A stretch of 64,000 nt of DNA from positions 62,001 through 126,000 of the forward strand of contig JANHCV010000008.1 of the NCBI GenBank assembly GCA_025594325.1. Reading direction: 5' to 3'. The first letter of the stretch is position 1, and each line of letters begins with the position of its first letter. This document shows positions 1-64,000 of this stretch, one piece after another. Origin of the DNA: Blastocladiella emersonii ATCC 22665. Lineage: Eukaryota; Fungi; Blastocladiomycota. The notes below the pieces were generated by a model. The model worked only from the letters and a program-made list of their open reading frames with translations. It ran no database searches and was not told the DNA's origin. The position numbers and the translations under genes were made by a program.

Positions 1-472
1 CCACCCATGCATGCATCACCCAAAATGAAACCAAACTTGACGCAACGAAATCAGAACAGCATGCAACAGACTCAGGATAACCCGGGACCTGGCTCCACGC
101 TCAATGTCACGGCCGCTTCGAGTCCATCGCGCCTCATCTTTCAGCGGGCTTCGGTGCCTCAGCATCCACAAACTCAATGGCATGGATCATGCTTCCGCTC
201 AGCAACTTTCCAAACACATGCCACCACTGCTTGAAGAGATCACGCTCCACTTAGGGCCCGTTTGGTTCCGGAGTGAATCAGGTGGATCAATCGATTTTAC
301 ACGGTCCGGTGTTCACCCAGCTGAAACGTGGCATTTTCACCCCGTCGCGTTCATCGCGGCGTTTGGTTCAACCCCCGGGTGAGCTGAATGGAACCCTCGT
401 CGCTGAATCGCCCGTCTGTTCGCCCCCGAAACCTTCAGGCTGTGCTCCCCGGCCTATATAAACGCCGTTTTC

Positions 473-852
473 CTTCGTGGGGCGGCTCGACCACCACCGG
501 CGAGTACTCGCACCTCGAGCAGGACGGCAAGGAGTCTGGTGACGTGGAAGGTGTTGATGGTCAAGACGACGCGGCCCCCGCCAGCAAGCGCAGCCGCACT
601 TCGGACAGCAGCTCGCGTCGCCTCTCGGACTCGGAATTCCTCATGGGCATCAAGGAGGTGTTCCAGAGCGTCGCGACCGCCGACTCCAAGCCCGCTCTGA
701 CCGCCGCACTTGAATGGGTCCAGGACGCGTACAACGACAATGAAGAGTACCAGATCGACGTCGCCACCCGCCTGACCGAGGATCAAGCGCTTCGCGTCAT
801 GGCCGTGTCCGAATCGAAGCGCAAGCGCGTCCTCGAGTTTTTCATTCAGTAG
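473..852 (+). pseudogene. 3' remnant of the Harbinger Myb/SANT-like accessory gene
   Basis: Matches the last exon of the copy-2 accessory gene (61044..61424). About 0.8 kb, including the ATG and first exons, is deleted just after the TATATAAA at about 455. Confidence 0.9.
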
Positions 853-1165
853 CTCTCTCGCACATGTCCCCCTCCCCTCGCGTTGCTTCCTGGCCTTGTT
901 CTCGCCCATTTGTGTCCAATACATCTGGCTTTGTGTCCATCGTATCTTCAATCGTTACCCTTGGCTCGAAAATGACGCGACTCGTTGAGAAACGCGTGGT
1001 TCGCAAAGTGTCTCACACGTCACGTGATTGATCGACGCGTCTCCACCGATGCATTCTGACCTCAGCGACGCGTCAAATCATCTAGAATCGCTTATATAAC
1101 ATTATAGTACTTGACAAATCAGTATATTACAGCATGCATGCGGGTACAACAATTATTTCGCGCCT

Positions 1166-2483
1166 TCAAAGACGGGTCCCACGAGCGGCCATGACGCGCC
1201 TGTACTCGGTCCAAAGAACATTTGCGACGCGGTTCCGAGGCGAGATACAGCGCTGACGAGCTCCGTCCAGCGAGGCCTCGAGGACAGCGGCCTCGTCGTC
1301 CTCCTCGTTCTCGTCGTCCAGGGGCTCGCGCCCACGCACTGGCGCCTCACGCGCCGCGTCCCGCGCGCGCCGGAGCTCCGTCTCGGCGTCGCGAAAGAAG
1401 GCGTCGCCGCCTTGGTTCCACTTGTTGATCATGTTGTGCAGCGTGCAGAGCGCGTACACAAGCTTGACTTGAGTCTTGATTGGGTAGGCCGCGCCAATCG
1501 AGAGGACGCGGAACCGCTTCTTGAGCACGCCAAAGATATGCTCAATGGAGTTGCGGAGCGACGCGTGACGCAGATTGAAAAGCTCTTCGCGGTTCTTAAC
1601 TCTACGTACGTTGGTGAAGCAGATGAGATGGCGCCAACGTGATGGTCATGGCAGTGAGAACGTACCCATCCTTGCCGCGCGCAAACTCGCGAAGATGATA
1701 GCGGGTACCGCTGAAGGGCACGATGATGGACGTGCGGTTTGCGTAGCCGCCGTCGGCGAGGTAGAAGCGGCCGGCGGGGATCTTGAACCCACGGGCGAAG
1801 GCGTCCGAGAGCACGCGCGAGTCGTGCGCCTTGCCCTCCCACCCTGCGAGAACGTAGGTGAAGTTCAAGTCAAAGTCGCAGGCAGCGAGGACATTTGAGG
1901 ATATGGTCCCCTTGCGGTTTCGGAACGAGTCGTGAAGCTTAGTGGGCACAACAAACGGGATGTGCGTTCCGTCAAGCGCGCCGACCGCGTTCTGGAACGG
2001 AGCGTATTTCGGGTCGTGGGCGATGCGCTCATGCACGGGCGTAGAATCGGACGGTTGGACAATGAACTCGGGCATCAGGCGGTACAGAGCGTCGAGCACT
2101 TGCTTCAGAACCCTGGACGCGGTCTCGCCAGAGATTTGGAACCGCTCCCTGAGGTTGCGGTTGGTGCTGCCCTCGCCGGCCATGACAAGAAAAACCATGA
2201 AGCGCGCCTCGACGGACAGCTCGCGGCCGTCGGCGAGAAGGCCACGGTCGCGGAACAGGCGGCAGATGGCCTTGAAGGTCTCGCGGGGCATACGGGCGAT
2301 TTCCGAAAAACGCGTTTCGCTGTTGCACGTCAGCAGCTCTTGAACCCACGACTCGCCAGAAAGCGTGGACGTGCGGATAGGCTCCCACGAGCGGCGCTCG
2401 TTGCGCGCAGCGAGACGTCGCAGGAGAGCGAGGGCGGCTGTGAGCATTAGGCCGCGCAGCTTGCGGTTGTATCCCTTGCCCAT
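1166..2483 (-). CDS. Harbinger DDE transposase (DDE_Tnp_4-like); exons 2483..1666 and 1601..1166; 417 aa
   Basis: Motifs GALDGTHIP, NRKG..S.NVLAACDF, GWEGKAHDSRV, YLADGGY and, after a 64-nt intron, FNLRHASLRNSIEHIFGVLKKRF. Confidence 0.95.
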
Positions 2484-3002
2484 GTTGTTTGAGGGCTCGA
2501 GAACACGATGCGTGAGGTTAGGTGTTGATTCGTTGCAATAAGTGCGGCTGCAAAGAGGTGGGAAAGATTTTATTGCGGGGGGGGGGTCATCCAGCGGGGC
2601 GTTTGGTTCGCACGGCCGCTGAGATGAACGGGGGTGAGGTGAAACGTGGCAACTTTTTCAGCTGATCCACCTGACCTGAACCAAACGGGCCCTTTGTGGG
2701 CATGGACGCTGCAGACGTCGCTGTCATCGTGGACGCACTCCCGCAAACTCTTTGGTGCTTCGTCGTGTTAGTTATTCGCATCTCAAAAGCCGCGGTGTTC
2801 GACGCGCTGATTGCTCGAGGGCTGGAGAACCTGTCGTATGTGAGCGTCCCGCACACTCTTGCCGCTAACGGTTTGGTTGACGGTTCCCACGCTGCAGCTC
2901 TTCGCAGACGGGACCCGAACTGTAAGATTGCTTGATTTGTGCGGAGAGAGGGGAAAGCAAGTAATCATGATTCTATTCACGCGCGACGCGCCATGAGGCC
3001 GC

Positions 3003-4689
3003 TCAAGTAACAAAGGTGCACTCAGGGAACTTGGCGCGAAACGCGTCGCACGCTGACACCGCCAAATTCCGACCCGTCAGGTCGAGCTGCTTGAGGTAAT
3101 CGAGATCCATGCGGAGAATCGTGGTGAGTGTTGCTTCGGTAATCTGGTTGTACTGAAGCCCAAGTAACCGAACCGCAGGTGGTAGTCGTGCGAACAGAAC
3201 AATGGCCGCTGAATCATCGATCTGGCACGCATTGAGAGTGAGGTCCGAAAGCGTCGGCGGGAGATGGCCACCGAGAAGCACAGCATCCGGTGCGGAAATG
3301 GGCATTCCGCGGAGCGAAAGCTGGTTGAGCTGCGGCGGAAGATGCGGCGCTAGGTGCTGAATGGCGTTAGCGCGAAAGAAGTTGGAGTAGAGGTGAAGCG
3401 ATTGAAGCGAGTCAGGGAGAGCAGGAGCCAATTCGTCAATGGCATGGTCATCAATGTAGTCTCCCTTAATGTCGACCTTAATGAGCCCCGGCGGGAAGTT
3501 GGCTGCGAGGACCGCAGCGGAGTCCGAGTCGATGTAATCCAGGTCCAATATGAGCTCCCGCAGGCTCGACGGGAAAGCGGTTCAAAGAACGCGCGCAACG
3601 GGATCGTCAAGGTGTCCGTGGACGCGGAACTTGGCGAGAGACTGAGGCATGTGCTCTGCAATAGCAATCGCGGCCTCCACGCTCCATGCTGCGTCCACAA
3701 TCTCGAGAGAAGAGAGGGACCCGGGAAACCCGTGTGCGAGATCGACCAGCGCTTCCAAGGGCAAAGGGTTGTAGTACGAGAGAATGCACAGCTCCCAAAG
3801 CGAGGCGGGGAGAAATCGGAGGAAGCGCGAGAAGCCCGGCTCGCCGCACATGTCGACGGGAAGCACAAGCTGCACAATCGAGTCGGGAAGCCACGGGCCC
3901 GTGACGCTCGCCGTCGAGTGCGGGATCCAGGTGCCGGCGAGATTGAGCGACGTCAGCGTGCTCGGGAGATGCATGGCAGCGAGCACAGGAATCGGTATGG
4001 CCGAGTCGGTGAAGGAGGCTGATGTCACGGCCTGGTCTGGGCTGGCAAACGCGTCGCGGAGTCGAGCAGCGCCCCACTCGGTCACACGCATCAGCTTCAT
4101 GTCGAGGTGCGTGACCTTACCCGCCGCAATGTCAGGCGCGAGCCGGGCCGCAACCACATCTCCTGCAGGACGGCCCTTGAGCTCGTCATCCTTGGAAAGA
4201 AGTAGCTGCGGTCAATAGCGAACCTGCTAAGTGGTAGCACGGAGTACGTACAGGTTCGAGAGCGGCCTGGTCGCGCGCGTACCAGTTGGGCAGCAGGTCC
4301 ATGAACACGTTTAGCTCCGGGTAAGCGAGCTGCCCAAGCGAGGCCAGCGCGTTGGTTCCCGGAAGGCCAGTGTCACGCCACCACTCGAGAACGCCAATTT
4401 CATGCTCCTCGTATGCCACGTTGAGCAACTTAGGAGCGTCAGCGACGAGCGGACGGCCCGACTCCTTCCAAAGGCGGAGAACTGGCATCAGGCCGTGCAG
4501 GCTGGCCCACTCCAAAGCACCTGGCACGAGGACACGCCCAGCAACGGCGCGAAAGACGGCAGGCGCGACGGCGCGCGGGAAGACGCGCGTGTAGTGGGCG
4601 AGCGCGTCCAATTTGGTCCGATCCGTTGCCCACACGGCGTATACGAGGGCTCGCTCAAAAAGCAAGTTGATGTTGATGTTGTGCTGCAT
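3003..4689 (-). pseudogene. Ankyrin-like + LRR family gene with one in-frame TGA (3582..3584); exons 4689..4252 and 4205..3003
   Basis: 46-nt GTACGT..CAG intron. The frame runs continuously as ARVL*TAFPSSLRELILDLDY. About 9 LP.SL..L.L repeats. N-terminus has WASLHG...VLRLWKESG...VLEWWRDTG helical repeats. Confidence 0.8.
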
Positions 4690-5000
4690 GACAGGGTGAT
4701 TTATTACATGAGCTTGCGTTGATCATGTGGGGAGAGAGGACCGCGCACGGGAAGCGCGCCGACTTGACGCCGCCGGCCTCGCAGTCTCCCACCTGTCACC
4801 AACCTGGCTCAAGCGCCAATGGTTTTGGACCAGACGTCCGTGCCACTCTATGCAACTCTTTTGCGCAGAGTGAAAGGGCTCGAGGACGAGGTGAGGGTGC
4901 CGAATTTGCGAAAGGGGAGGGTCAAGTCGGAGCGCGGCCCCGCGCGCGGTCCTCGCTCTCCCACCGCCCTTCAAGCAACGCATCAACTCAACCACTTACC

Positions 5001-5674
5001 ATGTCACTCGCGTTCCCCGTCTCGACAAAACGCACACCAGCGGGTGCCGGGCGGATGGGCGGGCGGCCCGGCGGCCTCGCGCGCGCGGCGGCGGCGGTGC
5101 CGCCCGAGCTGACGGACGACCAGAAGCACGAGGTGCGCGAGGCCTTCGACCTGTTCGACAGCGACAAGGACGGGCGGCTCGACTACCACGAGGTCAAGGT
5201 GGCGATGCGCGCGCTCGGGATCGAGGCCAAGAAGGCCGAGGTGCTCAAGTGGCTCAAGGACTACGACAAGTCGGGCCGCCAGGTGCTCGAGTTTGACGAC
5301 TTTATGCGCATCGGTACGGTGGGTCGCCTCGCTGGTCGCTAACCAGGTTGACTGACCTGTCGGACGAGCAGTGGCCGAGAAGATCCTCGCGCGCGACCCG
5401 ATCGACGAGCTGCGCAAGGCCTTCACGCTGTTTGACACGGACAAGAAGGGCAAGATCTCGCTGCGCGACCTGCGGCGCGTGGCCAAGGAGGTCGGCGAGA
5501 CGCTCGACGACGACGAGCTCGCCGCCATGATCGAGGAGTTTGACGTCAACGGCGACGGGGAGAGTGCGTTCACACGACGCGATGCCGCTCCCGTCCGACC
5601 CACTGACGCGCGCCGTGACCCCGTCTGTAGTCGACGAGCAAGAGTTTCTGAGCATCATGACGGACGACTACTGA
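5001..5674 (+). CDS. CDC31: Centrin-3/Cdc31 EF-hand protein; exons 5001..5313, 5372..5563, 5631..5674; 182 aa
   Basis: [23 protein letters not shown]...LKVAMRALG-like, [11 protein letters not shown]...[22 protein letters not shown], and C-terminus FLSIMTDDY. Canonical introns keep the frame. Confidence 0.93.
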
Positions 5675-5886
5675 CGACGCAAACACCAATGTATATCTGC
5701 TTTGCCCTTGCACATGGGAAACGCGTGGGAGGACGCGCCGACAGGGGTGGCAGGCGGGACAGCTGATGCGAAACGACCACCGCGTCGATCGCGGCCGAAG
5801 CGAGCGACTTCGCACCGAACGGCCCCCCGCCGTTCCCCCTCCCTAGCGACCCTCGCCCCACACCCGCTGCAACGAATCAAACCACC

Positions 5887-8800
5887 ATGGCAGACCTCGC
5901 GTCGGACCCGCGCTCGCAGCAGGTCGCCCTTGCACTGCAGCGCACGCTCGACCCGGCGCTGCAGCGGCAGGCGACCAAGGACCTCGAGTCCATTGAGGCG
6001 ACGCCCGGCTTCGCGCAGCTGCTGCTCCAGCTCATCGCGAGCGACGCCGTCGACGCCCACGTCCGCTTCGCCGGCGTCGTCTTCTTCAAGAACTTTGTCA
6101 AGCGCAACTGGGAGCTGATTGACGGCGAGACCAACAAGATCTCGCCCGCCGACCGCGCCGTCGTCAAGTCCGTCCTCGTCGACCTCATGATCGCCGTCCC
6201 CACCAAGCTCCAGCTGCAGCTGTCCGACGCCGTCGGCATCATCGCCGTGCACGACTTTCCCGCCTCGTGGGACACGCTCATTGACGTGCGTTGCACTCTT
6301 CTTGAGCGTTGCACGATCGCATACTCACCCGCTCTCGCAACTCGTAGCAACTCGTCGGCAAGCTGACACCCGAAAATTTTGCCATCAACAACGGCGTTCT
6401 GCAGACCGCGCACCCGATCCTCAAGCGGTACGCCCCGCCGCCCATCTTCCGCGACACCACACCCACTAACGCAAACCCCCGCTCGTAGGTGGCGCTTCAA
6501 GTACCGCTCCGACGCCCTCTTCACCGAAATCAACTTTGTCATTGAGCGGTTCGGCCCCGCCTACAAGGCGCTCTTCGAGGCCACCGACGCGCGGCTAACC
6601 GACGCCCTCGCTCGCAACGACAAGTCCGCCGCCGAAATGTACGCGACGACGCTGCTGCTGCTCGCCAAGATCTTCTTCTCGTTCAACGTGCAAGACCTGC
6701 CCGCCTTCTTCGAGGAGCACCAGGCCGCCTTCTTCCCTGTCTTCCTCAAGTACCTGCGCCCGAACCTGTCGCCGCTGCTCGACGGCGACTCGGACGACGA
6801 GGCCTCGACCTTTGACCGGTTCCAGACCGTCGTGTGCGAGATCGCCGCCATGTACGCCGAAAAGTACGCCGAGGACTGGCTCTACCTCGGCCAGTTTGTC
6901 GACGCCACCTGGCACCTGCTCACCCAGACGTCCATGGCCCCGCGCCACGACATGCTCGTCGCCCGCGCCATGGCTCTGCTGACGTCGGTCGTCCGCCGGC
7001 CCTCGAACCGCGCCAGCTTCGAGAGCCCCGACACGCTCAGCGCCATCGTCAACCAGATCGTCGTGCCCAACCTCACCCTGCGCGACTCGGACGAGGAGAT
7101 GTTCGAGGACGAGCCCGTCGAGTTTGTGCGCCGCGACCTCGACGGGTCCGACGCCGACACGCGCCGGCGGTCCGCCGCCGACCTCGTCAAGGGCCTGCTC
7201 GAGCAGTTCCAGGAGCAGGTCACGGCGCTGTGCACGGCGTGGATCCAGGAGTCCATGGCGCAGGCCGCGACCAACGTGCGCGCCAAGGACGCGGCCGTGG
7301 CGCTCTTCATGGCCGTGGCGTCCAAGTCGTGCGTGACATCGGCCGGCATCACGTCGTCGCACGTCGACGTCGTCAGCTTCTTCAACACGTACCTCCTCGC
7401 CGACCTGCAGCACGACCACGGCCTGCTCACCGTCGACTCACTGCGGTTCATCCACATGTTCCGCCAGCAGCTCACCAAGGAACAGCACTCGCAGGCCATG
7501 CCGCTCATCGCCCGCCACCTCGCCAGCCCCGCCTACCCGGTCTACACGTGGGCCGCCGTCGTCCTCGACGTGCAGCTGACGCAGATCTTCAAGGCCGCGG
7601 CGTCGGGCGCCGGCAGCGAGGTCGGCGCCGCGCTGCTCGCCGACGTTGGGGCCCGGCTCGGCGCCGTGATCCTGCGCGAGCAGACCGCGGCCAAGGTGCA
7701 GGAGAACGACGCGGTGATGCGCGCGCTGTTCCGGTGCGTGTCGCACGGGTACGCGGACGCGCAGGCGGTGCTCAACGCGGTGGCGCACGCGCTGCAGCTC
7801 ACGGTCGCCAACCCGTCCAACCCCAAGTTCTCGCACTACACGTTCGAGTGCGTGTCGATGCTGGTGCGCGCCGTGTGCGCGCGCGAGCCCGCGCAGGTCG
7901 AGGCGTTCGAGCAGCTCCTGTTCCCAATCTTCACCCACATCCTGCAGTCGGACGTGGCCGAGTTCATGCCGTACGTGTTCCAGGTCATGGCGCAGATGCT
8001 GCACTGTCACCCGGCCGACCCCTCGGCGCTCCCGCCGGCCTACGACGCCATGCTCCCGCCGCTGCTCCAGCCCATGCTGTGGGAGTCGCACGGCAACGTG
8101 CCCGCGCTCGTTGCGCTCGTCCAGGCGTACCTCGCCAAGGCGGCGCCGCTCCTCGCCGCGCGCAACCAGCTCTCGCCCGTGCTCGGCATCGTCCAGAAGC
8201 TCATCGCGTCGCGCGCCAACGATGCGTACGGGTTCGAGCTCCTTATGGCCGTCGTCTACTACGTGCCGCCCGCGGCGCTCGCCCCGTTCCGCAAGCCCCT
8301 GCTCACCGCGGTCCTCACGCGGCTGTCGTCGGCCACGGGCACCGCCGGCGCCAAGCAAAAGTACACCAACGGGTTCATCCACTTCGTGTCCTTCTACCTC
8401 GCCGCCGCCAAGCCCGCCGGGCCCGACGACGCCATCGCCGCCTTCAACGAGGTCCAGCCGGGCCTCTTCGACCAGCTCGCCCTGCACGTCATCATCCCGG
8501 CGCTCCCGCACTACCACGGCCGCACGCAGCGCCGCGCCTTCACGCTCGGGTGGACGCGCGCGCTCGTCGAGGCCCGCACCCTGACCCCCGCCGTCGCCAC
8601 GGCCGTCCTCCGCGAGCTCGTCCCCTTCACCGTGCACGTCGCGGGCGACGCGACCCTCGCTCCGGCGACGGGCCCCGCGGGCGCCGCGGACCTCGACGAG
8701 CTCGCGTACTCGGCCGGGTTCGTCAAGCTCGCTGCCGCTGGGTCCCACCAGATCGACCCGCTGCCGACTGCCGCGGGCGCCGCGGGGCCCGCGTACCTCG

Positions 8801-8901
8801 CGTCCCGCTGGACCGAGATCTGCAATGTCCGGCCGAACGAGGTCGCCGCGGTCCAGGGCGATATTGCGACCGCGCTCGGCGAGCTCCAGACGCTCGTCTA
8901 G
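5887..8901 (+). CDS. CSE1: Exportin-2 / Cse1 (importin-alpha export receptor); exons 5887..6285, 6348..6427, 6489..8901; about 963 aa
   Basis: Importin-beta N-terminal domain (FFKNFVKRNW), KRWRFKYRSDALFTEINFV, FEDEPVEFVRRDLDGSDADTRRR, NPSNPKFSHYTFE, DVAEFMPYVFQ. Confidence 0.95.
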
Positions 8902-9644
8902 GCGGGCGGAAAGTGGAGGGTTGGTGGTGATGAGGTGGTGTATACAAAGTGTTCTTTTTTTTTTTTCGTCGCTCGAGGCCGAGCTGAGGGACTCGCGAGT
9001 CGCGAGTCGCGAGGAGAAGGTCGGGGTCAAGTTGGAGTCAGAGCGGAAAGCTTCTCTCCCGCGACCCGAGCCGTTGACATGTATCTGCGGAATGAAGCGC
9101 CTTTGAACACGCTGCAAATGGACCTTGACTAGATTGCGGACACGGTCGTGAGAGGCCTCAGGGCTCGTCGCTGGCGTGCGCTCTCGCCGCCAACAGCGTA
9201 GTCGCAACCGTGGGTCGTTGAGGAGACCTTTTGATAGCGAGAAGGCTCGGGCAAGAGGCCGCGTTCGAAAGGCCAAAGGCGCCCAGGGAATCGAACGAAA
9301 CAGCACCGACGTCCTCGGTTCCTGAGTATCAGGGGTACTTGGACGCGGCGCTGGCGTAACTAGTAGCGCAACGCGAAAATCAACTCCGCCGCAGCTCCAC
9401 GCACCGCCAGCGGCTCTGCTAGACTAAGACGTCGTGACACACGCACGTTCGCACGTGCCGCGGTGACATCGGGAGCGCGAGACAGGGGGTGAGACGCGCC
9501 GCGAAATCATGTGATGACGTCTGAGGGGGGCTTGCTCTGCCATCAGCTCAGCCATCAGCCCAGCCGTCATTCACGACCGCCGAGGAGCACCCGCTCGCTC
9601 TCCGCTGCTTCGCTAAAATGTCTACGAATGAAACGGGAGACTTT

Positions 9645-10380
9645 ATGCAACCTCGAGCGGGGCCGGTGCTCACTCCTTTCCACCGGTTGAGCGTCGCCCA
9701 TGTCATCGAGGACATCTTTGTCCGCGCCGTCCTCGCGACGGACCCCAAAGATTTCGAGGCTCGCGCTCATTACGCGCCGTCACCAGGGTTATGAAGCCCT
9801 CGTTCGACACTTTCCGCATCAGCTCAGCATTCTCGACCTCTCCACCACGGAAATTGAGCCCCGCACGATTGAAATTATTGCGCCCGCTCTGCCACTGACA
9901 CTTACTGACCTTGACATTGGTGGTAATTCGATTGGGAACAAGGGAGCCGTCTTGCTTTCAGAGCACCTCCCGCGCCAGCTTATCGAGCTTGACCTAAAGA
10001 ATGTAGGCTTAGAAATCGAGCAGCAGGGCAAATATTTGGCGACGCTGGCCAACAACTTGCCCCCGACTTTGTTCTACCTCGACTTGAATGACAATGACAA
10101 GCTCTCAGACTCGGGCATCCTCACGATTGCCAAACATCTGCCCGGATCGCTCGAGACTCTTGAGCTTGCGAACACGGGCATAACGGCGTCAAGCCTCGTT
10201 GGCCTCGCGCAACTCGATCAACTGAAGAAGTCCGCCTCGACGCCGATCTTCTTGACCCAAACGATGTGGAGGTGGCCGCCCTTCGCGAAGAGTTCAAGGC
10301 GCACCACCCGCAGTGCGCGCTGCTGCCCCCCAAGGCGCGTCGGCCCGCGAGCGCGGTGCATCATCAACTCTGAGAGCTGA
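9645..10380 (+). pseudogene. LRR-family pseudogene (large internal deletion plus frameshift)
   Basis: ATG 9645 gives MQPRAG...VAHVIEDIFVRAVLATDPKDFEARAHYA, the family N-terminal motif. It is joined out of frame to C-terminal LRRs, with a second shift near 10228 (VRLDADLLDPND...FKAHHPQC is in another frame). Confidence 0.75.
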
Positions 10381-10521
10381 GCGCTCAAGCTCCGTGTGTT
10401 GCCCCTCGTCCCGAGCCAGTGTCAAATGTATTGTTTTCTATTCAATCTCATGATCGAGCGAATAATGCAAAGGCCAGTCGCACACGAACGGCACCGGCGT
10501 TTCCGGGGTCTGGGCTTGGGC

Positions 10522-10558
10522 GACGCGTTCCGATATCACGTGTGCGGTGCGGGACGCG
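10522..10558 (+). promoter_or_regulatory. Conserved upstream module of group-A 7TM genes (also at 11963..12003, and reverse at 55741..55772)
   Basis: GACGCGTTCCGATATCACGTG-N4-GTGCGRGAC-like element about 75-160 nt upstream of the ATG. Confidence 0.55.
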
Positions 10559-10633
10559 TTTCGCTGAAACTCGATCCATCCGTCGATGACCCGTACCGCA
10601 AGCACGGCTCATGTAATCACACGAAACAACTCC

Positions 10634-11758
10634 ATGCAAACGAGCTATACCGTACCGGCGGGCGAAATCCCGCTCTTCGTCGGGGTCACCATCGCGACGG
10701 CCGTCTTGTGCATCGTTTGCTTTCTGATCAGCGGCGCGGAAATCGCGGTTCAGCTCAGCAAACAATGGATTCACAGCAGCGGCCTCGTCGCCTCTACCGG
10801 CGGGACCCTGCCTCGCTCGTCGCATCGGCGCTCATGTCGGGACTTTGATTACGTGCCGTATTTGATGATGATCACGACGATCACGACTGGGGCCTTGATC
10901 TTCATCAACGTCCACGCCATCGCCAGTCCCGAGTTCCCCCGCGTCAACAATTTCTATCCGATTCAAACCAGCTCTGGTCTCGTTCAGTCCTCATTCATTG
11001 GAGCGACCTCCAACTTGATCATGGTCCGCCGCGTCAAGTCAGTCTGCATCAAACGGACGCGCTTGACACGCGCACTCGCTCCCATTACGGTCGTCATGGC
11101 GGCGATCATGATTGCCGTCAACCTCGTCATCGGCTACCTGCACGCTGAGCAGGTCATGAGCGAAGGCGGCAACTGGTCGACGTTCGAGATCCGGCCCATC
11201 TTGCTGATCCTCAACTCGGTCCAGGCGCTGTGGGGCATCATCTGCACCATCTACGCGTACCGGTCCGCCTTCTCGAACACGTCTCACGCGCGCGTGACGG
11301 GATCGGTCGCCAATCTCAGCACCGCCGCGCGCACCGGGCCGCCCCTGTCGAGCAACTCGTCGGGTTCACACGCCCACGAAGTGATGTCGAGCCGCTCGGG
11401 TCAGCACCAGCACCTCCTCGCATCGGTCCAGCAGACGTACTTGGTCCTCACGATTTCGTACGCAGTCGGCTGGGCCGCGTCGCTGACCTTCTTGGGGACC
11501 TCGGGCGCGTTCATGAGCGTCGGCCCGCGCTGGACCCTTGCGTCGATGTTTGCGTGCGCCGGGATCCTCCAAGAGACGCAGTTCCGGCGCATCGTGCGGT
11601 CGCGCGTCAACAAGGGCAAGCAGCTCGATAAGCGAGCCGTCATGCACTTTGACGACACCATGGCGACGGCGACTGTGGCGGGGACCACAGCGGCATCCGA
11701 GCTTGGAGCATCGACGCATATTGAAAGTTCTGAAGCTGTTGTATACAAAGAACCCTGA
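10634..11758 (+). CDS. 7TM GPCR-like membrane protein, group A
   Basis: Intronless, seven hydrophobic segments. Motifs Y.VP..EIPL, FDYVP, RRVK.VCIKRT, AY.SAF, ETQFRRIVRSR, RAVMHFDD. Confidence 0.8.
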   Translation: MQTSYTVPAGEIPLFVGVTIATAVLCIVCFLISGAEIAVQLSKQWIHSSGLVASTGGTLPRSSHRRSCRDFDYVPYLMMITTITTGALIFINVHAIASPEFPRVNNFYPIQTSSGLVQSSFIGATSNLIMVRRVKSVCIKRTRLTRALAPITVVMAAIMIAVNLVIGYLHAEQVMSEGGNWSTFEIRPILLILNSVQALWGIICTIYAYRSAFSNTSHARVTGSVANLSTAARTGPPLSSNSSGSHAHEVMSSRSGQHQHLLASVQQTYLVLTISYAVGWAASLTFLGTSGAFMSVGPRWTLASMFACAGILQETQFRRIVRSRVNKGKQLDKRAVMHFDDTMATATVAGTTAASELGASTHIESSEAVVYKEP

Positions 11759-12084
11759 TTGGTTGCGTTGAGCTTTGAAACCCTGCCTCAAGGTGACTGA
11801 GTAGCCCTGACGCACATATCCGTGGACCGCAAGGCTGAAATGAAATCTCAACCTGGACCGCGGGAAACTGAGCGGTAGATGTGAAAGGTGTCAGTTCAGC
11901 CCTGTGTCTTCACGTCGCGTGGCACTCTCCGGAGAAAATGGTGGGAGACAGCTCGGCCCGGTTGCGAGACGCGTTCCGATATCACGTGGAGTGAGGAGAC
12001 ACGCAAAATTGTAGTGAGTCTGGTGGTCGTTTTCCCTCCTCTACCTACGAAAATCATGAAAAGCCAGACGCAATACTCCATGCA

Positions 12085-13245
12085 ATGAACAGCTATACTG
12101 TCCCCGCGGCGGAAATCCCGCTGTACATTGGGCTGACGGTCGGGACTATTGTCACTTGCCTGGCCTGTTTGGCCGTTAGCGCCGTCGACATCGTAGTGCA
12201 GTTGCGAAGTCAAGCTCGACGTGATCCAGCAGTGGCCCCCGTCTTGACGCTACCTCGCTCATCAGCTCAGCGGCGGCGGTCATGTCCGAGCTTCGATTAC
12301 GTGCCGTTTGTGATGGTGGCCAGCGCGCTCTTTGCCGGTGCACTCGCTGTAGTCAGCCTCTATGCGATCTGCCAGCCGTCATTTCCGTTGATTCGAGACT
12401 ACTACTCGCTACACGTCCGGATCGGCCACGTCCAGTCGTCGCTGCTGGGGAGCTTCTCAAACGTAATCATGCTGCGCCGTGTGAAGACCATCTGCATCAA
12501 ACGCACGGGCTTGTTTCGCTTCATCACACCCGTCACGGTCACGCTTGCGCTCGCTATGGTTCCCGTAAACGTGACCATCGGCTACCTCCACGTTGAGCAA
12601 GTCGCCGCGACGACTGGGGCGTGGGCTAGTTTCGAGATCCGGCCCATTCTCTTGTACCTCAACGGCGGCCAAGCGCTTTGGTGTATCGCTTGCACCGTCT
12701 ACGCCTACCGGTCCGCCTTTGCCGGCTCCGACTCTGGGCACGCCGCAAAGCCGAGCATCGGCACACGCGTCTCGGCGTCCTTCTCGCGCGTGAAAACCAG
12801 CGCTGCCGTGCGCACGGCATCATCGACCACGTCCTCGTCGTCCCACTCGACGCCAGGTCCACCCGACCTACAATTGGGGTCTCGTGGCGGCGGTATCCGG
12901 CAGCACCTTCTCGCATCGGTCCGCCAAACGTACGCGGTGCTCACGCTCATCTACATTATCGGATGGATCGCCTCGCTCGTCTTCCTCGGCACGTCCGGCG
13001 CGTACCTGAGCATGGGTCCGCGGTCGCTTCTTTCGTCACTTCTCGCGTGCGGCGGGATCCTCCACGAGACGCAGTTCCGCAAGATTGTGCGTTCGCGCGC
13101 GACCCGCGGCACGCGCGTGGGCAAGCGCGCGGTGATGCACTTTGAAGACACGATGGTGGCCTCCGTCGCGCCAGCGAAGTCTATAGCCCAGGACGGCGAG
13201 GCGCAGTCGACTGAGAGTCTCGGGGAGATTGAAATATCGTCGTAA
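12085..13245 (+). CDS. 7TM GPCR-like membrane protein, group A (tandem paralog of 10634)
   Basis: Same motifs, seven hydrophobic segments, Ser-rich loop between TM5 and TM6. Confidence 0.82.
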   Translation: MNSYTVPAAEIPLYIGLTVGTIVTCLACLAVSAVDIVVQLRSQARRDPAVAPVLTLPRSSAQRRRSCPSFDYVPFVMVASALFAGALAVVSLYAICQPSFPLIRDYYSLHVRIGHVQSSLLGSFSNVIMLRRVKTICIKRTGLFRFITPVTVTLALAMVPVNVTIGYLHVEQVAATTGAWASFEIRPILLYLNGGQALWCIACTVYAYRSAFAGSDSGHAAKPSIGTRVSASFSRVKTSAAVRTASSTTSSSSHSTPGPPDLQLGSRGGGIRQHLLASVRQTYAVLTLIYIIGWIASLVFLGTSGAYLSMGPRSLLSSLLACGGILHETQFRKIVRSRATRGTRVGKRAVMHFEDTMVASVAPAKSIAQDGEAQSTESLGEIEISS

Positions 13246-13517
13246 TACAGTTGACGTCTGGCTCGATCGTCGTTCAACCCGGAAGGCGTTGGTGACAGCC
13301 GAGAAGAGGGCATTTTGTAAGATTGCCAAATCCGGGTTTGAACCTTGACACGGTCGCGCCGAAACCGAGGCGTCGGACACTCGCGCTGGGAGGCGAGACG
13401 CGTCGTTCAGCCGCACGTGACGGTTTCAAGCCTTGTCGACTGCAGATTCTCAATGCGGCCGATGCAACACCCCGAACGCACCTCAATTTAGCTTTATGCA
13501 ATGCGTCCGAAATAGCC

Positions 13518-14771
13518 ATGAAAGCATCGACCACCGCGAGCTATGTGATTCCAGCGTGGGAGCGCGACTTGTACCCGCGCGCGGCGCTGCTCGCACTGGC
13601 CATTGCCATGACGACTTTGGCCATCGTCTACGTCCTGACCTTCTGCCACCTCGAGGCGCCTCCTCTGGCGCTCCGCGTCCTCCCACGCACACGAAGGAAA
13701 TCATGGGTCGCACGCGCGCTGGACGCGGCCGGCCGGACTCGACACCAGTGGCACCGTCCGGGCCGGCGCAGCTCGCTGATCCTGGTCCTCGGCGCGCTTT
13801 TCGTCGGACAGGCGCTCAACGACGTGTGGGCGGCGTTCGGGCCGCGGTACCCCGAGGTCGAGCTGTGGCCCGCGTACATCAATGTGCGGCTCGCGCTGAT
13901 GGGCCCGTCTGGCGGGATCGCGACCATGATCCAGATCGACCGCACCGCCGCGCTGTGCTTCAAGTCGGCGACGACGCGGCGGCGGATGTGGGCCATGGCC
14001 GTCGCCGCGTGGCTCGTCGTATCGCCGCTCAATATCGTGTGCTCCGTGCTCGACGCGATGGACCTGATCGAGAAGGGCGGCAACTGGGCCGAGTACACGG
14101 GCCCGGCGTGGCTGTTCTCGATCAACCTCGTGTTCCCGATCGTCAGCGTCGTCGCCACGCTCGTCACGCTGCGGACGTCGTTCCAGATGGCGAGACCGAC
14201 GGGCAGCATTGCGGGATGGCGACCGAGCTGGCCGTCGCGCACTGGATCTGAAAAGTCGACGGTCAAGGTGCTCGTGGACGGCACCGCGGCCGTCGCGGAC
14301 CCCAAGGTCAAGGCGACGCGGTCGGCCGACGACGACCACTCGGCCGTGACGCTTCCTTCGCCACATCCCCGCTCACCCCTCGGCTCGGACCTCCTCGTCG
14401 CACCACCACCTATCTCGCGCCCCACCTCCTCAACATCCACGATCCCGGCGCCAGCGCCGTCACACGTGCAAGCGTCACTCGACTGGACGCTCAAGTCGCT
14501 GTGCGTGCTGTCTTTGGTGATGTGGGGCGCGTCGAGCGCGATCACGCTGGGCGCGGCCGATTTCTCGCCGGCGCCGCGGTTCTGCATCTCGGCCATGGCG
14601 GGGACGCCCGCGCTGCTCGTCGAGGCGCTGTTCAAGAAGCTGGTCCGGGTGCGCGTTGGGCGGCGTGCGGCAAGGCAGCGGAGTCTCATGCACTTCGAGT
14701 CGCAGCAGCAGCAGCCGGGCGCGACGGTGGTGGATGATGGCGGGTTGACGACGACGGTGGATAATAGATGA
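13518..14771 (+). CDS. 7TM GPCR-like membrane protein, group A (divergent)
   Basis: SYVIPAWE, YPEVELWP, DRTAALCFK, LRTSF, SLDWTLKSL, EALFKKLVRVR, SLMHFES. Likely start is ATG 13518. Confidence 0.75.
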   Translation: MKASTTASYVIPAWERDLYPRAALLALAIAMTTLAIVYVLTFCHLEAPPLALRVLPRTRRKSWVARALDAAGRTRHQWHRPGRRSSLILVLGALFVGQALNDVWAAFGPRYPEVELWPAYINVRLALMGPSGGIATMIQIDRTAALCFKSATTRRRMWAMAVAAWLVVSPLNIVCSVLDAMDLIEKGGNWAEYTGPAWLFSINLVFPIVSVVATLVTLRTSFQMARPTGSIAGWRPSWPSRTGSEKSTVKVLVDGTAAVADPKVKATRSADDDHSAVTLPSPHPRSPLGSDLLVAPPPISRPTSSTSTIPAPAPSHVQASLDWTLKSLCVLSLVMWGASSAITLGAADFSPAPRFCISAMAGTPALLVEALFKKLVRVRVGRRAARQRSLMHFESQQQQPGATVVDDGGLTTTVDNR

Positions 14772-14959
14772 TGAGATTCTGGAACTACAAGAAAAACGTG
14801 ATATTCCGACGCGTCTCGCGTTGTCTCGCACCTTCCACCGCGGCCGCGTCTCCCGGCCACCGTCCGTGATACCGGTCCAGTCAAGCAGATTTTCTTGGCA
14901 AAACCTGGTGCAATGTCCTTCAGGATACCCAATGAACAGCCCATGAAGCAGAAGCAGCC

Positions 14960-17059
14960 ATGGCCGGCTACACGCTCCCGCCCGGCGAGGCGGCCCTGTT
15001 CCGCATGCTGATGTGGATCGCAGTGCCGCTGGCCGCGCTCAACCTGGTCGCCGCGTGTTACATTTACGCGGTCAGCCGGCAGCGACACTTCCAGCCCGAT
15101 TTCTCTTCGTCGTCACCCGCGCATCCGTCGCCGTCGTACTCGAGCGACGTGTCGAGCGAGGCCGCCATGGCCGCGGCGCGGCCGAGCATCAGCGGCGTCA
15201 GCGGGATCTCGGGTCTGACGGGCGCAAGGCGGCGGCGGCACCGCGCGTGGCTGCGGCACCTGAGCCGGCGACTCCTGGCGCGGTCGACGCTGGTGCTGAC
15301 GGTGGCCGTGTGCCTTGCGGTCGAGACAGCAAACAACCTGCACATGCTGCTCTCTCCAACGTACCCGGAAGTGGACATGTACCCGCTTTTCATGCTGACG
15401 CGGGCCTCGTTCATGATGCCCATGGCGCCGCTCATGAACCTGCTGCTGGTCGCGCGGCTGTCGCGGCTGTGGGTCAACCAGCTCACGTACCGGCGCGACT
15501 GGACGCTGTGGACGATGCGCAGCGTGAGCATCGTGCTGATCCCGTTCAATATCGTCGGGTATATCATTGCCGCGGCGGTGACGAAAGCGACGGGCTCATT
15601 TCTCCACTTTGCCGTGCCGTGGATGACCTACGCCAACGCGATCTTGCCCATCCAGGGCCTCTCGATTACCTTCTACACGATGCACGTCGCGTTCGCGCAC
15701 GTCCCGCTCACGCGCCGCCAGATGCTCGGGTCCGACGCCGACATGCTGCGCGACGAGGCGCCCAGCGGTGGCGGGAGCAAGAGCGGCGCCGTGGCCAGCT
15801 CTGCGTCGGGCAACGTCCAGTCTTCGGTCGCGATCCCGCTCACCTCGCCGTCGACCGACCACCGCCTGGCCGCGCGCTCGCCGTCTGAGCCGATGCTCAA
15901 CAGCCCGCCCGGGATCGCGCCGCTCCCCGTCCTTGGCGCCGCGTCCGACGGCACCCTGCCCGCCGCGCAACCAAGGAAGCAGTCCGTCTTTTTCCCGGGT
16001 GTCGACCAACAGCAGCCGTCCGCTCCAAGGACGCCGCCGCCGCCGGTCCGCGTGACGACGGGTCTCTCGGCGTCGTCCATGTCGCGGCTCACGACCGACT
16101 CCTCGCGGCGCGACCTGCGGCTCGCTGGTCTAGCCGGGTCGCCGGCGTACTCGATGGGCACGGCGGCGCGCGCTTCGCGGTCGCTCAACCACCTCGCATC
16201 GACGTCGGCGCTGCTCGCGGCATCCTCGGCCGCGCCGGCGTCGCCCATGTCCCCGTCGCCGCTCCTCCCCCCGCCTCCACCGCTGCTCACCGCCGTCCCC
16301 GTCGCGCCACCCGCGGTCCGGCCGCGCGCGCCGACGGCCAACCCGCTGCAGCTCTCGCTCAACTGGACGTACCGGACCCTCACCCTCGTCTCGCTCGTGT
16401 GCTGGGTGCTGTACCTGGCGAGCCAGCTGGCGATCAACACGTACTCGCCGCTGGTGCGGTACGCCATGGCGATCCTGTCGACGCTGCCGGCGGCGATCGC
16501 CGAGACGCTCTTCTCGGTGCTCTTGCGCGCGCGCGCCCGCGTCGAGGTGTCCCGGTTCAAGCGCCGGTACACGGTGCTGCAGGGCGGCGGCGGCGGCGGC
16601 AGGGACGACGGGTCGGCGCTCGCGCTGCCGTGGCGCCGCCGCGTGGCGACGGGCGAGTCGGGCAGCAGTGCGGCGGCGCCGGGACTCGCGCGGACGGCGA
16701 CCGCCGCGGGTAGCAGCAGCCGCGTACTGTCGCGGTCGTCGCTCAACCTGTTCCGCGGCGCGGCGACCAGCAACGCGAGCCGCGGCGACGCAGAAGCGGC
16801 GGGGGTGGCGGCGGGCGAGCGGTGGACGGACCTCGACGCCCTCGCGCCGTCGCCGTCGAGGGAGAACCACGGCGGGATCGAGCCGACGCTCGCACGGCAC
16901 AACACGTACGCGGGCGCGCACGACCAGTTCTTTGAAGACTTTTCCGCGCTGCCGAGCCCGATCGACGACGAGGACGACGAGGACGGGGGCGTCGAGGTCG
17001 GCAGCGCCGGGCTCGCGGCCGCCGTCGGTGTGCTCAAGGACGCCGGTGCAGCGGGTTGA
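14960..17059 (+). CDS. 7TM GPCR-like membrane protein, group A (very long third loop and tail)
   Basis: GYTLPPGE, YPEVDMYP, SLNWTYRTLTL, ETLFSVLLRAR. Seven hydrophobic segments with a >200-aa Ser/Pro-rich loop after TM5. Confidence 0.75.
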   Translation: MAGYTLPPGEAALFRMLMWIAVPLAALNLVAACYIYAVSRQRHFQPDFSSSSPAHPSPSYSSDVSSEAAMAAARPSISGVSGISGLTGARRRRHRAWLRHLSRRLLARSTLVLTVAVCLAVETANNLHMLLSPTYPEVDMYPLFMLTRASFMMPMAPLMNLLLVARLSRLWVNQLTYRRDWTLWTMRSVSIVLIPFNIVGYIIAAAVTKATGSFLHFAVPWMTYANAILPIQGLSITFYTMHVAFAHVPLTRRQMLGSDADMLRDEAPSGGGSKSGAVASSASGNVQSSVAIPLTSPSTDHRLAARSPSEPMLNSPPGIAPLPVLGAASDGTLPAAQPRKQSVFFPGVDQQQPSAPRTPPPPVRVTTGLSASSMSRLTTDSSRRDLRLAGLAGSPAYSMGTAARASRSLNHLASTSALLAASSAAPASPMSPSPLLPPPPPLLTAVPVAPPAVRPRAPTANPLQLSLNWTYRTLTLVSLVCWVLYLASQLAINTYSPLVRYAMAILSTLPAAIAETLFSVLLRARARVEVSRFKRRYTVLQGGGGGGRDDGSALALPWRRRVATGESGSSAAAPGLARTATAAGSSSRVLSRSSLNLFRGAATSNASRGDAEAAGVAAGERWTDLDALAPSPSRENHGGIEPTLARHNTYAGAHDQFFEDFSALPSPIDDEDDEDGGVEVGSAGLAAAVGVLKDAGAAG

Positions 17060-17196
17060 TCGCTGAGATACATTCTTATTCTGCATGGACAGAGAGTGTA
17101 TGAGAGCGAGGAGCGGGGTCGACGAGGCGACCAAGTCGTCGCCGCGACCGTCCCCGACCCCGCTCTCTTTAGTACTCAACAGGCCATGTAACTCGC

Positions 17197-19125
17197 ATGA
17201 GTGCTCCGCCCAACATGTCGCAACGATCCCAGCAACCCATGAATCCAACCTCACCCGGCCCCGCCGTCGCACCCGTCGCCGCCCCCGCCCCGCTGACCGA
17301 CGCCGCGTACCTCGCGCTGCGCGAAGCCCGCAAGCTGCCGTACCCGCCGCTCCGCCCCGGCGCCCCCGCGGCGCGCGCGCAGGCCTGGATCGCGGCGCTC
17401 GAGCGCGACTGCGCCGCGCTGCACCTCCCGCGCCGCCTGTAGCACCTCGTCGCGCTGCACCACCTCGACCCGGAGCTCGCGCAGTCAACGTACTGGTCGG
17501 CCGGTGGAGAGGCGGGTGTGGGCGCGGGTGGGGAGGACGTGTGGGCGACGGGGCTCCGGCTCGCGCTGTTCCGCAAGCTCGGCGTCAGCGGGGCTGCGCC
17601 GTCTGCGCCGCCCGCACCGACCGCGGCGATCCCGGAGGATCAGTTACGGCCCGCTGCGCAATTGTGGCCCGGGCAGATCCCAGCGCCGCAGATGCTCAGC
17701 CTGGCACGCCCCGGAACCACACAGCCGCCTCCACCCGCGGGATCGACGCTTGCTGCTCCTGCGCCCGCCGCATCCTTGCCCTTCCCCCCGATACCGGCAC
17801 CCATACCCGGATTCGCGCCCGCGCTGATGAACCCGTTCCCGATGATGTATGGCATGAACCCGCCCGTTTGGCCCGGGCACGCGTACGGTCACGCGGCTGC
17901 TGCTGGTCATGCTGCTTCCGCGAACGCTCAGTTTCCGACTGCTGCTGGTCAACCGCCTGCACCCGTCCCGGCTGCTGCTGCTGCTGCGGCGGCGGCGGCA
18001 GCAGCTGGGCAAGCGCAGCCCGCTTCGCAATCGTTTGCTCCCGCCCCACCAACGGCGGCGACGTCGTCCATGCCCACCTCGTCCGCCGCATCGCCTGCCG
18101 CTACGGCCTCGAATCGGCCGGCTGCGCCCGCACCGGAAGTCGCCCCAGCGGCCGCTGCCGCCCGTGGAGCCTCCTCGCCGGCCGCTTCGGCTGCCGCGCC
18201 AGCTCCGCCGCGCCCGAGTGGCCCGCCGAGCGGACCCGCGCCGACTGCACCGCCCACGGTTACCGCAGCGAAACCGGCCGCTGCCACCGCGAAACCAGCT
18301 GCCGCCGCGAAGCCAGTCGCCCAAGCTGCCGCTACGGCCGCCGCCCCTGCTCCTCGATCCTCCGCGCCAGTCATTTCGCATCCTTCGCCTGCTCGTGCCC
18401 CTGTTCCGCGCCTGGTCCGCCGCATACCGAGCGGATCCAAGCCGTCGACGCAGCCGCCTTCCGCGACATTGTCAACCGCCGCCGCCGAGCCCAAGCTCGC
18501 GCCTTCCTCGTCCGACTCGACGCTGCCGCTGATCGGCCTCAAGCTCCCAGTCGGCGAGATCAAGCGGTCGGCCGGGTGGAGCTCTGACAGCGAGAGCGAC
18601 GATGACGACGACGAGGTGCAGGTCGTCGGCGAGAAACTGGGCCCGGGCGTGATCGCCGCGGCGCCGCCGAAGACGCCCGAGCGCGCGCCCGCGACGCAGG
18701 TACCCGCGCCTCCGCCGCCACGACCCTCGTCGCGCGCGTCGTCCTCTTCATCCTCGTCATCGTCGTCGGCTTTGGCGAACGCTGATGCAGCTGCAGCCGC
18801 TGCGGCCGCCGCCGCGGCCTCGTCCTCGTCATCCTCGAGCGCAAGCACTACGACCGCCGCCATGTCGGGCCCCGCGAAGCGCCCGCGCGATCTCGTCGAC
18901 GACGAGCCCGCTGCTCCCGCTCCTGCAGCCGGCAAGTCCAAGGCCGAGGCGTACATGGCGCAGATCGCGCACAACCTGCTGCGGTACGGCAGCGTGAAGC
19001 CGCGGAACTCGGTGCCCGGCGCCCGTCACACGAGCCGCAACAGCGGCGGGTCGTCGTCGGCGGCGGCGGCGGGATCGCGCTCGAGCCAGGGTGGTCCGCT
19101 CAAGCGGCCCAAGACGGAGCACTGA
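17197..19125 (+). CDS. Pro/Ala/Ser-rich low-complexity protein with a small N-terminal helical domain, interrupted by one in-frame TAG (17440..17442)
   Basis: ORFs 17197..17442 and 17518..19125 share one frame (LPRRL*HLVALHHLDPE). C-terminal basic PLKRPK motif. Confidence 0.6.
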
Positions 19126-19434
19126 GATGTTGTGGATCGCGTGAATGGACTGTCTCCCTCGTTTATTATGTGGAAACAACGTGAGGCAACATAGCCGACG
19201 CGTCGCGACGCGTGGGCGAAGAGAATTGTCTCCCACCCGCGCGTCAAGGCCCGGCGGGAGACGCGTTTTCGGTGCGAGACAGCCCGCGATTCTCACTCAG
19301 ATTCTCACTCGATACTGCGAGCACGCGTGGGCACTCTCAAGTCCCGCCCGCCTGCCCGCCGCCCGCTCCCGCTCCCTTGCTGTCGTCGCTCGTTCGCTCA
19401 CCGTAGTCACGGATCACGCACACGCACGCAAGGA

Positions 19435-21510
19435 ATGACGCGCCAACTGCCCCTTCTCGCGCTGCTCGCGCTCCTGGCCGCCGTCGCGCCGGCGCGCGCC
19501 CAGCTCCTCGACGACTTCAGCAAGACGTCGTTCACGTCCAACGCCCTCAACTCGCTCGGCGTCTGGCACGGCGGCAGCGGCGTCACGGGCGTCACGGGCG
19601 GCGTGGCGATCGCGTCGGTACGTCGAGCCGTCGGATCCGCGCGCGCGAGAACTCGAGACTGACGAGCAACGCGTGTGTGTAGGGCGGCTTCTTCGAGGAG
19701 CTCGTCAACTGCAAGGACATGCGTGGCACCTCGGTCGTCTTCGAGTACACGCCGAGCTCGGTCAACCAGAACATCGTGTTCGAGTACTTTGAGGGCTGCC
19801 AGTCCGAGGGTGCCGGCCACGCCGTCACGATCAAGGGCCCCGCGACCAAGACGCGCGCCACGGCGACCGTGCCCATGGCCACGTTCGGGACCAACGTGCA
19901 GTCGGTCAACGTACGCGTCGACGCGTTCTTCTCGTCCCGCGCTTCGACGCGACCTCCCTGCGCACGTCGCGAAGGCACGAGACTGACTGCCCTCGCTCGC
20001 TCGCTCGCGCCGTGTAGGGTATCCAATGGAACGGCCCGCTCACGATCCACAAGGTCAGCATCGCGACCGGCACGGCCACGGCCACGGCCACCTCGACGGC
20101 GACGTCCACCACGACCAAGGCCACCACCACCACGACCACCACGTCGACGTCGACGTCGACCTCTACTACGGTCAAGCCGACCACCACCACTACGACCAGC
20201 TCGACGACCACGACGGCTCCGCCCGCGTCGACCTTCTGCATCACCGAGGCCACGGACGGCACGTGCGGCGGCAAGAAGGTGTGCCCCGGCGGCCAGTGCT
20301 GCTCGCAGTACGGCTGGTGCGGCACCACGTCCGAGTACTGTGGGACCGGTACAACTTCTCCGCCCGTTCCCTCGCCTCGCTCGACACGACTAACCCGACT
20401 TTCGCATGTAGGGTGCCAGAGCCAGTGCAACCTGGTCGCGGTCGCCGGCGTCAAGCCGTGCAACGCCGTGTCCTCTTCGACTACTGCCACCACGGCGACG
20501 TCGAGCGTCCCGACCTCGACCGCCACGGGCACGATCCCCGCGGTCCCCGCTAGCCCAACCCTGTGGACCGTCTCGCCGTCCCTCACCAACGGCCAGTTCT
20601 CCAAGGACAGCTTCGGCATGTACACGAGCTGCGGGTGGTCGCGCATGTTCGCCCTCACCTACGACGACGGACGTACGTTGACTCGGGCGGTTGGATCGTG
20701 TGGGATGATGTTCACTGACGACCATCGCCGCTTGGACTCGTCTAGCGCACCCGACCCTGACCAGTACGTTCTCCCTTACGACGCTGACGAGAGGAACATG
20801 TTCGCTGACCCACAGCGCCTCTCGCTCGTAGGCCAGATCCTCTCGAACCTCGCGGCGGCGTCGTACAAGGTCACCTTCTTCTGGATCGGCCAGAACGTGC
20901 GCGACAACCCCACGATTGCGCAGCAGGTGATCAACGCGGGCCATCACGTAGCTCATCATAGTTGGTCTCACGCCGACTTTGCCACGCTTTCGGCGGCCGA
21001 TCTCAAGTCGGAGCTCGACCAGACCATCTCGGTCATCTCGCCGTACATCGGCGGCAAGAAGCCGCGCTACTTCCGCCCGCCGTACGGCTCGATGAACGCC
21101 GCCGTCATGGCCACGCGTACGTTGCCCCGCTTCCATGGTCACCGACGGATGCTGACCCTTGCCCAACGCGTGTAGTGACGGCCGCGCCGTACAACTTCCG
21201 CGTGATCCTGTGGGACCTCGACTCGAACGACTGGAAGACCGACGCCGAGAACCCGCCGTCGGCCATTCTCTCGTACTACCAGACCGAGCTCAACCGCACG
21301 CCGGCGTCGTCGATCAGCCACATTGCCCTCAACGTACGTTTTCATCGTGCTCGTGGCGCGTCTAGGGCTGACTTCGATCGTCCCAAACTGTAGCACGACA
21401 TCCAGCAGAAGGCCGTGACCGTCGCGCCGACGCTGTACCCCATGATCAAGTCGGCCGGGTTCACGGTTGTCCCGATGTTCATGTGCCACAACACTGAGGC
21501 GTACGCTTAG
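19435..21510 (+). CDS. Secreted CE4 (NodB) chitin/polysaccharide deacetylase: signal peptide, unknown domain, Thr linker, hevein CBM18, catalytic domain; 7 introns
   Basis: Hevein [33 protein letters not shown]4 motifs TYDDGP, HSWSH, RPPYG, DSNDW, LNHD, assembled across GT-AG introns. Confidence 0.88.
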
Positions 21511-21705
21511 GCATAGTTTATTCCCGCGTCGTCGTGGGCGGCTTTGATACCTCCTTCTTTCTGCAGACGTGCCCTCGCTCGCGATATACATGATCTAGCT
21601 GTGTCCACCGTGCCGGCTTTACTTTCGCCGCCTCCCTTCCAGTTCGATCAGCCGCATATGCAGTGAGATTACTGAGAAAACGAGCTTTTTTTACATCATT
21701 GAACC

Positions 21706-22896
21706 TCACGACGTCGGCGGCTTCCGCAACTGCGCGACCCGCGCGACCCGCGCGCCCTTCCGCGCCTGCCGCCTGCGCCGCCGCTTGAGCACCGTCTCAA
21801 ACGAGATCTCGGCCAGCAGCGCCGTAACCCCCGTCGCCGTGAGCACCGTGCCCGGCTGGATCGGGATCAGTGTCGGCCACAGCAGCACGACCATCATCAC
21901 CAGCAGGTCGACGATGAACACCGCCGTCAGCACCTTGAACGTCGACGTGACGGGCACCTGCAGCCCGGGCGGCCGGTTCTGCGCGACGAACGGCGCCGCC
22001 GCGGCCAGGGAGCGCGTGGAGACTTTGAGCGCCGCGGTTGACGTCGACGCGGCGGCGAGCGAATGCGTCGAGGCGGCGGCAAGGAGGCCGGAAGAACCGC
22101 GCAGCTCGTCCTTGTGCGGAACGGTCAGCGCCGACTGCGACACGGCAGTGGCCGCCGGGTCGGGTGTGAAGCTGCGCGAGCCCAACTCGCCCGTCGACGA
22201 AAGCTTGCCCGCGCTCCCGTGGCCGCCGCTAAGGGCGCCGCCCGAGTTCGAGTCTGCGGCCTCGATGGTCAAGAACGAGTTGGTGAAGGCGATGCGCAGC
22301 GACATAAGCGAGCCGGTCACGATGATGGCAGGGTACGCGCACATGGGCACGACCGCGTAGCTGGGCAGCAGGCTGACGGACGACCACAGCGCCGGATCGT
22401 TTTGCTGGATCAGGTACGCGAGGTTCCAGATCCCGACGGCCTCCTGGAAGATGAACACGGCCGCGCACACAAAGTAGACGACGGCCATGAAGCGTTTCCG
22501 CCAGGTCGGGTTGGCGACCACGATCAGCGAGTTGCGGTGCGCGACGGTGATCGTGAGGCACATGCCGAACGGCACGAACGACATGAGGAACCAGATCTGG
22601 GCCGACGTAAAGTTGGTCGACCCGGACGTCCAGAGATCAAGGTACGTCGTGAAGTTGTTGAGCGCGTCCGTGCCCGCGAGAAACGAGAGCAGCGCGAGAA
22701 GGCGGATACGCGACGTGGATCGGGTCCCGCCCCACGGCGCATAGACGCGGCCTGCGAGCGAGGGCACCGAGCACAGGCACATGACGACGAACGCCAGTCC
22801 GGTGATGGCCGTGAAGGTGCCGCAGACGATGGTCGAGAGCGCGATGTTGTGCGCCACCTCGAACCATATCGAGCACGAACCGTGTGAGTGATCCAT
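21706..22896 (-). CDS. 7TM GPCR-like membrane protein, group B (subgroup B1)
   Basis: Intronless, seven hydrophobic segments. HRNSLIVV after TM3, SLRIAF after TM5, TSTFKVLT, AEISFE followed by a basic tail. Confidence 0.82.
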   Translation of the reverse strand: MDHSHGSCSIWFEVAHNIALSTIVCGTFTAITGLAFVVMCLCSVPSLAGRVYAPWGGTRSTSRIRLLALLSFLAGTDALNNFTTYLDLWTSGSTNFTSAQIWFLMSFVPFGMCLTITVAHRNSLIVVANPTWRKRFMAVVYFVCAAVFIFQEAVGIWNLAYLIQQNDPALWSSVSLLPSYAVVPMCAYPAIIVTGSLMSLRIAFTNSFLTIEAADSNSGGALSGGHGSAGKLSSTGELGSRSFTPDPAATAVSQSALTVPHKDELRGSSGLLAAASTHSLAAASTSTAALKVSTRSLAAAAPFVAQNRPPGLQVPVTSTFKVLTAVFIVDLLVMMVVLLWPTLIPIQPGTVLTATGVTALLAEISFETVLKRRRRRQARKGARVARVAQLRKPPTS

Positions 22897-23207
22897 TTTA
22901 TGAGCTGCATCAACTTGGGTGCGAGCATGGAGTGTCTAGCATGCGAGCGTTCATGCACTGCGAGGACACTTGACGAGTGTCGACCCGCGCGCATCGAATG
23001 TCTCCCGCGTGATACGCGAAAACTTGCGTTTTGTTCCTGAACAACGCGTGACCGCGCGCATCGTTCAGCTCCACGTGACGCATCGCAATAGCTATTTCGA
23101 TAGGTTCGAAGGTCAGGTTCAGTTGCTTTTTAGTAGCTTGAAGCGCAGCAGGAGTTAAATAATCAGGGCTAGTATAATTCAGTACTGGCGGTCTAGTTCG
23201 GCCACGC

Positions 23208-24416
23208 TCATGACGGCGACTTCCGATCCTGCGCAACCCGCGCCCCGCTGCGGCCCTTGCGCGCCTGCCGCTTGCGCCGGCTCTTGAGCATCGACTCGAA
23301 CGAGATCTCTGCCAGCAGCGCCGTGACGCCCGTCGCCGTGAGCACCGTGCCGGGCTGGATCGGGATCAGCGTCGGCCACAGCAGGACGAGCAGCATGAGG
23401 ATCCAGTCGAGAATGAAGACCACCGTGAGCACCTTGAACGTCGACGTGACGGGGACCTGGAGCCCGACGGACCGCTTGGGTGGCGGCGGTAGCGCTGCGA
23501 CCGAGCCCTTGAGCGGCGACGTGGACGCGACCACGACCGTCAGCGCCTTGAGCGAGTGGGCCGACGTGTTGGCCATGGCCGATGCCGAGACGGTGGCCTC
23601 CGACAACTCTTCCTTGTGCGCGAGTAGGGGCGCGGGCGATGCGGGCGTTGGCGACGCCGGGTCGTGCGTGATGCTGCGCGAGCCCGCCTCGTTGGACGAC
23701 AGCTTGCCGTGGTGGCTCGCGGTGCCCTGGACGCTGCTACCGGCGCCGGCCGCGCTCGACGACTCGGTTGTCGCCTCGATGGTCAGGAATGAGTTGGTGA
23801 AGGCGATGCGCAGTGACATGAGCGAGCCCGTGACGATGATGACCGGGTACGCGCACATCGGGACCACGGCATAGCCGGGCAGCAGGCTGACCGACGACCA
23901 CAGGTCCGGGTCGTCCTTCTGGATGAGGTATACGAGGTTCGAGATCCCGACGACTTCTTGGAAAATGAACACGGCCGCGCAGACGAGGTAGACGACGGCC
24001 ATGAACCGTTTCCGCCACGTGGCGTTCGACACGACGATGAGCGAGTTGCGGTGCGCGACCGTCAGGGTCAGGCACATGCCGAACGGCACGAACGAGATCA
24101 TGAACCAGACCTGCGCGGACGTGAAGCTCGTCGACCCGGACGTCCACAGGTCCATGTACGTCGTGAAGTTATTCACGGCGTCGGCGCCGGCAAGAAACGA
24201 GAGCAGGGTGAGGAGCCGGATGCGCGGCGTCGATCGGGCGGTGCCCCACGGCGCGTAGACGTAGCCCGCGAGGAACGGGATCGACCGCAGCAGCAAGATG
24301 ACGAACGTCGGCACGGTTATCGCCGTGAAGATGCCGCACACGATGGTCGAGAACTCGATGCTGTCCGATACGGCGAACCATATCGAACCCGACCCGTGCT
24401 TTTCGGGATTCATCAT
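23208..24416 (-). CDS. 7TM GPCR-like membrane protein, group B (B1)
   Basis: Close tandem paralog of 21706 with the same motifs. Confidence 0.82.
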   Translation of the reverse strand: MMNPEKHGSGSIWFAVSDSIEFSTIVCGIFTAITVPTFVILLLRSIPFLAGYVYAPWGTARSTPRIRLLTLLSFLAGADAVNNFTTYMDLWTSGSTSFTSAQVWFMISFVPFGMCLTLTVAHRNSLIVVSNATWRKRFMAVVYLVCAAVFIFQEVVGISNLVYLIQKDDPDLWSSVSLLPGYAVVPMCAYPVIIVTGSLMSLRIAFTNSFLTIEATTESSSAAGAGSSVQGTASHHGKLSSNEAGSRSITHDPASPTPASPAPLLAHKEELSEATVSASAMANTSAHSLKALTVVVASTSPLKGSVAALPPPPKRSVGLQVPVTSTFKVLTVVFILDWILMLLVLLWPTLIPIQPGTVLTATGVTALLAEISFESMLKSRRKRQARKGRSGARVAQDRKSPS

Positions 24417-24775
24417 GTTGCATCAACTCTAACAGTGTGGCAATGCAAAGCAGAGCGGGGCGAGTGCGGGCCGCTGACGGAGGTGGACTCCTCGCCGGAT
24501 CGGACGTCTCCCGCCCGATACGCGAATAGCGCGTTTGCGACCTTTTCCGACGCCGAAAACAGAAAGATTTTCCGTCGGCGAGCCGAAAACGCGTGGCGAA
24601 ACGCGTCGCTTTGCTCCACGTGACCCGCACGGGATGTATCCGAATGGTCGAGATGGCCGAAGAATGGATACAGATTTTATTTTTGGCTTCGTAATTCACG
24701 CAATTAATGGTTGAAATGTGATTAGAAGATACTTACACGTCGTCGGGCCCTATCGTGCCTCATGGCCACCCGCCC

Positions 24776-26060
24776 TCAACTCGATCCGCAAGGTAGCCTC
24801 CACTGCCGGAGACTCATCGAGTCCATGTTCTCCTTGCGCGCCTGCCGTATGCGGCGCCGCTTGAGCATCGACTCGAACGAGATCTCGGCCAGCAGCGCCG
24901 TGAGCATCGTGCCCGGCTGGATCGGGATCACGGTCGGCCACAGGAGCATAAACAACATCAAGATCCAGTCGAGAATGAAGACCACGGTCAGCACCTTGAA
25001 CGTCGAGGTGACGGGAACTTGCAGCCCGAACGAGCGCTTGGGCGGCGCGGACAACGACGAGGGGGCGTGGACACGCGGCTGGACGTCGAGCCCTTGAGCG
25101 GCAGGCTCGACGCCGACAGCTGCGCGTTGAGCGACGACGTCGAGTGGGGTAGGGCGAGCGAAGTGGCCGACAGCGGCGCGGCGAGCGACGAGGCCGAGGT
25201 GTTGGCCTCGTCCTTGGCCGGGACCAGAAGGCCGGTCGAGATGGTCGACGACGGGTCGTTGATGACGCTGCGCGAGCTCGAAGGACTGGAGGTGAGCTTG
25301 CTTGACGGGCTGGAGATGAGCTTACCGTGATGAAAGCTCGGGGTGCGCGCGAGACTAGTCGCACAGCCGCCGCCCGCGCTGCTGGCCGCGCTCGACGACG
25401 ACTAGTCGGTAGTCGTGATGGTGATGACCGAGTCGTTGAAGGCGATCCGCAGCGACATGTGCGAGCCGGTGACGATGATGATGGGGTAGGCGCACATGGG
25501 CACGACCGCGTAGCCTGGCAGTAGACTGACCGAAGACCAAAGTTGCGGGTCGTCCTTTTCGATCAGGTACGCGAGGTTCCAGATCCCGATGGCCTCCTGG
25601 AAGATGAACACGGCCGCGCACACAAAGTAGACGGCAATCATGAAGCGCGTGCGCCACGTCGGGTTGGTTACGATAATCAGCGAGTTGCGGTGCGCGACCG
25701 TGAGCGTCAGGCACATGCCAAGCGGGACGAACGAGACCAGGAACCAGACTTGGGTCGAGGTGAAACTCGTGGACCCAGACATCCATAGGTCGAGGTAGGT
25801 CGTGAACTGTTGACGGCATCGGCGCCCGCGAGGAACGAGAGGAGCGTCAGTAGCCGAAGCCGCGGCATCGGCTTGAACTTGGCCCACGGCGCGTAGATGC
25901 GGCCGGCGACCGCATGGAATGTGCGGAGGAGCGTGACTGCAAACGTGGGGACCGTGATCGCGGCAAAGATTCCGCAGATCACGGTCGAGAATCCAATGTT
26001 CTCGGACACGGCGAACCAGATTGAGCCCGAGCCGTGCGAGCTGTGCTCTGAATGATCCAT
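24776..26060 (-). pseudogene. 7TM group B (B1) pseudogene
   Basis: 1-nt frameshift near 25810 (DAVN|FTTY), TAG at 25402..25404, frameshift near 25070, and a 15-nt deletion between two GCCGTGA repeats in TM7. Confidence 0.85.
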
Positions 26061-26523
26061 TTTTGTCCACTGTTTACGTTTGATCTGGGGACACGCTATT
26101 CAGGGGTCGGAGGACGGGTTACGGTGGGCGGGCGAGCAGGGGGCGGCACGGAGGGGTCTGGTGCCATGTCAACCCCGCCCCCGGTAGCCCACGCGCGACC
26201 TGGTAAATCGCGATCAAGGGTCTCCCAATCTGCCCGGGATGAGTGCGGCCGGGCCTGGTTTGACACGATGTGACGGCGGTCGGTTGATCCGGTCTCCCAC
26301 GGCCTGCAAGCCTTGCGCGAACTGGACTTGACGCGATTTCTCCCACTCGTGCGGTGCGATGGGATCATTAAGTGAACTCAACCGGCAGCGCCGATGCGCG
26401 GCGATAGAGAGCGCACAGCCGAAGCTGATCGCGCGTTGTTCATAACACGTGCAGTCCCGCGGGAAGATGAAACAAGCACATTCTACATTTTGGGAACAAA
26501 AATGACCGCCTTCCGCTCATCTC

Positions 26524-27984
26524 TCACCCCGTAAGGTCCACTGTAACCGGCACGTTCATCGAGAACGCGACCGACACCTTGTACTCGCTCTGCGCGTGGG
26601 CCGTCCGCCTCGCTCCCTCGCGCCGCGCCTGCTCGAGCTTGAGGACCCACTCGAACGACGCCTCGGTAAGCACGGCGATGGCCGAGAAGAAGGTCTCGAC
26701 GGGCGACGCGTGGATCGGCGGCGGAAAGACCATGGCTACGACGTACAGGATCCACTCGGCGAGGAGAAACAGGGTGAGAGCCTTGAACGAAAAGGTCAAG
26801 GAGACCTCGAGCCCCTGCGCCTCCTTCTTGCGGGTCGTCGTCGACTTGGACGCCGTCAACGAAAAGAGCGAGCCGTTGCTAGGCGTCGTCTGCGACCGCC
26901 ACGGAGTCCACGAGAAGCCCGAGTGCTGGCCGTGAGAGTGTGAGTGCGAGGTGACCTGCGACTGAACCGGAGATATCGAAGGCGCCACGCTCGAGTGCTG
27001 AGGCGACGAACCACGGACCGGTGGCGGCTGAAGTGGCGGGGAGTGCGACTGACCCGGTCCGTTGGACGACGGATGTACGAGGCCGCCAGGCACGATGGCC
27101 GTCACGCCCGCGATGGCTGCCGTTAGTCCGGCCGTTGCAGCCGCGTGTTGCGGTGACACGGCGACGATACGACCGGCGATCATAGACCCGCTCCCGTTGA
27201 GGCTCGAGTTTGACTGTCCCGCGAGGTGCCGTGACAGCGCCTTGGCGAGCGGACGCGGTGCGTAGCGCAAGATCCGCGGCGGTGGCGGCTCCTCGACGAT
27301 CGCGCTGCTGATATCGGCAACCGAGCCGTGAAGAACGAGGCGCGGCGACTTGAATGCGAGTCGTAGCGAGAGTAGCGACCCGCCGAGCGTGATCAAGGGA
27401 AGCAGCGACATGGGGATCAAGACCCAGTTGGGTACAACTTGATTGAACTCGACCCACGTCCGCGCGTCGTTGATGACGGCGAGCTCGATGACGGTCATGG
27501 CACCCGTGATCCACTGCAGCAGGAGCACCGCAAGCGAGAGCAACAGCACGCCTCGACGAAGCAGCTCACGCCATTTGCGGTTCGCGACGAGGATCATGGA
27601 GTACCGCCGGCCTGCTGCGATCGCGATCACGGCGACGGTCGGCACGTTGACGATCAGGTAGATGATGCGGTACGCCAGGTAGTTGACGGGAACACCGCTC
27701 CACATCTGAAGCAGCCACACCAGGTTGTTGGTTCCATCGGCGACCACCATGGCAGAAAGCGCAAAAAGCAAGCGGAGGCGAAGGCCCGTTCTTCGGTTGC
27801 CCCACTCTGGCACGATCCTAGCCATGAGGCGCGGGAACGTCCGTGGGAACAAGCCCACGACGCCGACCATTCCAAGCGTGATGGATACGGCGCAGACGGC
27901 AAGGCTGGCGACGATCACATCGTCGGTGAGGTACACGCCGACCGAGGGTGACGAGCGCTCGTCGGGCTCTTGCGGGTGCGACAT
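26524..27984 (-). CDS. 7TM GPCR-like membrane protein, group B (B2, long third loop)
   Basis: RRYSMILV, VPNWVLIP, LSLRLAF, LTFSFKALT, TEASFEWVL. Confidence 0.8.
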   Translation of the reverse strand: MSHPQEPDERSSPSVGVYLTDDVIVASLAVCAVSITLGMVGVVGLFPRTFPRLMARIVPEWGNRRTGLRLRLLFALSAMVVADGTNNLVWLLQMWSGVPVNYLAYRIIYLIVNVPTVAVIAIAAGRRYSMILVANRKWRELLRRGVLLLSLAVLLLQWITGAMTVIELAVINDARTWVEFNQVVPNWVLIPMSLLPLITLGGSLLSLRLAFKSPRLVLHGSVADISSAIVEEPPPPRILRYAPRPLAKALSRHLAGQSNSSLNGSGSMIAGRIVAVSPQHAAATAGLTAAIAGVTAIVPGGLVHPSSNGPGQSHSPPLQPPPVRGSSPQHSSVAPSISPVQSQVTSHSHSHGQHSGFSWTPWRSQTTPSNGSLFSLTASKSTTTRKKEAQGLEVSLTFSFKALTLFLLAEWILYVVAMVFPPPIHASPVETFFSAIAVLTEASFEWVLKLEQARREGARRTAHAQSEYKVSVAFSMNVPVTVDLTG

Positions 27985-28162
27985 GGCCAGATGGCATTTA
28001 TGGGCCTGGCTGAGCGAGTTTCATAGAGTGCATGGAGTGTAGCATCGATTGCTGTGCTTGATCTCCGGTTCCAGAGCAGCAAATCGATGCCGAAGAGGGC
28101 ACCGAACCGGCCACGCCAGCGAGTGGGAGACACGTTCTATCGCGGGAGACATATGAAGAATC

Positions 28163-29241
28163 TTACATGGATGACGGCACAATCGACATCCCCGCAACGT
28201 GGAAGCTCTGTTTTCGCCCCGCGGCCCTCCGCTAGATCTCCTCGCGCTCGTGGTTTTGCCTGAGCAGCCAATCAAAGGAGGCCTCGGTGACCGCCATGAG
28301 CGAGGCAATGAAGCTTGAGACGGAACTCGCGCGGACCGGCAGCGGACTCGGGACGAGCACCAGGATCGCGAGCCACTCGAAGATCATGATCGCCGTCAGC
28401 GACTTGAACGAGCGGGTCAAGACGATCTCGAGCCTTCCGCGCCGTGGTCGCGTACTTTTACTCGGAGAGGCCACGGACATAAGCGAGCTGGGCTTGAGCA
28501 ACGAGGCTGATCCAGCATGGGCCAGCGGAAGCGTGCTGGTCGACGTATCGCGCACCGTGGCCTGGATCTCGAGGGTGCCGCGCGACGGCCCGCTCGCCAG
28601 CGTGACCTTGCCGTCGGTCGAGGCGGTCCCCGCCGACGAAATGTTGCTGACGGACCGCATGAGCTGCGGATCGCGGAATGCGACGCGGAGCGATCAGAAG
28701 GCTCCGGCAAGCACCGTAGTCGGGAGAACGGAAAGTGGCAGTAGCGCCCAGCTACCGGATCGTCGAGGTGCGCAAGACGCACGATTTTGACGGCGCCAAC
28801 GATGAGTGTGAAGAGCGCGATGCAGAGTGCGAGAGCCGAGATAAAGCGGACCAGCCGGACACGCATGGCGCGGTCCTCGACGATGATCGGCGCGTGCCGT
28901 CGAGTGATGATCAGCGCGGCGAGCGGCAAGAGCGGGATGTAGAGAATCACGAAAAGTGAATGCGTCACGATAAACTTGGTGTCGAACCCGAGCCAAACGG
29001 TCACGGTGAAGTAGACCGCGTTGGCGGCATCGAGGATCAGGATGACCCCGAAGGCGAGCAGCAGAACGGGACGGGTCCGTTACCGCGAGCCCGGCGCCCG
29101 TTCTCGCCCATACCAGCGCGGCAAGGACACAAAGTACTTGAGAGCGAGGTAGCAGGAGGTCACGAGCGATATCAGAAGCGAGATGCTCGACACGGCGAGC
29201 GTGGAGATGGCTTGTAAATCCGTCAGCAAGGGCGGGCTCAT
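28163..29241 (-). pseudogene. 7TM group B (B3) pseudogene
   Basis: Starts MSPPLLTDLQAISTL. TAA at 29080..29082, deletion/frameshift near 28755, TGG>TGA at 28694, TAG at 28232. The ancestral tail FHVAGMSIVPSSM* is still readable to 28163. Confidence 0.85.
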
Positions 29242-29357
29242 TGCGAGTAGTGGTTGGCGGTTCGATGCATGGAATTGTCTGTCATTTACTGCTCATGCGG
29301 GTGAGTTGGATCCGGGACCCCGGAGCTTGCCCGCTCGACCGCGATCGCGCAGGCAGC

Positions 29358-29401
29358 GGACGCGTCGAACAATCACGTGATGTCTCGCATCCCTGTCTCG
29401 C
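29358..29401 (-). promoter_or_regulatory. Conserved upstream module of B3 7TM genes (also at 30698..30730, 32000..32046, 33319..33364, 34655..34696)
   Basis: Plus-strand consensus GGACGCGTCRRACAATCACGTGATGTCTCGCA-N4-YGTCTCGCA, 75-170 nt upstream of each ATG, in otherwise diverged spacers. Confidence 0.6.
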
Positions 29402-29451
29402 GCCTCAAACGACGGGCCCGCTGGCGAGTGACTAGCAGGATAGTACTCTAT

Positions 29452-30585
29452 TTACAAGAAGGAAGGCACCGCGGACATGCCCGCGACGTGCGACACCTGT
29501 TTCTGCCGCTCGACCCTCCGTTTAGACTCCTCGCGCTCGTGGTTTTGCCGCAGGAGCCAGTCGAACGACGCTTCGGTGACGAGCATGAGGGACGCCATGA
29601 ACGTCGACGTTGAGCTCGCGCGCACGGGGAGCGGGCTCGCGACGAGGATCAGGAGCGCAAACCACTCGAGGATCAGGATGATGGTGAGCGTCCGGAACGA
29701 GCGCGTCAGGACGAGTTGCAGCCCACCGCGTTTGGACGCCGGTGAGGTCGGAGTAGAAGGCGACGATGTGACCGAAAGCAGCGGGTTGGGCCACAGGAAG
29801 GTGACGGACGTGGACACGGCGCTCGGCGGCGGGCTCATGATCGAGTCGCGCACCGAAGTCTGGATCTCCAGGTTCGCGCGGGATTGGTTGCTGGTGCTTG
29901 CGCTCGCGCTCGCGGCCGTCTTGGCGTCGGCCGACAACGATTCGGAAGACGACGTCGTGAACCCGCTCCCGGGCCGCTCGAGCTGCGGCTCGGTGAAGGC
30001 GACTTTGAGCGACCAGAATGCGCCGCCGATGACGGCCGTCAAGAGGACCGAGAGCGGCGCGAGGGACCAGTACGGGAACAGCGGGGTGTCGATCCACAGC
30101 GCGGGGCTGTTGAGCTGGTCGAGCTTGACGAGGTTCATGGCGCCGACGAGGAAGATGAAGATCGAGATGGTGACCGAAAAGAACGACATGAAGCGGATGA
30201 ACCGCGCTCGCCGGGCGCGGTCCTCGACGATGATGAGCGCGTGGCGCCGCGTGATGATGTTCGCGACAAACGGGAGCAGCAGTACATAAATAATGGCGTA
30301 GAGGAGCCGCGTCGTGAAGAAGTGCGTCCCGAGCCCCATCCAAGCGGTGTAGTTGAAGTAGATGGCGTTGGCCGAGTCGACCACGAGCAGCATCCCGTAG
30401 ACGAGCAGGAGCACGGGCCGCGTGTGTTTTCGCCGTGCGGAGCGGATCTTCCCGCCGAGCCATTTCGGCAGCGTGACAAAGTACTTGAGCCCAAGGTAGC
30501 ACGTCGTGACGAACGAAATGACGAGCGACGCCCCCGAGACGGCCAGCGTCGAGATGGCTTGCAGGTCCGTCAACAGCGGTGCCAT
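29452..30585 (-). CDS. 7TM GPCR-like membrane protein, group B (B3)
   Basis: MAPL.TD.QAISTL start, RPVLLL, TRRHALIIVEDR, AFWSLKVAF, LTRSFRTLT, TEASFDWLL, tail PSFL*. Confidence 0.85.
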   Translation of the reverse strand: MAPLLTDLQAISTLAVSGASLVISFVTTCYLGLKYFVTLPKWLGGKIRSARRKHTRPVLLLVYGMLLVVDSANAIYFNYTAWMGLGTHFFTTRLLYAIIYVLLLPFVANIITRRHALIIVEDRARRARFIRFMSFFSVTISIFIFLVGAMNLVKLDQLNSPALWIDTPLFPYWSLAPLSVLLTAVIGGAFWSLKVAFTEPQLERPGSGFTTSSSESLSADAKTAASASASTSNQSRANLEIQTSVRDSIMSPPPSAVSTSVTFLWPNPLLSVTSSPSTPTSPASKRGGLQLVLTRSFRTLTIILILEWFALLILVASPLPVRASSTSTFMASLMLVTEASFDWLLRQNHEREESKRRVERQKQVSHVAGMSAVPSFL

Positions 30586-30798
30586 GGTAGATGCATGTAG
30601 TGGTGGGCGTAGATCATTTGGGTCCGGTGAGCTGGGTAGCCGAGCGAAGCGTCCGAATGCTCGCGATCACATCCGCGGACCGCGCGTAAAACACGCGCAC
30701 GTGATCGTGTCTCGCACGCGTGTCTCGCATGTGGCGCTCGCGACAACACAGCTCCTCCCTGACAATGGACTTCCAAAAACAACGAGGCAGAGGTACAT

Positions 30799-31926
30799 TC
30801 ACATGAATGATGGAACAACAGACATCCCCTCGGCATAAAAACTCTCCTTGGCGTGCTTCTTCTTGCGCTTAGCCTGTTCGCGCTCGCGGTTCAGCTTGAG
30901 CAGCACCTCGAACGAGGACTCGGTGACCAGCAAAAGCGATCCCATGAACGTCGTCGAGGCGCTCGCGCGGACGGGTGATGGGATCATAACGACGGCCGAG
31001 GTAGCGATGCACAGGAAGATCAGGATTATCGTCAGAGTCTTGAAGGACCGCGTAAGTACGACTTCGAGATCGCTTCGCTTGTGTGTCAAGGCGGTAGAAG
31101 TGGTGGCTACCGAGTGCATCGAGCTGGCGCGGAGCAGGAGCGCGGTCGGCGACGGCATCATGGGCGAGACCGCGGAGGGCGACGCCGCGACTGGGCTGCT
31201 CGCCTCGCGCGCGGTGGCGAGGATCTCCAAGTGCCCGCCTAGTGGGCCGAGCGGAGGCGCACCCTTGGCGTCGCCCGAACCGGCGGTCGAAGATGCCGTG
31301 CTGTTAAGCTTCCACAGCTGGTCTGGATCGCGGAACTCGACGCGGAGTGCCCAGAACGTGCTGCCCAGGACAACCGCCGGCAGGATCGTGAGCGGGATCA
31401 GGGTCCACACTGGGATGATGGCCGATTTGACCAAGACCGCGGGCTGGTCGATCTTCTTCTGCTGGTACAGGTTGATGCCGCCCACGATCAGCACGAAGAG
31501 GGCGTCCAGAACAGCGAGAATGTCGATGGCGCGGATCATGCGAGCTTGCTTGGCGCGGTCCTCGACGATGATCACGGCGTGTCGCCGGATGATGATCACA
31601 GACGCGATCGGGACTAAGAAGCCGTAGATCACCGCGAAAAAGGCGCGCGACGCAAAGTACGCGGTCCCGAGCTCGCGCCAAGTGAAGAACGTGAAATAAA
31701 TGCTGTTGGCCGAGTCGATCATGTACAGGACTCCGAGAACGAGTAGCAGAACCGGGCGCACTTGCTTCCGCGATTTGGCACTCTTGCGGCGGCCGCCGAG
31801 CCATGCCGGCATGGTCATAAAGTGTCGGAAGAGTAGGATGACCGAGGTGACGGCCGATATCACAAAGGCAGTCCCGGACACGGCGAGCGTCGAGATTGCT
31901 TGGAGATCGGTCATCAAGGGTGCCAT
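30799..31926 (-). CDS. 7TM GPCR-like membrane protein, group B (B3)
   Basis: Tandem paralog with the same motifs, tail PSFM*. Confidence 0.85.
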   Translation of the reverse strand: MAPLMTDLQAISTLAVSGTAFVISAVTSVILLFRHFMTMPAWLGGRRKSAKSRKQVRPVLLLVLGVLYMIDSANSIYFTFFTWRELGTAYFASRAFFAVIYGFLVPIASVIIIRRHAVIIVEDRAKQARMIRAIDILAVLDALFVLIVGGINLYQQKKIDQPAVLVKSAIIPVWTLIPLTILPAVVLGSTFWALRVEFRDPDQLWKLNSTASSTAGSGDAKGAPPLGPLGGHLEILATAREASSPVAASPSAVSPMMPSPTALLLRASSMHSVATTSTALTHKRSDLEVVLTRSFKTLTIILIFLCIATSAVVMIPSPVRASASTTFMGSLLLVTESSFEVLLKLNREREQAKRKKKHAKESFYAEGMSVVPSFM

Positions 31927-32095
31927 GGTTGATGCATAGAGTAATCGTGGGGTTCAGGTCTATTCTCAAACTCAAACGGGTGAATGAGATGGGGCAAGTG
32001 GACGCGTCGGACAAATCATGTGATGTCTCGCACTCGTGTCGCGCATGAACGGACCTATCCCGAGAAAGTCAGTCAAAGTTACGGATAACGCTAAA

Positions 32096-33217
32096 TTACA
32101 AAAACGATGGCACAACCGACATCCCCGCCACATGAAAGCTCTCATGGGCATGCCTGACCTTGCGCTTAGCCTGCTCGCGCTTGCGGTTTCGCTCGAGTAT
32201 CAACTCAAACGAGGCCTCGGTGACAAGCAAGAGCGACCCGACCAACGCCGTCGTGGCGCTCACCCGAACGGGGATCGGGCTGAGGATGAGGACCGTGAGG
32301 GAAACGCAGATCAAGCTCATGATGATGGTCAAGGTCTTGAAGGACCGAATCAGACCGACCTCGAGATCGCTGCGCCTGGGCGCCGTGGCCGTGGTGAACG
32401 TGGGCGTGAGCGAGTGCTGAGAGCTGCCGCGCAGGGCCTGGTGACCCAGCGGTGCGGGCGGGGCGGGCGGGGCGGGCGGCGCGTGCGTGGCCGAGAAGCT
32501 TGCCTTGCGCACGGTGGTGAGAATCTCCTGGAGCGGACCGCCCGCAGTTGCCGACTTGGTCTCGTCCGACGTGCTCGCCTTTGACGAAGACGCGCGGCTG
32601 CGGGTCGACAGCTGCTCGGGATTACGAAACGCGACGCGGAGCGCCCAGAACGCGCTGCTGAGGATAAACGTCGGGAAGATGGCGAGCGGCGCGAGCGTCC
32701 ATACGGGGAAGATGGCGCCGTTGACCCAGACAGCGGGTTCGTTGATCTGGGCCTGCCGGTACAAGCTCGTGGCGCCGACCGAAAGCATGAAGAGCGCGTC
32801 CAGAATGGCGAGAACGTGGATAGCGCGGACCATGCGCGCACGCTTGGCGCGGTCTTCGACGATAATCAACGCGTAGCGCCGAGTGACGACCACGGCCGCG
32901 AGTGGTAGCAGAATGACGTTGATCGCGACGAAGAGAAAGCGCGATGCAAAGAACGCGGTGCCGAGCTCGCGCCATGTGAACCAGGTGAAGTAGCAGGTGT
33001 TGACTGCATCGACAGAGAACAGAACACCGCCGACGACGAGGAGCACCGGGCGCGCTTGGATCCGTGATGCGGCAGGTTGATGCCCGCCGAGCCATGCCGG
33101 CAGGGTGACAAAATATCGAAAAACCAGGCTCAAGATCGTCGCGATCGAGATGAAGAGCGCGGTCGAAGCCACGGCAAGTGTTGATATTGCCTGGACATCA
33201 GTCATCAGAGGCGCCAT
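32096..33217 (-). CDS. 7TM GPCR-like membrane protein, group B (B3)
   Basis: Tandem paralog with the same motifs, tail PSFL*. Confidence 0.85.
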   Translation of the reverse strand: MAPLMTDVQAISTLAVASTALFISIATILSLVFRYFVTLPAWLGGHQPAASRIQARPVLLVVGGVLFSVDAVNTCYFTWFTWRELGTAFFASRFLFVAINVILLPLAAVVVTRRYALIIVEDRAKRARMVRAIHVLAILDALFMLSVGATSLYRQAQINEPAVWVNGAIFPVWTLAPLAIFPTFILSSAFWALRVAFRNPEQLSTRSRASSSKASTSDETKSATAGGPLQEILTTVRKASFSATHAPPAPPAPPAPLGHQALRGSSQHSLTPTFTTATAPRRSDLEVGLIRSFKTLTIIMSLICVSLTVLILSPIPVRVSATTALVGSLLLVTEASFELILERNRKREQAKRKVRHAHESFHVAGMSVVPSFL

Positions 33218-33405
33218 GATTCAGGATGCATCAAGTGGTCAAGTGTAGTATTCATTGCTGGCTACACGGTGGGCGAAACAAGCGGGGCATGGTTGCGATC
33301 CTGCGGCCAAGCAGGTCTGGACGCGTCAAACAATCACGTGATGTCTCCCACTCGCGTCTCTCACGCACGAGGTTTGGCCGGAGGTCGGACAGAAATGACG
33401 CTTTG

Positions 33406-34527
33406 CTATAAAAACGACGGCATGACCGACATCCCCGTGACGTGGAAGCTCAGTTTGGCCCTTATTGCTTTACGTTTGGCCTCTTCGCGCTCGCGATTCT
33501 GGCGGAGCAGCCATTCGAACGAAGTCTCGGTAACGAGCATGAGCGACCCGATGCACGTCGTGATGGCGTTCGTGCGAACAGGGAGCGGGCTGATGATGAG
33601 CGCCACCATCGCAATCCACAAGACGATCATGGTGACAGTCAGGGTTTGAAAGGACCGGGTGAGGACGATCTCGAGCCCGCCGCGTTTGGGTGCCGCAGCA
33701 GCGGGCGGCGAGTTGGCAACCGAGTGAAGTGGGAGCAAGACGGCCGAGGTCGAGGAGGCGCCTGCGGTCGGTGATGTTGGCGACGCGGCCGCGCTGCTGC
33801 TCGCATCGTGCGCCGAGGCGAGGACGTCCAAGTTGACGCGTGACGGGCCAGATCCCGGCGCCGGCTTGCCGTCGGCCGAACCGATCGCGGGCAGCGACGC
33901 GCTGGCTGTCACGCGCACGAGGTTGGGTTCGCGGAACGCGATGCGGAGTGCCCAAAACGCGCCGCCGAGGACTGCGGTCGGGAGGATTGAGAGCGGGACG
34001 AGCGCCCACAGCGGGAAGATGAGCGAGTTGACCCAGACTGCCGGCTGGTCGACCTGCGCCTGGCGGTACAAGTTGGCGGTTCCGACGCCAAAACTGAACG
34101 TCCCGATCCCGCATGCGAGGAGGTGGATGACGCGGACCATCCGCGCGCGTTTGCGGCGATCCTCGACGATGATCATGGCGTGCCGTCGGGTGATGATCAC
34201 GGCCGCGAGCGGGAGCAGGAAGACGTAGATGGCCGTGAAAAGAGACCGCGACACGAGGAACGCGGTGCCCAGCTCGCGCCAGGTGAACCACGTGAAGTAC
34301 AGGCTGTTGGCCGAGTCAACTGCGATCAGAATCCCGAAGACAAGGAGGAGAACTGGACGCGCCTGCCGTCGTGCAGCAGGCTGACTGCGGCGGCCAGTGA
34401 ACCACGCGGGTATGGTCACAAAGTATCGGGCGGCCAAGTAGATGGACGCGGCGGCCGAGACAACCAGCGAGGTCGCAGCCACAGCAAGGGTTGACACGGC
34501 TTGTAGGTTGGACATCAACGGCGCCAT
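33406..34527 (-). CDS. 7TM GPCR-like membrane protein, group B (B3)
   Basis: Tandem paralog with the same motifs, tail PSFL*. Confidence 0.85.
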   Translation of the reverse strand: MAPLMSNLQAVSTLAVAATSLVVSAAASIYLAARYFVTIPAWFTGRRSQPAARRQARPVLLLVFGILIAVDSANSLYFTWFTWRELGTAFLVSRSLFTAIYVFLLPLAAVIITRRHAMIIVEDRRKRARMVRVIHLLACGIGTFSFGVGTANLYRQAQVDQPAVWVNSLIFPLWALVPLSILPTAVLGGAFWALRIAFREPNLVRVTASASLPAIGSADGKPAPGSGPSRVNLDVLASAHDASSSAAASPTSPTAGASSTSAVLLPLHSVANSPPAAAAPKRGGLEIVLTRSFQTLTVTMIVLWIAMVALIISPLPVRTNAITTCIGSLMLVTETSFEWLLRQNREREEAKRKAIRAKLSFHVTGMSVMPSFL

Positions 34528-34792
34528 GGTGGGACCTCAACGAGTATCGGGTTGATGCATCGAGTTAGCATGTGAACAAGGTCGAAAAGCTGCGAACAGG
34601 GACACTCACGCTATCAGCAGCCAGGCCCGTCTCGCGATGCAATCGCTGCCTCACGGACACGTCGAACAAACACGTTGTGTCTCGCACTCTTGTCACCCGG
34701 CGGGCTCACGTCAACGCTCAGTTTCGTGCGATTTTCACTTCAACTCGTCCCGCTCTCGCTCTTCTGCACAACCGCTCTACCCGGTCAATCGC

Positions 34793-35866
34793 TTACAAAA
34801 ACGTCGGCACCGTCCCCACCCCGACCCCGTCCAACGTCGTACTCCCATGCCCCGCCCTCGCCCGCCCCCGCTCCCTTTCCCGCCGCTGTGCGCGGTGCAG
34901 GATCCACTCGAACGAGGCCTCGGTGACGAGCGCGACGCTGGCCATGAGCGAGGTGCGCGCGTTGTCGCGGACGGGCAGGGTCGCGGCCTTGAGGGCGAAC
35001 ACGGCGATCCACTCGATGACGAGGGCGGCGGTCAGGATCCGGAAGGTGCGCGTCAAAGCGACGCGGATCCCGATGGCGCGGCTGTCCCTGCGCGGCGGCG
35101 GCGCGGGCGGTGTGGTGGGACATTCGGTGGGCGAGAGCGGCGCGAAGACAAGCGTCGCAGAGCCCTGCGGGACGGGAGCGGCGCACGGTGTCTCGGCAAC
35201 GGCCGTCGCCGGTTTCGACGCCGCGCCGACCGCAGCCGGCTCGCGCAACCCGACACGCAACGTCCACAGCGCGCCGCCGAGCGTGACGGCCATGAGCGCA
35301 AACTCGCACGACGAGATCCAGTTCGGGACGAGCCGCGTGCTCAACCACCTCGCCGGGTCACCGATCGCCGCGAGCTCAACGACACTCGCGAGCCCGCGCG
35401 CAATGAACACGGCCGTGAACGCTCCGCTGAGCGCGATCATCGCTCTCACAAGCCGCTGCTGGTTCCCCGGGTCCTCGATGACGATGAGCGCGTGCCGCCG
35501 CGTGATGATGAGGGCGAGCAGCGGGAGGAGCGGGCCCGCGGTGAACAGGTACACGGTGCGCGCGAGGACAAAGTTCGGGGGCGGGGAAGACCGCCACGCG
35601 GACCAGATGTACGCGAACCCGTTCAGGATGTCGGCGCACGTCAGCAGGCCGTACGCGACGAGCAGGCCCGGGCGGCGGCCGCGGGACTCGTGGTGCGTCG
35701 AGTTGCGACGACTACGTGGTCGGCGGCAGCAGTAGCACCGCGGGTGGAGCCGGCGATACCGGCGCAGCAGGTACAGCGTGGTCGGGACGGCGAGGGCGAC
35801 CGCGACGGCGTAGGTCCACAGCGTCGCTATGGCTTCGTGATCGGGCAGCAGAGGGTCTGGTTCCAC
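34793..35866 (-). CDS. 7TM GPCR-like membrane protein, group B (B3, divergent); GTG at the position of the paralogs' ATG
   Basis: Open 357-codon frame with TRRHALIVIED, LWTLRVGL, LTRTFRILT, TEASFEWIL, tail PTFL*. It begins caccGTG where paralogs have caccATG or taccATG. Confidence 0.7.
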   Translation of the reverse strand: MEPDPLLPDHEAIATLWTYAVAVALAVPTTLYLLRRYRRLHPRCYCCRRPRSRRNSTHHESRGRRPGLLVAYGLLTCADILNGFAYIWSAWRSSPPPNFVLARTVYLFTAGPLLPLLALIITRRHALIVIEDPGNQQRLVRAMIALSGAFTAVFIARGLASVVELAAIGDPARWLSTRLVPNWISSCEFALMAVTLGGALWTLRVGLREPAAVGAASKPATAVAETPCAAPVPQGSATLVFAPLSPTECPTTPPAPPPRRDSRAIGIRVALTRTFRILTAALVIEWIAVFALKAATLPVRDNARTSLMASVALVTEASFEWILHRAQRRERERGRARAGHGSTTLDGVGVGTVPTFL

Positions 35867-36216
35867 GGTGTGTGTGCGTCTATGTGATCGAGGGCGGCTT
35901 CGACTACCGCTCGGGAAGCGAGGACCGCCGCGACAGACGGCGCCGGCTGAGCGAGATCGGGAGCCACCACGCTCGCACTCACATCCGAGCCGAGCAAGCG
36001 CTATCGCGGTGGCTCTCGGCAGGTCGTGCCATCGTCACCATGGGGGACGGCAGCGGCCGGGGTGGTGGTGCGGGCGGGAGGCAGCCGGCCATCCTTGACC
36101 GCGCCGACGTCGCCGCTCTCTCCCTCCGACCCCCACCCGCCTCGGCGATCCATGTAACGCGACTCGGTGCAACCTCGCGCCAGTCCATCTTGCATCAAGT
36201 ATTATCCATCCATACC

Positions 36217-36874
36217 ATGCCCTCGCACGGCGACGAGAGTAACGGGCGGCCGACGAAGCGGGCGCGGTTCGCGGCGGACCCCGTGTCGGCGGCGGACCCG
36301 CTGGGCGACGACGACGAGCTGCAGGGCGACGACGTGGGCGAGTCGTCCAGCGGGCCCATCTCGGCGACGGTCGGGTCGATGCAGGTGCCCATGACGATGC
36401 AGCTCATCTACGAGGCCGACGAGCGGACAGTCGGGTGCGTCCTCCCCTCCTCTCTCCCCCCCGTCCCCTCTGACCCCGTACCCGCACCAGCGAGTTCGTT
36501 GAGAAACACTGCACCCCCGACCAGCGCGAGCGGTTCTACGCGTTCCGGCGGATCAAGTTCAACGGGAGCCACCTGCGGCGCCTCGCAATTGCGGCCACGG
36601 GCGCCAATACCATTACGAAAGGCGTCCCGCTGGTGCTGTCGGCCATCACGCGCACGTACCTGTCCGAGATCCTCGACCTGGCGCGCGCGGTCATGCGCGA
36701 GATGGGCGACTCGCCGACGGGCGCCCTCGGGCCGCATCATTTGCGCGAGGGGTACCGGAGGTATCGCGCGCGAGGTACGTTGTGCGTTGGGTGAGGGTGT
36801 GGGGCTGAGCGCTGACGACGCGGGGTGTAGGACGCGGGTTCCCGCCGCACAACTACCGGAAACGCATCTTCTGA
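36217..36874 (+). CDS. TAF11: TFIID subunit TAF11 (histone fold); exons 36217..36434, 36491..36774, 36831..36874; 181 aa. Not recovered intact in the ORF track.
   Basis: Spliced translation ...EFVEKHCTPDQRERFYAFRRIKFNGSHLRRLAIAATGANTITKGVPLVLSAITRTYLSEILDLARAVMREMGDSPTGALGPHHLREGYRRY... follows the TAF11 pattern (Q..R...RR..F; L.P.H.RE..RR). The introns keep the frame. Confidence 0.82.
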
Positions 36875-36921
36875 TCCTTTCATGAAGTACACTCGTTTTC
36901 CATTCACGCCAAATGATGTGT

Positions 36922-38058
36922 CTATTTTGTCCTTGCGGGATATCCATGACTCGCCGCTGCAGCCTTCCACTGCCCCGCCGCCGTCCCCGCGACCTGCTGC
37001 GCGGCATGCACCCCCGCGCTCCCGACCTTGACCGCCGTGCGGCTTGGTATCTCGATCGCGACCCCGGCCCCCTTCGCCGCCGCGTTCGCCGCGGCCTCGC
37101 GCGCGCGCCGCATGCGGTGCTTCCACCGCAGACGGCGGAACAGGTGGTCGAACGAGAGCTCCATGACGCAGCTCGCGGGCGACGCGACCATGCCGACGGC
37201 GGTGCGCAGCAGCGCCGGGATGCCGGGCACCATCTCGGCGATCGCGTAGGCGGTCCACAGCGAGATGAAGGTCAGCGTCAGGTACCGGAACGTCGACGTG
37301 AGCGGCGCGCGGATCCCGCCGTGGTGCGTGATCAAGCCGACGGGGGGCGGGTTGGTGAGGGTCGCGCCGGACGACGCTGCAGAGCTGCCGAACTGCGTCG
37401 TGGGGTCGGACCCGTTCCCCGACGACGACCCGAGCGGGTCCGGCAGATCGAGGTGCTCGAACGCAACGGCCAAACTCCTTGCCGACGCGTACAGGACCGC
37501 AGCAGGCAATACACCCGACGCGGCGACGCACCACGCCGGGTACAGCGGCGTCCGCGTCGCGATCTCGGGCTTCTGGGCGACCTCGGCGAACGTCGCGGCC
37601 GCGCCGATCCACTGCATCACGCCCACGACGACACCCAGCGCGGTCGCGAGCCGCACCATCGACTTCTGCACGCTCGGCTGCGCGACGACAATGGTCGCAC
37701 ACCGCTGCAGCGCGATGACCGTGACGACGGCGGGCAGCGGGCAGTTGACGGCAACCGCGACCGCGCGCGTCGCAATGGCCGCGCGCGGCGGGACGTGGCC
37801 GAGGAGCAGCTCGCATAGCGCGATGACCAGCGCGTTGCCCGACGCGAGCAGCGCGAGGACGCCGAGAGACAGGAGGAGGACCAGGCGGAACGAGACGCGG
37901 ATGCGGTGCGGCCGTGGTCTTGGGTGAGGGTGTTGAGGGGCGCAGGGTCGAGGGGAGGGGAGCAGCCGCGCAATCATGTACGCCAGGCACGCGACGGCGA
38001 TGCACACGCCGACGGCGTCGAGCAGCGCGGCCGCGGCGGCGGTGGCGGTCGATACCAT
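36922..38058 (-). CDS. 7TM GPCR-like membrane protein, group B (B4, short third loop)
   Basis: QRCATIVV, YPAWC, SLAVAFE, LTSTFRYLT, ELSFDHLFRR. Confidence 0.78.
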   Translation of the reverse strand: MVSTATAAAAALLDAVGVCIAVACLAYMIARLLPSPRPCAPQHPHPRPRPHRIRVSFRLVLLLSLGVLALLASGNALVIALCELLLGHVPPRAAIATRAVAVAVNCPLPAVVTVIALQRCATIVVAQPSVQKSMVRLATALGVVVGVMQWIGAAATFAEVAQKPEIATRTPLYPAWCVAASGVLPAAVLYASARSLAVAFEHLDLPDPLGSSSGNGSDPTTQFGSSAASSGATLTNPPPVGLITHHGGIRAPLTSTFRYLTLTFISLWTAYAIAEMVPGIPALLRTAVGMVASPASCVMELSFDHLFRRLRWKHRMRRAREAAANAAAKGAGVAIEIPSRTAVKVGSAGVHAAQQVAGTAAGQWKAAAASHGYPARTK

Positions 38059-38394
38059 GGTTGTGATTGTTGAGGAGGAGGAGGGGAGAGAGCGGGGGCG
38101 AGGCCGTCCTGCAAGTTCATCCTGCAGCGGCGACCATACGCCACCCGACGCGGGAGGAACAAGGCGCCGCTCGGCGGCCCCAGGCGTGGACCCACGCTGG
38201 CAGCCGCAGCGGTATCAAGATGAGCAAAAGCGGGTCCTGGTGCGGCCGATCCGTTGAAAAGGCGGAAGCGAGCGGGCGGGCAACGGCGGCGACGGAGCAG
38301 AGTGTGGCACCGGAAGAACTCGAGGCGGTGGCGGAGAGGCCCCATGTGGCGCAGCGCCTCGCCGACGTGTGGACATCACCGACGCGTCGCTCAT

Positions 38395-39648
38395 TCATTC
38401 TACGGGGCGTGTATTGGTGGGAGCCGGCGCAATCTCACCGCTTGGTCGCGGTGCGGTACATTCATCTGCCGGACCGACACCACCCATCCCGACCATCCCC
38501 ACCGCGGCTGCCGCGGGTGGTGCAAACTCGGCCATCGTCATCGCAACACTCTCGGGATGCCCGTCACCCGCGCGCATCTTCCTTCGGATCGCCTGCGTGC
38601 GTCGGTGGTCACGCCGAACGACGTAGTCGAAGCACAGCTCGGCGACCGCCGTCAGCGCCGCCAGGAACACGATCAGGCCCTGGCGCAGGATCAGCGGGAC
38701 CGGCAGCAGGTACGCGCCGAACCAGCACGTCCACAGCGTGATGAAGATGAGCGTCGTTGAGCGGTAGCTCAGCGTCAGGGATTCTTGGAGCACGGCGACG
38801 CGGCGGCGCGGGAGCGCGGGCAGTGGTGGTGGGGGTGGTGCAGGGTCGGTAGGGGTGGTGGGGAGTGGACTGAGCAAGCCCGACCGCCCGACGAGAGAGC
38901 GCGACAGGTTGAGCGTGAGCGTCGACGAGCTGAGCGCCGACACCAATCGCGACGCCGACGACGTCTGCCCAAGCGGGCGCGGCGCAGGCACCGGCACGGG
39001 GTCCTCGAAGGCAACCGCGAGCGACTTGACCGTGGCCGTCGCGAGCGTGACGGGCAGCAGAATCGTCAAATACATGGCCCACCGCGGGTACGCCGGCCCC
39101 TCCGCCAACACCGCGGGGTCCATTCGCCCCGCCATCTCGACCAGCGTGAACACCCCGCTCCCCGCCTGCACCGCGAGCACGACGAGCGCGAGCGACGTGC
39201 ACGCGCCGACGAACCGCCGCTGCCACGCCTTGTCCGTCGCGGCGACCGCCGCGTACCGCCGCGACGCGTTGATGGTCACGATCGACGGGATCGGGAAGAT
39301 GAACACCAGGACGAGCGCGCGGCACGGGATCAGCGCGGTAGTGGGGCCGAAGACGAGAAGGTACGCCATGGCGGCGTAGTTGGCGGAACCGAACAGCGTC
39401 AGCAGACAGTGCAGCCACACGAGGTTCGCGCGCACCGCGTCGAGCCCGGGCACCCGCTTTCGTCGTGTCGTAGCATCCGCGGGCTGCTTCGGCCCGCTCC
39501 ACCGCCGCAGCAACGGGTTCGGGATCCCCGGAAACGACGAGCCCAGGAGCCACGTCATGCACAGGACTGAGAGCACCGCGCCCGCGCCGGATAGCCCCAT
39601 GGCCGCGGCCGCGATCGCGAGCGGGACCAGCGGCGGATGCATGGACAT
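38395..39648 (-). CDS. 7TM GPCR-like membrane protein, group B (B4)
   Basis: SRRYAAVA, YPRWA, SLAVAFE, LTLSYRSTT, ELCFDYVVRR. Confidence 0.8.
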   Translation of the reverse strand: MSMHPPLVPLAIAAAAMGLSGAGAVLSVLCMTWLLGSSFPGIPNPLLRRWSGPKQPADATTRRKRVPGLDAVRANLVWLHCLLTLFGSANYAAMAYLLVFGPTTALIPCRALVLVFIFPIPSIVTINASRRYAAVAATDKAWQRRFVGACTSLALVVLAVQAGSGVFTLVEMAGRMDPAVLAEGPAYPRWAMYLTILLPVTLATATVKSLAVAFEDPVPVPAPRPLGQTSSASRLVSALSSSTLTLNLSRSLVGRSGLLSPLPTTPTDPAPPPPPLPALPRRRVAVLQESLTLSYRSTTLIFITLWTCWFGAYLLPVPLILRQGLIVFLAALTAVAELCFDYVVRRDHRRTQAIRRKMRAGDGHPESVAMTMAEFAPPAAAAVGMVGMGGVGPADECTAPRPSGEIAPAPTNTRPVE

Positions 39649-39807
39649 GGTTGCATTATGGATGTTGCATGGAGTGGGTTACATTGAATGGAGGTGGATG
39701 AGGGGTCGGGGGAGAGGAGAGGAGGAGAGCACGGCTGTCTCGCGGAACGCACGTGGGCGCGAGACACTTTCGCGTCGCGTCCGGAACGGGTCAAAACCGG
39801 GGCCCGA

Positions 39808-41073
39808 TCATGGCGCCGGGTTTTCATTCGAGGACAGAATACACGCCGGCACCACTGTCGCACTCATCCCGGTCACAACCACCGCGGCGCCCTCAACAGC
39901 GGCCTCGCCCTTTTCTGGCGCCGCCGGCACCCCAACCACCGCGAACTCCGCCATCGTCATCGCCACACTCTCGGGATGCCCTTCCCCCGCACGCACCTTC
40001 CGCCGCAACTTCTGCGTGCGTCGATGATCGCGCCGGACGACGTAGTCGAAACACAGCTCGGTGACCGCGGCCACGGACGCGAGGAACGCGATGATCCCCT
40101 GGCGCAGGATAAGCGGGACCGGGTACGCACCGAACCAGCACGACCACATGTACACGAACACGGCCGTCGTCGACTTGTAGCTCAGGGTGAGGGACTCTTG
40201 TAGCGGCGCGATGCGGCGGCGTGGGAGCGTGGGCAGTGGGGGCGGCGGAGGGTGAGGGGTGGTGGGCGACGGCAGCGACGTGGCCGAGCTGGGCGACGAT
40301 GGCAACGGGACTTGCCCGCCCGGCCGCGCGAGCATTGAGCGTGACAGGGACATGGACAGCGTCGACGCGCTGAACGCGATCGGCAGGCGGACCGACGACG
40401 AGCTAGCGCGCGGCAACCCTTCTGTATCCTCGAACGCGACTGCGAGCGCCTTGACCGTGGTCCCCGCGACCGTGACCGGCAGGAGGAACGTGAGGTACAG
40501 CGCCCACCGCGGGTACGCCGGGCCCTCGGCCAGCACGTGCGGGGTTCATTTTCCCCGCCATGACGACGACCGTGAACAGCGCCGCGCCCTCCTGGACCGC
40601 GAGCACCAGCAGCGCGACGCCTGTGCACACGGCGACGACGCGGTGCTGCCAGTCGCGGCTCGCGGCGGCCACCGCGACGTACCGCCTTGCCGCGTTCACG
40701 GTCGCGATCGACGGGATCGGGGAGATGAACATCAGGACCAAAGCGCGGCGCGGTGATGGGGCCGTACACGAGAAGATAAGTCATGGCCATGTAGTTGGCG
40801 GACCCGAACAGCGCGAGGACGCAGTGCACCCACACGAGCTGCGCGCGGACGGGGTCGAGGCCCGGCAGGCGTTGCCGTCGGCGGGTTGTTGTGGGGACGG
40901 CGACGGCGGGGACGGACGCGCGCTTGCTCCACCGCCGCAGCGGGTTCGGGATCCCCGGGAACGTGGACCCGCGCATCCACGACATGCAGAGCACCGAGGA
41001 CCACCGCGCCGAGCGCGGCTACGGCCATGGACGCCGCCGCGGTGGGTAGCGGGACGAGCGGGAGCGTGGCCAT
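39808..41073 (-). pseudogene. 7TM group B (B4) pseudogene, paralog of 38395
   Basis: Three frameshifts relative to the neighbour: +1 near 41000, a deletion of about 11 nt near 40755, and +1 near 40540. Confidence 0.85.
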
Positions 41074-41288
41074 ATCGAGATTTACATGTGTGCTGCAGCA
41101 GTCGCTTGCGTCGAGATCTTCAGGGGTCGGTCGCGGAGTAAGTATACATCCGAGGCCTCGGTGATCTGAACGAGTTCGCGGGCGCGGCGGCCGCGGTGTC
41201 TCGCGCCGCGTGTGGGACCTCGGGAGACGCGGAAAGTGCACTTTTGAGTGGAAACACGTTACGGGGAGGTATATAAAGGGCATATGGC

Positions 41289-42818
41289 CTAGTTGTTGTA
41301 GCCCTTCTCATTCAGGCACTGGTAGAGCGGGACCTGGACGTAGCCGTACTTGGCGAGCAGCGGGAGCGTGCGGTCGATCACGTTGGCCGTCTTCTGCTGG
41401 ATGTCGTGCTACGGCGCGCGTGCGATCATGGTCGAGGTCAGTTCCGCGTCCGAGCAGACACGAGCGAGAAAGCGAACGTACGCTGAGCGCGATATGGCTG
41501 TTGGACTTGGCCGGCGACTTGGCGAGCTCCGTGTCAAAGTACTTGACGATGCCGTCCTCGGTGGTCGCCGTCTGCCAGTCCTGGCTGTCGAGCGACCAGT
41601 AGATGACGCGGAACTTGAACTCGTTGTGCAGGATCGACATGACGTTGGCGTTGACGCTGCCGTACGGCGGACGGAAGAAGCGCGGCGTGTACCCGACAAT
41701 CGACTTGATGGCCTGGTTCGACCCGTTCACCTCAGAACGCACCTGCGTCGCCGTCAAAGTCGCGAGGTCGGCGTGGGTCTGACTGTGTGCCGCGAGCTGA
41801 TGCCCCGCCGCGTGCACCTGCTGCGCGATCGACCGGTACGAGTTGATGTTGGCGCCCACCATGAAGAAGGTCGCCTTCATGTTGGCCTTGGCCAGCGACG
41901 CGAGGATCCCGGCTGCACACGACGCGCACAGTTAGTGGTGGAGCTCCATGACCCATGAAATCGAGAATGACGTACGCGTAAGGGGGGACGGCCCGTCGTC
42001 CAGCGTGTACGCGAATGCGCCGGGCTTGCCGCACGACATGTACATGCCCCACTCGTCCTTGACGAAGGTGCCGCCCGCGAGCGACGCCACGGGCCGGAAC
42101 GTCAGCGGGTTGGCGACGGGCGCCGGGTACACGGACGTCGACACGCTACACGGTGCGGGGGCAGGTGAGATGTCATGTTCGGGGAACGAGTGGGAAGAGA
42201 CGCGTGCGTACCCGCTGGTCGGCTGCGGCGCCGTCGAGGTCACGGCCGTCGTCGTCGTGGTGGTGGTCGCGACGGCCGGGTCGGCGATGACCTTGACGAG
42301 GTGGATCTTGATCGGGCCGTCGAACGTGACACCCTACACATCCACGATCGTGAGCCACAAACCACGACGACCACCCAAAAGTAACGTACATCAGCGCGCT
42401 TCGGATCCGCGAGGCCGAACTGGGACATGGGGATCGTGGCCGCCGCACGAGCCACCGTCGCGGGCCCAACGATCGAGACGGCGGCCGAGTTGACGGCCCA
42501 GCTCGCGCACTTGGCGTCGCGCTGGCCAAAGTACACGTTGACCGCCTGGCGCGCGGACGTGGGCGTGTACTCGAAGTAGACGGCCTTGCCCGTCATGTCG
42601 TAGCACACGCCCGCGTCGCCCGAGAACGAGGTCCCGAAGTAGCCCGTCGACGACACGGTCGCGGTGCCCGCGGCGTACGTCACGCCGGAACCGCCGTGGT
42701 AGTACCCGAGCGAGTTGGTCGCCGTCTTGGACAGGTCGTCGACGACGAACGGCACGGTCTGCGCGCGAGAGAGGACAGCGAGGAGCGCCAGGAGGTAGAG
42801 GATCGAGACGGGTTTCAT
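41289..42818 (-). CDS. Secreted CE4 deacetylase: signal peptide, unknown domain, Thr linker, catalytic domain (no hevein domain); 4 introns
   Basis: MKPVSILYLLALLAVLSRA signal peptide. TLDDGP, HSQTH, RPPYG, DSQDW, LSHD after splicing. Confidence 0.85.
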
Positions 42819-43133
42819 GGTGGTGATGCTTGCTCGACGTGAGTGTGGAGTGCGGCGAGAGAGAGGGGGAAGGGGCAAGGCGCGGATTTGTACTGCACGC
42901 CCGCGAGTCTAACAATTGTGGCGGACTGACTGAGCAGGCCGTGTCTCGCACCGCGCGTCTCGCACCTCGCGCGTGACTGACCGCGCGCGCGCGACTGGTC
43001 ACGCGTCGCTCATCCGCGCCACGCTCGATCACTGAAACCATCACGCGCGGGAGAGAGCTCGCGCCACTTGGTGCAACGTCAAGAAGGACAAAATCTATAC
43101 CGTCTATCACACACACCAGTCCGCTCGACTCGC

Positions 43134-44653
43134 TCACATGTACGAGCGCTCGTTGGTACAGACCATCAACGGCACAAGCGTGAACCCGTTGGCCTTAACC
43201 TGGTTCATCCAACGCCCGTACCCCTGGCTCGTCTTCTGCTGAATATCGTGCTGCAGCAGCGAGATATAGCTCTTGCGCGCGGGGTCGACGACCGTGGTGC
43301 GGTAGAACTCGGTGATACTCTCGACGGTCGTCTGGCTCTGCCAATCGTTCGTGTCGGGGCCCCAGTACACGACGCGGTACCCGGCGCGCGTCAGCTTGTC
43401 CATGATGGCCTGGTTGATGCTCCCGTACGGCGGGCGGAAGTAGCGCGGGCGCACGCCGACCGTCGTCGCGATCGCCGCCGACGCGCGCGTGATCTCGTCG
43501 TCGACTTGCGCCGAGGAAAGCGTCAAAAGGTTCGGATGGGTGTGGGTGTGTTGGGCGACGTGATGCCCCTGCGCGAGCACGCTGCGCGCAATCTCGGGGA
43601 ACTTGAGCACCTCGGTGCCGACCATGAAGAAGGTGGACTTGACGCCGGCGGACGCGAGCTGCGCCAGGATGGTGGGCGTCAGCGGACTCGGCCCGTCGTC
43701 CAGCGTCATGCTCGCCATGCCCGGCCACCCGCACGACACGAGCATGCCGAAATCGCCCGTCTCGAACTTGGGGTTGCGCAGCAGCGGCGAGGGAACCCAC
43801 AGGCGCGAGTCCGCGGGCGGCGTCGGGAACTTGGTGGTGGGCGGTGGCGTGACGGGCGTCGGCGAGGGCGTGGGCGACGGGGCGGCGCCGCAGGTCTGCA
43901 GGCCGAGGATGGGTTTCTGGTCGCACTGGCTTTGGCACTCTGTTCGCGGAGTGCTGAGTGAGCGGGTGGTTGCGTCGGAGCGAAGGCAACAGAGAACGTA
44001 CTGGTGCCGCAGTGGTCGGGCGAGGTGCCGCAGTACCCGTACTGCGAGCAGCACGCGCCGTTCGGGCACACTTTCTCGGCGCCGCACATGCCCTCGGCGA
44101 GGTTGGAGATGCACTGGCTCGCGGCAATTGTGGGGCGCGTAGTCGGCGCGGCCGTTGTCGACGTGGTGGGCGCCGCTGCCCCGATACTGACGCGGTGGAT
44201 GGTGATGGGCCCCTCCCACTGGACCCCGAACGCCTTCTTCGTATCGGCGCCCGCGAACGCGGCGAACGGGACCGTCGCCGTCGTCCGGGTCACGGCCGCA
44301 GGCCCCTTGATGGTAGCGGTACGCGCGGCGCCCTCGGCGGTGCACCCCTCAAAGTAGGTGACCTTGACGGCCTGGTTGGCGGCCGCCGGCGTGTAGTCGA
44401 AGACGAGCGCCTTGCCCGACACGTCGCGGCATGCGCCGCCGCCGGGCGCGACGACTTCCTCGAACCAGCCCAGCGACGAGATGATCTTGACCCCGCCCGG
44501 CACGTACGCGGCCAGCGCCCCGCCGCGCCACCCGCCGAGGTTGTTGCTGCCGCTGGCGATGGACGCGGCGCGGAGGGAAAAGTCGTCGACGAGCTGCGCG
44601 TGCGCGGCCGCGGCGAGGAGGGCGATGAGGACGAGCAAGGACGGTGGTGTCAT
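43134..44653 (-). CDS. Secreted CE4 deacetylase: signal peptide, unknown domain, hevein CBM18, catalytic domain; 1 intron (43940..44001)
   Basis: CGAEKVCPNGACCSQYGYCGTSPDHCGT|KCQSQC. TLDDGP, HTHTH, RPPYG, DTNDW, LQHD. Confidence 0.9.
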
Positions 44654-45243
44654 TTCTGATGGGTTGCGTGGTGGGAGAGCTGCAATGGCGGGGACCTATG
44701 GGGCTCTTGTAGGCGGACTCGCCGTGGCCGCCGGCAGCCGTGGAAGTGTTCTGGACGCAAGCGCAAGCGCAAGCAACGGAAATGAGGCCCGCAGCAGCAG
44801 CGGGGCAGCGGAACAATCAATCTCATTTGCTAGTGGCGCAGCGCGCGGTGAGTGGCTGCCGCTGGTGGTGGCGCAGCATCCGTGTTTCGGGTCGAACGAG
44901 ACAGGTGAAACGCGGGTTTCCGATCGCACGTGCGCGTGAAAACCGCGTTTTGCGGCCGCAGCGCAAACGCGACCTTCGCTGCGGCCGCCGACCAGCTTCG
45001 ATCGGCAGGCGAACCTTCTCCACCGCGCAACTCGGCGCACCCAATCAGCATGCAGCACGCCAACGCGGAGCAGCGAGAACGGGGAGCAGGGCAACCTTCT
45101 CGGAACGCGGCCGCGCCTTGGATCGCCGCTGGCCGCGCCGGGCCGCCTATATAAGGTGTGAGCCCGCCCGCCCCCGTTGACTGTCCTCCCGACAAAGCCG
45201 TCTTGCACACGGACTTGCACACCCACACGCACACGCACCCGCC

Positions 45244-47302
45244 ATGGTTTCGACCCGCGACGAGCGCCCCGACCTGGTCATGGGCGGCTACCGCGGCGCC
45301 CCTGCTCCCGCTGTCGACACGGACGCGCCCATCGACACGACGGGCCCGGCGTGCGGCGACGCGTACTACGGCCCGTACCTCAAGTTCCTCGGCACCGACG
45401 TCGCCACCTCCACGGCGCGCTACTCGGTGCTCGTCGTCGCCAAGCCCGACTGCACCGCCCCGCCCGCCGTCCGCGTGTACGCCGCGACGCTGCCCGCGAC
45501 GCCCGACTTGGCGCCGCGCGTCGTCGACGCGCCCGTCCTGCTCGACACCTTCGCCGACCACCGGTTCTGGCGCACCGAGCTCGCCGTGCCCATGCCCGCC
45601 GGGTTTGGCGGGGTCGAGATCCGCTACGCGGTCCCCGGCACGCGCAGCCGCTCGGGCGAGTACGCGTTCCACGTCCCCGGCCAAGACATGCAGTGGAACT
45701 GGGCGTTCACGTCGTGCAACGGGTTCTCGTCCGACGTGGCGCGCGGCGTCGAGCACGAGTATAACGGCATTGCCCCGCTGTGGCGCGACGTGCTCCGCAA
45801 GCACGACGAGGTCAAGTACCACGCCATGCTCGGCGGCGGCGACCAGGTCCGTCCTCTTTCTCACTCGCTCGCCTCCCTTCATCCGACCAGCGACTGACTC
45901 CCGAAAACAGGTCTACATGGACGCCGTCTGGGGCCTTCCCGAGCTCCAGCAGTGGCTCGACACCCCCGCCAAGGCCGACAAGGCGACGGCGCCCTTCACG
46001 CGCGGCATGAGCGACGCCGTGCACGGCTTCTACTTCGCCGAGTACCTGCGCCATTTCGCCAAGGACGGCTTCGCCGACGCGCTGGCCTCGATCCCGTCCA
46101 TGTTCGTGTGGGACGACCACGACATTTTCGACGGCTACGGGTCGTACCCGGGCTACCTGCAGTCGTCGCCCGTGTTCCGCGGCATGTTCATTGCCGCGCA
46201 GCGCTTCTACCTCCTGTTCCAGCACCACACCACCCTCGCCCTCGCCCGCGACGACGGGTACCTGGGGGTCGAGCGCGGCGGCCACACGGCGGTCCGCCAG
46301 ATGGGCCAGTACAACGCGGCGCTGCTCATCGACACCCGCACCGAGCGCTCGATTTCGGCGCTCCTGTCGCGCGGCTCGTGGGCGCTCATCGAGGACGCCC
46401 TGCGCACGCAGCTCGCGCCCACCACGCGCCACCTGTTCGTGTGCGCGACGGTGCCCATGGTGTACCCGCGCCTGCATGCCGAGTCGGCCATCTCGGTCGC
46501 GGGCATCGCGGCCAACGCCATCGGCAAGCTGGCCGGCAACGCGCCTTGGTTCGCGTCCCTGAAAAAGACGGGCGCGTTCAAGACCATCGTCAACTCGCTC
46601 GGCGAGCCCGAGCTGCTCGACGACCTCAACGACCACTGGACGTCGCCCAACCACGTCGCCGAGCGCAACGCCGCGCTCGCCATGCTGCTGCGCGTCGCGC
46701 GCGACCGCGCCAACCTGCGCGTCACCCTCGTCTCGGGCGACGTGCACTGCGGCGGCGCCGGCCACATCTTCCCGTCGTCGGTCCCCGCCGACCGCTGGCT
46801 CAACCACCCGGCGCACATGACGCAGATCATCTCGTCGGCCATCGGCAACCTGCCGCCGCCCGGCATTGTGATCCGCGCGCTCCACGCCGTCGCCGAGCCG
46901 CTCCCCGTCTCGGGCGCCGCGACCGCAGCCGACGCCGAGGATTTGGGCGACGAGCTCATCGAGGCCATGCTCGCGCCGTTCGACGTCGACGCCGGTAAGC
47001 CCGCGCAGCCGCTCCCCGCCGACCAGCGCGCGCTCATGGGCCGCCGGAACTGGTGCAGCGTGGAGCCGCGCGGCGTCATGGCGGGCACCGTCACGTTCGA
47101 GATCCGCGTCGAGATCAACAAGGGCGACCCGACCGGGACCACGCACGCGTACGCGGTGCCCGTCATGCCCAAGCTCACGGACGACGAGTTTGACGCGGTC
47201 AAGGACTACCTTGGCATGATGCACGCGACGACGGTGGAGACGTCCGCGGGTATGGTCGAGGTCGCTGAGATGGGCGGTGCGCGTCCGCTCGTCGGCATGT
47301 AA
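45244..47302 (+). CDS. PhoD-like metallophosphatase family protein (fungal type); exons 45244..45846 and 45911..47302; 664 aa
   Basis: GGGDQVY.D, WDDHDIFDGYGSY, DTRTER, DDL.DHW, SGDVH.GG.G, QIISSAI.N. TATA-like CTATATAAG at about 45146. Confidence 0.85.
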
Positions 47303-47350
47303 CTGTACCGGGAGCCGGGTTTTGAATACACACATTGCAGTCTACATTAT

Positions 47351-48541
47351 CTACCCCCTCGCCTTCTCCGCGCTGCTCGTGTGCGACACCACAGCCATCG
47401 ACCCCTGCGCGCCGACGCCCGACCGCCCCGGATCCCCTCCCCCATCCCCCGCAACCGTATCCTCAAAATGCATGACCGCGCGCTCGCGCCCGCCACGACT
47501 GCCCAACGCCGCCCTCGTCCGCACGATGCGCCGGAACTGCGCTTCCAGCAAAATCCCCACGCAGAAGATCAGGCTCGCGACGCTCGCCCGCAGGATGATC
47601 GACATGTACGCGCCCGCGGTCCCGAGGAACACGAGCGTGACCGCCCACCCGCCGACGTAGATGGCCGTCAGCAGGGAGTAGGTTTGCCGGATCGACGAGA
47701 GCAGGTGTTGCCGCTGGTGCGACGCGCTGCCGCGGCGCGCGGCGGCTTCTTCGATGCCGGCGGCGCCGCCGGCGCCGGGTTGGGTGTGTGAGGAAGAAGA
47801 GGTCGCGGAGCGCGGGAGCGTCGTGGAGCCGGCGCGGAGCACGTTGGCGACGGACGAGGACAGACGCGCATTGAGCCCGAGGCGCAAGCGCGACGACGAC
47901 GACGCGGCGGTCGAGGTGTTGCTGAAGGCGGTCCCGTACGCGTGGACGGTGCACGCGACGCCCCAGACGGCCTGGACGGCGTTGAGCACGAGCAGGATCC
48001 CCGGCAGCTCGTAGTTGACCCAGTCGAGGTCCGCCCTTGCCGCGTCATCGATCTGGTTGGACGCGATGATGTAGTTGACGGGCACCATGGCCACGGACAT
48101 GGTGACAGTGACGGGCGTGATGACGGCGTGGAACCTTGTGCGCTTGATGCAGATGGACGTGACGCGCTTGAGCATGGCCAGGTTGCTGAAGCTCGCCAGC
48201 AGGGAGGCTTGGATGCACGCCAGCGTCGTCAGGTCCGGGTAGTAGTTGCGGATCACGGGGAACGCGGGCTGCGCGAGCGCGTGCAGGTTCGCAGCGCACC
48301 ACGAGAACGCGGCGATCGAGCTCAGCGACATCACGTACGGCGCGTAGTCAAAGGTGCGGCATGTGCATGACCGTGAAGGGCGTAATCGGCTGCTGGTGTT
48401 GGATGATGGGGCTCGGACGTGGAGCAGGTAGATCTCGGCAAAGCTCACGCCCAGGCACGCCACGCACGCCACGGTCCCGAGCACCGTCAGGCTCACGAAC
48501 AGCGGGATCTCGGCCGGCGGCAGGTGGTAGTCTTTCATCAA
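47351..48541 (-). CDS. 7TM GPCR-like membrane protein, group A
   Basis: YHLPPAEIPL, FDYAP, KRVTSICIKRT, AYGTAF, LLSSIRQTY, EAQFRRIVRTR, RAVMHFED. Confidence 0.82.
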   Translation of the reverse strand: MMKDYHLPPAEIPLFVSLTVLGTVACVACLGVSFAEIYLLHVRAPSSNTSSRLRPSRSCTCRTFDYAPYVMSLSSIAAFSWCAANLHALAQPAFPVIRNYYPDLTTLACIQASLLASFSNLAMLKRVTSICIKRTRFHAVITPVTVTMSVAMVPVNYIIASNQIDDAARADLDWVNYELPGILLVLNAVQAVWGVACTVHAYGTAFSNTSTAASSSSRLRLGLNARLSSSVANVLRAGSTTLPRSATSSSSHTQPGAGGAAGIEEAAARRGSASHQRQHLLSSIRQTYSLLTAIYVGGWAVTLVFLGTAGAYMSIILRASVASLIFCVGILLEAQFRRIVRTRAALGSRGGRERAVMHFEDTVAGDGGGDPGRSGVGAQGSMAVVSHTSSAEKARG

Positions 48542-48900
48542 TGATCAGTGTGCATGATGTGCTTGCATGGCAGGGCGGGGGCCACACGAGTATCAGTCAG
48601 GTGCAGTGTGTCCCGGCGATCCGAGCTGACCGCTGACCGAACCATGAGCGACCGATCGGTGGCACAAGGACGGAGACGTGCGCGAAAATGTTCGCAGCCG
48701 CGGCGCCACGCGCGACCGCGACGCGTCTCGCACCCGGCACGTGCGGATGTCTCGCGCGCTGCACGTGACGCCGCGGCGACGCGTCCAGCCGTCCGTCCGC
48801 TCGATCGACGTACGCATCGCGTCAGCTAAGTAGAACAGCGCATCTACAAAGAAACGCTTCAAACGCCGCCACCCCATGCATCCGTCCTACATGAAGCACC

Positions 48901-50355
48901 ATGGGCGGCTACGTCCTCCCCGACCATGAAATTCTGCCGTACAAGATCTTGACCGTGCTGTCGCTGGTCTTCAGCCTCGCCAGCCTCGTCCTGTGCGTCC
49001 GCGATGCCCTCGGCAAGGTCGAGGCGCCACCCGCTGTCGCCGCGAAACCGGTGCCGCGCATCGAACCTCCGCCGCCGCCATCCGCTCGCGGCGGGACGCT
49101 GGCGCCGCTGCAGCCCGGCCATGACCCGTCGCCGCCGCCGCCCGACGATCGGGCCGCGCCCGAGACGCTGCAGCGTCCGCGCGCCAAGACGGCGTTCATG
49201 CGCCGCTCGTCGTCCGCGCACTACAACGTGGGCGGCGGCGCGTCCACTGCCGCGTCGTCCGTGCGCCGCCGAAACCGGCTCCGCGCGCTCCGCGCGCTCC
49301 GCACGGCGCTGCGCACGATCCTCGCCAACTGCGCGGACCCGCGGTGGCTCGCGCTGCTGTTCACGGCGCTCATGTCGCTCGCGCAGGCGTGCGCCGACAC
49401 GTGGCAGGCGTACCTTCGGCCCGGCGAGTTCCCGTACGTCGAAATGTACCCGGGGTACCTCGCGGTCCACTCGATCCCGATCTCGTTCATTGGGTCGACG
49501 TGCCACGTCATGATGACGGCAAGGGTCACCGAGATCTGCTTCAAGGACGCGCTGCGCGCACGGCGAACCATGTGGCTCCTCGCGACCGCCGTCGGGATCG
49601 TGTTCCCCGGACTCAACCTCGGGTTCGGGTTGCCCGTCGCGCTCGCGTGCGAGGACGCGGGGACGTGGCAGACGTGGACGATCCCGAGGTGGTTGATTCT
49701 GACCAACGGCGTCCTGCCGTGCATGGGTATCGCGTTCACCGTCTACACGTACCGCGTCGCGTTCCCGCCCGACGCCGCGCCCAGCAGCAGCAGGCGCGAC
49801 TCGACAAGGCGCGGGCTGCTGCGATTCTGGAAGCGACGCGCTGACAACAAGGCGGGAATGCCGACCACTGCGGCTTCGGCCTCGGCCGCGCACCTCACCG
49901 CGTCCACGTCCATGTCGCCCATCGCGACCCTGACGTCGTCGCCGTCGTCCAAGTCGATCCGCCCTTCAACCACCACCTCACCTCCCTCACCCAAACCCAA
50001 GCCCCGGAAACGCCGCAACCTGCTGCGCACGTCGATCCGCAACAGCTTCCGCCTGCATACGGCCGTCTACGTGGCGGCGTGGGTCGCGGGCATGGCGATC
50101 CTGGCCGCCGCCGAGCTCGTCACGCCCGTCCTCCGCGCGCCCGCGTTCGGGATCATCGGCGTCGTCGCCATCTCCGTCGAGTCGCAGTTCAAGTTTCTGG
50201 TGCGCGCGCAGGCCAAGGCCAGAAGGAGGGCGGCGCATACGGGCGAGGATTACTTTGATGATGAGTACGAGTCGGAGGAGGGGGGAGAGTCGACGGGGAA
50301 TACCGTCGGGTCGTCGTTCGCCGCGTCGGCCGCGTCCGCGGCGTCGGTTGGATAG
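48901..50355 (+). CDS. 7TM GPCR-like membrane protein, group A (divergent)
   Basis: GYVLPDHEI, FPYVEMYP, RVTEICFK, YRVAF, TSIRNSFRL, ESQFKFLVRAQ. Confidence 0.75.
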   Translation: MGGYVLPDHEILPYKILTVLSLVFSLASLVLCVRDALGKVEAPPAVAAKPVPRIEPPPPPSARGGTLAPLQPGHDPSPPPPDDRAAPETLQRPRAKTAFMRRSSSAHYNVGGGASTAASSVRRRNRLRALRALRTALRTILANCADPRWLALLFTALMSLAQACADTWQAYLRPGEFPYVEMYPGYLAVHSIPISFIGSTCHVMMTARVTEICFKDALRARRTMWLLATAVGIVFPGLNLGFGLPVALACEDAGTWQTWTIPRWLILTNGVLPCMGIAFTVYTYRVAFPPDAAPSSSRRDSTRRGLLRFWKRRADNKAGMPTTAASASAAHLTASTSMSPIATLTSSPSSKSIRPSTTTSPPSPKPKPRKRRNLLRTSIRNSFRLHTAVYVAAWVAGMAILAAAELVTPVLRAPAFGIIGVVAISVESQFKFLVRAQAKARRRAAHTGEDYFDDEYESEEGGESTGNTVGSSFAASAASAASVG

Positions 50356-50561
50356 CAATACATACCGGGCTTGCGCGTCAAATATATAGGCCGAGACCTG
50401 GGTGTGGGTGGTGTGTGCGAGAGCCGGCGGGCGCTGCGCTGACCACATCCGCTCCTGCGGGAAAGAACATGCGAGCGGCACGATGGTGCAGGAGCAACTA
50501 GCAAACGCGCTGTATATTAGGTCTCGGCCGCTCCGCTACGACACTCCTCGGCTGTCAGAGC

Positions 50562-50760
50562 GGATGCACGACCTGCACACGCAACCTTTGGCATTGCGTC
50601 GCGCAACATCGACTCGAAAGCTCAAGGGTGCGGCGATGGTGGAGAAAGCGCGAGTCACCACACGTCAGGCATGGAACGCAAACCTTGCCTCCGCCGCACT
50701 TGGACTACGTCGAGCAGGCGCGTAAATGAGAAGCCGGCGCGTGTGCAGAGTCGTCGATCC
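50562..50760. repeat. Hairpin repeat R1, copy a (about 22-bp imperfect inverted arms)
   Basis: GGATGCACGACCTGCACACGC ... GCGTGTGCAGAGTCGTCGATCC. The core is homologous to the copies at 52238 and 53031. Confidence 0.7.
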
Positions 50761-51290
50761 GAAACGTTGTGCCCACGAGCGTCGCATTAAACGAGAATTT
50801 TGAAGCGAAGGAGCGAGAGAATGCTGCCGAAACCAGGCCTTGTCGAGCCGGTACTTGAGGAAGTCGAACGCGGTTGTCATGTCGCCCGTGATCAGCGAAG
50901 GTCGACAACCTTATGCAGCTGTTGCGGCTCGCCAAGTCTTGCGTCACATCGTCTGCCCAACTGCCCAAGTGCGAGCGGGCGCGTCGACCGGACAAAATCG
51001 TCACAAACCCAATCGAGCCGTCTCAGTGCCTTGACACAGCGGCCATACACCCGAAAAAGGTTCCCTAAGCAGCTTTGGGGCGACTGCTCAGCTTTGGGGC
51101 GACTGCTCAAATAGCAAAAGCTCGACGTCCATTCGGTGAGACTGGTTTCTGCTGTGTCCGAACGCTTGCTGGGTAGCGTGGGAGAAGCTGAATCGATGAC
51201 CAACCACTATCAATCGTGCGTCAACACGCCCGATCGAATGGGTCAAGACGACGACATACAAGACGAAGAACTGGTTCGAGGGTGGCCGTC

Positions 51291-51835
51291 AAGGAGCAGA
51301 CGATGCGCACACCAGGTGGGCAGCGGAGTCTGCAGCCTGCAGCACGGCGAACGCGAGGGGTTTGCTCGAGACAGAGCTTGGTCCCACGACTTTGAGCACC
51401 GTGCGTGCTGCGGGTAGCGCATACTGTGATGCCCAGGAGCGGCACGATGAGCGGCGCCTCGCCGCTCGTGAAAGTCTTCGGCGCACGGCGGCGCATCATT
51501 CATCGACCAAGGACGCGGTGCTGACGTGGTTGCAACAAGTTAACGGATGATTTTACTCCATGAGATGCATAGCTAAGGGTGGTTGGGGTGCGAGAGTCGG
51601 AGCGCGGCCGCTGCGACGAGTTCGCCGAAGGATCGCGTGAGTGGCGCTGCGCGAAATCTTCTCCTCGCCTTCGCTATGATCCAACCCCCGCCCTGCAACC
51701 GCTTGCAATGCACTCGAATGGACATCGTATCGCGAAAAGTACTTTTTTGCAATGTTGAACGGCTCCTTGGACTTAGAAGAGCTTGGTTGCCGCGTTCTTT
51801 GCGTGGCAACTCGCATCCGCAGGAGCCACCTCCAC
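51291..51835 (-). repeat. Diverged direct repeat R2, copy a (partner at 53665..54200); probable decayed coding sequence
   Basis: Alignable throughout, e.g. GCAGCCTGCAGCAC, TCCATG.GATGCATAGCT and GTGGCGCTGCGCGAAATCTTCTCC in both copies. Confidence 0.7.
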
Positions 51836-52237
51836 GTTCGGGTCAGCGTTTAGTTCAGCGCCGTGTGCAGCCGATTGTGCTTTATTATGTGCTCTAAGCT
51901 TCACCGTCAGGCAGCAGTGCGCTTGATCCCGCACTTTTGCCGCGGTGGTGGCAGCGTGGCACCTGCAACCTCGCCTCGCGCGCGCATCATGCTTGACCTA
52001 CTCAAGCCGGCCCACCGCTCCACGGGGTACATGGGGCCTGCTAGTACCGGCGCGGCGGTGTTTGAGCGGTGGACAGGCGGTCCTAGCTTCCGCCGAGCCC
52101 GTCCGATCCCATCGAGCATCCCCGCGAGCTTAGCGAGAACCCATGTTCAACAACTTCACTCAGTAAGAAACCGCTCGGTGTATTCGAATCCGAAGCATTT
52201 CACTCGTCTCAGAACGGCTTTTCTCGGCATTCTGGGC

Positions 52238-52408
52238 GGATCCACGACTCTGCACACGCGCCCGTTGGCCCTACGCCGCACGTGGGCACGGCGATTGTGG
52301 AGAAAGCGCGAATCAGCACACGACAGACATGGGACGCGACCCTTGCCCCGCCACACCCAGATTGGGCGCTCATGCATGAAGCCGGCGCGTGTGCAGAGCC
52401 ATCGACCC
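52238..52408. repeat. Hairpin repeat R1, copy b
   Basis: GGATCCACGACTCTGCACACGCGCC ... GGCGCGTGTGCAGAGCCATCGACCC. Confidence 0.7.
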
Positions 52409-53030
52409 AGAACGGCATGTCCGTAACAGTCGAAGGAAAAGCCAAGAGTGGTTGAAGAGAATAAGACGTGCTCGTCGGAAGCGGGTGTTTTGTTTGTGGA
52501 CGTGCAAGGTTGTCAAGTAACTGATAGCACGCCGCGGACGGTCGTGGATCATGTCCCGCCAGGTTTTGTCGCTGCAACTTGCCAAAATATGCGACGCTCG
52601 GCCAATACCATCGCCAATAAGCCACAAGCTCGTAAGAGTACTCCAAAGAGGAACATACTGAATCGATTCCGCCTCCGAGAAGAGCAAGGGTACGGCCAGG
52701 CGATCGCGCACCATTCCGCCGTAGAAGATGAAGTTGACTGTACGGCGTACGCGTCGCTCTGCGACAGCCACGTATCACGTTTGTGTTCTGAGACCGACTC
52801 CCCGAAGCAAGGGTTTGCCTCGAGCTTCAAGGGATTTTGACGGCTGAGACCCGAGGGCAGTCGTTATGGCGCGCGGACCGCTACGCGTTGCGCCGACCAC
52901 GTCTGCTTCGTGAGGCGGGAAGCGATTCGGACAGGGAGAACTCGACGATGAAAAAGCGTGCGTGTATGTTCGAAGCGGAATCACTATTTGCTTGCTTGTC
53001 GTATCCGCAATATTCCTTAGGCTGCGCTGA

Positions 53031-53232
53031 GGATCCACGAGCCTGCACACGCGTCCCTTAGAATGGCATCTCGGAACGTCGTCGTGGCAGCGTGCGGGTG
53101 CGGCGATAGTGGGGAAAGCGCGAGTCCCCACGCGTCAGGCATGGAACGCGAACCATGTCACCGCCGCACCCGGACGAGGTTGAGACGAGCGCGCGAGCGA
53201 GGACGCCGACGCGTGTGCAAAGTCGTGGACCC
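53031..53232. repeat. Hairpin repeat R1, copy c
   Basis: GGATCCACGAGCCTGCACACGCGTC ... GACGCGTGTGCAAAGTCGTGGACCC. Confidence 0.7.
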
Positions 53233-53664
53233 GGAGCGTCATGCCCCGGAGCGCCGCGGCAAATGAACGAGTGGTCGCGAGAGGTGCAAGTGTCCGACAA
53301 AAGAAGCTGGCTTGTTCTTGGATGTACCGTGTAGTCTGCGAGGAGCCGTTACGCAAATCGCGGTAGAAGTGGAGAAAACGCTTGATCTAGCTGTCGCGGC
53401 CCTTAGAATTGGCTCAAAAGTCGTGCTCGCAAATGGATGAGCGCAGTGAGTGACGTGTACGCCTCGCTTGAAGTGGTTCAGCGATTGGTGCATAAGGCGC
53501 TCGCCACTGGTCATAGCAGTGTGGGTGGTGCTTCCCGATTATTGATATGCCGCGTGCAACAAGCTGAATCGAGCACCGCATGCTGCAAAGCGTGCGCAAA
53601 CTCCACTCTCGCTTTTTCCAAGGCGTTGATACGCGAGAGAAAGGAGCGGTATTGGGGTGGCGAT

Positions 53665-54200
53665 GAAGGAGCGGACAACGCGCACCCCGGTAGGGCAGCG
53701 CAGTCCGCAGCCTGCAGCACAGCAAACGGTCACATTAACGCAAGATGCAGATCGGCCGGAAGAGTTCGAGCAGTGCGGGCGCTGCGGGTATGGCATACTG
53801 AGATGTCATAGCGGGGCGCGATGAGAGGCGCCTCGTTGGTTGAAAAGGTCTGCGGCGCACGATGTTGTGCCGTTCATCGACTGGAGGCGCGATGCCAACA
53901 TAGTTGCAGCAAGTTAGCGGGAGGTTCTATTCCATGGGATGCATAGCTTAGGGTTGCTGGGGAGCGAGATAGGGAACGCGGCGGCGGCAACAAGTTTGCC
54001 GCTGGGTCGCGTGTGTGGCGCTGCGCGAAATCTTCTCCACGCCCTCGCGACGCTTCTGCACCCTCTCTGCAACCACTTCCAATGTACTCGAATGAACTCT
54101 GAACGCCGAATCGGACTTTCTGCAATGTTAAACGGGTCCCTGGGCTTCGGAGGCTTCGGTTGCTGGTGCCTCGTGGGACAACTCGCCTGCGGACGCCGCC
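53665..54200 (-). repeat. Diverged direct repeat R2, copy b
   Basis: Homologous to 51291..51835. Confidence 0.7.
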
Positions 54201-54426
54201 AGGCCACGAAAAGCGACGCGAACAGCCCGGTACACTTGATGATGTGCTCTACACTAAATGATTCTACAGAGCCCGACGTGCTTGATCCAACAACTCACGA
54301 TGACGTTACCTGGCGCCTGCGAGCTTCCCGCGCTCGCGTCGACTTGGCCTTGAGGGGTTACCGCTTCTTCTCAAGGAAGCTGACGCACGATCTGGTTTCC
54401 TCTGAGAACGAGAGTCATTTATGGTA

Positions 54427-55614
54427 TCAGGGGAGCTGAACCTCGTGTATTTCCACCTCATCGTCCTCAGTCGCATCCATCCCGCCCGTATTCTGCACGA
54501 CCACCGCTCCCTCCGCGGCATATTTGGGCGGGGCCACGCTGACCGTGCCCGCGACCGTATCCTCGAAATGCATGACCGCGCGCTTATCGATCCGCTTCTG
54601 CTTCTTGACGCGCGACCGAATGATGCGGCGGAACTGCATCTCGTGCAAGCTGCCCGCACACGCGACGATCGAGGTCAGCGACCAACGCGGCCCGATCGAC
54701 ATGTACGCCCCGGCCGCACCGAACAGCGCCATGGCCAACGTCCAGCACACCACGTACGAGAGCGTGAGCGTCTTGTACGTCTGCTTGACCGACGAGAGCA
54801 GGTGCTGCGTCTTCTCCTCCTTGCGCGGTGGAAGTTTGGGCAGTGCGGGGGTAGAGGATGAGGTGGTCGAGACGGAGCGGACGAAGCTGAGGCTCGCCAC
54901 GGTGTCGGTCACGCGCGAGCTGATCCCGCGCGAGTCGCGCGGTTCGCGCCGTTCGGCCGAAGGCGTGTAGAAGGCAAAGAAGTAGGCCACGATGTTGCAC
55001 CCGATGCCCCAGATACCCTGCAGCGCGTTGAGCAGCAGCAGTGCGTGGCCAATGTCGTACGTGGCCCACGGACCGCCCGCGCGTCCGACCTCCTCGACAT
55101 GATAATAGCCGACGGTCATGTTGACGGGGATCATGATCACTGCGAACGTGATTGTGACGGGCGCAATGATGCGGTACAGCAGGCTGGTGCGTTTGAGGCA
55201 CACGGACTGGACACGGCGCATCACGATCAGGTTGCTTGCCCCGCCCGCGATTGACGGCTGCACGAGGCCGACGTACGCCGTGACGGGGTAGTAGTCGAGG
55301 ATGACGGGAAACGACGGCTCAAAGAGCGAGTGGACGTTGGTCGCGGCCAGCGCAACCGACGAGGCCGAGGTCACGGCCATGAGGTACGGGACGTAGTCGA
55401 ACCCGACGCGAGATGATCGCCGTCTCGATCGCCGCCGCTTCACTGAGTCGTGGTTTGGGTGCTCCGCGGCGGATCCGCTTTGGAAGTGACTGCGGAGCTG
55501 GGCCACGACCTCGGACCCGCTGATGAGCAAGCACACGAGCGAGATGACCGCGTTGGCCACGACGAGCGCGATGTGCAGCGGGACTTCATCCGTCGGAATG
55601 ATGTAAGAATTCAT
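54427..55614 (-). CDS. 7TM GPCR-like membrane protein, group A
   Basis: MNSYIIPTDEVPL, FDYVP, RRVQSVCLKRT, LLSSVKQTY, EMQFRRIIRSR, RAVMHFED. Likely start is ATG 55614. Confidence 0.82.
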   Translation of the reverse strand: MNSYIIPTDEVPLHIALVVANAVISLVCLLISGSEVVAQLRSHFQSGSAAEHPNHDSVKRRRSRRRSSRVGFDYVPYLMAVTSASSVALAATNVHSLFEPSFPVILDYYPVTAYVGLVQPSIAGGASNLIVMRRVQSVCLKRTSLLYRIIAPVTITFAVIMIPVNMTVGYYHVEEVGRAGGPWATYDIGHALLLLNALQGIWGIGCNIVAYFFAFYTPSAERREPRDSRGISSRVTDTVASLSFVRSVSTTSSSTPALPKLPPRKEEKTQHLLSSVKQTYKTLTLSYVVCWTLAMALFGAAGAYMSIGPRWSLTSIVACAGSLHEMQFRRIIRSRVKKQKRIDKRAVMHFEDTVAGTVSVAPPKYAAEGAVVVQNTGGMDATEDDEVEIHEVQLP

Positions 55615-55962
55615 GGTTTGCGCTGCATGGTCGGTTGCGGGAGGAGAGCCAGGCAAGGCCACAACTATTCCGAGAACCAGATGATCCCGATCCGAGGCGG
55701 AGACACAAGTGTCTCGCACCCGGAGCCGAGGTGCGAACACGCGTCTCGCACCTCCCACGTGATATCGAAGCGAGCTGGGACTCGGCCGTGTTCGCGCTGC
55801 TCCGACTTGCTTTTGTCAGGCCGGTTACGATCGGAAACGCTCGCGCTCAATTTCGAGAACATATGTATTATACTGAAAGAACAAAATCCACCTTGTTGGT
55901 GGTAGCCGCACACGTACGGTCAAACGGATCCGAGCGGCATTCGAGACTGGCAAAACCTTGCG

Positions 55963-57805
55963 TCATTGATACGGCGTCAATACTGATACGGCGTCAGCTT
56001 GCACATGACGCGCCAGAAACTTGGCTCGCGCGGAGACCGCGTTCGGGCTGTCGTTGTCAAGAAGCTCCTGGTCGATTTGGAGGACCAAAAGACTCTTGAG
56101 TTCGAGTTCCGCCAGCCCAAGCAACCCGGCCTCGGTCATGTTCGTGTCTACGAGGGACAACTCCTCGATGGAGGGCGGGAGCTCGCGCGAGATCGCGACA
56201 ACACTGTCGTCGAGTACTCCCAAGTTGCCGTCCAAAAAGAGTCGACGCAGTGTGGGCGGTAATTTCCGGATGAGAAACATCACCCGCGAGCTTGGACCCG
56301 TGTAGATCAGCCCCGTGTTCCCAGCATCAAGCTCTTCAAGGCAGGGCGGTATATGGTCGGAAAGGTGCGCAATGTCTCGGTTACCAATGGGGTTCTCGCC
56401 GAGAATGAGCGTAACAAGCGTTTGAGGAAGCATGGGTGCAATATCAATCATGGCATCCTCGTCGATATTTGTGCCGCGCAGAGAAAGTCTTTTTAGGTGC
56501 TCCGAGAGGTGCGGCATCAGCGCTGCAAACCCCTCATTTCCAACCGAGTTGATGCTTAGGTCAAGCTCCTCGATTGTGCAGGACAGCGAAGGTGCAAGAA
56601 TGTCAATGAGACCTGGCTGGATGGAGATAGTTCTCAGCCAAGGTCAATGACTCAAGACGTGGGGGCATGTGCTTGGGAAGCAGTTGTATCGCATGTTCGT
56701 CCAAATCAACGCGTGATAGATCGAGCTCGGTCAGACGCGCTGGAAGTCCGGGAATAAGTAGCTCCCACGCGTCATTGGGAATCTGGCTGCTCAAGATTTC
56801 AAGCCAGGCTAGTTGCGGAGCCCTTGCAAAAGAAGCTACCATGGCTTCAGCAGCGGAAAGGTTCCAATCCGTAAGAGAAAGCCGGAGAGCTTGGAGCGTC
56901 AGCGGGAGGCCTTCAGCCAGGTTCACCATACCATCCATGAGAATCCCGCAATCGAGAATATTGAGGTGCCGGAGCGAAGGTGGAAGGAAGCGGAGAAATC
57001 GAGTCGCACCATGATGATCTAGTCGGCCCGAGGTCAGCGAGGGCCCGTTCACTTCGAGGGCATAGTGAGCGAGGCAGCCGCCACGAAGGTTGAGCTCCAG
57101 CAGAGTCTCGAGAAGCGACATTCGCTGAACAAGCGCAAGTGTGAGAGCGGAATTCGTGAACGAGGCCTTAGTCACGGCTTGGGAAGGGCTGGCAAAGGCG
57201 GCACCATGCGCGGTCGCACCGGCCTTAGTCAGGCGCATCGAGCTCATGTAGAAGGTTGTTAAGATACCGGACTCGATTGCAGCACAGATTGATTCGACGT
57301 ATGCGTCGCCCAAAGCACGGCTTGCGAGTGGGTTCGACGGGCCGGACACGTCGTAGAGGCCCAAGAGGACGCTCAACGTGGGTTTAAGCACGGCCAAATG
57401 CCAAACAGAAACCGGACGCAGTTGGCCCGAATCATACCACCAGTGGACGACTCGAAGGTCGCCAGTATCGAAAACGGCGGATAATACTTGATACAGGTGT
57501 AAATTTTGGCGCTCGTTGAGCAAACGGCCTGACAGCTTCCACAGCTTGAGCACGGCAAGGTTGGACTGCCGCGTCGCATCGGTCACGCCAACTCCAGAAA
57601 GCACTCGATCGATGATAGCGGGGAGCACGCGAGGCACCGCCCGATGCGACATGACTCGGGCGTATTGATCCATTGCGGCGAGGTCGTCATTGGGTCGCGT
57701 CTGGCGGATGGCATGGATGAGAGTCGCCTCCACAACGAGTCCGGTCCCAAGTCCACGGAGCGCTTGCGGGGCAGCCGGAGTGACACGTTGCACCAAGTCT
57801 CTCAT
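55963..57805 (-). pseudogene. Ankyrin-like + LRR family gene with one frameshift near 56620
   Basis: ORF 57805..56603 shifts frame at ENYLHPA. The other frame continues GLIDILAPSLSCTIEELDLSINSVGNEGF into ORF 56517..55963. Confidence 0.78.
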
Positions 57806-57974
57806 TTCATTCGTTCGCGTGGAGGTGATGGCGTGGTTAGTTCGGGGAGCGCAGCCGACCTGGCTTCGAACCGGCCGACGTCACCGCGGCGCGTCACGCT
57901 TTGATGAGCGACGCGTGGCAGCGACTTGCTTCCCGGCCGTCCGCCAAAAGAAACATAGTTATATTCGAAACTTC

Positions 57975-59177
57975 TCAGTACATGATGCTACACTCGGGAT
58001 ACTTTTCACTGATCGCCTCGGCGTCAGGCCCGGCAAGGTCGGTTGACGGGCACCCTTGAAGGTTCAACGACTGGAGATCCTCGAGCTCGACGTCAAGCAA
58101 GGCCACAAGCGCCTCGCGGGTGATGTAATTATTGCGGAGATCGAGATGCTCGAGTCCCACGGGAAGTCCGGAAATGATAGCAATGGCCTTGGCATCGTTG
58201 AGCCTGCAACTAGAGAGTCCAAGGCCAGTGAGGCTCGCAGGCAAGTGCTGGCCGAGCGCGCAAGCGTCATCGATTGACATCTGGGCGCCAGACAGGACGA
58301 GATCATCAAGCCGTGGAGGAAGATGCGGCGCGAGGAGCTGCATCGCGCCCTCCACCAATAGATTACCTGCGATGTTGAGGTACGTGAGCGACGAGGGAAG
58401 TGCTGGCGCGAGCGCAGTAAGACCGCGGTTGCCCATCGAGCAGTGCGGCAAATAGAGAGACTCGAGTCCGATCGGCATATTGGTAGCCAACAGCTCAGCG
58501 CCGCGAGGTCCAAGCTTGGAACCACCGAGAAGCAGCTCGCGAAGGGTCTGTGGAAAGTAAGGGGTGATTAGCGAAGCAATCCCTTCGCCAAAGACACAAT
58601 AGCGAATCTCAAGCCTGCGAGGTCGCGAGGGCATGTGATTGGCGAGAGCTGTGGCAGCCTCGGCGTTCCATTCCATGCCCATCAGCATGAGATTTTCAAG
58701 CGACGCTGGAAGACCGAGGCAAACGTCGAGCACCCCTTCGGCTGGAAGCAAGCGGGCGCCGTGGTCCCAGTGAAGCAGCATGAGAGACGAGGGAAGTCGG
58801 CGTAAAAACGAAGTTGATCCTGGCTGGTAGATTAGGCGCGATGGGAGGTAGAGGTTTTGAATCGAGTCGGGCAACCACGGACCCTCGTGTAGTGCGTCCG
58901 AGGGAAGCGAGATCCAGCGGCCGCGCAAATCGAGCGTGACAAGGGTCTTCGGCAAGCCCATGGCCGTGAGAACGGGAAGCGACATGCACGACTGAGAGAA
59001 GCTTGCTGACCGAACAGCGTGATTCGGGCTGGCAAACGCGGCTCGGAGCTGAGCAGCACCCCACTTGGTGATGCGCGCGCCTTCGACCGCGACTCGACTG
59101 ACGTGGCCTGCAGCAATGTCGTCGACCATGTTGAAAATCACCATGTCACCCACGGACGTGCCCTCAAACTTGACGTG
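57975..59177 (-). pseudogene. LRR-family gene, 3' part only; the N-terminal domain is missing at the Harbinger boundary
   Basis: Begins at the central DDIAAGHV module and has about 10 LRRs. Only 27 nt separate the upstream in-frame TAG from the TIR at 59205. Confidence 0.7.
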
Positions 59178-59412
59178 CTACAATGGCGACGTGGAGGCAA
59201 CTTAGGGTCCGTTTGGTTCAGATCAGGTGGATCAGCTGAAAAAGTTGCCACGTTTCACCTCACCCCCGTTCATCTCAGCGGCCGTGCGAACCAAACGCCC
59301 CGCTGGATGACCCCCCCCCGCAATAAAATCTTTCCCACCTCTTTGCAGCCGCACTTATTGCAACGAATCAACACCTAACCTCACGCATCGTGTTCTCGAG
59401 CCCTCAAACAAC

Positions 59413-60730
59413 ATGGGCAAGGGATACAACCGCAAGCTGCGCGGCCTAATGCTCACAGCCGCCCTCGCTCTCCTGCGACGTCTCGCTGCGCGCAACGAGC
59501 GCCGCTCGTGGGAGCCTATCCGCACGTCCACGCTTTCTGGCGAGTCGTGGGTTCAAGAGCTGCTGACGTGCAACAGCGAAACGCGTTTTTCGGAAATCGC
59601 CCGTATGCCCCGCGAGACCTTCAAGGCCATCTGCCGCCTGTTCCGCGACCGTGGCCTTCTCGCCGACGGCCGCGAGCTGTCCGTCGAGGCGCGCTTCATG
59701 GTTTTTCTTGTCATGGCCGGCGAGGGCAGCACCAACCGCAACCTCAGGGAGCGGTTCCAAATCTCTGGCGAGACCGCGTCCAGGGTTCTGAAGCAAGTGC
59801 TCGACGCTCTGTACCGCCTGATGCCCGAGTTCATTGTCCAACCGTCCGATTCTACGCCCGTGCATGAGCGCATCGCCCACGACCCGAAATACGCTCCGTT
59901 CCAGAACGCGGTCGGCGCGCTTGACGGAACGCACATCCCGTTTGTTGTGCCCACTAAGCTTCACGACTCGTTCCGAAACCGCAAGGGGACCATATCCTCA
60001 AATGTCCTCGCTGCCTGCGACTTTGACTTGAACTTCACCTACGTTCTCGCAGGGTGGGAGGGCAAGGCGCACGACTCGCGCGTGCTCTCGGACGCCTTCG
60101 CCCGTGGGTTCAAGATCCCCGCCGGCCGCTTCTACCTCGCCGACGGCGGCTACGCAAACCGCACGTCCATCATCGTGCCCTTCAGCGGTACCCGCTATCA
60201 TCTTCGCGAGTTTGCGCGCGGCAAGGATGGGTACGTTCTCACTGCCATGACCATCACGTTGGCGCCATCTCATCTGCTTCACCAACGTACGTAGAGTTAA
60301 GAACCGCGAAGAGCTTTTCAATCTGCGTCACGCGTCGCTCCGCAACTCCATTGAGCATATCTTTGGCGTGCTCAAGAAGCGGTTCCGCGTCCTCTCGATT
60401 GGCGCGGCCTACCCAATCAAGACTCAAGTCAAGCTTGTGTACGCGCTCTGCACGCTGCACAACATGATCAACAAGTGGAACCAAGGCGGCGACGCCTTCT
60501 TTCGCGACGCCGAGACGGAGCTCCGGCGCGCGCGGGACGCGGCGCGTGAGGCGCCAGTGCGTGGGCGCGAGCCCCTGGACGACGAGAACGAGGAGGACGA
60601 CGAGGCCGCTGTCCTCGAGGCCTCGCTGGACGGAGCTCGTCAGCGCTGTATCTCGCCTCGGAACCGCGTCGCAAATGTTCTTTGGACCGAGTACAGGCGC
60701 GTCATGGCCGCTCGTGGGACCCGTCTTTGA
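59413..60730 (+). CDS. Harbinger DDE transposase; exons 59413..60230 and 60295..60730; 417 aa
   Basis: Same motifs as copy 1, and the ORF-track translations are identical. Confidence 0.95.
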
Positions 60731-61043
60731 AGGCGCGAAATAATTGTTGTACCCGCATGCATGCTGTAATATACTGATTTGTCAAGTACTATAATGTTAT
60801 ATAAGCGATTCTAGATGATTTGACGCGTCGCTGAGGTCAGAATGCATCGGTGGAGACGCGTCGATCAATCACGTGACGTGTGAGACACTTTGCGAACCAC
60901 GCGTTTCTCAACGAGTCGCGTCATTTTCGAGCCAAGGGTAACGATTGAAGATACGATGGACACAAAGCCAGATGTATTGGACACAAATGGGCGAGAACAA
61001 GGCCAGGAAGCAACGCGAGGGGAGGGGGACATGTGCGAGAGAG

Positions 61044-62173
61044 CTACTGAATGAAAAACTCGAGGACGCGCTTGCGCTTCGATTCGGACACGGCCATGAC
61101 GCGAAGCGCTTGATCCTCGGTCAGGCGGGTGGCGACGTCGATCTGGTACTCTTCATTGTCGTTGTACGCGTCCTGGACCCATTCAAGTGCGGCGGTCAGA
61201 GCGGGCTTGGAGTCGGCGGTCGCGACGCTCTGGAACACCTCCTTGATGCCCATGAGGAATTCCGAGTCCGAGAGGCGACGCGAGCTGCTGTCCGAAGTGC
61301 GGCTGCGCTTGCTGGCGGGGGCCGCGTCGTCTTGACCATCAACACCTTCCACGTCACCAGACTCCTTGCCGTCCTGCTCGAGGTGCGAGTACTTGCCGGT
61401 GGCGGTCGAGCTGCCCCACAGCATGTTGGCCTTCTTGTAGTACGGGAAGGGCTTGCAGCCCGCAGTCAGCTCCTCCTTGAGCTCTGCCTACAATTGAAGC
61501 AGGCCAGGCGCTGTTAGCTCGCCGCGAGTTGACGCGTAACGATATTGAACAAACGTACCGAGAGATCGTTCCAGAACTCCTCTGGCACGTCGACCGTGCA
61601 CTCACCCTCATTCCAGGTGCAGCCGTTGCCCGAGTACGACAGAAGCCGTTTTACGGCGCGAAAACAAGTGCGAAGCTGGAGCCGAACGCTGACGTTGTTA
61701 GCGCTACGGTTGACGCGTGTCCGCAAGACAAAGCGTACGTATGTCACGCGGTTCTTGACCTGCTCCGCCGTAAACTGCATGTTGAACTCGTCCGACAGGG
61801 CCTGGGCAATCGACACACGGTGCTGGGCCTTGAGCGTGTTGCTGTCGCCGAGCACGCCGTCGTCAGCGAGGTTGCAGAAGTGGTCGAGGAGGAAGTTGGT
61901 CGACGCGGAGCAGAAGGTGGCCTTGCCGCCGCTGGCCTTGCCGCTGCTGGCCTTGCTGCCACTGGCCTTGCGCTTGCTTGGCTTGGCGATGGTCACGGGC
62001 GGCAGCGGGTTGGTCGGCGTGACAGCAGCGTTGCCGTCGCTCCCAGCAGCGTCGTCATCTGCATCCTCGTCGCTATCGGCGGGCGGCGGCGGGATTTCGG
62101 GCACGTTCTTGACGATCTCCTCGATGGACTTGGCCGTTCGGCCAGCGCGCTTCTTGCTTGACGGGGGAGCCAT
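61044..62173 (-). CDS. Harbinger Myb/SANT-like DNA-binding accessory protein; exons 62173..61739, 61675..61559, 61487..61044; 331 aa
   Basis: Pattern F.....QVKNR...L...FRAVKRLL..SG.G.TWNE...TVDVPEEFW...FPYY. Two GTACG..AG introns keep the frame. TATA box at about 62240. Confidence 0.85.
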
Positions 62174-62443
62174 TCTTTTCGGCTTTGAGGGAGGACGGGG
62201 GAGAGAGAGCGAGTTACGTTGGAGGAAAACGGCGTTTATATAGGCCGGGGAGCACAGCCTGAAGGTTTCGGGGGCGAGCAGACGGGCGATTCAGCGACGA
62301 GGGTTCCATTCAGCTCACCCGGGGGTCGAACCAAACGCCGCGATGAACGCGACGGGGTGAAAATGCCACGTTTCAGCTGGGTGAACACCGGACCGTGTAA
62401 AATCGATTGATCCACCTGATTCACCCCGGAACCAAACGGGCCC

Positions 62444-63185
62444 TAATTTTGAAAATCAATGCTCGAAGATGCACCGGCCAGGCCCACGTGACGCGATAGT
62501 TTTGTGTAGTGTGAACCGGGAACCAAACGTGGTAGAATTCGAGGTCGGTGACGGTCCGCGGTAGCTGAAGCGCGTATAACCGCGGCGGGTCAATCGTCCC
62601 GCTGATAGAAAGAGAAGTGACACCTTGGTGTGGGCTCGCAAGAGCAGTATTGAGTGCAAGAATTCCCGCATGACCGATGGATCCAAGTTCGAACTTGAGA
62701 GCCGTCACGCGGCCCGAGGCAATATCATCTGCATTGAATCGGACGTTCGCATCGAGCTCGGGATCTGATACGTTGATACAAGTCCCGTCGTCGCTGTCCT
62801 GTCGATCTGTGGGAAGTCCGAGGGCGACTCGAGTGCCATCTTCAAGGTAAACACGAATTGAGGTCGGGTCAAGATTAATTGAGTCGCGGAACCACTCGAG
62901 CGATTGGAGCTGGCGCCCGATTTCGGCGGCTTTCAGCGCGGCGTCAAAGTCGGTAGGTAGCCCCACCGCCTTCCACTTTTCCAGCAGTACAAGGTTCCCG
63001 CGAGCGCTTGCAGTTTCAAGCGAGAAAAAGGGCGACCGCTGGAGGACAGTGCGGTGGACCTGGGGAATGAGAGCCTCGCGCATCACATGCGTGTACTGAG
63101 AGAGGCCCGCCACGTCGTCTGGGTCGTGCATCCAGACGGCTTTAACGAGGATGGCCTCAATCAGTTCGGGGATGTAAAGCGCCAT
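62444..63185 (-). pseudogene. Ankyrin-like + LRR family gene, 5' part, truncated by Harbinger copy 2
   Basis: MALYIPELIEAILVKAV...ASARGNLVLLEKWKAVG...LEWFRDS...DDIASGRV. The frame runs into the TIR at LIFKI|RARL. Confidence 0.8.
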
Positions 63186-64000
63186 GTTTCATGAGCTTTC
63201 ATTTGGTGAGTGCGTTTGTGGGGGTAGAGCTAGCCGAACGCGTCGGTCCGCCGGTGAGAAAGCGAAAATTGTGCGACGTGTCAGTCACGTGGCTCGTCGC
63301 GACGCATAGCAGGCCGGGTTTTGCTGGCCGTTGGAGCTTTGGTGCGAACGCCCGAAACAGTTTGAGTTGGAACTTCACTCAACCTTGCTTGGATGTTGAC
63401 GGTAATTGATTTGGAATATATTGCGCTGTGTCGAAGCGCTGGGACCGCTCAAATGAAAATTTATAACGCGGTGAACACGTCCGCGTGACGTGGCTACCGA
63501 GCTGTCAGCTCTGTTGGTTCAGGAACAGACGACGGTCTTCGCCCCTACCTTGCAATGTATTCAGCCACCACGTAACTTCATGCAACATGCACATGGACAC
63601 ATCCGGAACTGATGTCTTGGGGTCGGCCGACGCACTGATCACGGCCGCACTTCGGGACAACCGGCTGCCTGAACGCCGCCGCGACCTCGCCGAGCTCCGT
63701 GCCGCTGCTCTTATCATCGTCATGCGACTGCGGATAGATACGATCCGCGGAACCCTTGCTTCTCGATGTCGGACTGCTTCTCGGCCCGAAGCAAAAAACG
63801 AGGGGGAACGCGCCCGTTTCAGAGTCGAGTCGCTGCTCCGAGTCGAGGAGCTTGGCACCTCACTTGACATACGATTGGCTGCAACCACGAGTCGAGCACT
63901 CGAACCTAGCGACGTTCCCGACTCAAAATCACAGTTATGTCGTTTGCGCTCGTCTTCACCGCGGCGCCCAACGAGCGCGCGCAGTTCGCACCCGCTACGG

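What the first reader, a model, noticed from the sequence alone, without database searches (positions are those of the whole stretch)
10634..55614. A second group of seven 7TM genes that aligns motif-for-motif with the array: one superfamily of about 20 genes in 45 kb
Seen in sequence: genes at 10634, 12085, 13518, 14960, 47351, 48901 and 54427 share an N-terminal Y.(L/V/I)P..E, (Y/F)P.(V/I)..Y, R....C.K after TM3, Y..AF after TM5, S...TY..LT before TM6 and E.QF..(I/L)VR after TM7. These sit at the same positions as group-B RRHA.I.V, W.L+VAF, LT.SF..LT and TE.SF..LL. Inference: groups A and B descend from one ancestral receptor and diversified deeply.
Basis: partly seen in the sequence, partly recalled or inferred. 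Interest (0 to 1): 0.75.

Follow-up and report, generated by a model that had tools for sequence, protein, structure and literature searches.

The report
Orphan blastoclad 7TM receptor superfamily
Twenty intronless seven-helix membrane-protein genes packed into 45 kb of the water mould Blastocladiella emersonii do belong to one ancient, unnamed family with the fold of G-protein-coupled receptors, found only in blastoclad fungi and probably used to sense chemicals.

Summary
The observation and the inference both hold. The window lies on the 1.80-Mb contig of Blastocladiella emersonii ATCC 22665. It has exactly 20 loci of one 7TM family: 7 intact group-A genes and 13 group-B loci, of which 10 are intact and 3 broken.

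The A and B profiles match at hhalign probability 99.1%, E 7e-19, over 283 columns. Reversed and column-shuffled controls give E of 0.03 or worse. The TM1-5 and TM6-7 halves each match on their own. Profiles built only from homologues outside the window repeat the result at E 5e-29.

A search of 1.84 billion representatives found only 114 relatives. The 27 relatives that carry an organism name are all Blastocladiomycota and all "hypothetical". None matches Pfam. In the tree, A-type and B-type clades separate at 99% support. Both contain Catenaria and Allomyces, so the split is old.

An Arg at the TM3 cytoplasmic end and a Glu at the TM7 end are invariant in 81 members. Cytoplasmic helix halves are more conserved than outer halves. 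Both groups share an ACGCGT+CACGTG promoter module. A receptor function is inferred, not shown.

The scan had already noted the B array and another such array elsewhere in this genome.

The parts
10634..11758 (+). A1, intact group-A 7TM gene (374 aa)
   Evidence: ORF. Family HMM E 2e-103. AF2 model with 7 helices, pLDDT 73.5. GC3 0.80.
12085..13245 (+). A2, intact group-A gene (386 aa)
   Evidence: 50% identical to A1. HMM E 3e-111.
13518..14771 (+). A3, divergent group-A gene (417 aa)
   Evidence: 22% identical to A1. Sister to Catenaria P0012 in the tree, SH-aLRT 99, so P0012 is its probable orthologue.
14960..17059 (+). A4, divergent group-A gene (699 aa) with a very long third cytoplasmic loop and tail
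   Evidence: Alignment. HMM E 7e-87.
21706..24416 (-). B1 and B2 (21706-22896 and 23208-24416), intact group-B genes
   Evidence: 70% identical to each other. dN/dS 0.37.
24779..26099 (-). Broken B copy 1, related to B2 and split over three frames
   Evidence: tblastn pieces. Six-frame HMM pieces.
26524..27984 (-). B3, intact group-B gene (486 aa)
28235..29292 (-). Broken B copy 2, related to B4 and split over three frames
   Evidence: A 142-aa fragment is annotated publicly (P0056).
29452..35866 (-). B4-B8, five intact tandem group-B genes (29452-30585, 30799-31926, 32096-33217, 33406-34527, 34793-35866)
   Evidence: B7 model has 7 helices, pLDDT 72.6. dN/dS 0.34-0.41 among B4-B7.
36922..39648 (-). 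B9 and B10 (36922-38058 and 38395-39648), intact divergent group-B genes
39811..41018 (-). Broken B copy 3, related to B10
   Evidence: Publicly annotated as H9P43_006626, with gaps in the model where the reading frame changes.
47351..48541 (-). A5, intact group-A gene (396 aa)
48901..50355 (+). A6, intact divergent group-A gene (484 aa), divergently transcribed from A5
   Evidence: It gives the best direct A-B BLAST hit (A6-B2, E 7e-6). The B-only HMM hits it at E 4e-16 (P0007).
54427..55614 (-). A7, intact group-A gene (395 aa)
10523..10560 (+). Example of the shared promoter module (ACGCGT-N8-CACGTG-N11-ACGCGT), 80-111 bp upstream of A1
   Evidence: Equivalent modules lie upstream of A2, A3, A5/A6, A7, B1, B2, broken copy 2, B4 and B6.

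Best explanation
The 20 loci are members of one ancient 7TM protein superfamily restricted to Blastocladiomycota. It has the GPCR fold and GPCR topology: N-terminus outside, C-terminus inside, and a long Ser/Thr/Pro-rich third cytoplasmic loop.

The A and B types diverged before Blastocladiella, Catenaria and Allomyces separated. Each type then expanded by local tandem duplication with gene death, which left three broken B copies.

The most likely function is a diversified repertoire of plasma-membrane chemosensory receptors. In this reading the variable outer half binds different ligands. The conserved cytoplasmic face passes the signal to a common transducer, most simply a heterotrimeric G protein. 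That face comprises the invariant Arg at the end of TM3, the invariant Glu and near-invariant Phe at the TM7/helix-8 junction, and the 'AF' and 'T..F/Y..LT' motifs at the ends of TM5 and TM6.

Both groups carry the same ACGCGT+CACGTG upstream module, so they are probably expressed together.

What is shown: common ancestry, fold, topology, taxonomic restriction, purifying selection, the conservation pattern and the shared promoter module. What is inferred: membrane location, ligand binding and G-protein coupling.
For: Homology:
- hhalign A vs B: 99.1% probability, E 7.4e-19. Controls give E of 0.03 or worse.
- The two halves are separately significant.
- Replicate without window sequences: E 5e-29.
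- The A-only and B-only HMMs each hit proteins of the other type.

Fold:
- All top Foldseek rows are GPCRs.
- The helices of the two models coincide in the alignment.

Topology: Lys/Arg concentrate in loops 1, 3 and 5 and in the tail.

Conservation:
- R133 and E314 are invariant in 81 members, and F317 scores 0.95.
- Cytoplasmic helix halves score 0.39 against 0.31 for outer halves, p 1e-4.

Real genes: dN/dS 0.34-0.44 and GC3 0.75-0.92.

Restriction: 114 relatives among 1.84 billion representatives. Thirty were looked up; the 27 with an organism name are all Blastocladiomycota.

Tree: A and B clades at SH-aLRT 99.

Promoter: 13 of 17 ACGCGT/CACGTG pairs in the window lie within 300 bp upstream of family genes of both groups. 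The same module lies upstream of three tandem A-type genes on another contig.
Against: - No sequence-level link to any described GPCR family. Pfam gives none at E<=1 for 7 A and 3 B window proteins, and none at E<=0.01 for 69 outside homologues. PDB profile searches give nothing reproducible.
- No expression data: no RNA run was listed.
- Nothing tested shows G-protein coupling or a cell-surface location.
- Language-model neighbours include THH1/TOM1/TOM3 and GPR137-like clusters. By my own knowledge, not tested here, such proteins reside on internal membranes.
Confidence: 0.6

Rival explanations
1. A and B are homologous 7TM proteins as above, but they are not ligand-sensing GPCRs. Instead they are endomembrane or otherwise non-G-protein 7TM proteins of the TOM1/THH1/GPR137/GOST (TMEM87) type, for example scaffolds or trafficking factors.
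For: - The nearest language-model clusters for both A2 and B7 include THH1/TOM1/TOM3, a GPR137_N cluster and DUF7703.
- The atlas shape search lists GOST_TM clusters.
Against: - Those scores (0.86-0.94) are in the range the tool itself calls leads only.
- No PF06454, GOST_TM or GPR137 Pfam hit at E<=1.
- Scaffold families of this kind are, to my knowledge, low-copy and conserved. This family has dozens of divergent paralogues, tandem arrays and pseudogenes.
Confidence: 0.2
2. The A/B similarity is not common descent. It is convergence or compositional similarity between two unrelated seven-helix families that happen to lie side by side.
For: - Pairwise identity between A and B is only 14-19%.
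- The best direct BLAST hit is E 7e-6.
- Transmembrane proteins can inflate profile scores.
Against: - Reversed and column-shuffled controls drop to E of 0.03 or worse.
- Out-of-register halves do not match.
- The same four motif positions align in two methods.
- Intermediate sequences score on both HMMs. P0012 gives A 2e-59 and B 1e-21; P0065 gives A 9e-15 and B 4e-16.
- The combined profile pulled in no other 7TM family from 1.84 billion proteins.
Confidence: 0.03
3. The family belongs to the seven-transmembrane ion-channel (insect gustatory/odorant receptor-like) superfamily rather than to the GPCR fold.
For: The profile of outside homologues hits Drosophila Gr43a at E 0.0037 over the TM4-TM5 region. 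Group A has TY and QF dipeptides that recall the GR TM7 motif (from my own knowledge).
Against: - The hit does not recur with the window-only or B-only profiles.
- No OR or GR chain is among the top 50 structural matches of either model.
- Topology by the positive-inside rule is N-out, the opposite of that superfamily by my own knowledge.
- TY and QF lie on different helices here (TM6 and TM7), as the alignment shows.
Confidence: 0.03

Closest known systems
Class T (TAS2R bitter-taste) GPCRs
   Different: No detectable sequence similarity: no Pfam hit of any kind and sequence identity of 8-12% in the structural alignments. The third cytoplasmic loop is long (about 40-250 aa) and low-complexity. 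The conserved motifs differ (Arg at the TM3 end, E..F at the TM7 end). Found only in blastoclad fungi.
Class D fungal pheromone receptor Ste2
   Different: No STE2 Pfam hit. By my own knowledge Ste2 is single-copy, whereas this family has dozens of paralogues. Identity is 10% in the structural alignment.
Fungal glucose receptor Git3/Gpr1 family
   Same: UniRef names one B-clade Catenaria member (P0016) 'G protein-coupled glucose receptor regulating Gpa2-domain-containing protein'. By my own knowledge Gpr1 also has a very long third cytoplasmic loop.
   Different: P0016 and nine relatives give no Git3 hit in the current Pfam, even at E<=10. The name is not reproducible here.
Lineage-specific chemoreceptor expansions in general (for example nematode 7TM chemoreceptors and vertebrate V1R/TAS2R)
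   Same: Birth-and-death evolution in tandem arrays: three pseudogenes each beside an intact sister gene, dN/dS about 0.35-0.44, variable outer halves and a conserved cytoplasmic face.
   Different: This is an analogy of evolutionary mode only. No homology was shown and no ligand or transducer is known.

Membership tests
GPCR fold (7TM, rhodopsin-like architecture) at fold level | Seven transmembrane helices in the GPCR arrangement | tested here: met
GPCR fold (7TM, rhodopsin-like architecture) at fold level | N-terminus outside and C-terminus inside | tested here: met
   Positive-inside rule. In B4 the loops hold 0/8/1/7/1/7 K+R and the tail 7. In A1 the N-terminus has 0, ICL1 5, ICL2 2 of 5 residues, ICL3 3 and the tail 6. 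This is a prediction only.
GPCR (functional sense) | Couples to a heterotrimeric G protein or arrestin on ligand binding | not testable with these tools
   Only indirect evidence: an invariant Arg at the TM3 cytoplasmic end, invariant Glu and near-invariant Phe at the TM7 end, and cytoplasmic halves more conserved than outer halves.
Any Pfam GPCR family (7tm_1, STE2, TAS2R, Git3, Dicty_CAR and others) | Match to the family HMM at or near the gathering score | tested here: not met
   No such hit at E<=1 for 7 A and 3 B proteins, at E<=0.01 for 69 outside homologues, or at E<=10 for 10 homologues.
Microbial (type I) rhodopsins | Retinal-binding Lys in TM7 | tested here: not met
7TM ion channels (insect OR/GR-like) | N-in topology, reproducible profile similarity and matching fold | tested here: not met
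   The Gr43a hit at E 0.0037 comes from one profile only and is absent with two others. Predicted topology is N-out. No OR or GR is among the top structural matches.
THH1/TOM1/TOM3 - GPR137 | Match to PF06454 or the GPR137 models | tested here: inconclusive
   No Pfam hit, but language-model neighbours score 0.86-0.94. A profile-profile comparison against those families could not be run, because no tool supplied their sequences.

The most novel reading that the evidence does not exclude
This superfamily is the chemosensory receptor repertoire of blastoclad zoospores and gametes. It would then be the missing receptor layer for their chemotaxis to nutrients and hosts. Its Allomyces members would include the still unidentified receptors for the gamete pheromones sirenin and parisin. 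It would be a GPCR class that arose, or diverged beyond recognition, within one fungal phylum, with its own conserved Arg(TM3)/Glu-x-x-Phe(TM7) coupling switch.
Probability: 0.25. Interest if true: 0.75.

Novelty: new variant of a known kind. Interest (0 to 1): 0.5.

Why it matters
Zoosporic fungi swim towards chemical cues, yet to my knowledge no chemoreceptor has been identified for any blastoclad. The earlier GPCR surveys I could read were at least partly Pfam-based (PMC3251606, PMC9730499), and Pfam models do not detect this family.

The analysis defines a phylum-restricted family of at least 114 clusters at 50% identity. It shows that two sequence-dissimilar gene groups in one locus are its two ancient branches. 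It also pinpoints invariant cytoplasmic residues and a shared promoter module, both of which give direct handles for experiments.

In addition, the public B. emersonii gene models for this locus are wrong. Four A genes are fused into one model and four B genes into another, and one pseudogene is modelled as a gene with gaps at its frame breaks. This would hide the family from orthology-based surveys.

Tried and rejected
- Word-indexed protein search with A2 and with B7: blank. The exhaustive profile search was needed.
- Pfam on window proteins and on 69 outside homologues: nothing.
- The UniRef 'Git3-like' name for P0016 could not be reproduced.
- PDB sequence-profile searches gave only a Gr43a hit at E 0.0037 with one profile. 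It was not replicated with two other profiles and was rejected as chance.
- ESM Atlas shape search: uninformative. The best row was an unnamed cluster at TM 0.53/0.61.
- RNA evidence: no run was listed for 10600-16599, so read laying was not used and expression remains unknown.
- Supplementary Table S2 of the genome paper (54 GPCR genes in 8 orthogroups, 'tandem duplicated forms') is not held. I could not check whether these loci were already counted there.
- Direct superposition of the two models was not possible, because coordinates are not exposed. I used helix-register agreement and shared PDB matches instead.
- A simple Kyte-Doolittle TM scan was too noisy, so DSSP helices of the models were used.
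- ORFs next to the four promoter-like modules outside receptor promoters gave no Pfam match.
Full report
**What the window is.** The region is eukaryotic, GC-rich (58-73%) and fungal in content. It holds a Cse1/CAS exportin, a CBM18 chitin-binding plus NodB deacetylase gene, a PhoD-like phosphatase, LRR proteins and Harbinger transposases. Proteins identical to window ORFs sit in NCBI on a 1,801,506-bp contig. H9P43_006626 of Blastocladiella emersonii ATCC 22665 lies on a contig of that length and matches window 39811-40985 at 99-100%. The window is therefore B. emersonii.

**Checking the observation.** All seven group-A ORFs are intact at the stated coordinates. tblastn with the 17 intact proteins and a six-frame HMM scan find exactly 20 loci:
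- 7 group-A genes: four on the + strand at 10.6-17.1 kb, and three at 47.4-55.6 kb;
- 13 group-B loci, all on the - strand at 21.7-41.0 kb. Ten are intact and three are split over three frames.

Strict motif counts in group A are 7/7, 7/7, 6/7, 5/7, 5/7 and 4/7. Chance frequencies per shuffled sequence are 0.05 or less. The motifs are complete in A1/A2/A5/A7 and degenerate in A3, A4 and A6. The strict B motifs are those of the B4-B7 subgroup.

**Are A and B one family?**
- hhalign of the A alignment (A1, 7 sequences) against the B alignment (A2, 10 sequences) gives 99.1% probability, E 7.4e-19, over 283 columns from TM2 to the post-TM7 helix.
- The reversed B alignment gives E 0.1, and eight column shuffles give E 0.03-0.97.
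- The TM1-5 parts match at E 2.5e-8 and the TM6-7 parts at E 3.3e-11. N-versus-C cross comparisons give E 0.03-0.1.
- Direct BLASTP reaches 7e-6 for A6-B2.
- In the joint MAFFT alignment the invariant columns are the TM3-end Arg, and Glu and Phe at the TM7 end. The post-TM5 Phe and the pre-TM6 Thr are nearly invariant.
- The A-only HMM scores B-type proteins and the B-only HMM scores A-type proteins. Examples: P0007 (= A6) with the B HMM at 4e-16; P0012 at A 2e-59 and B 1e-21; P0065 at A 9e-15 and B 4e-16.
- Profiles built only from outside homologues (15 A-clade, 48 B-clade) match at 99.8%, E 5e-29, over 346 columns. The reversed control gives E 0.023.

**Structure.** Models were built from separate alignments, so they are not circular.
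- A1: pLDDT 73.5, pTM 0.68.
- B7: pLDDT 72.6, pTM 0.66.
- Each has seven long helices and a disordered third cytoplasmic loop.
- In the sequence alignment the helices coincide one-to-one, sharing 24-46 columns per helix and none off-register.
- Foldseek E-values are weak (1.5e-3 and 2.6e-2), but the top rows are all GPCRs.
- In model A the N-terminal Y.VP strand (residues 4-6) and a strand in the first outer loop (103-105) are the only two strands predicted, so they probably pair. These strands carry the two group-A-specific motifs.

**Topology and conservation.** Lys/Arg cluster in loops 1, 3 and 5 and in the tail, giving N-out and C-in. Across 81 family members A1 R133 (TM3 cytoplasmic end) and E314 (TM7 cytoplasmic end) are invariant, and F317 scores 0.95. 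Cytoplasmic helix halves are more conserved than outer halves (0.39 vs 0.31, Mann-Whitney p 1e-4). All four motifs shared by A and B lie at the cytoplasmic face.

**Are they real genes?** dN/dS is 0.34-0.44 for eight paralogue pairs, and GC3 is 0.75-0.92. No RNA run was listed.

**Distribution.**
- The joint profile found 114 representatives at E<=1e-3 among 1.84 billion proteins.
- Of 30 looked up, 26 come from named blastoclad species, all labelled hypothetical protein. The species are B. emersonii, B. britannica, Catenaria anguillulae, Allomyces macrogynus and javanicus, and Sorochytrium milnesiophthora. Three are unnamed JGI/IMG records, and one is the window's own.
- No outside homologue has a Pfam match.
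- PDB sequence-profile searches give nothing reproducible.
- A quick IQ-TREE of 81 rows separates an A clade (22 rows) from a B clade (59 rows) at SH-aLRT 99. Both clades contain Catenaria and Allomyces.
- Group A itself is three old lineages: A1/A2/A5/A7, then A6, then A3/A4. A3 is sister to Catenaria P0012.
- The N-terminal Y.[LVI]P..E motif marks 16 of 22 A-clade members and none of the 48 outside B-clade members or the 10 window B genes.

**Regulation.**
- Seventeen pairs lie within 40 bp of each other in the window.
- Thirteen of them lie within 300 bp upstream of family genes of both groups: A1, A2, A3, the shared A5/A6 intergenic region, A7, B1, B2, broken copy 2, B4 and B6.
- The other four lie inside a duplicated transposon.
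- On another B. emersonii contig, three tandem A-type genes each have the same module 90-190 bp upstream (L001).
- No such module is present anywhere in the 17-kb Catenaria locus that holds the A3 orthologue (L002).

**Interpretation.** Common descent of A and B is established as well as sequence analysis allows. The fold and topology are those of GPCRs. Several features fit a chemosensory receptor repertoire signalling through a shared cytoplasmic partner:
- tandem birth-and-death evolution with pseudogenes;
- moderate purifying selection;
- variable outer halves against an invariant cytoplasmic Arg/Glu/Phe set;
- a shared promoter module.

This reading is an inference. The main rival is a non-signalling endomembrane 7TM role, as suggested by weak language-model neighbours.

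**Literature.** The papers I could read mined GPCRs at least partly with Pfam models (PMC3251606; PMC9730499). The B. emersonii genome paper mentions 54 GPCR genes with tandem duplicates, but its table is not held. Prior notice of these loci therefore cannot be excluded.

**Annotation problems.** Public models fuse parts of A1-A4 into a 1316-aa protein (P0002) and parts of B8-B5 into a 1190-aa protein (P0001). A broken copy is modelled with gaps where the frame changes.

**Verdict.** It is a new sequence family of a known fold. It is of moderate interest in general and of high interest for zoosporic-fungus sensory biology.

Noticed in passing
window 10523-10560, 11969-11988, 13398-13419, 48721-48784, 55739-55761, 23044-23077, 24589-24622, 29360-29379, 30698-30721, 33321-33340; L001 7814-7848, 9211-9233, 10586-10605: A bipartite ACGCGT (MluI-box-like) plus CACGTG (E-box) module lies 70-240 bp upstream of most group-A genes and several group-B genes. 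It also lies upstream of three tandem family genes on another contig. This suggests one regulon across both groups. No such module is found in the 17-kb Catenaria locus that holds the orthologue.
   Followed up: partly
window 477-2693 and 59204-61419: A 2.2-kb inverted repeat, 99.7% identical, carries a Harbinger-type DDE_Tnp_4 transposase ORF (1602-2483- and 59413-60294+). The two copies bracket the entire receptor region. They are probably two recent insertions of one transposon, and they could mediate inversion of the 56-kb interval.
   Followed up: partly
window 11096-17044 and 30802-35824: Public B. emersonii gene models are chimeric. P0002 (1316 aa) joins parts of A1, A2, A3 and A4. P0001 (1190 aa) joins parts of B8, B7, B6 and B5. 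H9P43_006626 models the broken copy at 39811-40985 in three pieces that skip its frame breaks.
   Followed up: yes
L002 8001-14286 (Catenaria anguillulae MCFL01000028.1): P0012, sister to A3 in the tree, is a single gene there, not part of an array. It lies next to enkurin and IFT20 genes. By my own knowledge both are flagellum-associated. This may be coincidence.
   Followed up: no
window 29452-35866 (C-termini of B4-B8): Five B genes end in ...VPSF(L/M) or ...VPTFL. By my own knowledge the last three residues fit a class-I PDZ-ligand pattern (S/T-x-hydrophobic-COOH), which would suit a surface receptor. Group-A tails instead share RAVMHF(E/D)DT.
   Followed up: no
window 61047-61409 (-): The C-terminal 121 residues of H9P43_006731 (P0017) match this stretch at 92.6%. 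P0017 is a B-clade family member elsewhere on the same contig. The stretch lies inside the transposon repeat, so that gene model probably also fuses a receptor with transposon sequence.
   Followed up: no
L001 9315-11506: In the second B. emersonii array, gene 2 is split over two frames. Gene 3 lacks HMM positions 174-292, roughly TM5 and the third loop. Gene decay therefore also occurs in A-type arrays.
   Followed up: partly

What the first reader, a model, noticed from the sequence alone, without database searches (positions are those of the whole stretch)
21706..41073. Tandem array of 13 intronless orphan 7TM receptor-like genes on one strand
Seen in sequence: 13 paralogs (10 open, 3 pseudogenes), all on the minus strand, separated mostly by 0.2-0.5 kb and interrupted only by TAF11. 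Each has a short N-terminus and seven hydrophobic segments. Shared motifs are a basic R(R) right after TM3, P.W in front of TM5, L+vaF after TM5, a variable Ser/Pro-rich loop, LT.SF+.LT before TM6, and TEaSFe plus a basic helix after TM7. They fall into four local subgroups. All are intronless, whereas neighbouring housekeeping genes have introns. Established knowledge: this topology (long ICL3, helix 8) is GPCR-like, and intronless tandem arrays with pseudogenes typify animal chemoreceptor families; known fungal GPCR repertoires (Ste2/Ste3, Gpr1/Git3, PTH11) are not usually organised this way. Inference: an undescribed chemoreceptor repertoire, possibly for zoospore or gamete chemotaxis.
Basis: partly seen in the sequence, partly recalled or inferred. 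Interest (0 to 1): 0.88.

Follow-up and report, generated by a model that had tools for sequence, protein, structure and literature searches.

The report
Blastoclad-specific GPCR-fold receptor gene cluster
A water mould-like fungus (Blastocladiella emersonii) carries a dense cluster of at least 19 copies of an unnamed seven-helix membrane protein that folds like a G-protein-coupled receptor and occurs only in its phylum, which makes it a reasonable but untested candidate for the unknown chemical sensors of swimming fungal spores.

Summary
Window 21706-41283 holds 13 minus-strand paralogs, 10 with open frames and 3 frame-shifted, interrupted only by TAF11. They are part of a larger cluster: six more intact intronless members lie on both strands at 12-17 kb and 47-56 kb, giving 19 copies in 64 kb. 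The genome is Blastocladiella emersonii ATCC 22665.

- **Fold and topology:** hydropathy and charge give 7 TM with the N-terminus outside. AlphaFold models (pLDDT 80) match only GPCR-type bundles. Yeast Ste2 is the best hit (Z 18.2) and other GPCR classes score about 15-16.
- **Family membership:** no Pfam GPCR model, or any other Pfam model, matches any of more than 60 members scanned.
- **Not a strict orphan:** an exhaustive profile search finds 89 cluster representatives. All named ones are Blastocladiomycota (B. britannica, Catenaria, Allomyces).
- **Conservation:** it is concentrated on the cytoplasmic face, with an invariant Arg at the end of TM3 and E-x-S-F-E at the end of TM7. The outer helix halves and ICL3 vary.
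- **Selection and lesions:** close paralogs give dN/dS of 0.36-0.5. The lesions of two pseudogenes recur in separately assembled DNA runs of the same sample.
- **Annotation:** the public annotation fuses several genes into multi-7TM models.

The receptor and chemosensory function is inferred. No RNA data or ligand evidence was available.

The parts
21706..22896 (-). Receptor A1, intact, 396 aa
   Evidence: Open frame. Family HMM E 1.5e-83. AF2 model 1.
23208..24416 (-). Receptor A2, intact, 402 aa, 70% identical to A1
   Evidence: dN/dS against A1 is 0.37.
24753..26070 (-). Pseudogene psi-A3, with at least two frame changes near 25045-25078 and 25806-25827
   Evidence: tblastn pieces lie in frames -3, -2 and -1. 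Contigs of two DNA runs match it with no differences. The public model H9P43_006618 bridges the breaks with introns.
26524..27984 (-). Receptor B, intact, 486 aa, with a long ICL3
   Evidence: E 1.4e-88.
28166..29247 (-). Pseudogene psi-C0, with a frame change at about 28750-28756
   Evidence: Two frames. Contigs of three DNA runs cover the site with no differences.
29452..30585 (-). Receptor C1, intact, 377 aa
   Evidence: Matches database protein P0006 exactly.
30799..31926 (-). Receptor C2, intact, 375 aa
   Evidence: Part of the fused public model H9P43_006622.
32096..33217 (-). Receptor C3, intact, 373 aa
33406..34527 (-). Receptor C4, intact, 373 aa; the protein modelled with the 51-sequence alignment
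   Evidence: AF2 pLDDT 80.1, pTM 0.76. Fold searches.
34793..35866 (-). Receptor C5, open frame of 357 codons with GTG at the family's start position; possibly a recently disabled copy
   Evidence: ORF list and translation. Long branch in the tree, and dN/dS against C4 is 0.62.
36217..36922 (+). TAF11 gene with one intron, not part of the family; the only interruption of the 13-gene block
   Evidence: TAFII28 domain at 36474-36791, E 1.2e-15.
36922..38058 (-). Receptor D, intact, 378 aa
   Evidence: E 3.8e-64.
38395..39648 (-). Receptor E, intact, 417 aa (H9P43_006625)
39811..41073 (-). Pseudogene psi-E2, spread over three frames (annotated as H9P43_006626)
12085..13245 (+).
   Evidence: HMM E 2.7e-13. 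ORF. Tree.
13518..14771 (+). Receptor F2, intact, 417 aa
   Evidence: HMM E 5.6e-43.
14960..17059 (+). Receptor F3, intact, 699 aa, with very long ICL3 and C-tail
   Evidence: The HMM hits both halves. Fused with F1 and F2 into the public model H9P43_006613.
47351..48538 (-). Receptor F4, intact, 395 aa
   Evidence: HMM E 1.1e-21.
48901..50355 (+). Receptor F5, intact, 484 aa
   Evidence: HMM E 8.6e-31. Identical to P0077.
54427..55614 (-). Receptor F6, intact, 395 aa
   Evidence: HMM E 1.2e-08. Groups with F1 and F4 at 100% support.

Best explanation
These genes encode a seven-transmembrane receptor-like family with the GPCR fold, and all named relatives found are in Blastocladiomycota. In B. 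emersonii the family grew by repeated local duplication and gene loss into a cluster of at least 19 copies.

Proposed mechanism, which is inferred and not shown:
- The protein sits in a membrane with the N-terminus outside.
- The variable outer helix halves and outer loops bind different small ligands.
- The conserved cytoplasmic face is the common switch and docking surface for one shared transducer. It comprises Arg at the start of TM2, the invariant Arg at the end of TM3, F-x-x-L-T at the start of TM6, and E-x-S-F-E plus a basic helix 8 after TM7.
- The transducer is most likely a heterotrimeric G protein.
- The disordered Ser/Thr/Pro-rich ICL3 is probably a regulatory site, for example for phosphorylation.

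Shown here: the copies, their lesions, topology, fold, taxonomic range, the gradient of conservation, purifying selection and shared upstream motifs. Inferred: receptor function, G-protein coupling, ligand diversity and any role in zoospore chemosensing.
For: - **Paralogy:** HMM E-values run from 1e-60 to 1e-88 for intact members of the block.
- **Topology:** 7 TM with a positive-inside charge pattern.
- **Models:** AF2 gives 7 helices plus helix 8, with pLDDT 80 and pTM 0.76.
- **Foldseek:** PDB and Swiss-Prot searches return essentially only GPCRs, at probability about 1.0 but modest E-values.
- **VIA-align:** Ste2 scores Z 17.8-18.2 over 250 residues covering all seven helices. TAS2R14, mGlu5 and class A receptors score about 15-16.
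- **Conservation gradient:** across 51 family members the cytoplasmic halves of the helices are more conserved than the outer halves (1.92 vs 1.44 bits, Mann-Whitney p = 2e-6). Seven of the ten most conserved columns lie in the inner helix halves. ICL3 evolves fastest.
- **Signature residues:** R115 in 51 of 51, E334 in 50 of 51, F337 in 49 of 51, R57 in 50 of 51 and P183 in 49 of 51.
- **Selection:** dN/dS is 0.36-0.50 for close pairs at dS 0.55-1.0.
- **Lineage-specific growth:** the B+C+D+E clade holds only B. emersonii genes, and B. britannica has its own many members.
- **Shared cis motif:** GCGAGACA occurs 15 times against 4.9 expected, and 11 of these sit upstream of family genes in both clades.
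- **Transducer available:** heterotrimeric G proteins are present in Allomyces (PMC3971589).
- **Open question it addresses:** the molecular basis of blastoclad zoospore chemotaxis is unknown (bioRxiv 10.1101/165027).
Against: - There is no transcript evidence. No B. emersonii RNA run is served.
- No sequence-level link to any GPCR family was found. Pfam gave nothing in more than 60 members scanned, and the best PDB profile hit has E 0.0086.
- Fold similarity to GPCRs does not prove signalling. TMEM87A (Z 15.9), microbial rhodopsins (Z about 14.5) and designed GPCR-like folds (Z 14) score nearly as well.
- Class A hallmarks are incomplete. There is no acidic residue or Tyr around the TM3 Arg, and no NPxxY.
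- Outer and inner helix halves differ only modestly in dN among recent paralogs (0.38 vs 0.31).
- Subcellular location is unknown.
Confidence: 0.6

Rival explanations
1. The proteins have a GPCR-like 7TM bundle but are not ligand-activated G-protein-coupled receptors. They could be trafficking or lipid-handling 7TM proteins of the GOST, TMEM87, GPR137 or THH1/TOM1 type, or scaffolds.
For: TMEM87A matches at Z 15.9, close to the true GPCRs. Language-model neighbours are DUF7703, THH1/TOM1/TOM3 and GPR137, all below 0.9. No GPCR Pfam model matches.
Against: Housekeeping 7TM proteins are usually low-copy and widely conserved. This family is phylum-restricted, exceeds 19 copies in one locus, shows birth and death, and has variable outer halves. 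No GOLD or other luminal domain is present. Pfam models for those families did not match either.
Confidence: 0.2
2. The family is a highly diverged branch of an already described fungal GPCR class, either Ste2-type class D or Git3/Gpr1-type carbon sensors. It would then not be a new family.
For: Ste2 is the best structural match and stands about 2 Z units above the rest. The architecture of TM1-5, long ICL3 and TM6-7 is that of Git3/Gpr1. UniRef names one Catenaria member a Git3-domain protein and another a 'GPCR family 1 profile' protein. An ascaroside receptor of Orbilia and a Dictyostelium cAMP-receptor-like protein are among the Swiss-Prot fold hits.
Against: Current Pfam STE2, Git3, Git3_C, Dicty_CAR and 7tm_1 models match none of the members scanned, including the two Catenaria proteins with those names, even at E up to 10. 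A 51-sequence profile does not find Ste2 among PDB sequences at E up to 10.
Confidence: 0.15
3. The public gene models are right and the units are domains of giant multi-7TM proteins (H9P43_006622 at 1190 aa, H9P43_006613 at 1316 aa), not separate genes.
For: These models exist in GenBank. The genome paper speaks of GPCRs with 'tandem duplicated forms' (PMC9730499).
Against: Each unit has its own ATG, its own stop codon, and the conserved family N-terminus and C-terminal motif. Each also has its own upstream GCGAGACA/CACGTG/ACGCGT module. The fused models skip TM helices at each junction. The singletons examined in B. emersonii and Allomyces are single 7TM units.
Confidence: 0.03

Closest known systems
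Ste2 alpha-factor pheromone receptor (class D GPCR, PDB 7ad3)
   Same: It is the best structural match to the predicted model, at Z 18.2, rmsd 3.7 A and 250 aligned residues across all seven helices. It is a fungal protein with a short N-terminus outside, and it lacks DRY and NPxxY motifs.
   Different: There is no detectable sequence similarity: Pfam STE2 does not match and identity is about 10%. Ste2 has a short ICL3 and a long regulatory C-tail, whereas here ICL3 is the long disordered element. Ste2 is single-copy rather than a tandem family.
Class A (rhodopsin-like) and cAMP-receptor-like GPCRs
   Same: The fold and topology agree. The long-ICL3 aminergic receptors top the Swiss-Prot fold search. 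Analogous positions include a basic residue at the ICL1/TM2 boundary, L-x-x-x-D in mid TM2 (D or E in 35 of 51), an invariant Arg at the cytoplasmic end of TM3, a mid-TM5 Pro, a TM6 Trp and a helix 8.
   Different: 7tm_1 and Dicty_CAR do not match. There is no acidic residue before the TM3 Arg and no conserved Tyr after it. NPxxY is replaced by T-E-x-S-F-E, there is no conserved ECL disulfide, and there is no TM1 Asn.
Git3/Gpr1 fungal carbon-sensing GPCRs
   Same: Both have a two-block architecture (TM1-5 and TM6-7) split by a long low-complexity ICL3. One Catenaria member carries that name in UniRef.
   Different: Current Pfam Git3 and Git3_C models do not match that protein or any other member scanned. 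Git3/Gpr1 genes are single-copy.
Animal chemoreceptor gene arrays (vertebrate OR/V1R/TAS2R, nematode sr families) and PTH11-like expansions in Pezizomycotina
   Same: The genomic style matches: intronless or intron-poor genes, dense tandem arrays, interspersed pseudogenes, lineage-specific expansion, a variable ligand side and a conserved transducer side. V1R/TAS2R and nematode Srbc clusters appear among the fold neighbours.
   Different: No sequence relationship was detected and the taxonomic range differs. Function is unknown here. PTH11 proteins often carry a CFEM domain, which is absent here, and Fung_rhodopsin does not match.

Membership tests
GPCR superfamily (structural sense) | Seven TM helices, N-terminus outside and C-terminus inside, counter-clockwise GPCR-type bundle with helix 8 | tested here: met
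   Hydropathy and the positive-inside pattern. AF2 gives 7 helices plus helix 8. All top Foldseek and VIA hits are GPCRs aligned over TM1-7.
GPCR superfamily (functional sense) | Ligand-dependent activation of a heterotrimeric G protein | not testable with these tools
   This needs expression and reporter assays. The only related fact found is that G proteins are present in Allomyces (PMC3971589).
Class A rhodopsin-like (Pfam 7tm_1) | Match to PF00001 | tested here: not met
   No hit in the 7, 51, 6 or 10 proteins scanned, with E up to 10 in three of the four scans.
Class A rhodopsin-like (Pfam 7tm_1) | E/DRY at the end of TM3 and NPxxY in TM7 | tested here: not met
   The Arg is invariant, but it is flanked by Q/M/L/H/R and C/I/V/Y. 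TM7 carries T-E-x-S-F-E with no N-P.
Class D Ste2 (Pfam STE2) | Match to PF02116 or sequence similarity to Ste2 | tested here: not met
   No Pfam hit. Ste2 is absent from the PDB profile hits at E up to 10. Only the fold is closest.
Git3/Gpr1 (Pfam Git3, Git3_C) | Match to PF11710 or PF11970 | tested here: not met
   No hit, including P0012, which UniRef names as such.
cAMP receptor-like (Pfam Dicty_CAR) | Match to PF05462 | tested here: not met
   No hit. A Dictyostelium Crl protein appears only as a fold neighbour, at E 2e-3.
PTH11-like (Pfam Fung_rhodopsin) | Match to PF20684, often with a CFEM domain | tested here: not met
   No Pfam hit. There is only a TM-score of about 0.5 to one Atlas cluster.
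Insect-type 7TM ion channels (GR/OR/GRL) | N-terminus inside, GR/OR fold | tested here: not met
   The charge bias gives the N-terminus outside. The Gr43a profile hit at E 0.016 covers one stretch only. No GR or OR structure appears among the fold hits shown.
Microbial (type I) rhodopsins | Retinal-binding Lys in the middle of TM7 | tested here: not met
   No conserved Lys lies within TM7. The only basic column is K/R342 at the cytoplasmic end. Rhodopsins score below the GPCRs in the fold search.

The most novel reading that the evidence does not exclude
This family is the chemosensory receptor repertoire of blastoclad zoospores and gametes, which has not yet been identified. It would be the molecular basis of amino-acid chemotaxis and germination cues, and in Allomyces possibly of sirenin and parisin sensing. 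It would have evolved as a GPCR-fold family independent of animal chemoreceptors, yet with the same genomic style of tandem arrays, pseudogenes and variable ligand face.
Probability: 0.2. Interest if true: 0.85.

Novelty: new variant of a known kind. Interest (0 to 1): 0.6.

Why it matters
Zoosporic fungi steer by chemical cues, but no chemoreceptor has been identified in Blastocladiomycota. Swafford and Oakley state that little is known about the mechanism (bioRxiv 10.1101/165027).

A phylum-restricted, rapidly turning-over family with a GPCR fold and a conserved transducer-facing surface gives a concrete and testable candidate set. B. emersonii is already a model organism for sensory signalling through the rhodopsin-guanylyl cyclase BeGC1.

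The family would also add an independent example of chemoreceptor-style genome organisation outside animals.

On the practical side, the public annotation fuses several of these genes into artificial multi-7TM proteins (H9P43_006622 and H9P43_006613) and bridges pseudogene lesions with introns. This can distort GPCR counts and the apparent 'tandem duplicated' architectures.

Tried and rejected
- **Pfam scans:** more than 60 family members scanned, including the fused public models. No GPCR family or any other credible family matched.
- **PDB sequence searches:** profiles of 10 and of 51 sequences gave nothing significant. The best hits were CRTH2 at E 0.0086 and Gr43a at E 0.016, each over a single stretch.
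- **Word-indexed homology search:** run with both alignments. It was swamped by low-complexity ICL3 words and returned only 4 hits and 1 hit. The exhaustive HMM search was the useful one.
- **Protein-atlas feature searches:** run on the whole protein and on TM1-5. They gave only sub-threshold leads, namely DUF7703, THH1/TOM1, GPR137, STE2 and STE3.
- **Atlas and AFDB fold searches:** they gave generic 7TM neighbours without class resolution.
- **RNA evidence:** no served RNA run holds this DNA. The metatranscriptome runs offered were 'related protein' guesses and I did not pursue them. Reads were laid on the DNA runs instead.
- **Genome-paper supplement:** I could not check whether Leonard et al. 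2022 counted this family among their 54 GPCRs, because the supplement is not held.
- **Profile-profile comparison:** a comparison with named GPCR classes could not be run, because no tool supplied reference sequences for those classes.
- **Rejected readings:** insect-type 7TM channel (wrong topology and fold), microbial rhodopsin (no TM7 Lys) and giant multi-7TM proteins (each unit has its own start, stop and promoter module).


Full report
**Source and observation.** Database hits identify the window as part of a 1.8-Mb contig of Blastocladiella emersonii ATCC 22665, with locus tags around H9P43_006613 to 006626. The assembly is PacBio HiFi polished with Illumina reads (PMC9730499).

The ORF list and translations show ten open minus-strand frames of 357-486 codons between 21706 and 39648. 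tblastn with these proteins finds exactly 13 intervals in the window, all on the minus strand, between 21709 and 41283.

Three intervals need frame changes to follow an intact sister:
- 24753-26070 uses three frames.
- 28166-29247 uses two frames.
- 39811-41073 uses three frames.

Contigs assembled separately from three DNA runs of the same sample cover the first two broken copies, including the frame-shift sites, without a single difference. These lesions are therefore unlikely to be assembly errors. The third broken copy was not covered by that check.

The spacers are 162-453 bp. The exception is a 1055-bp gap that holds a plus-strand, intron-containing TAF11 gene (TAFII28 domain, E 1.2e-15).

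One 'open' member, 34793-35866, has GTG where its sisters have ATG. It has no upstream in-frame ATG, and its first internal Met would remove TM1-3. It may be a fourth copy on its way out.

Identities are 70% within the A pair, 46-59% among C1-C4, and 22-30% between subgroups.

**The cluster is larger than reported.** I ran an HMM of 51 family members over the six-frame translation of the window. It finds six more intact, intronless members:
- 12085-13245 (+)
- 13518-14771 (+)
- 14960-17059 (+)
- 47351-48538 (-)
- 48901-50355 (+)
- 54427-55614 (-)

These form a second deep clade. The window therefore holds 16 open and 3 broken copies on both strands.

The block is flanked on both sides by chitin deacetylase (CE4) genes. 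Farther out lie LRR genes and Harbinger-type DDE transposase ORFs.

The GenBank annotation merges C5, C4, C3 and C2 into one 1190-aa protein (H9P43_006622). It merges F1-F3 and more into a 1316-aa protein (H9P43_006613). It also bridges pseudogene lesions with introns in H9P43_006618 and 006626. Each unit has its own start, stop, conserved termini and upstream motif module. The fused models are therefore almost certainly artefacts.

**Topology and fold.** Kyte-Doolittle windows, together with the alignment, give seven hydrophobic segments. The N-terminus and the loops TM2-3, TM4-5 and TM6-7 carry few K or R residues. The loops TM1-2, TM3-4 and TM5-6 and the tail are K/R-rich. This gives the N-terminus outside and the C-terminus inside.

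AlphaFold2 with the 10-paralog alignment gave pLDDT 69. With 51 family members it gave pLDDT 80.1 and pTM 0.76, with helices mostly above 90, a disordered TM5-TM6 loop, and TM7 continuing into a long basic helix.

- Foldseek against the PDB and Swiss-Prot models returns essentially only GPCRs, at probability about 1.0 but modest E-values of 1e-3 to 0.1. The hits include long-ICL3 aminergic receptors, a Dictyostelium cAMP-receptor-like protein and a fungal ascaroside receptor.
- VIA-align, which does not depend on Foldseek, ranks Ste2 first at Z 17.8, and at Z 18.2 in the second look, with 250 residues aligned.
- Next come TAS2R14, mGlu5, TMEM87A and many class A receptors at Z 15-16.
- Microbial rhodopsins and designed GPCR-like folds score about 14-14.6.

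The GPCR-type bundle is well supported. The class is not resolved.

**Family and range.** No Pfam model matches any of the more than 60 members scanned. No solved structure is similar in sequence.

An exhaustive profile search of 1.84 billion cluster representatives finds 89 proteins at E <= 1e-3, and 64 at E <= 1e-10. All 28 that I looked up belong to one of the following:
- B. emersonii, including singletons at other loci
- B. britannica, which has many members
- Catenaria anguillulae
- Allomyces macrogynus
- A. javanicus
- unnamed JGI/IMG metagenome contigs

The family is therefore not an orphan of this genome. Every named relative found is from Blastocladiomycota, and all are annotated as hypothetical. 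Two Catenaria members carry automatic UniRef names, 'Git3-domain' and 'GPCR family 1 profile', which current Pfam does not reproduce.

In Catenaria the genes form a tandem pair with two introns at conserved positions. The B. emersonii and Allomyces genes examined are intronless.

In the tree, the B+C+D+E genes of the window form a clade (SH-aLRT 88) that contains only B. emersonii sequences. A1/A2 is a separate branch. B. britannica has its own expansions. This is a birth-and-death pattern.

**Signature and constraint.** The columns conserved across 51 members are:

| Position | Location | Frequency |
|---|---|---|
| R57 | start of TM2 | 50 of 51 |
| L67-x-x-x-D71-x-x-N74 | mid TM2 | D or E in 35, N in 35 |
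| R115 | cytoplasmic end of TM3 | 51 of 51 |
| P172-x-W174 | before TM5 | 36 and 27 |
| P183 | mid TM5 | 49 |
| L194-R-x-A-F198 | end of TM5 | L in 43, F in 28 |
| F293-x-x-L296-T297 | start of TM6 | 48, 47 and 32 |
| W304 | TM6 | 45 |
| E334-x-S336-F337-E338 | end of TM7 | 50, 28, 49 and 35 |
| K/R342 | after TM7 | 47 |

The cytoplasmic halves of the helices are significantly more conserved than the outer halves (1.92 vs 1.44 bits, p = 2e-6). ICL3 is the least constrained region, with a dN/dS ratio of about 0.6 against 0.31-0.40 elsewhere.

Close paralogs give dN/dS of 0.36-0.50 at dS 0.55-1.0, so the intact copies have been kept under purifying selection for a long time.

A conserved transducer-facing side paired with a variable ligand-facing side is what GPCR families show. 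It is the basis of the proposed mechanism. The invariant TM3 Arg, the mid-TM2 Asp, the TM5 Pro and the TM6 Trp resemble class A and cAMP-receptor landmarks. However, E/DRY and NPxxY as such are absent.

**Regulation and expression.** The upstream regions share GCGAGACA (often paired), CACGTG and ACGCGT, and an ATGCA(T/A)C element shortly before the ATG. GCGAGACA occurs 15 times in the window against 4.9 +/- 2.3 expected, and no shuffle reached 15. Eleven of the sites lie just upstream of family genes, including members of the deep F clade. This suggests co-regulation.

Direct transcript evidence could not be obtained, because no B. emersonii RNA run is served.

**Interpretation.** The most likely reading is a lineage-specific GPCR-fold receptor family, expanded locally, that signals through a shared cytoplasmic partner. 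I put this at about 0.6.

The rivals are:
- a non-signalling 7TM family (0.2)
- a very diverged branch of Ste2- or Git3-type receptors (0.15)
- real multi-7TM fusion proteins (0.03)

A role in zoospore chemosensing fits the biology. Blastoclad zoospores are chemotactic and no receptors for this are known (bioRxiv 10.1101/165027). That role remains untested.

**Verdict.** In novelty terms this is a new variant of a known kind, namely an undescribed GPCR-fold family found so far only in Blastocladiomycota. Interest is 0.6.

Noticed in passing
window 30799-35866 and 11096-17436: The GenBank gene models H9P43_006622 (1190 aa) and H9P43_006613 (1316 aa) fuse three or four separate receptor genes each into one 'multi-7TM' protein. 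H9P43_006618 and 006626 bridge pseudogene frame shifts with introns. This may underlie the 'tandem duplicated forms' of GPCRs mentioned in the genome paper.
   Followed up: partly
window 29381, 29394, 30708, 30721, 32024, 34678, 39736, 39759, 41197, 48748, 55710, 14822: The octamer GCGAGACA is enriched, at 15 sites against 4.9 expected with none of 100 shuffles reaching 15. It sits mostly 100-250 bp upstream of family genes, in both deep clades, often next to CACGTG and ACGCGT. It is a candidate shared cis-regulatory module.
   Followed up: partly
window, 5-40 bp upstream of most receptor ATGs (e.g. 30590-30610, 31930-31945, 39650-39680): A conserved ATGCA(T/A)C(A)ACC element lies directly before the start codon. 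It contains an out-of-frame upstream ATG, so it is more likely an initiator or transcription-start element than part of a long 5' UTR.
   Followed up: no
window 20018-21172 (+), 41311-41931 (-), 43137-44348 (-): Chitin deacetylase (Polysacc_deac_1) genes flank the 13-gene block on both sides. One of them carries a chitin-binding domain.
   Followed up: no
window 1605-2657 (-) and 59311-60291 (+); LRR ORFs at 9691-10377 and 55966-59177: Two Harbinger-type DDE_Tnp_4 transposase ORFs lie in opposite orientation near the two ends of the window. Each sits next to LRR genes and to an F-clade receptor (F1, F6). This looks like an old inverted segmental duplication framing the cluster.
   Followed up: no
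L001 7982-9573 and 10001-11417 (Catenaria anguillulae): The Catenaria homologs form a tandem pair and have two introns at the same profile positions (about 187 and about 302). The B. emersonii and Allomyces genes examined are intronless. This points either to intron loss or to retroposition-like origins in those lineages.
   Followed up: partly
window 61044-61424 (-): This ORF is 92% identical to the non-membrane C-terminal 121 residues of H9P43_006731 (P0009), a family member at another locus. Either it is a duplicated tail domain or that gene model is also a fusion.
   Followed up: no
window 29452-35866, C-termini of C1-C5: The five C-group proteins end in G(M/V)-x-x-(V/M)-P-(S/T)-F-(L/M)-COOH. 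This could be a sorting or PDZ-type C-terminal signal.
   Followed up: no
window 26498: One DNA run (X9) lacks one base here relative to the assembly. The site is intergenic, just downstream of receptor B.
   Followed up: no
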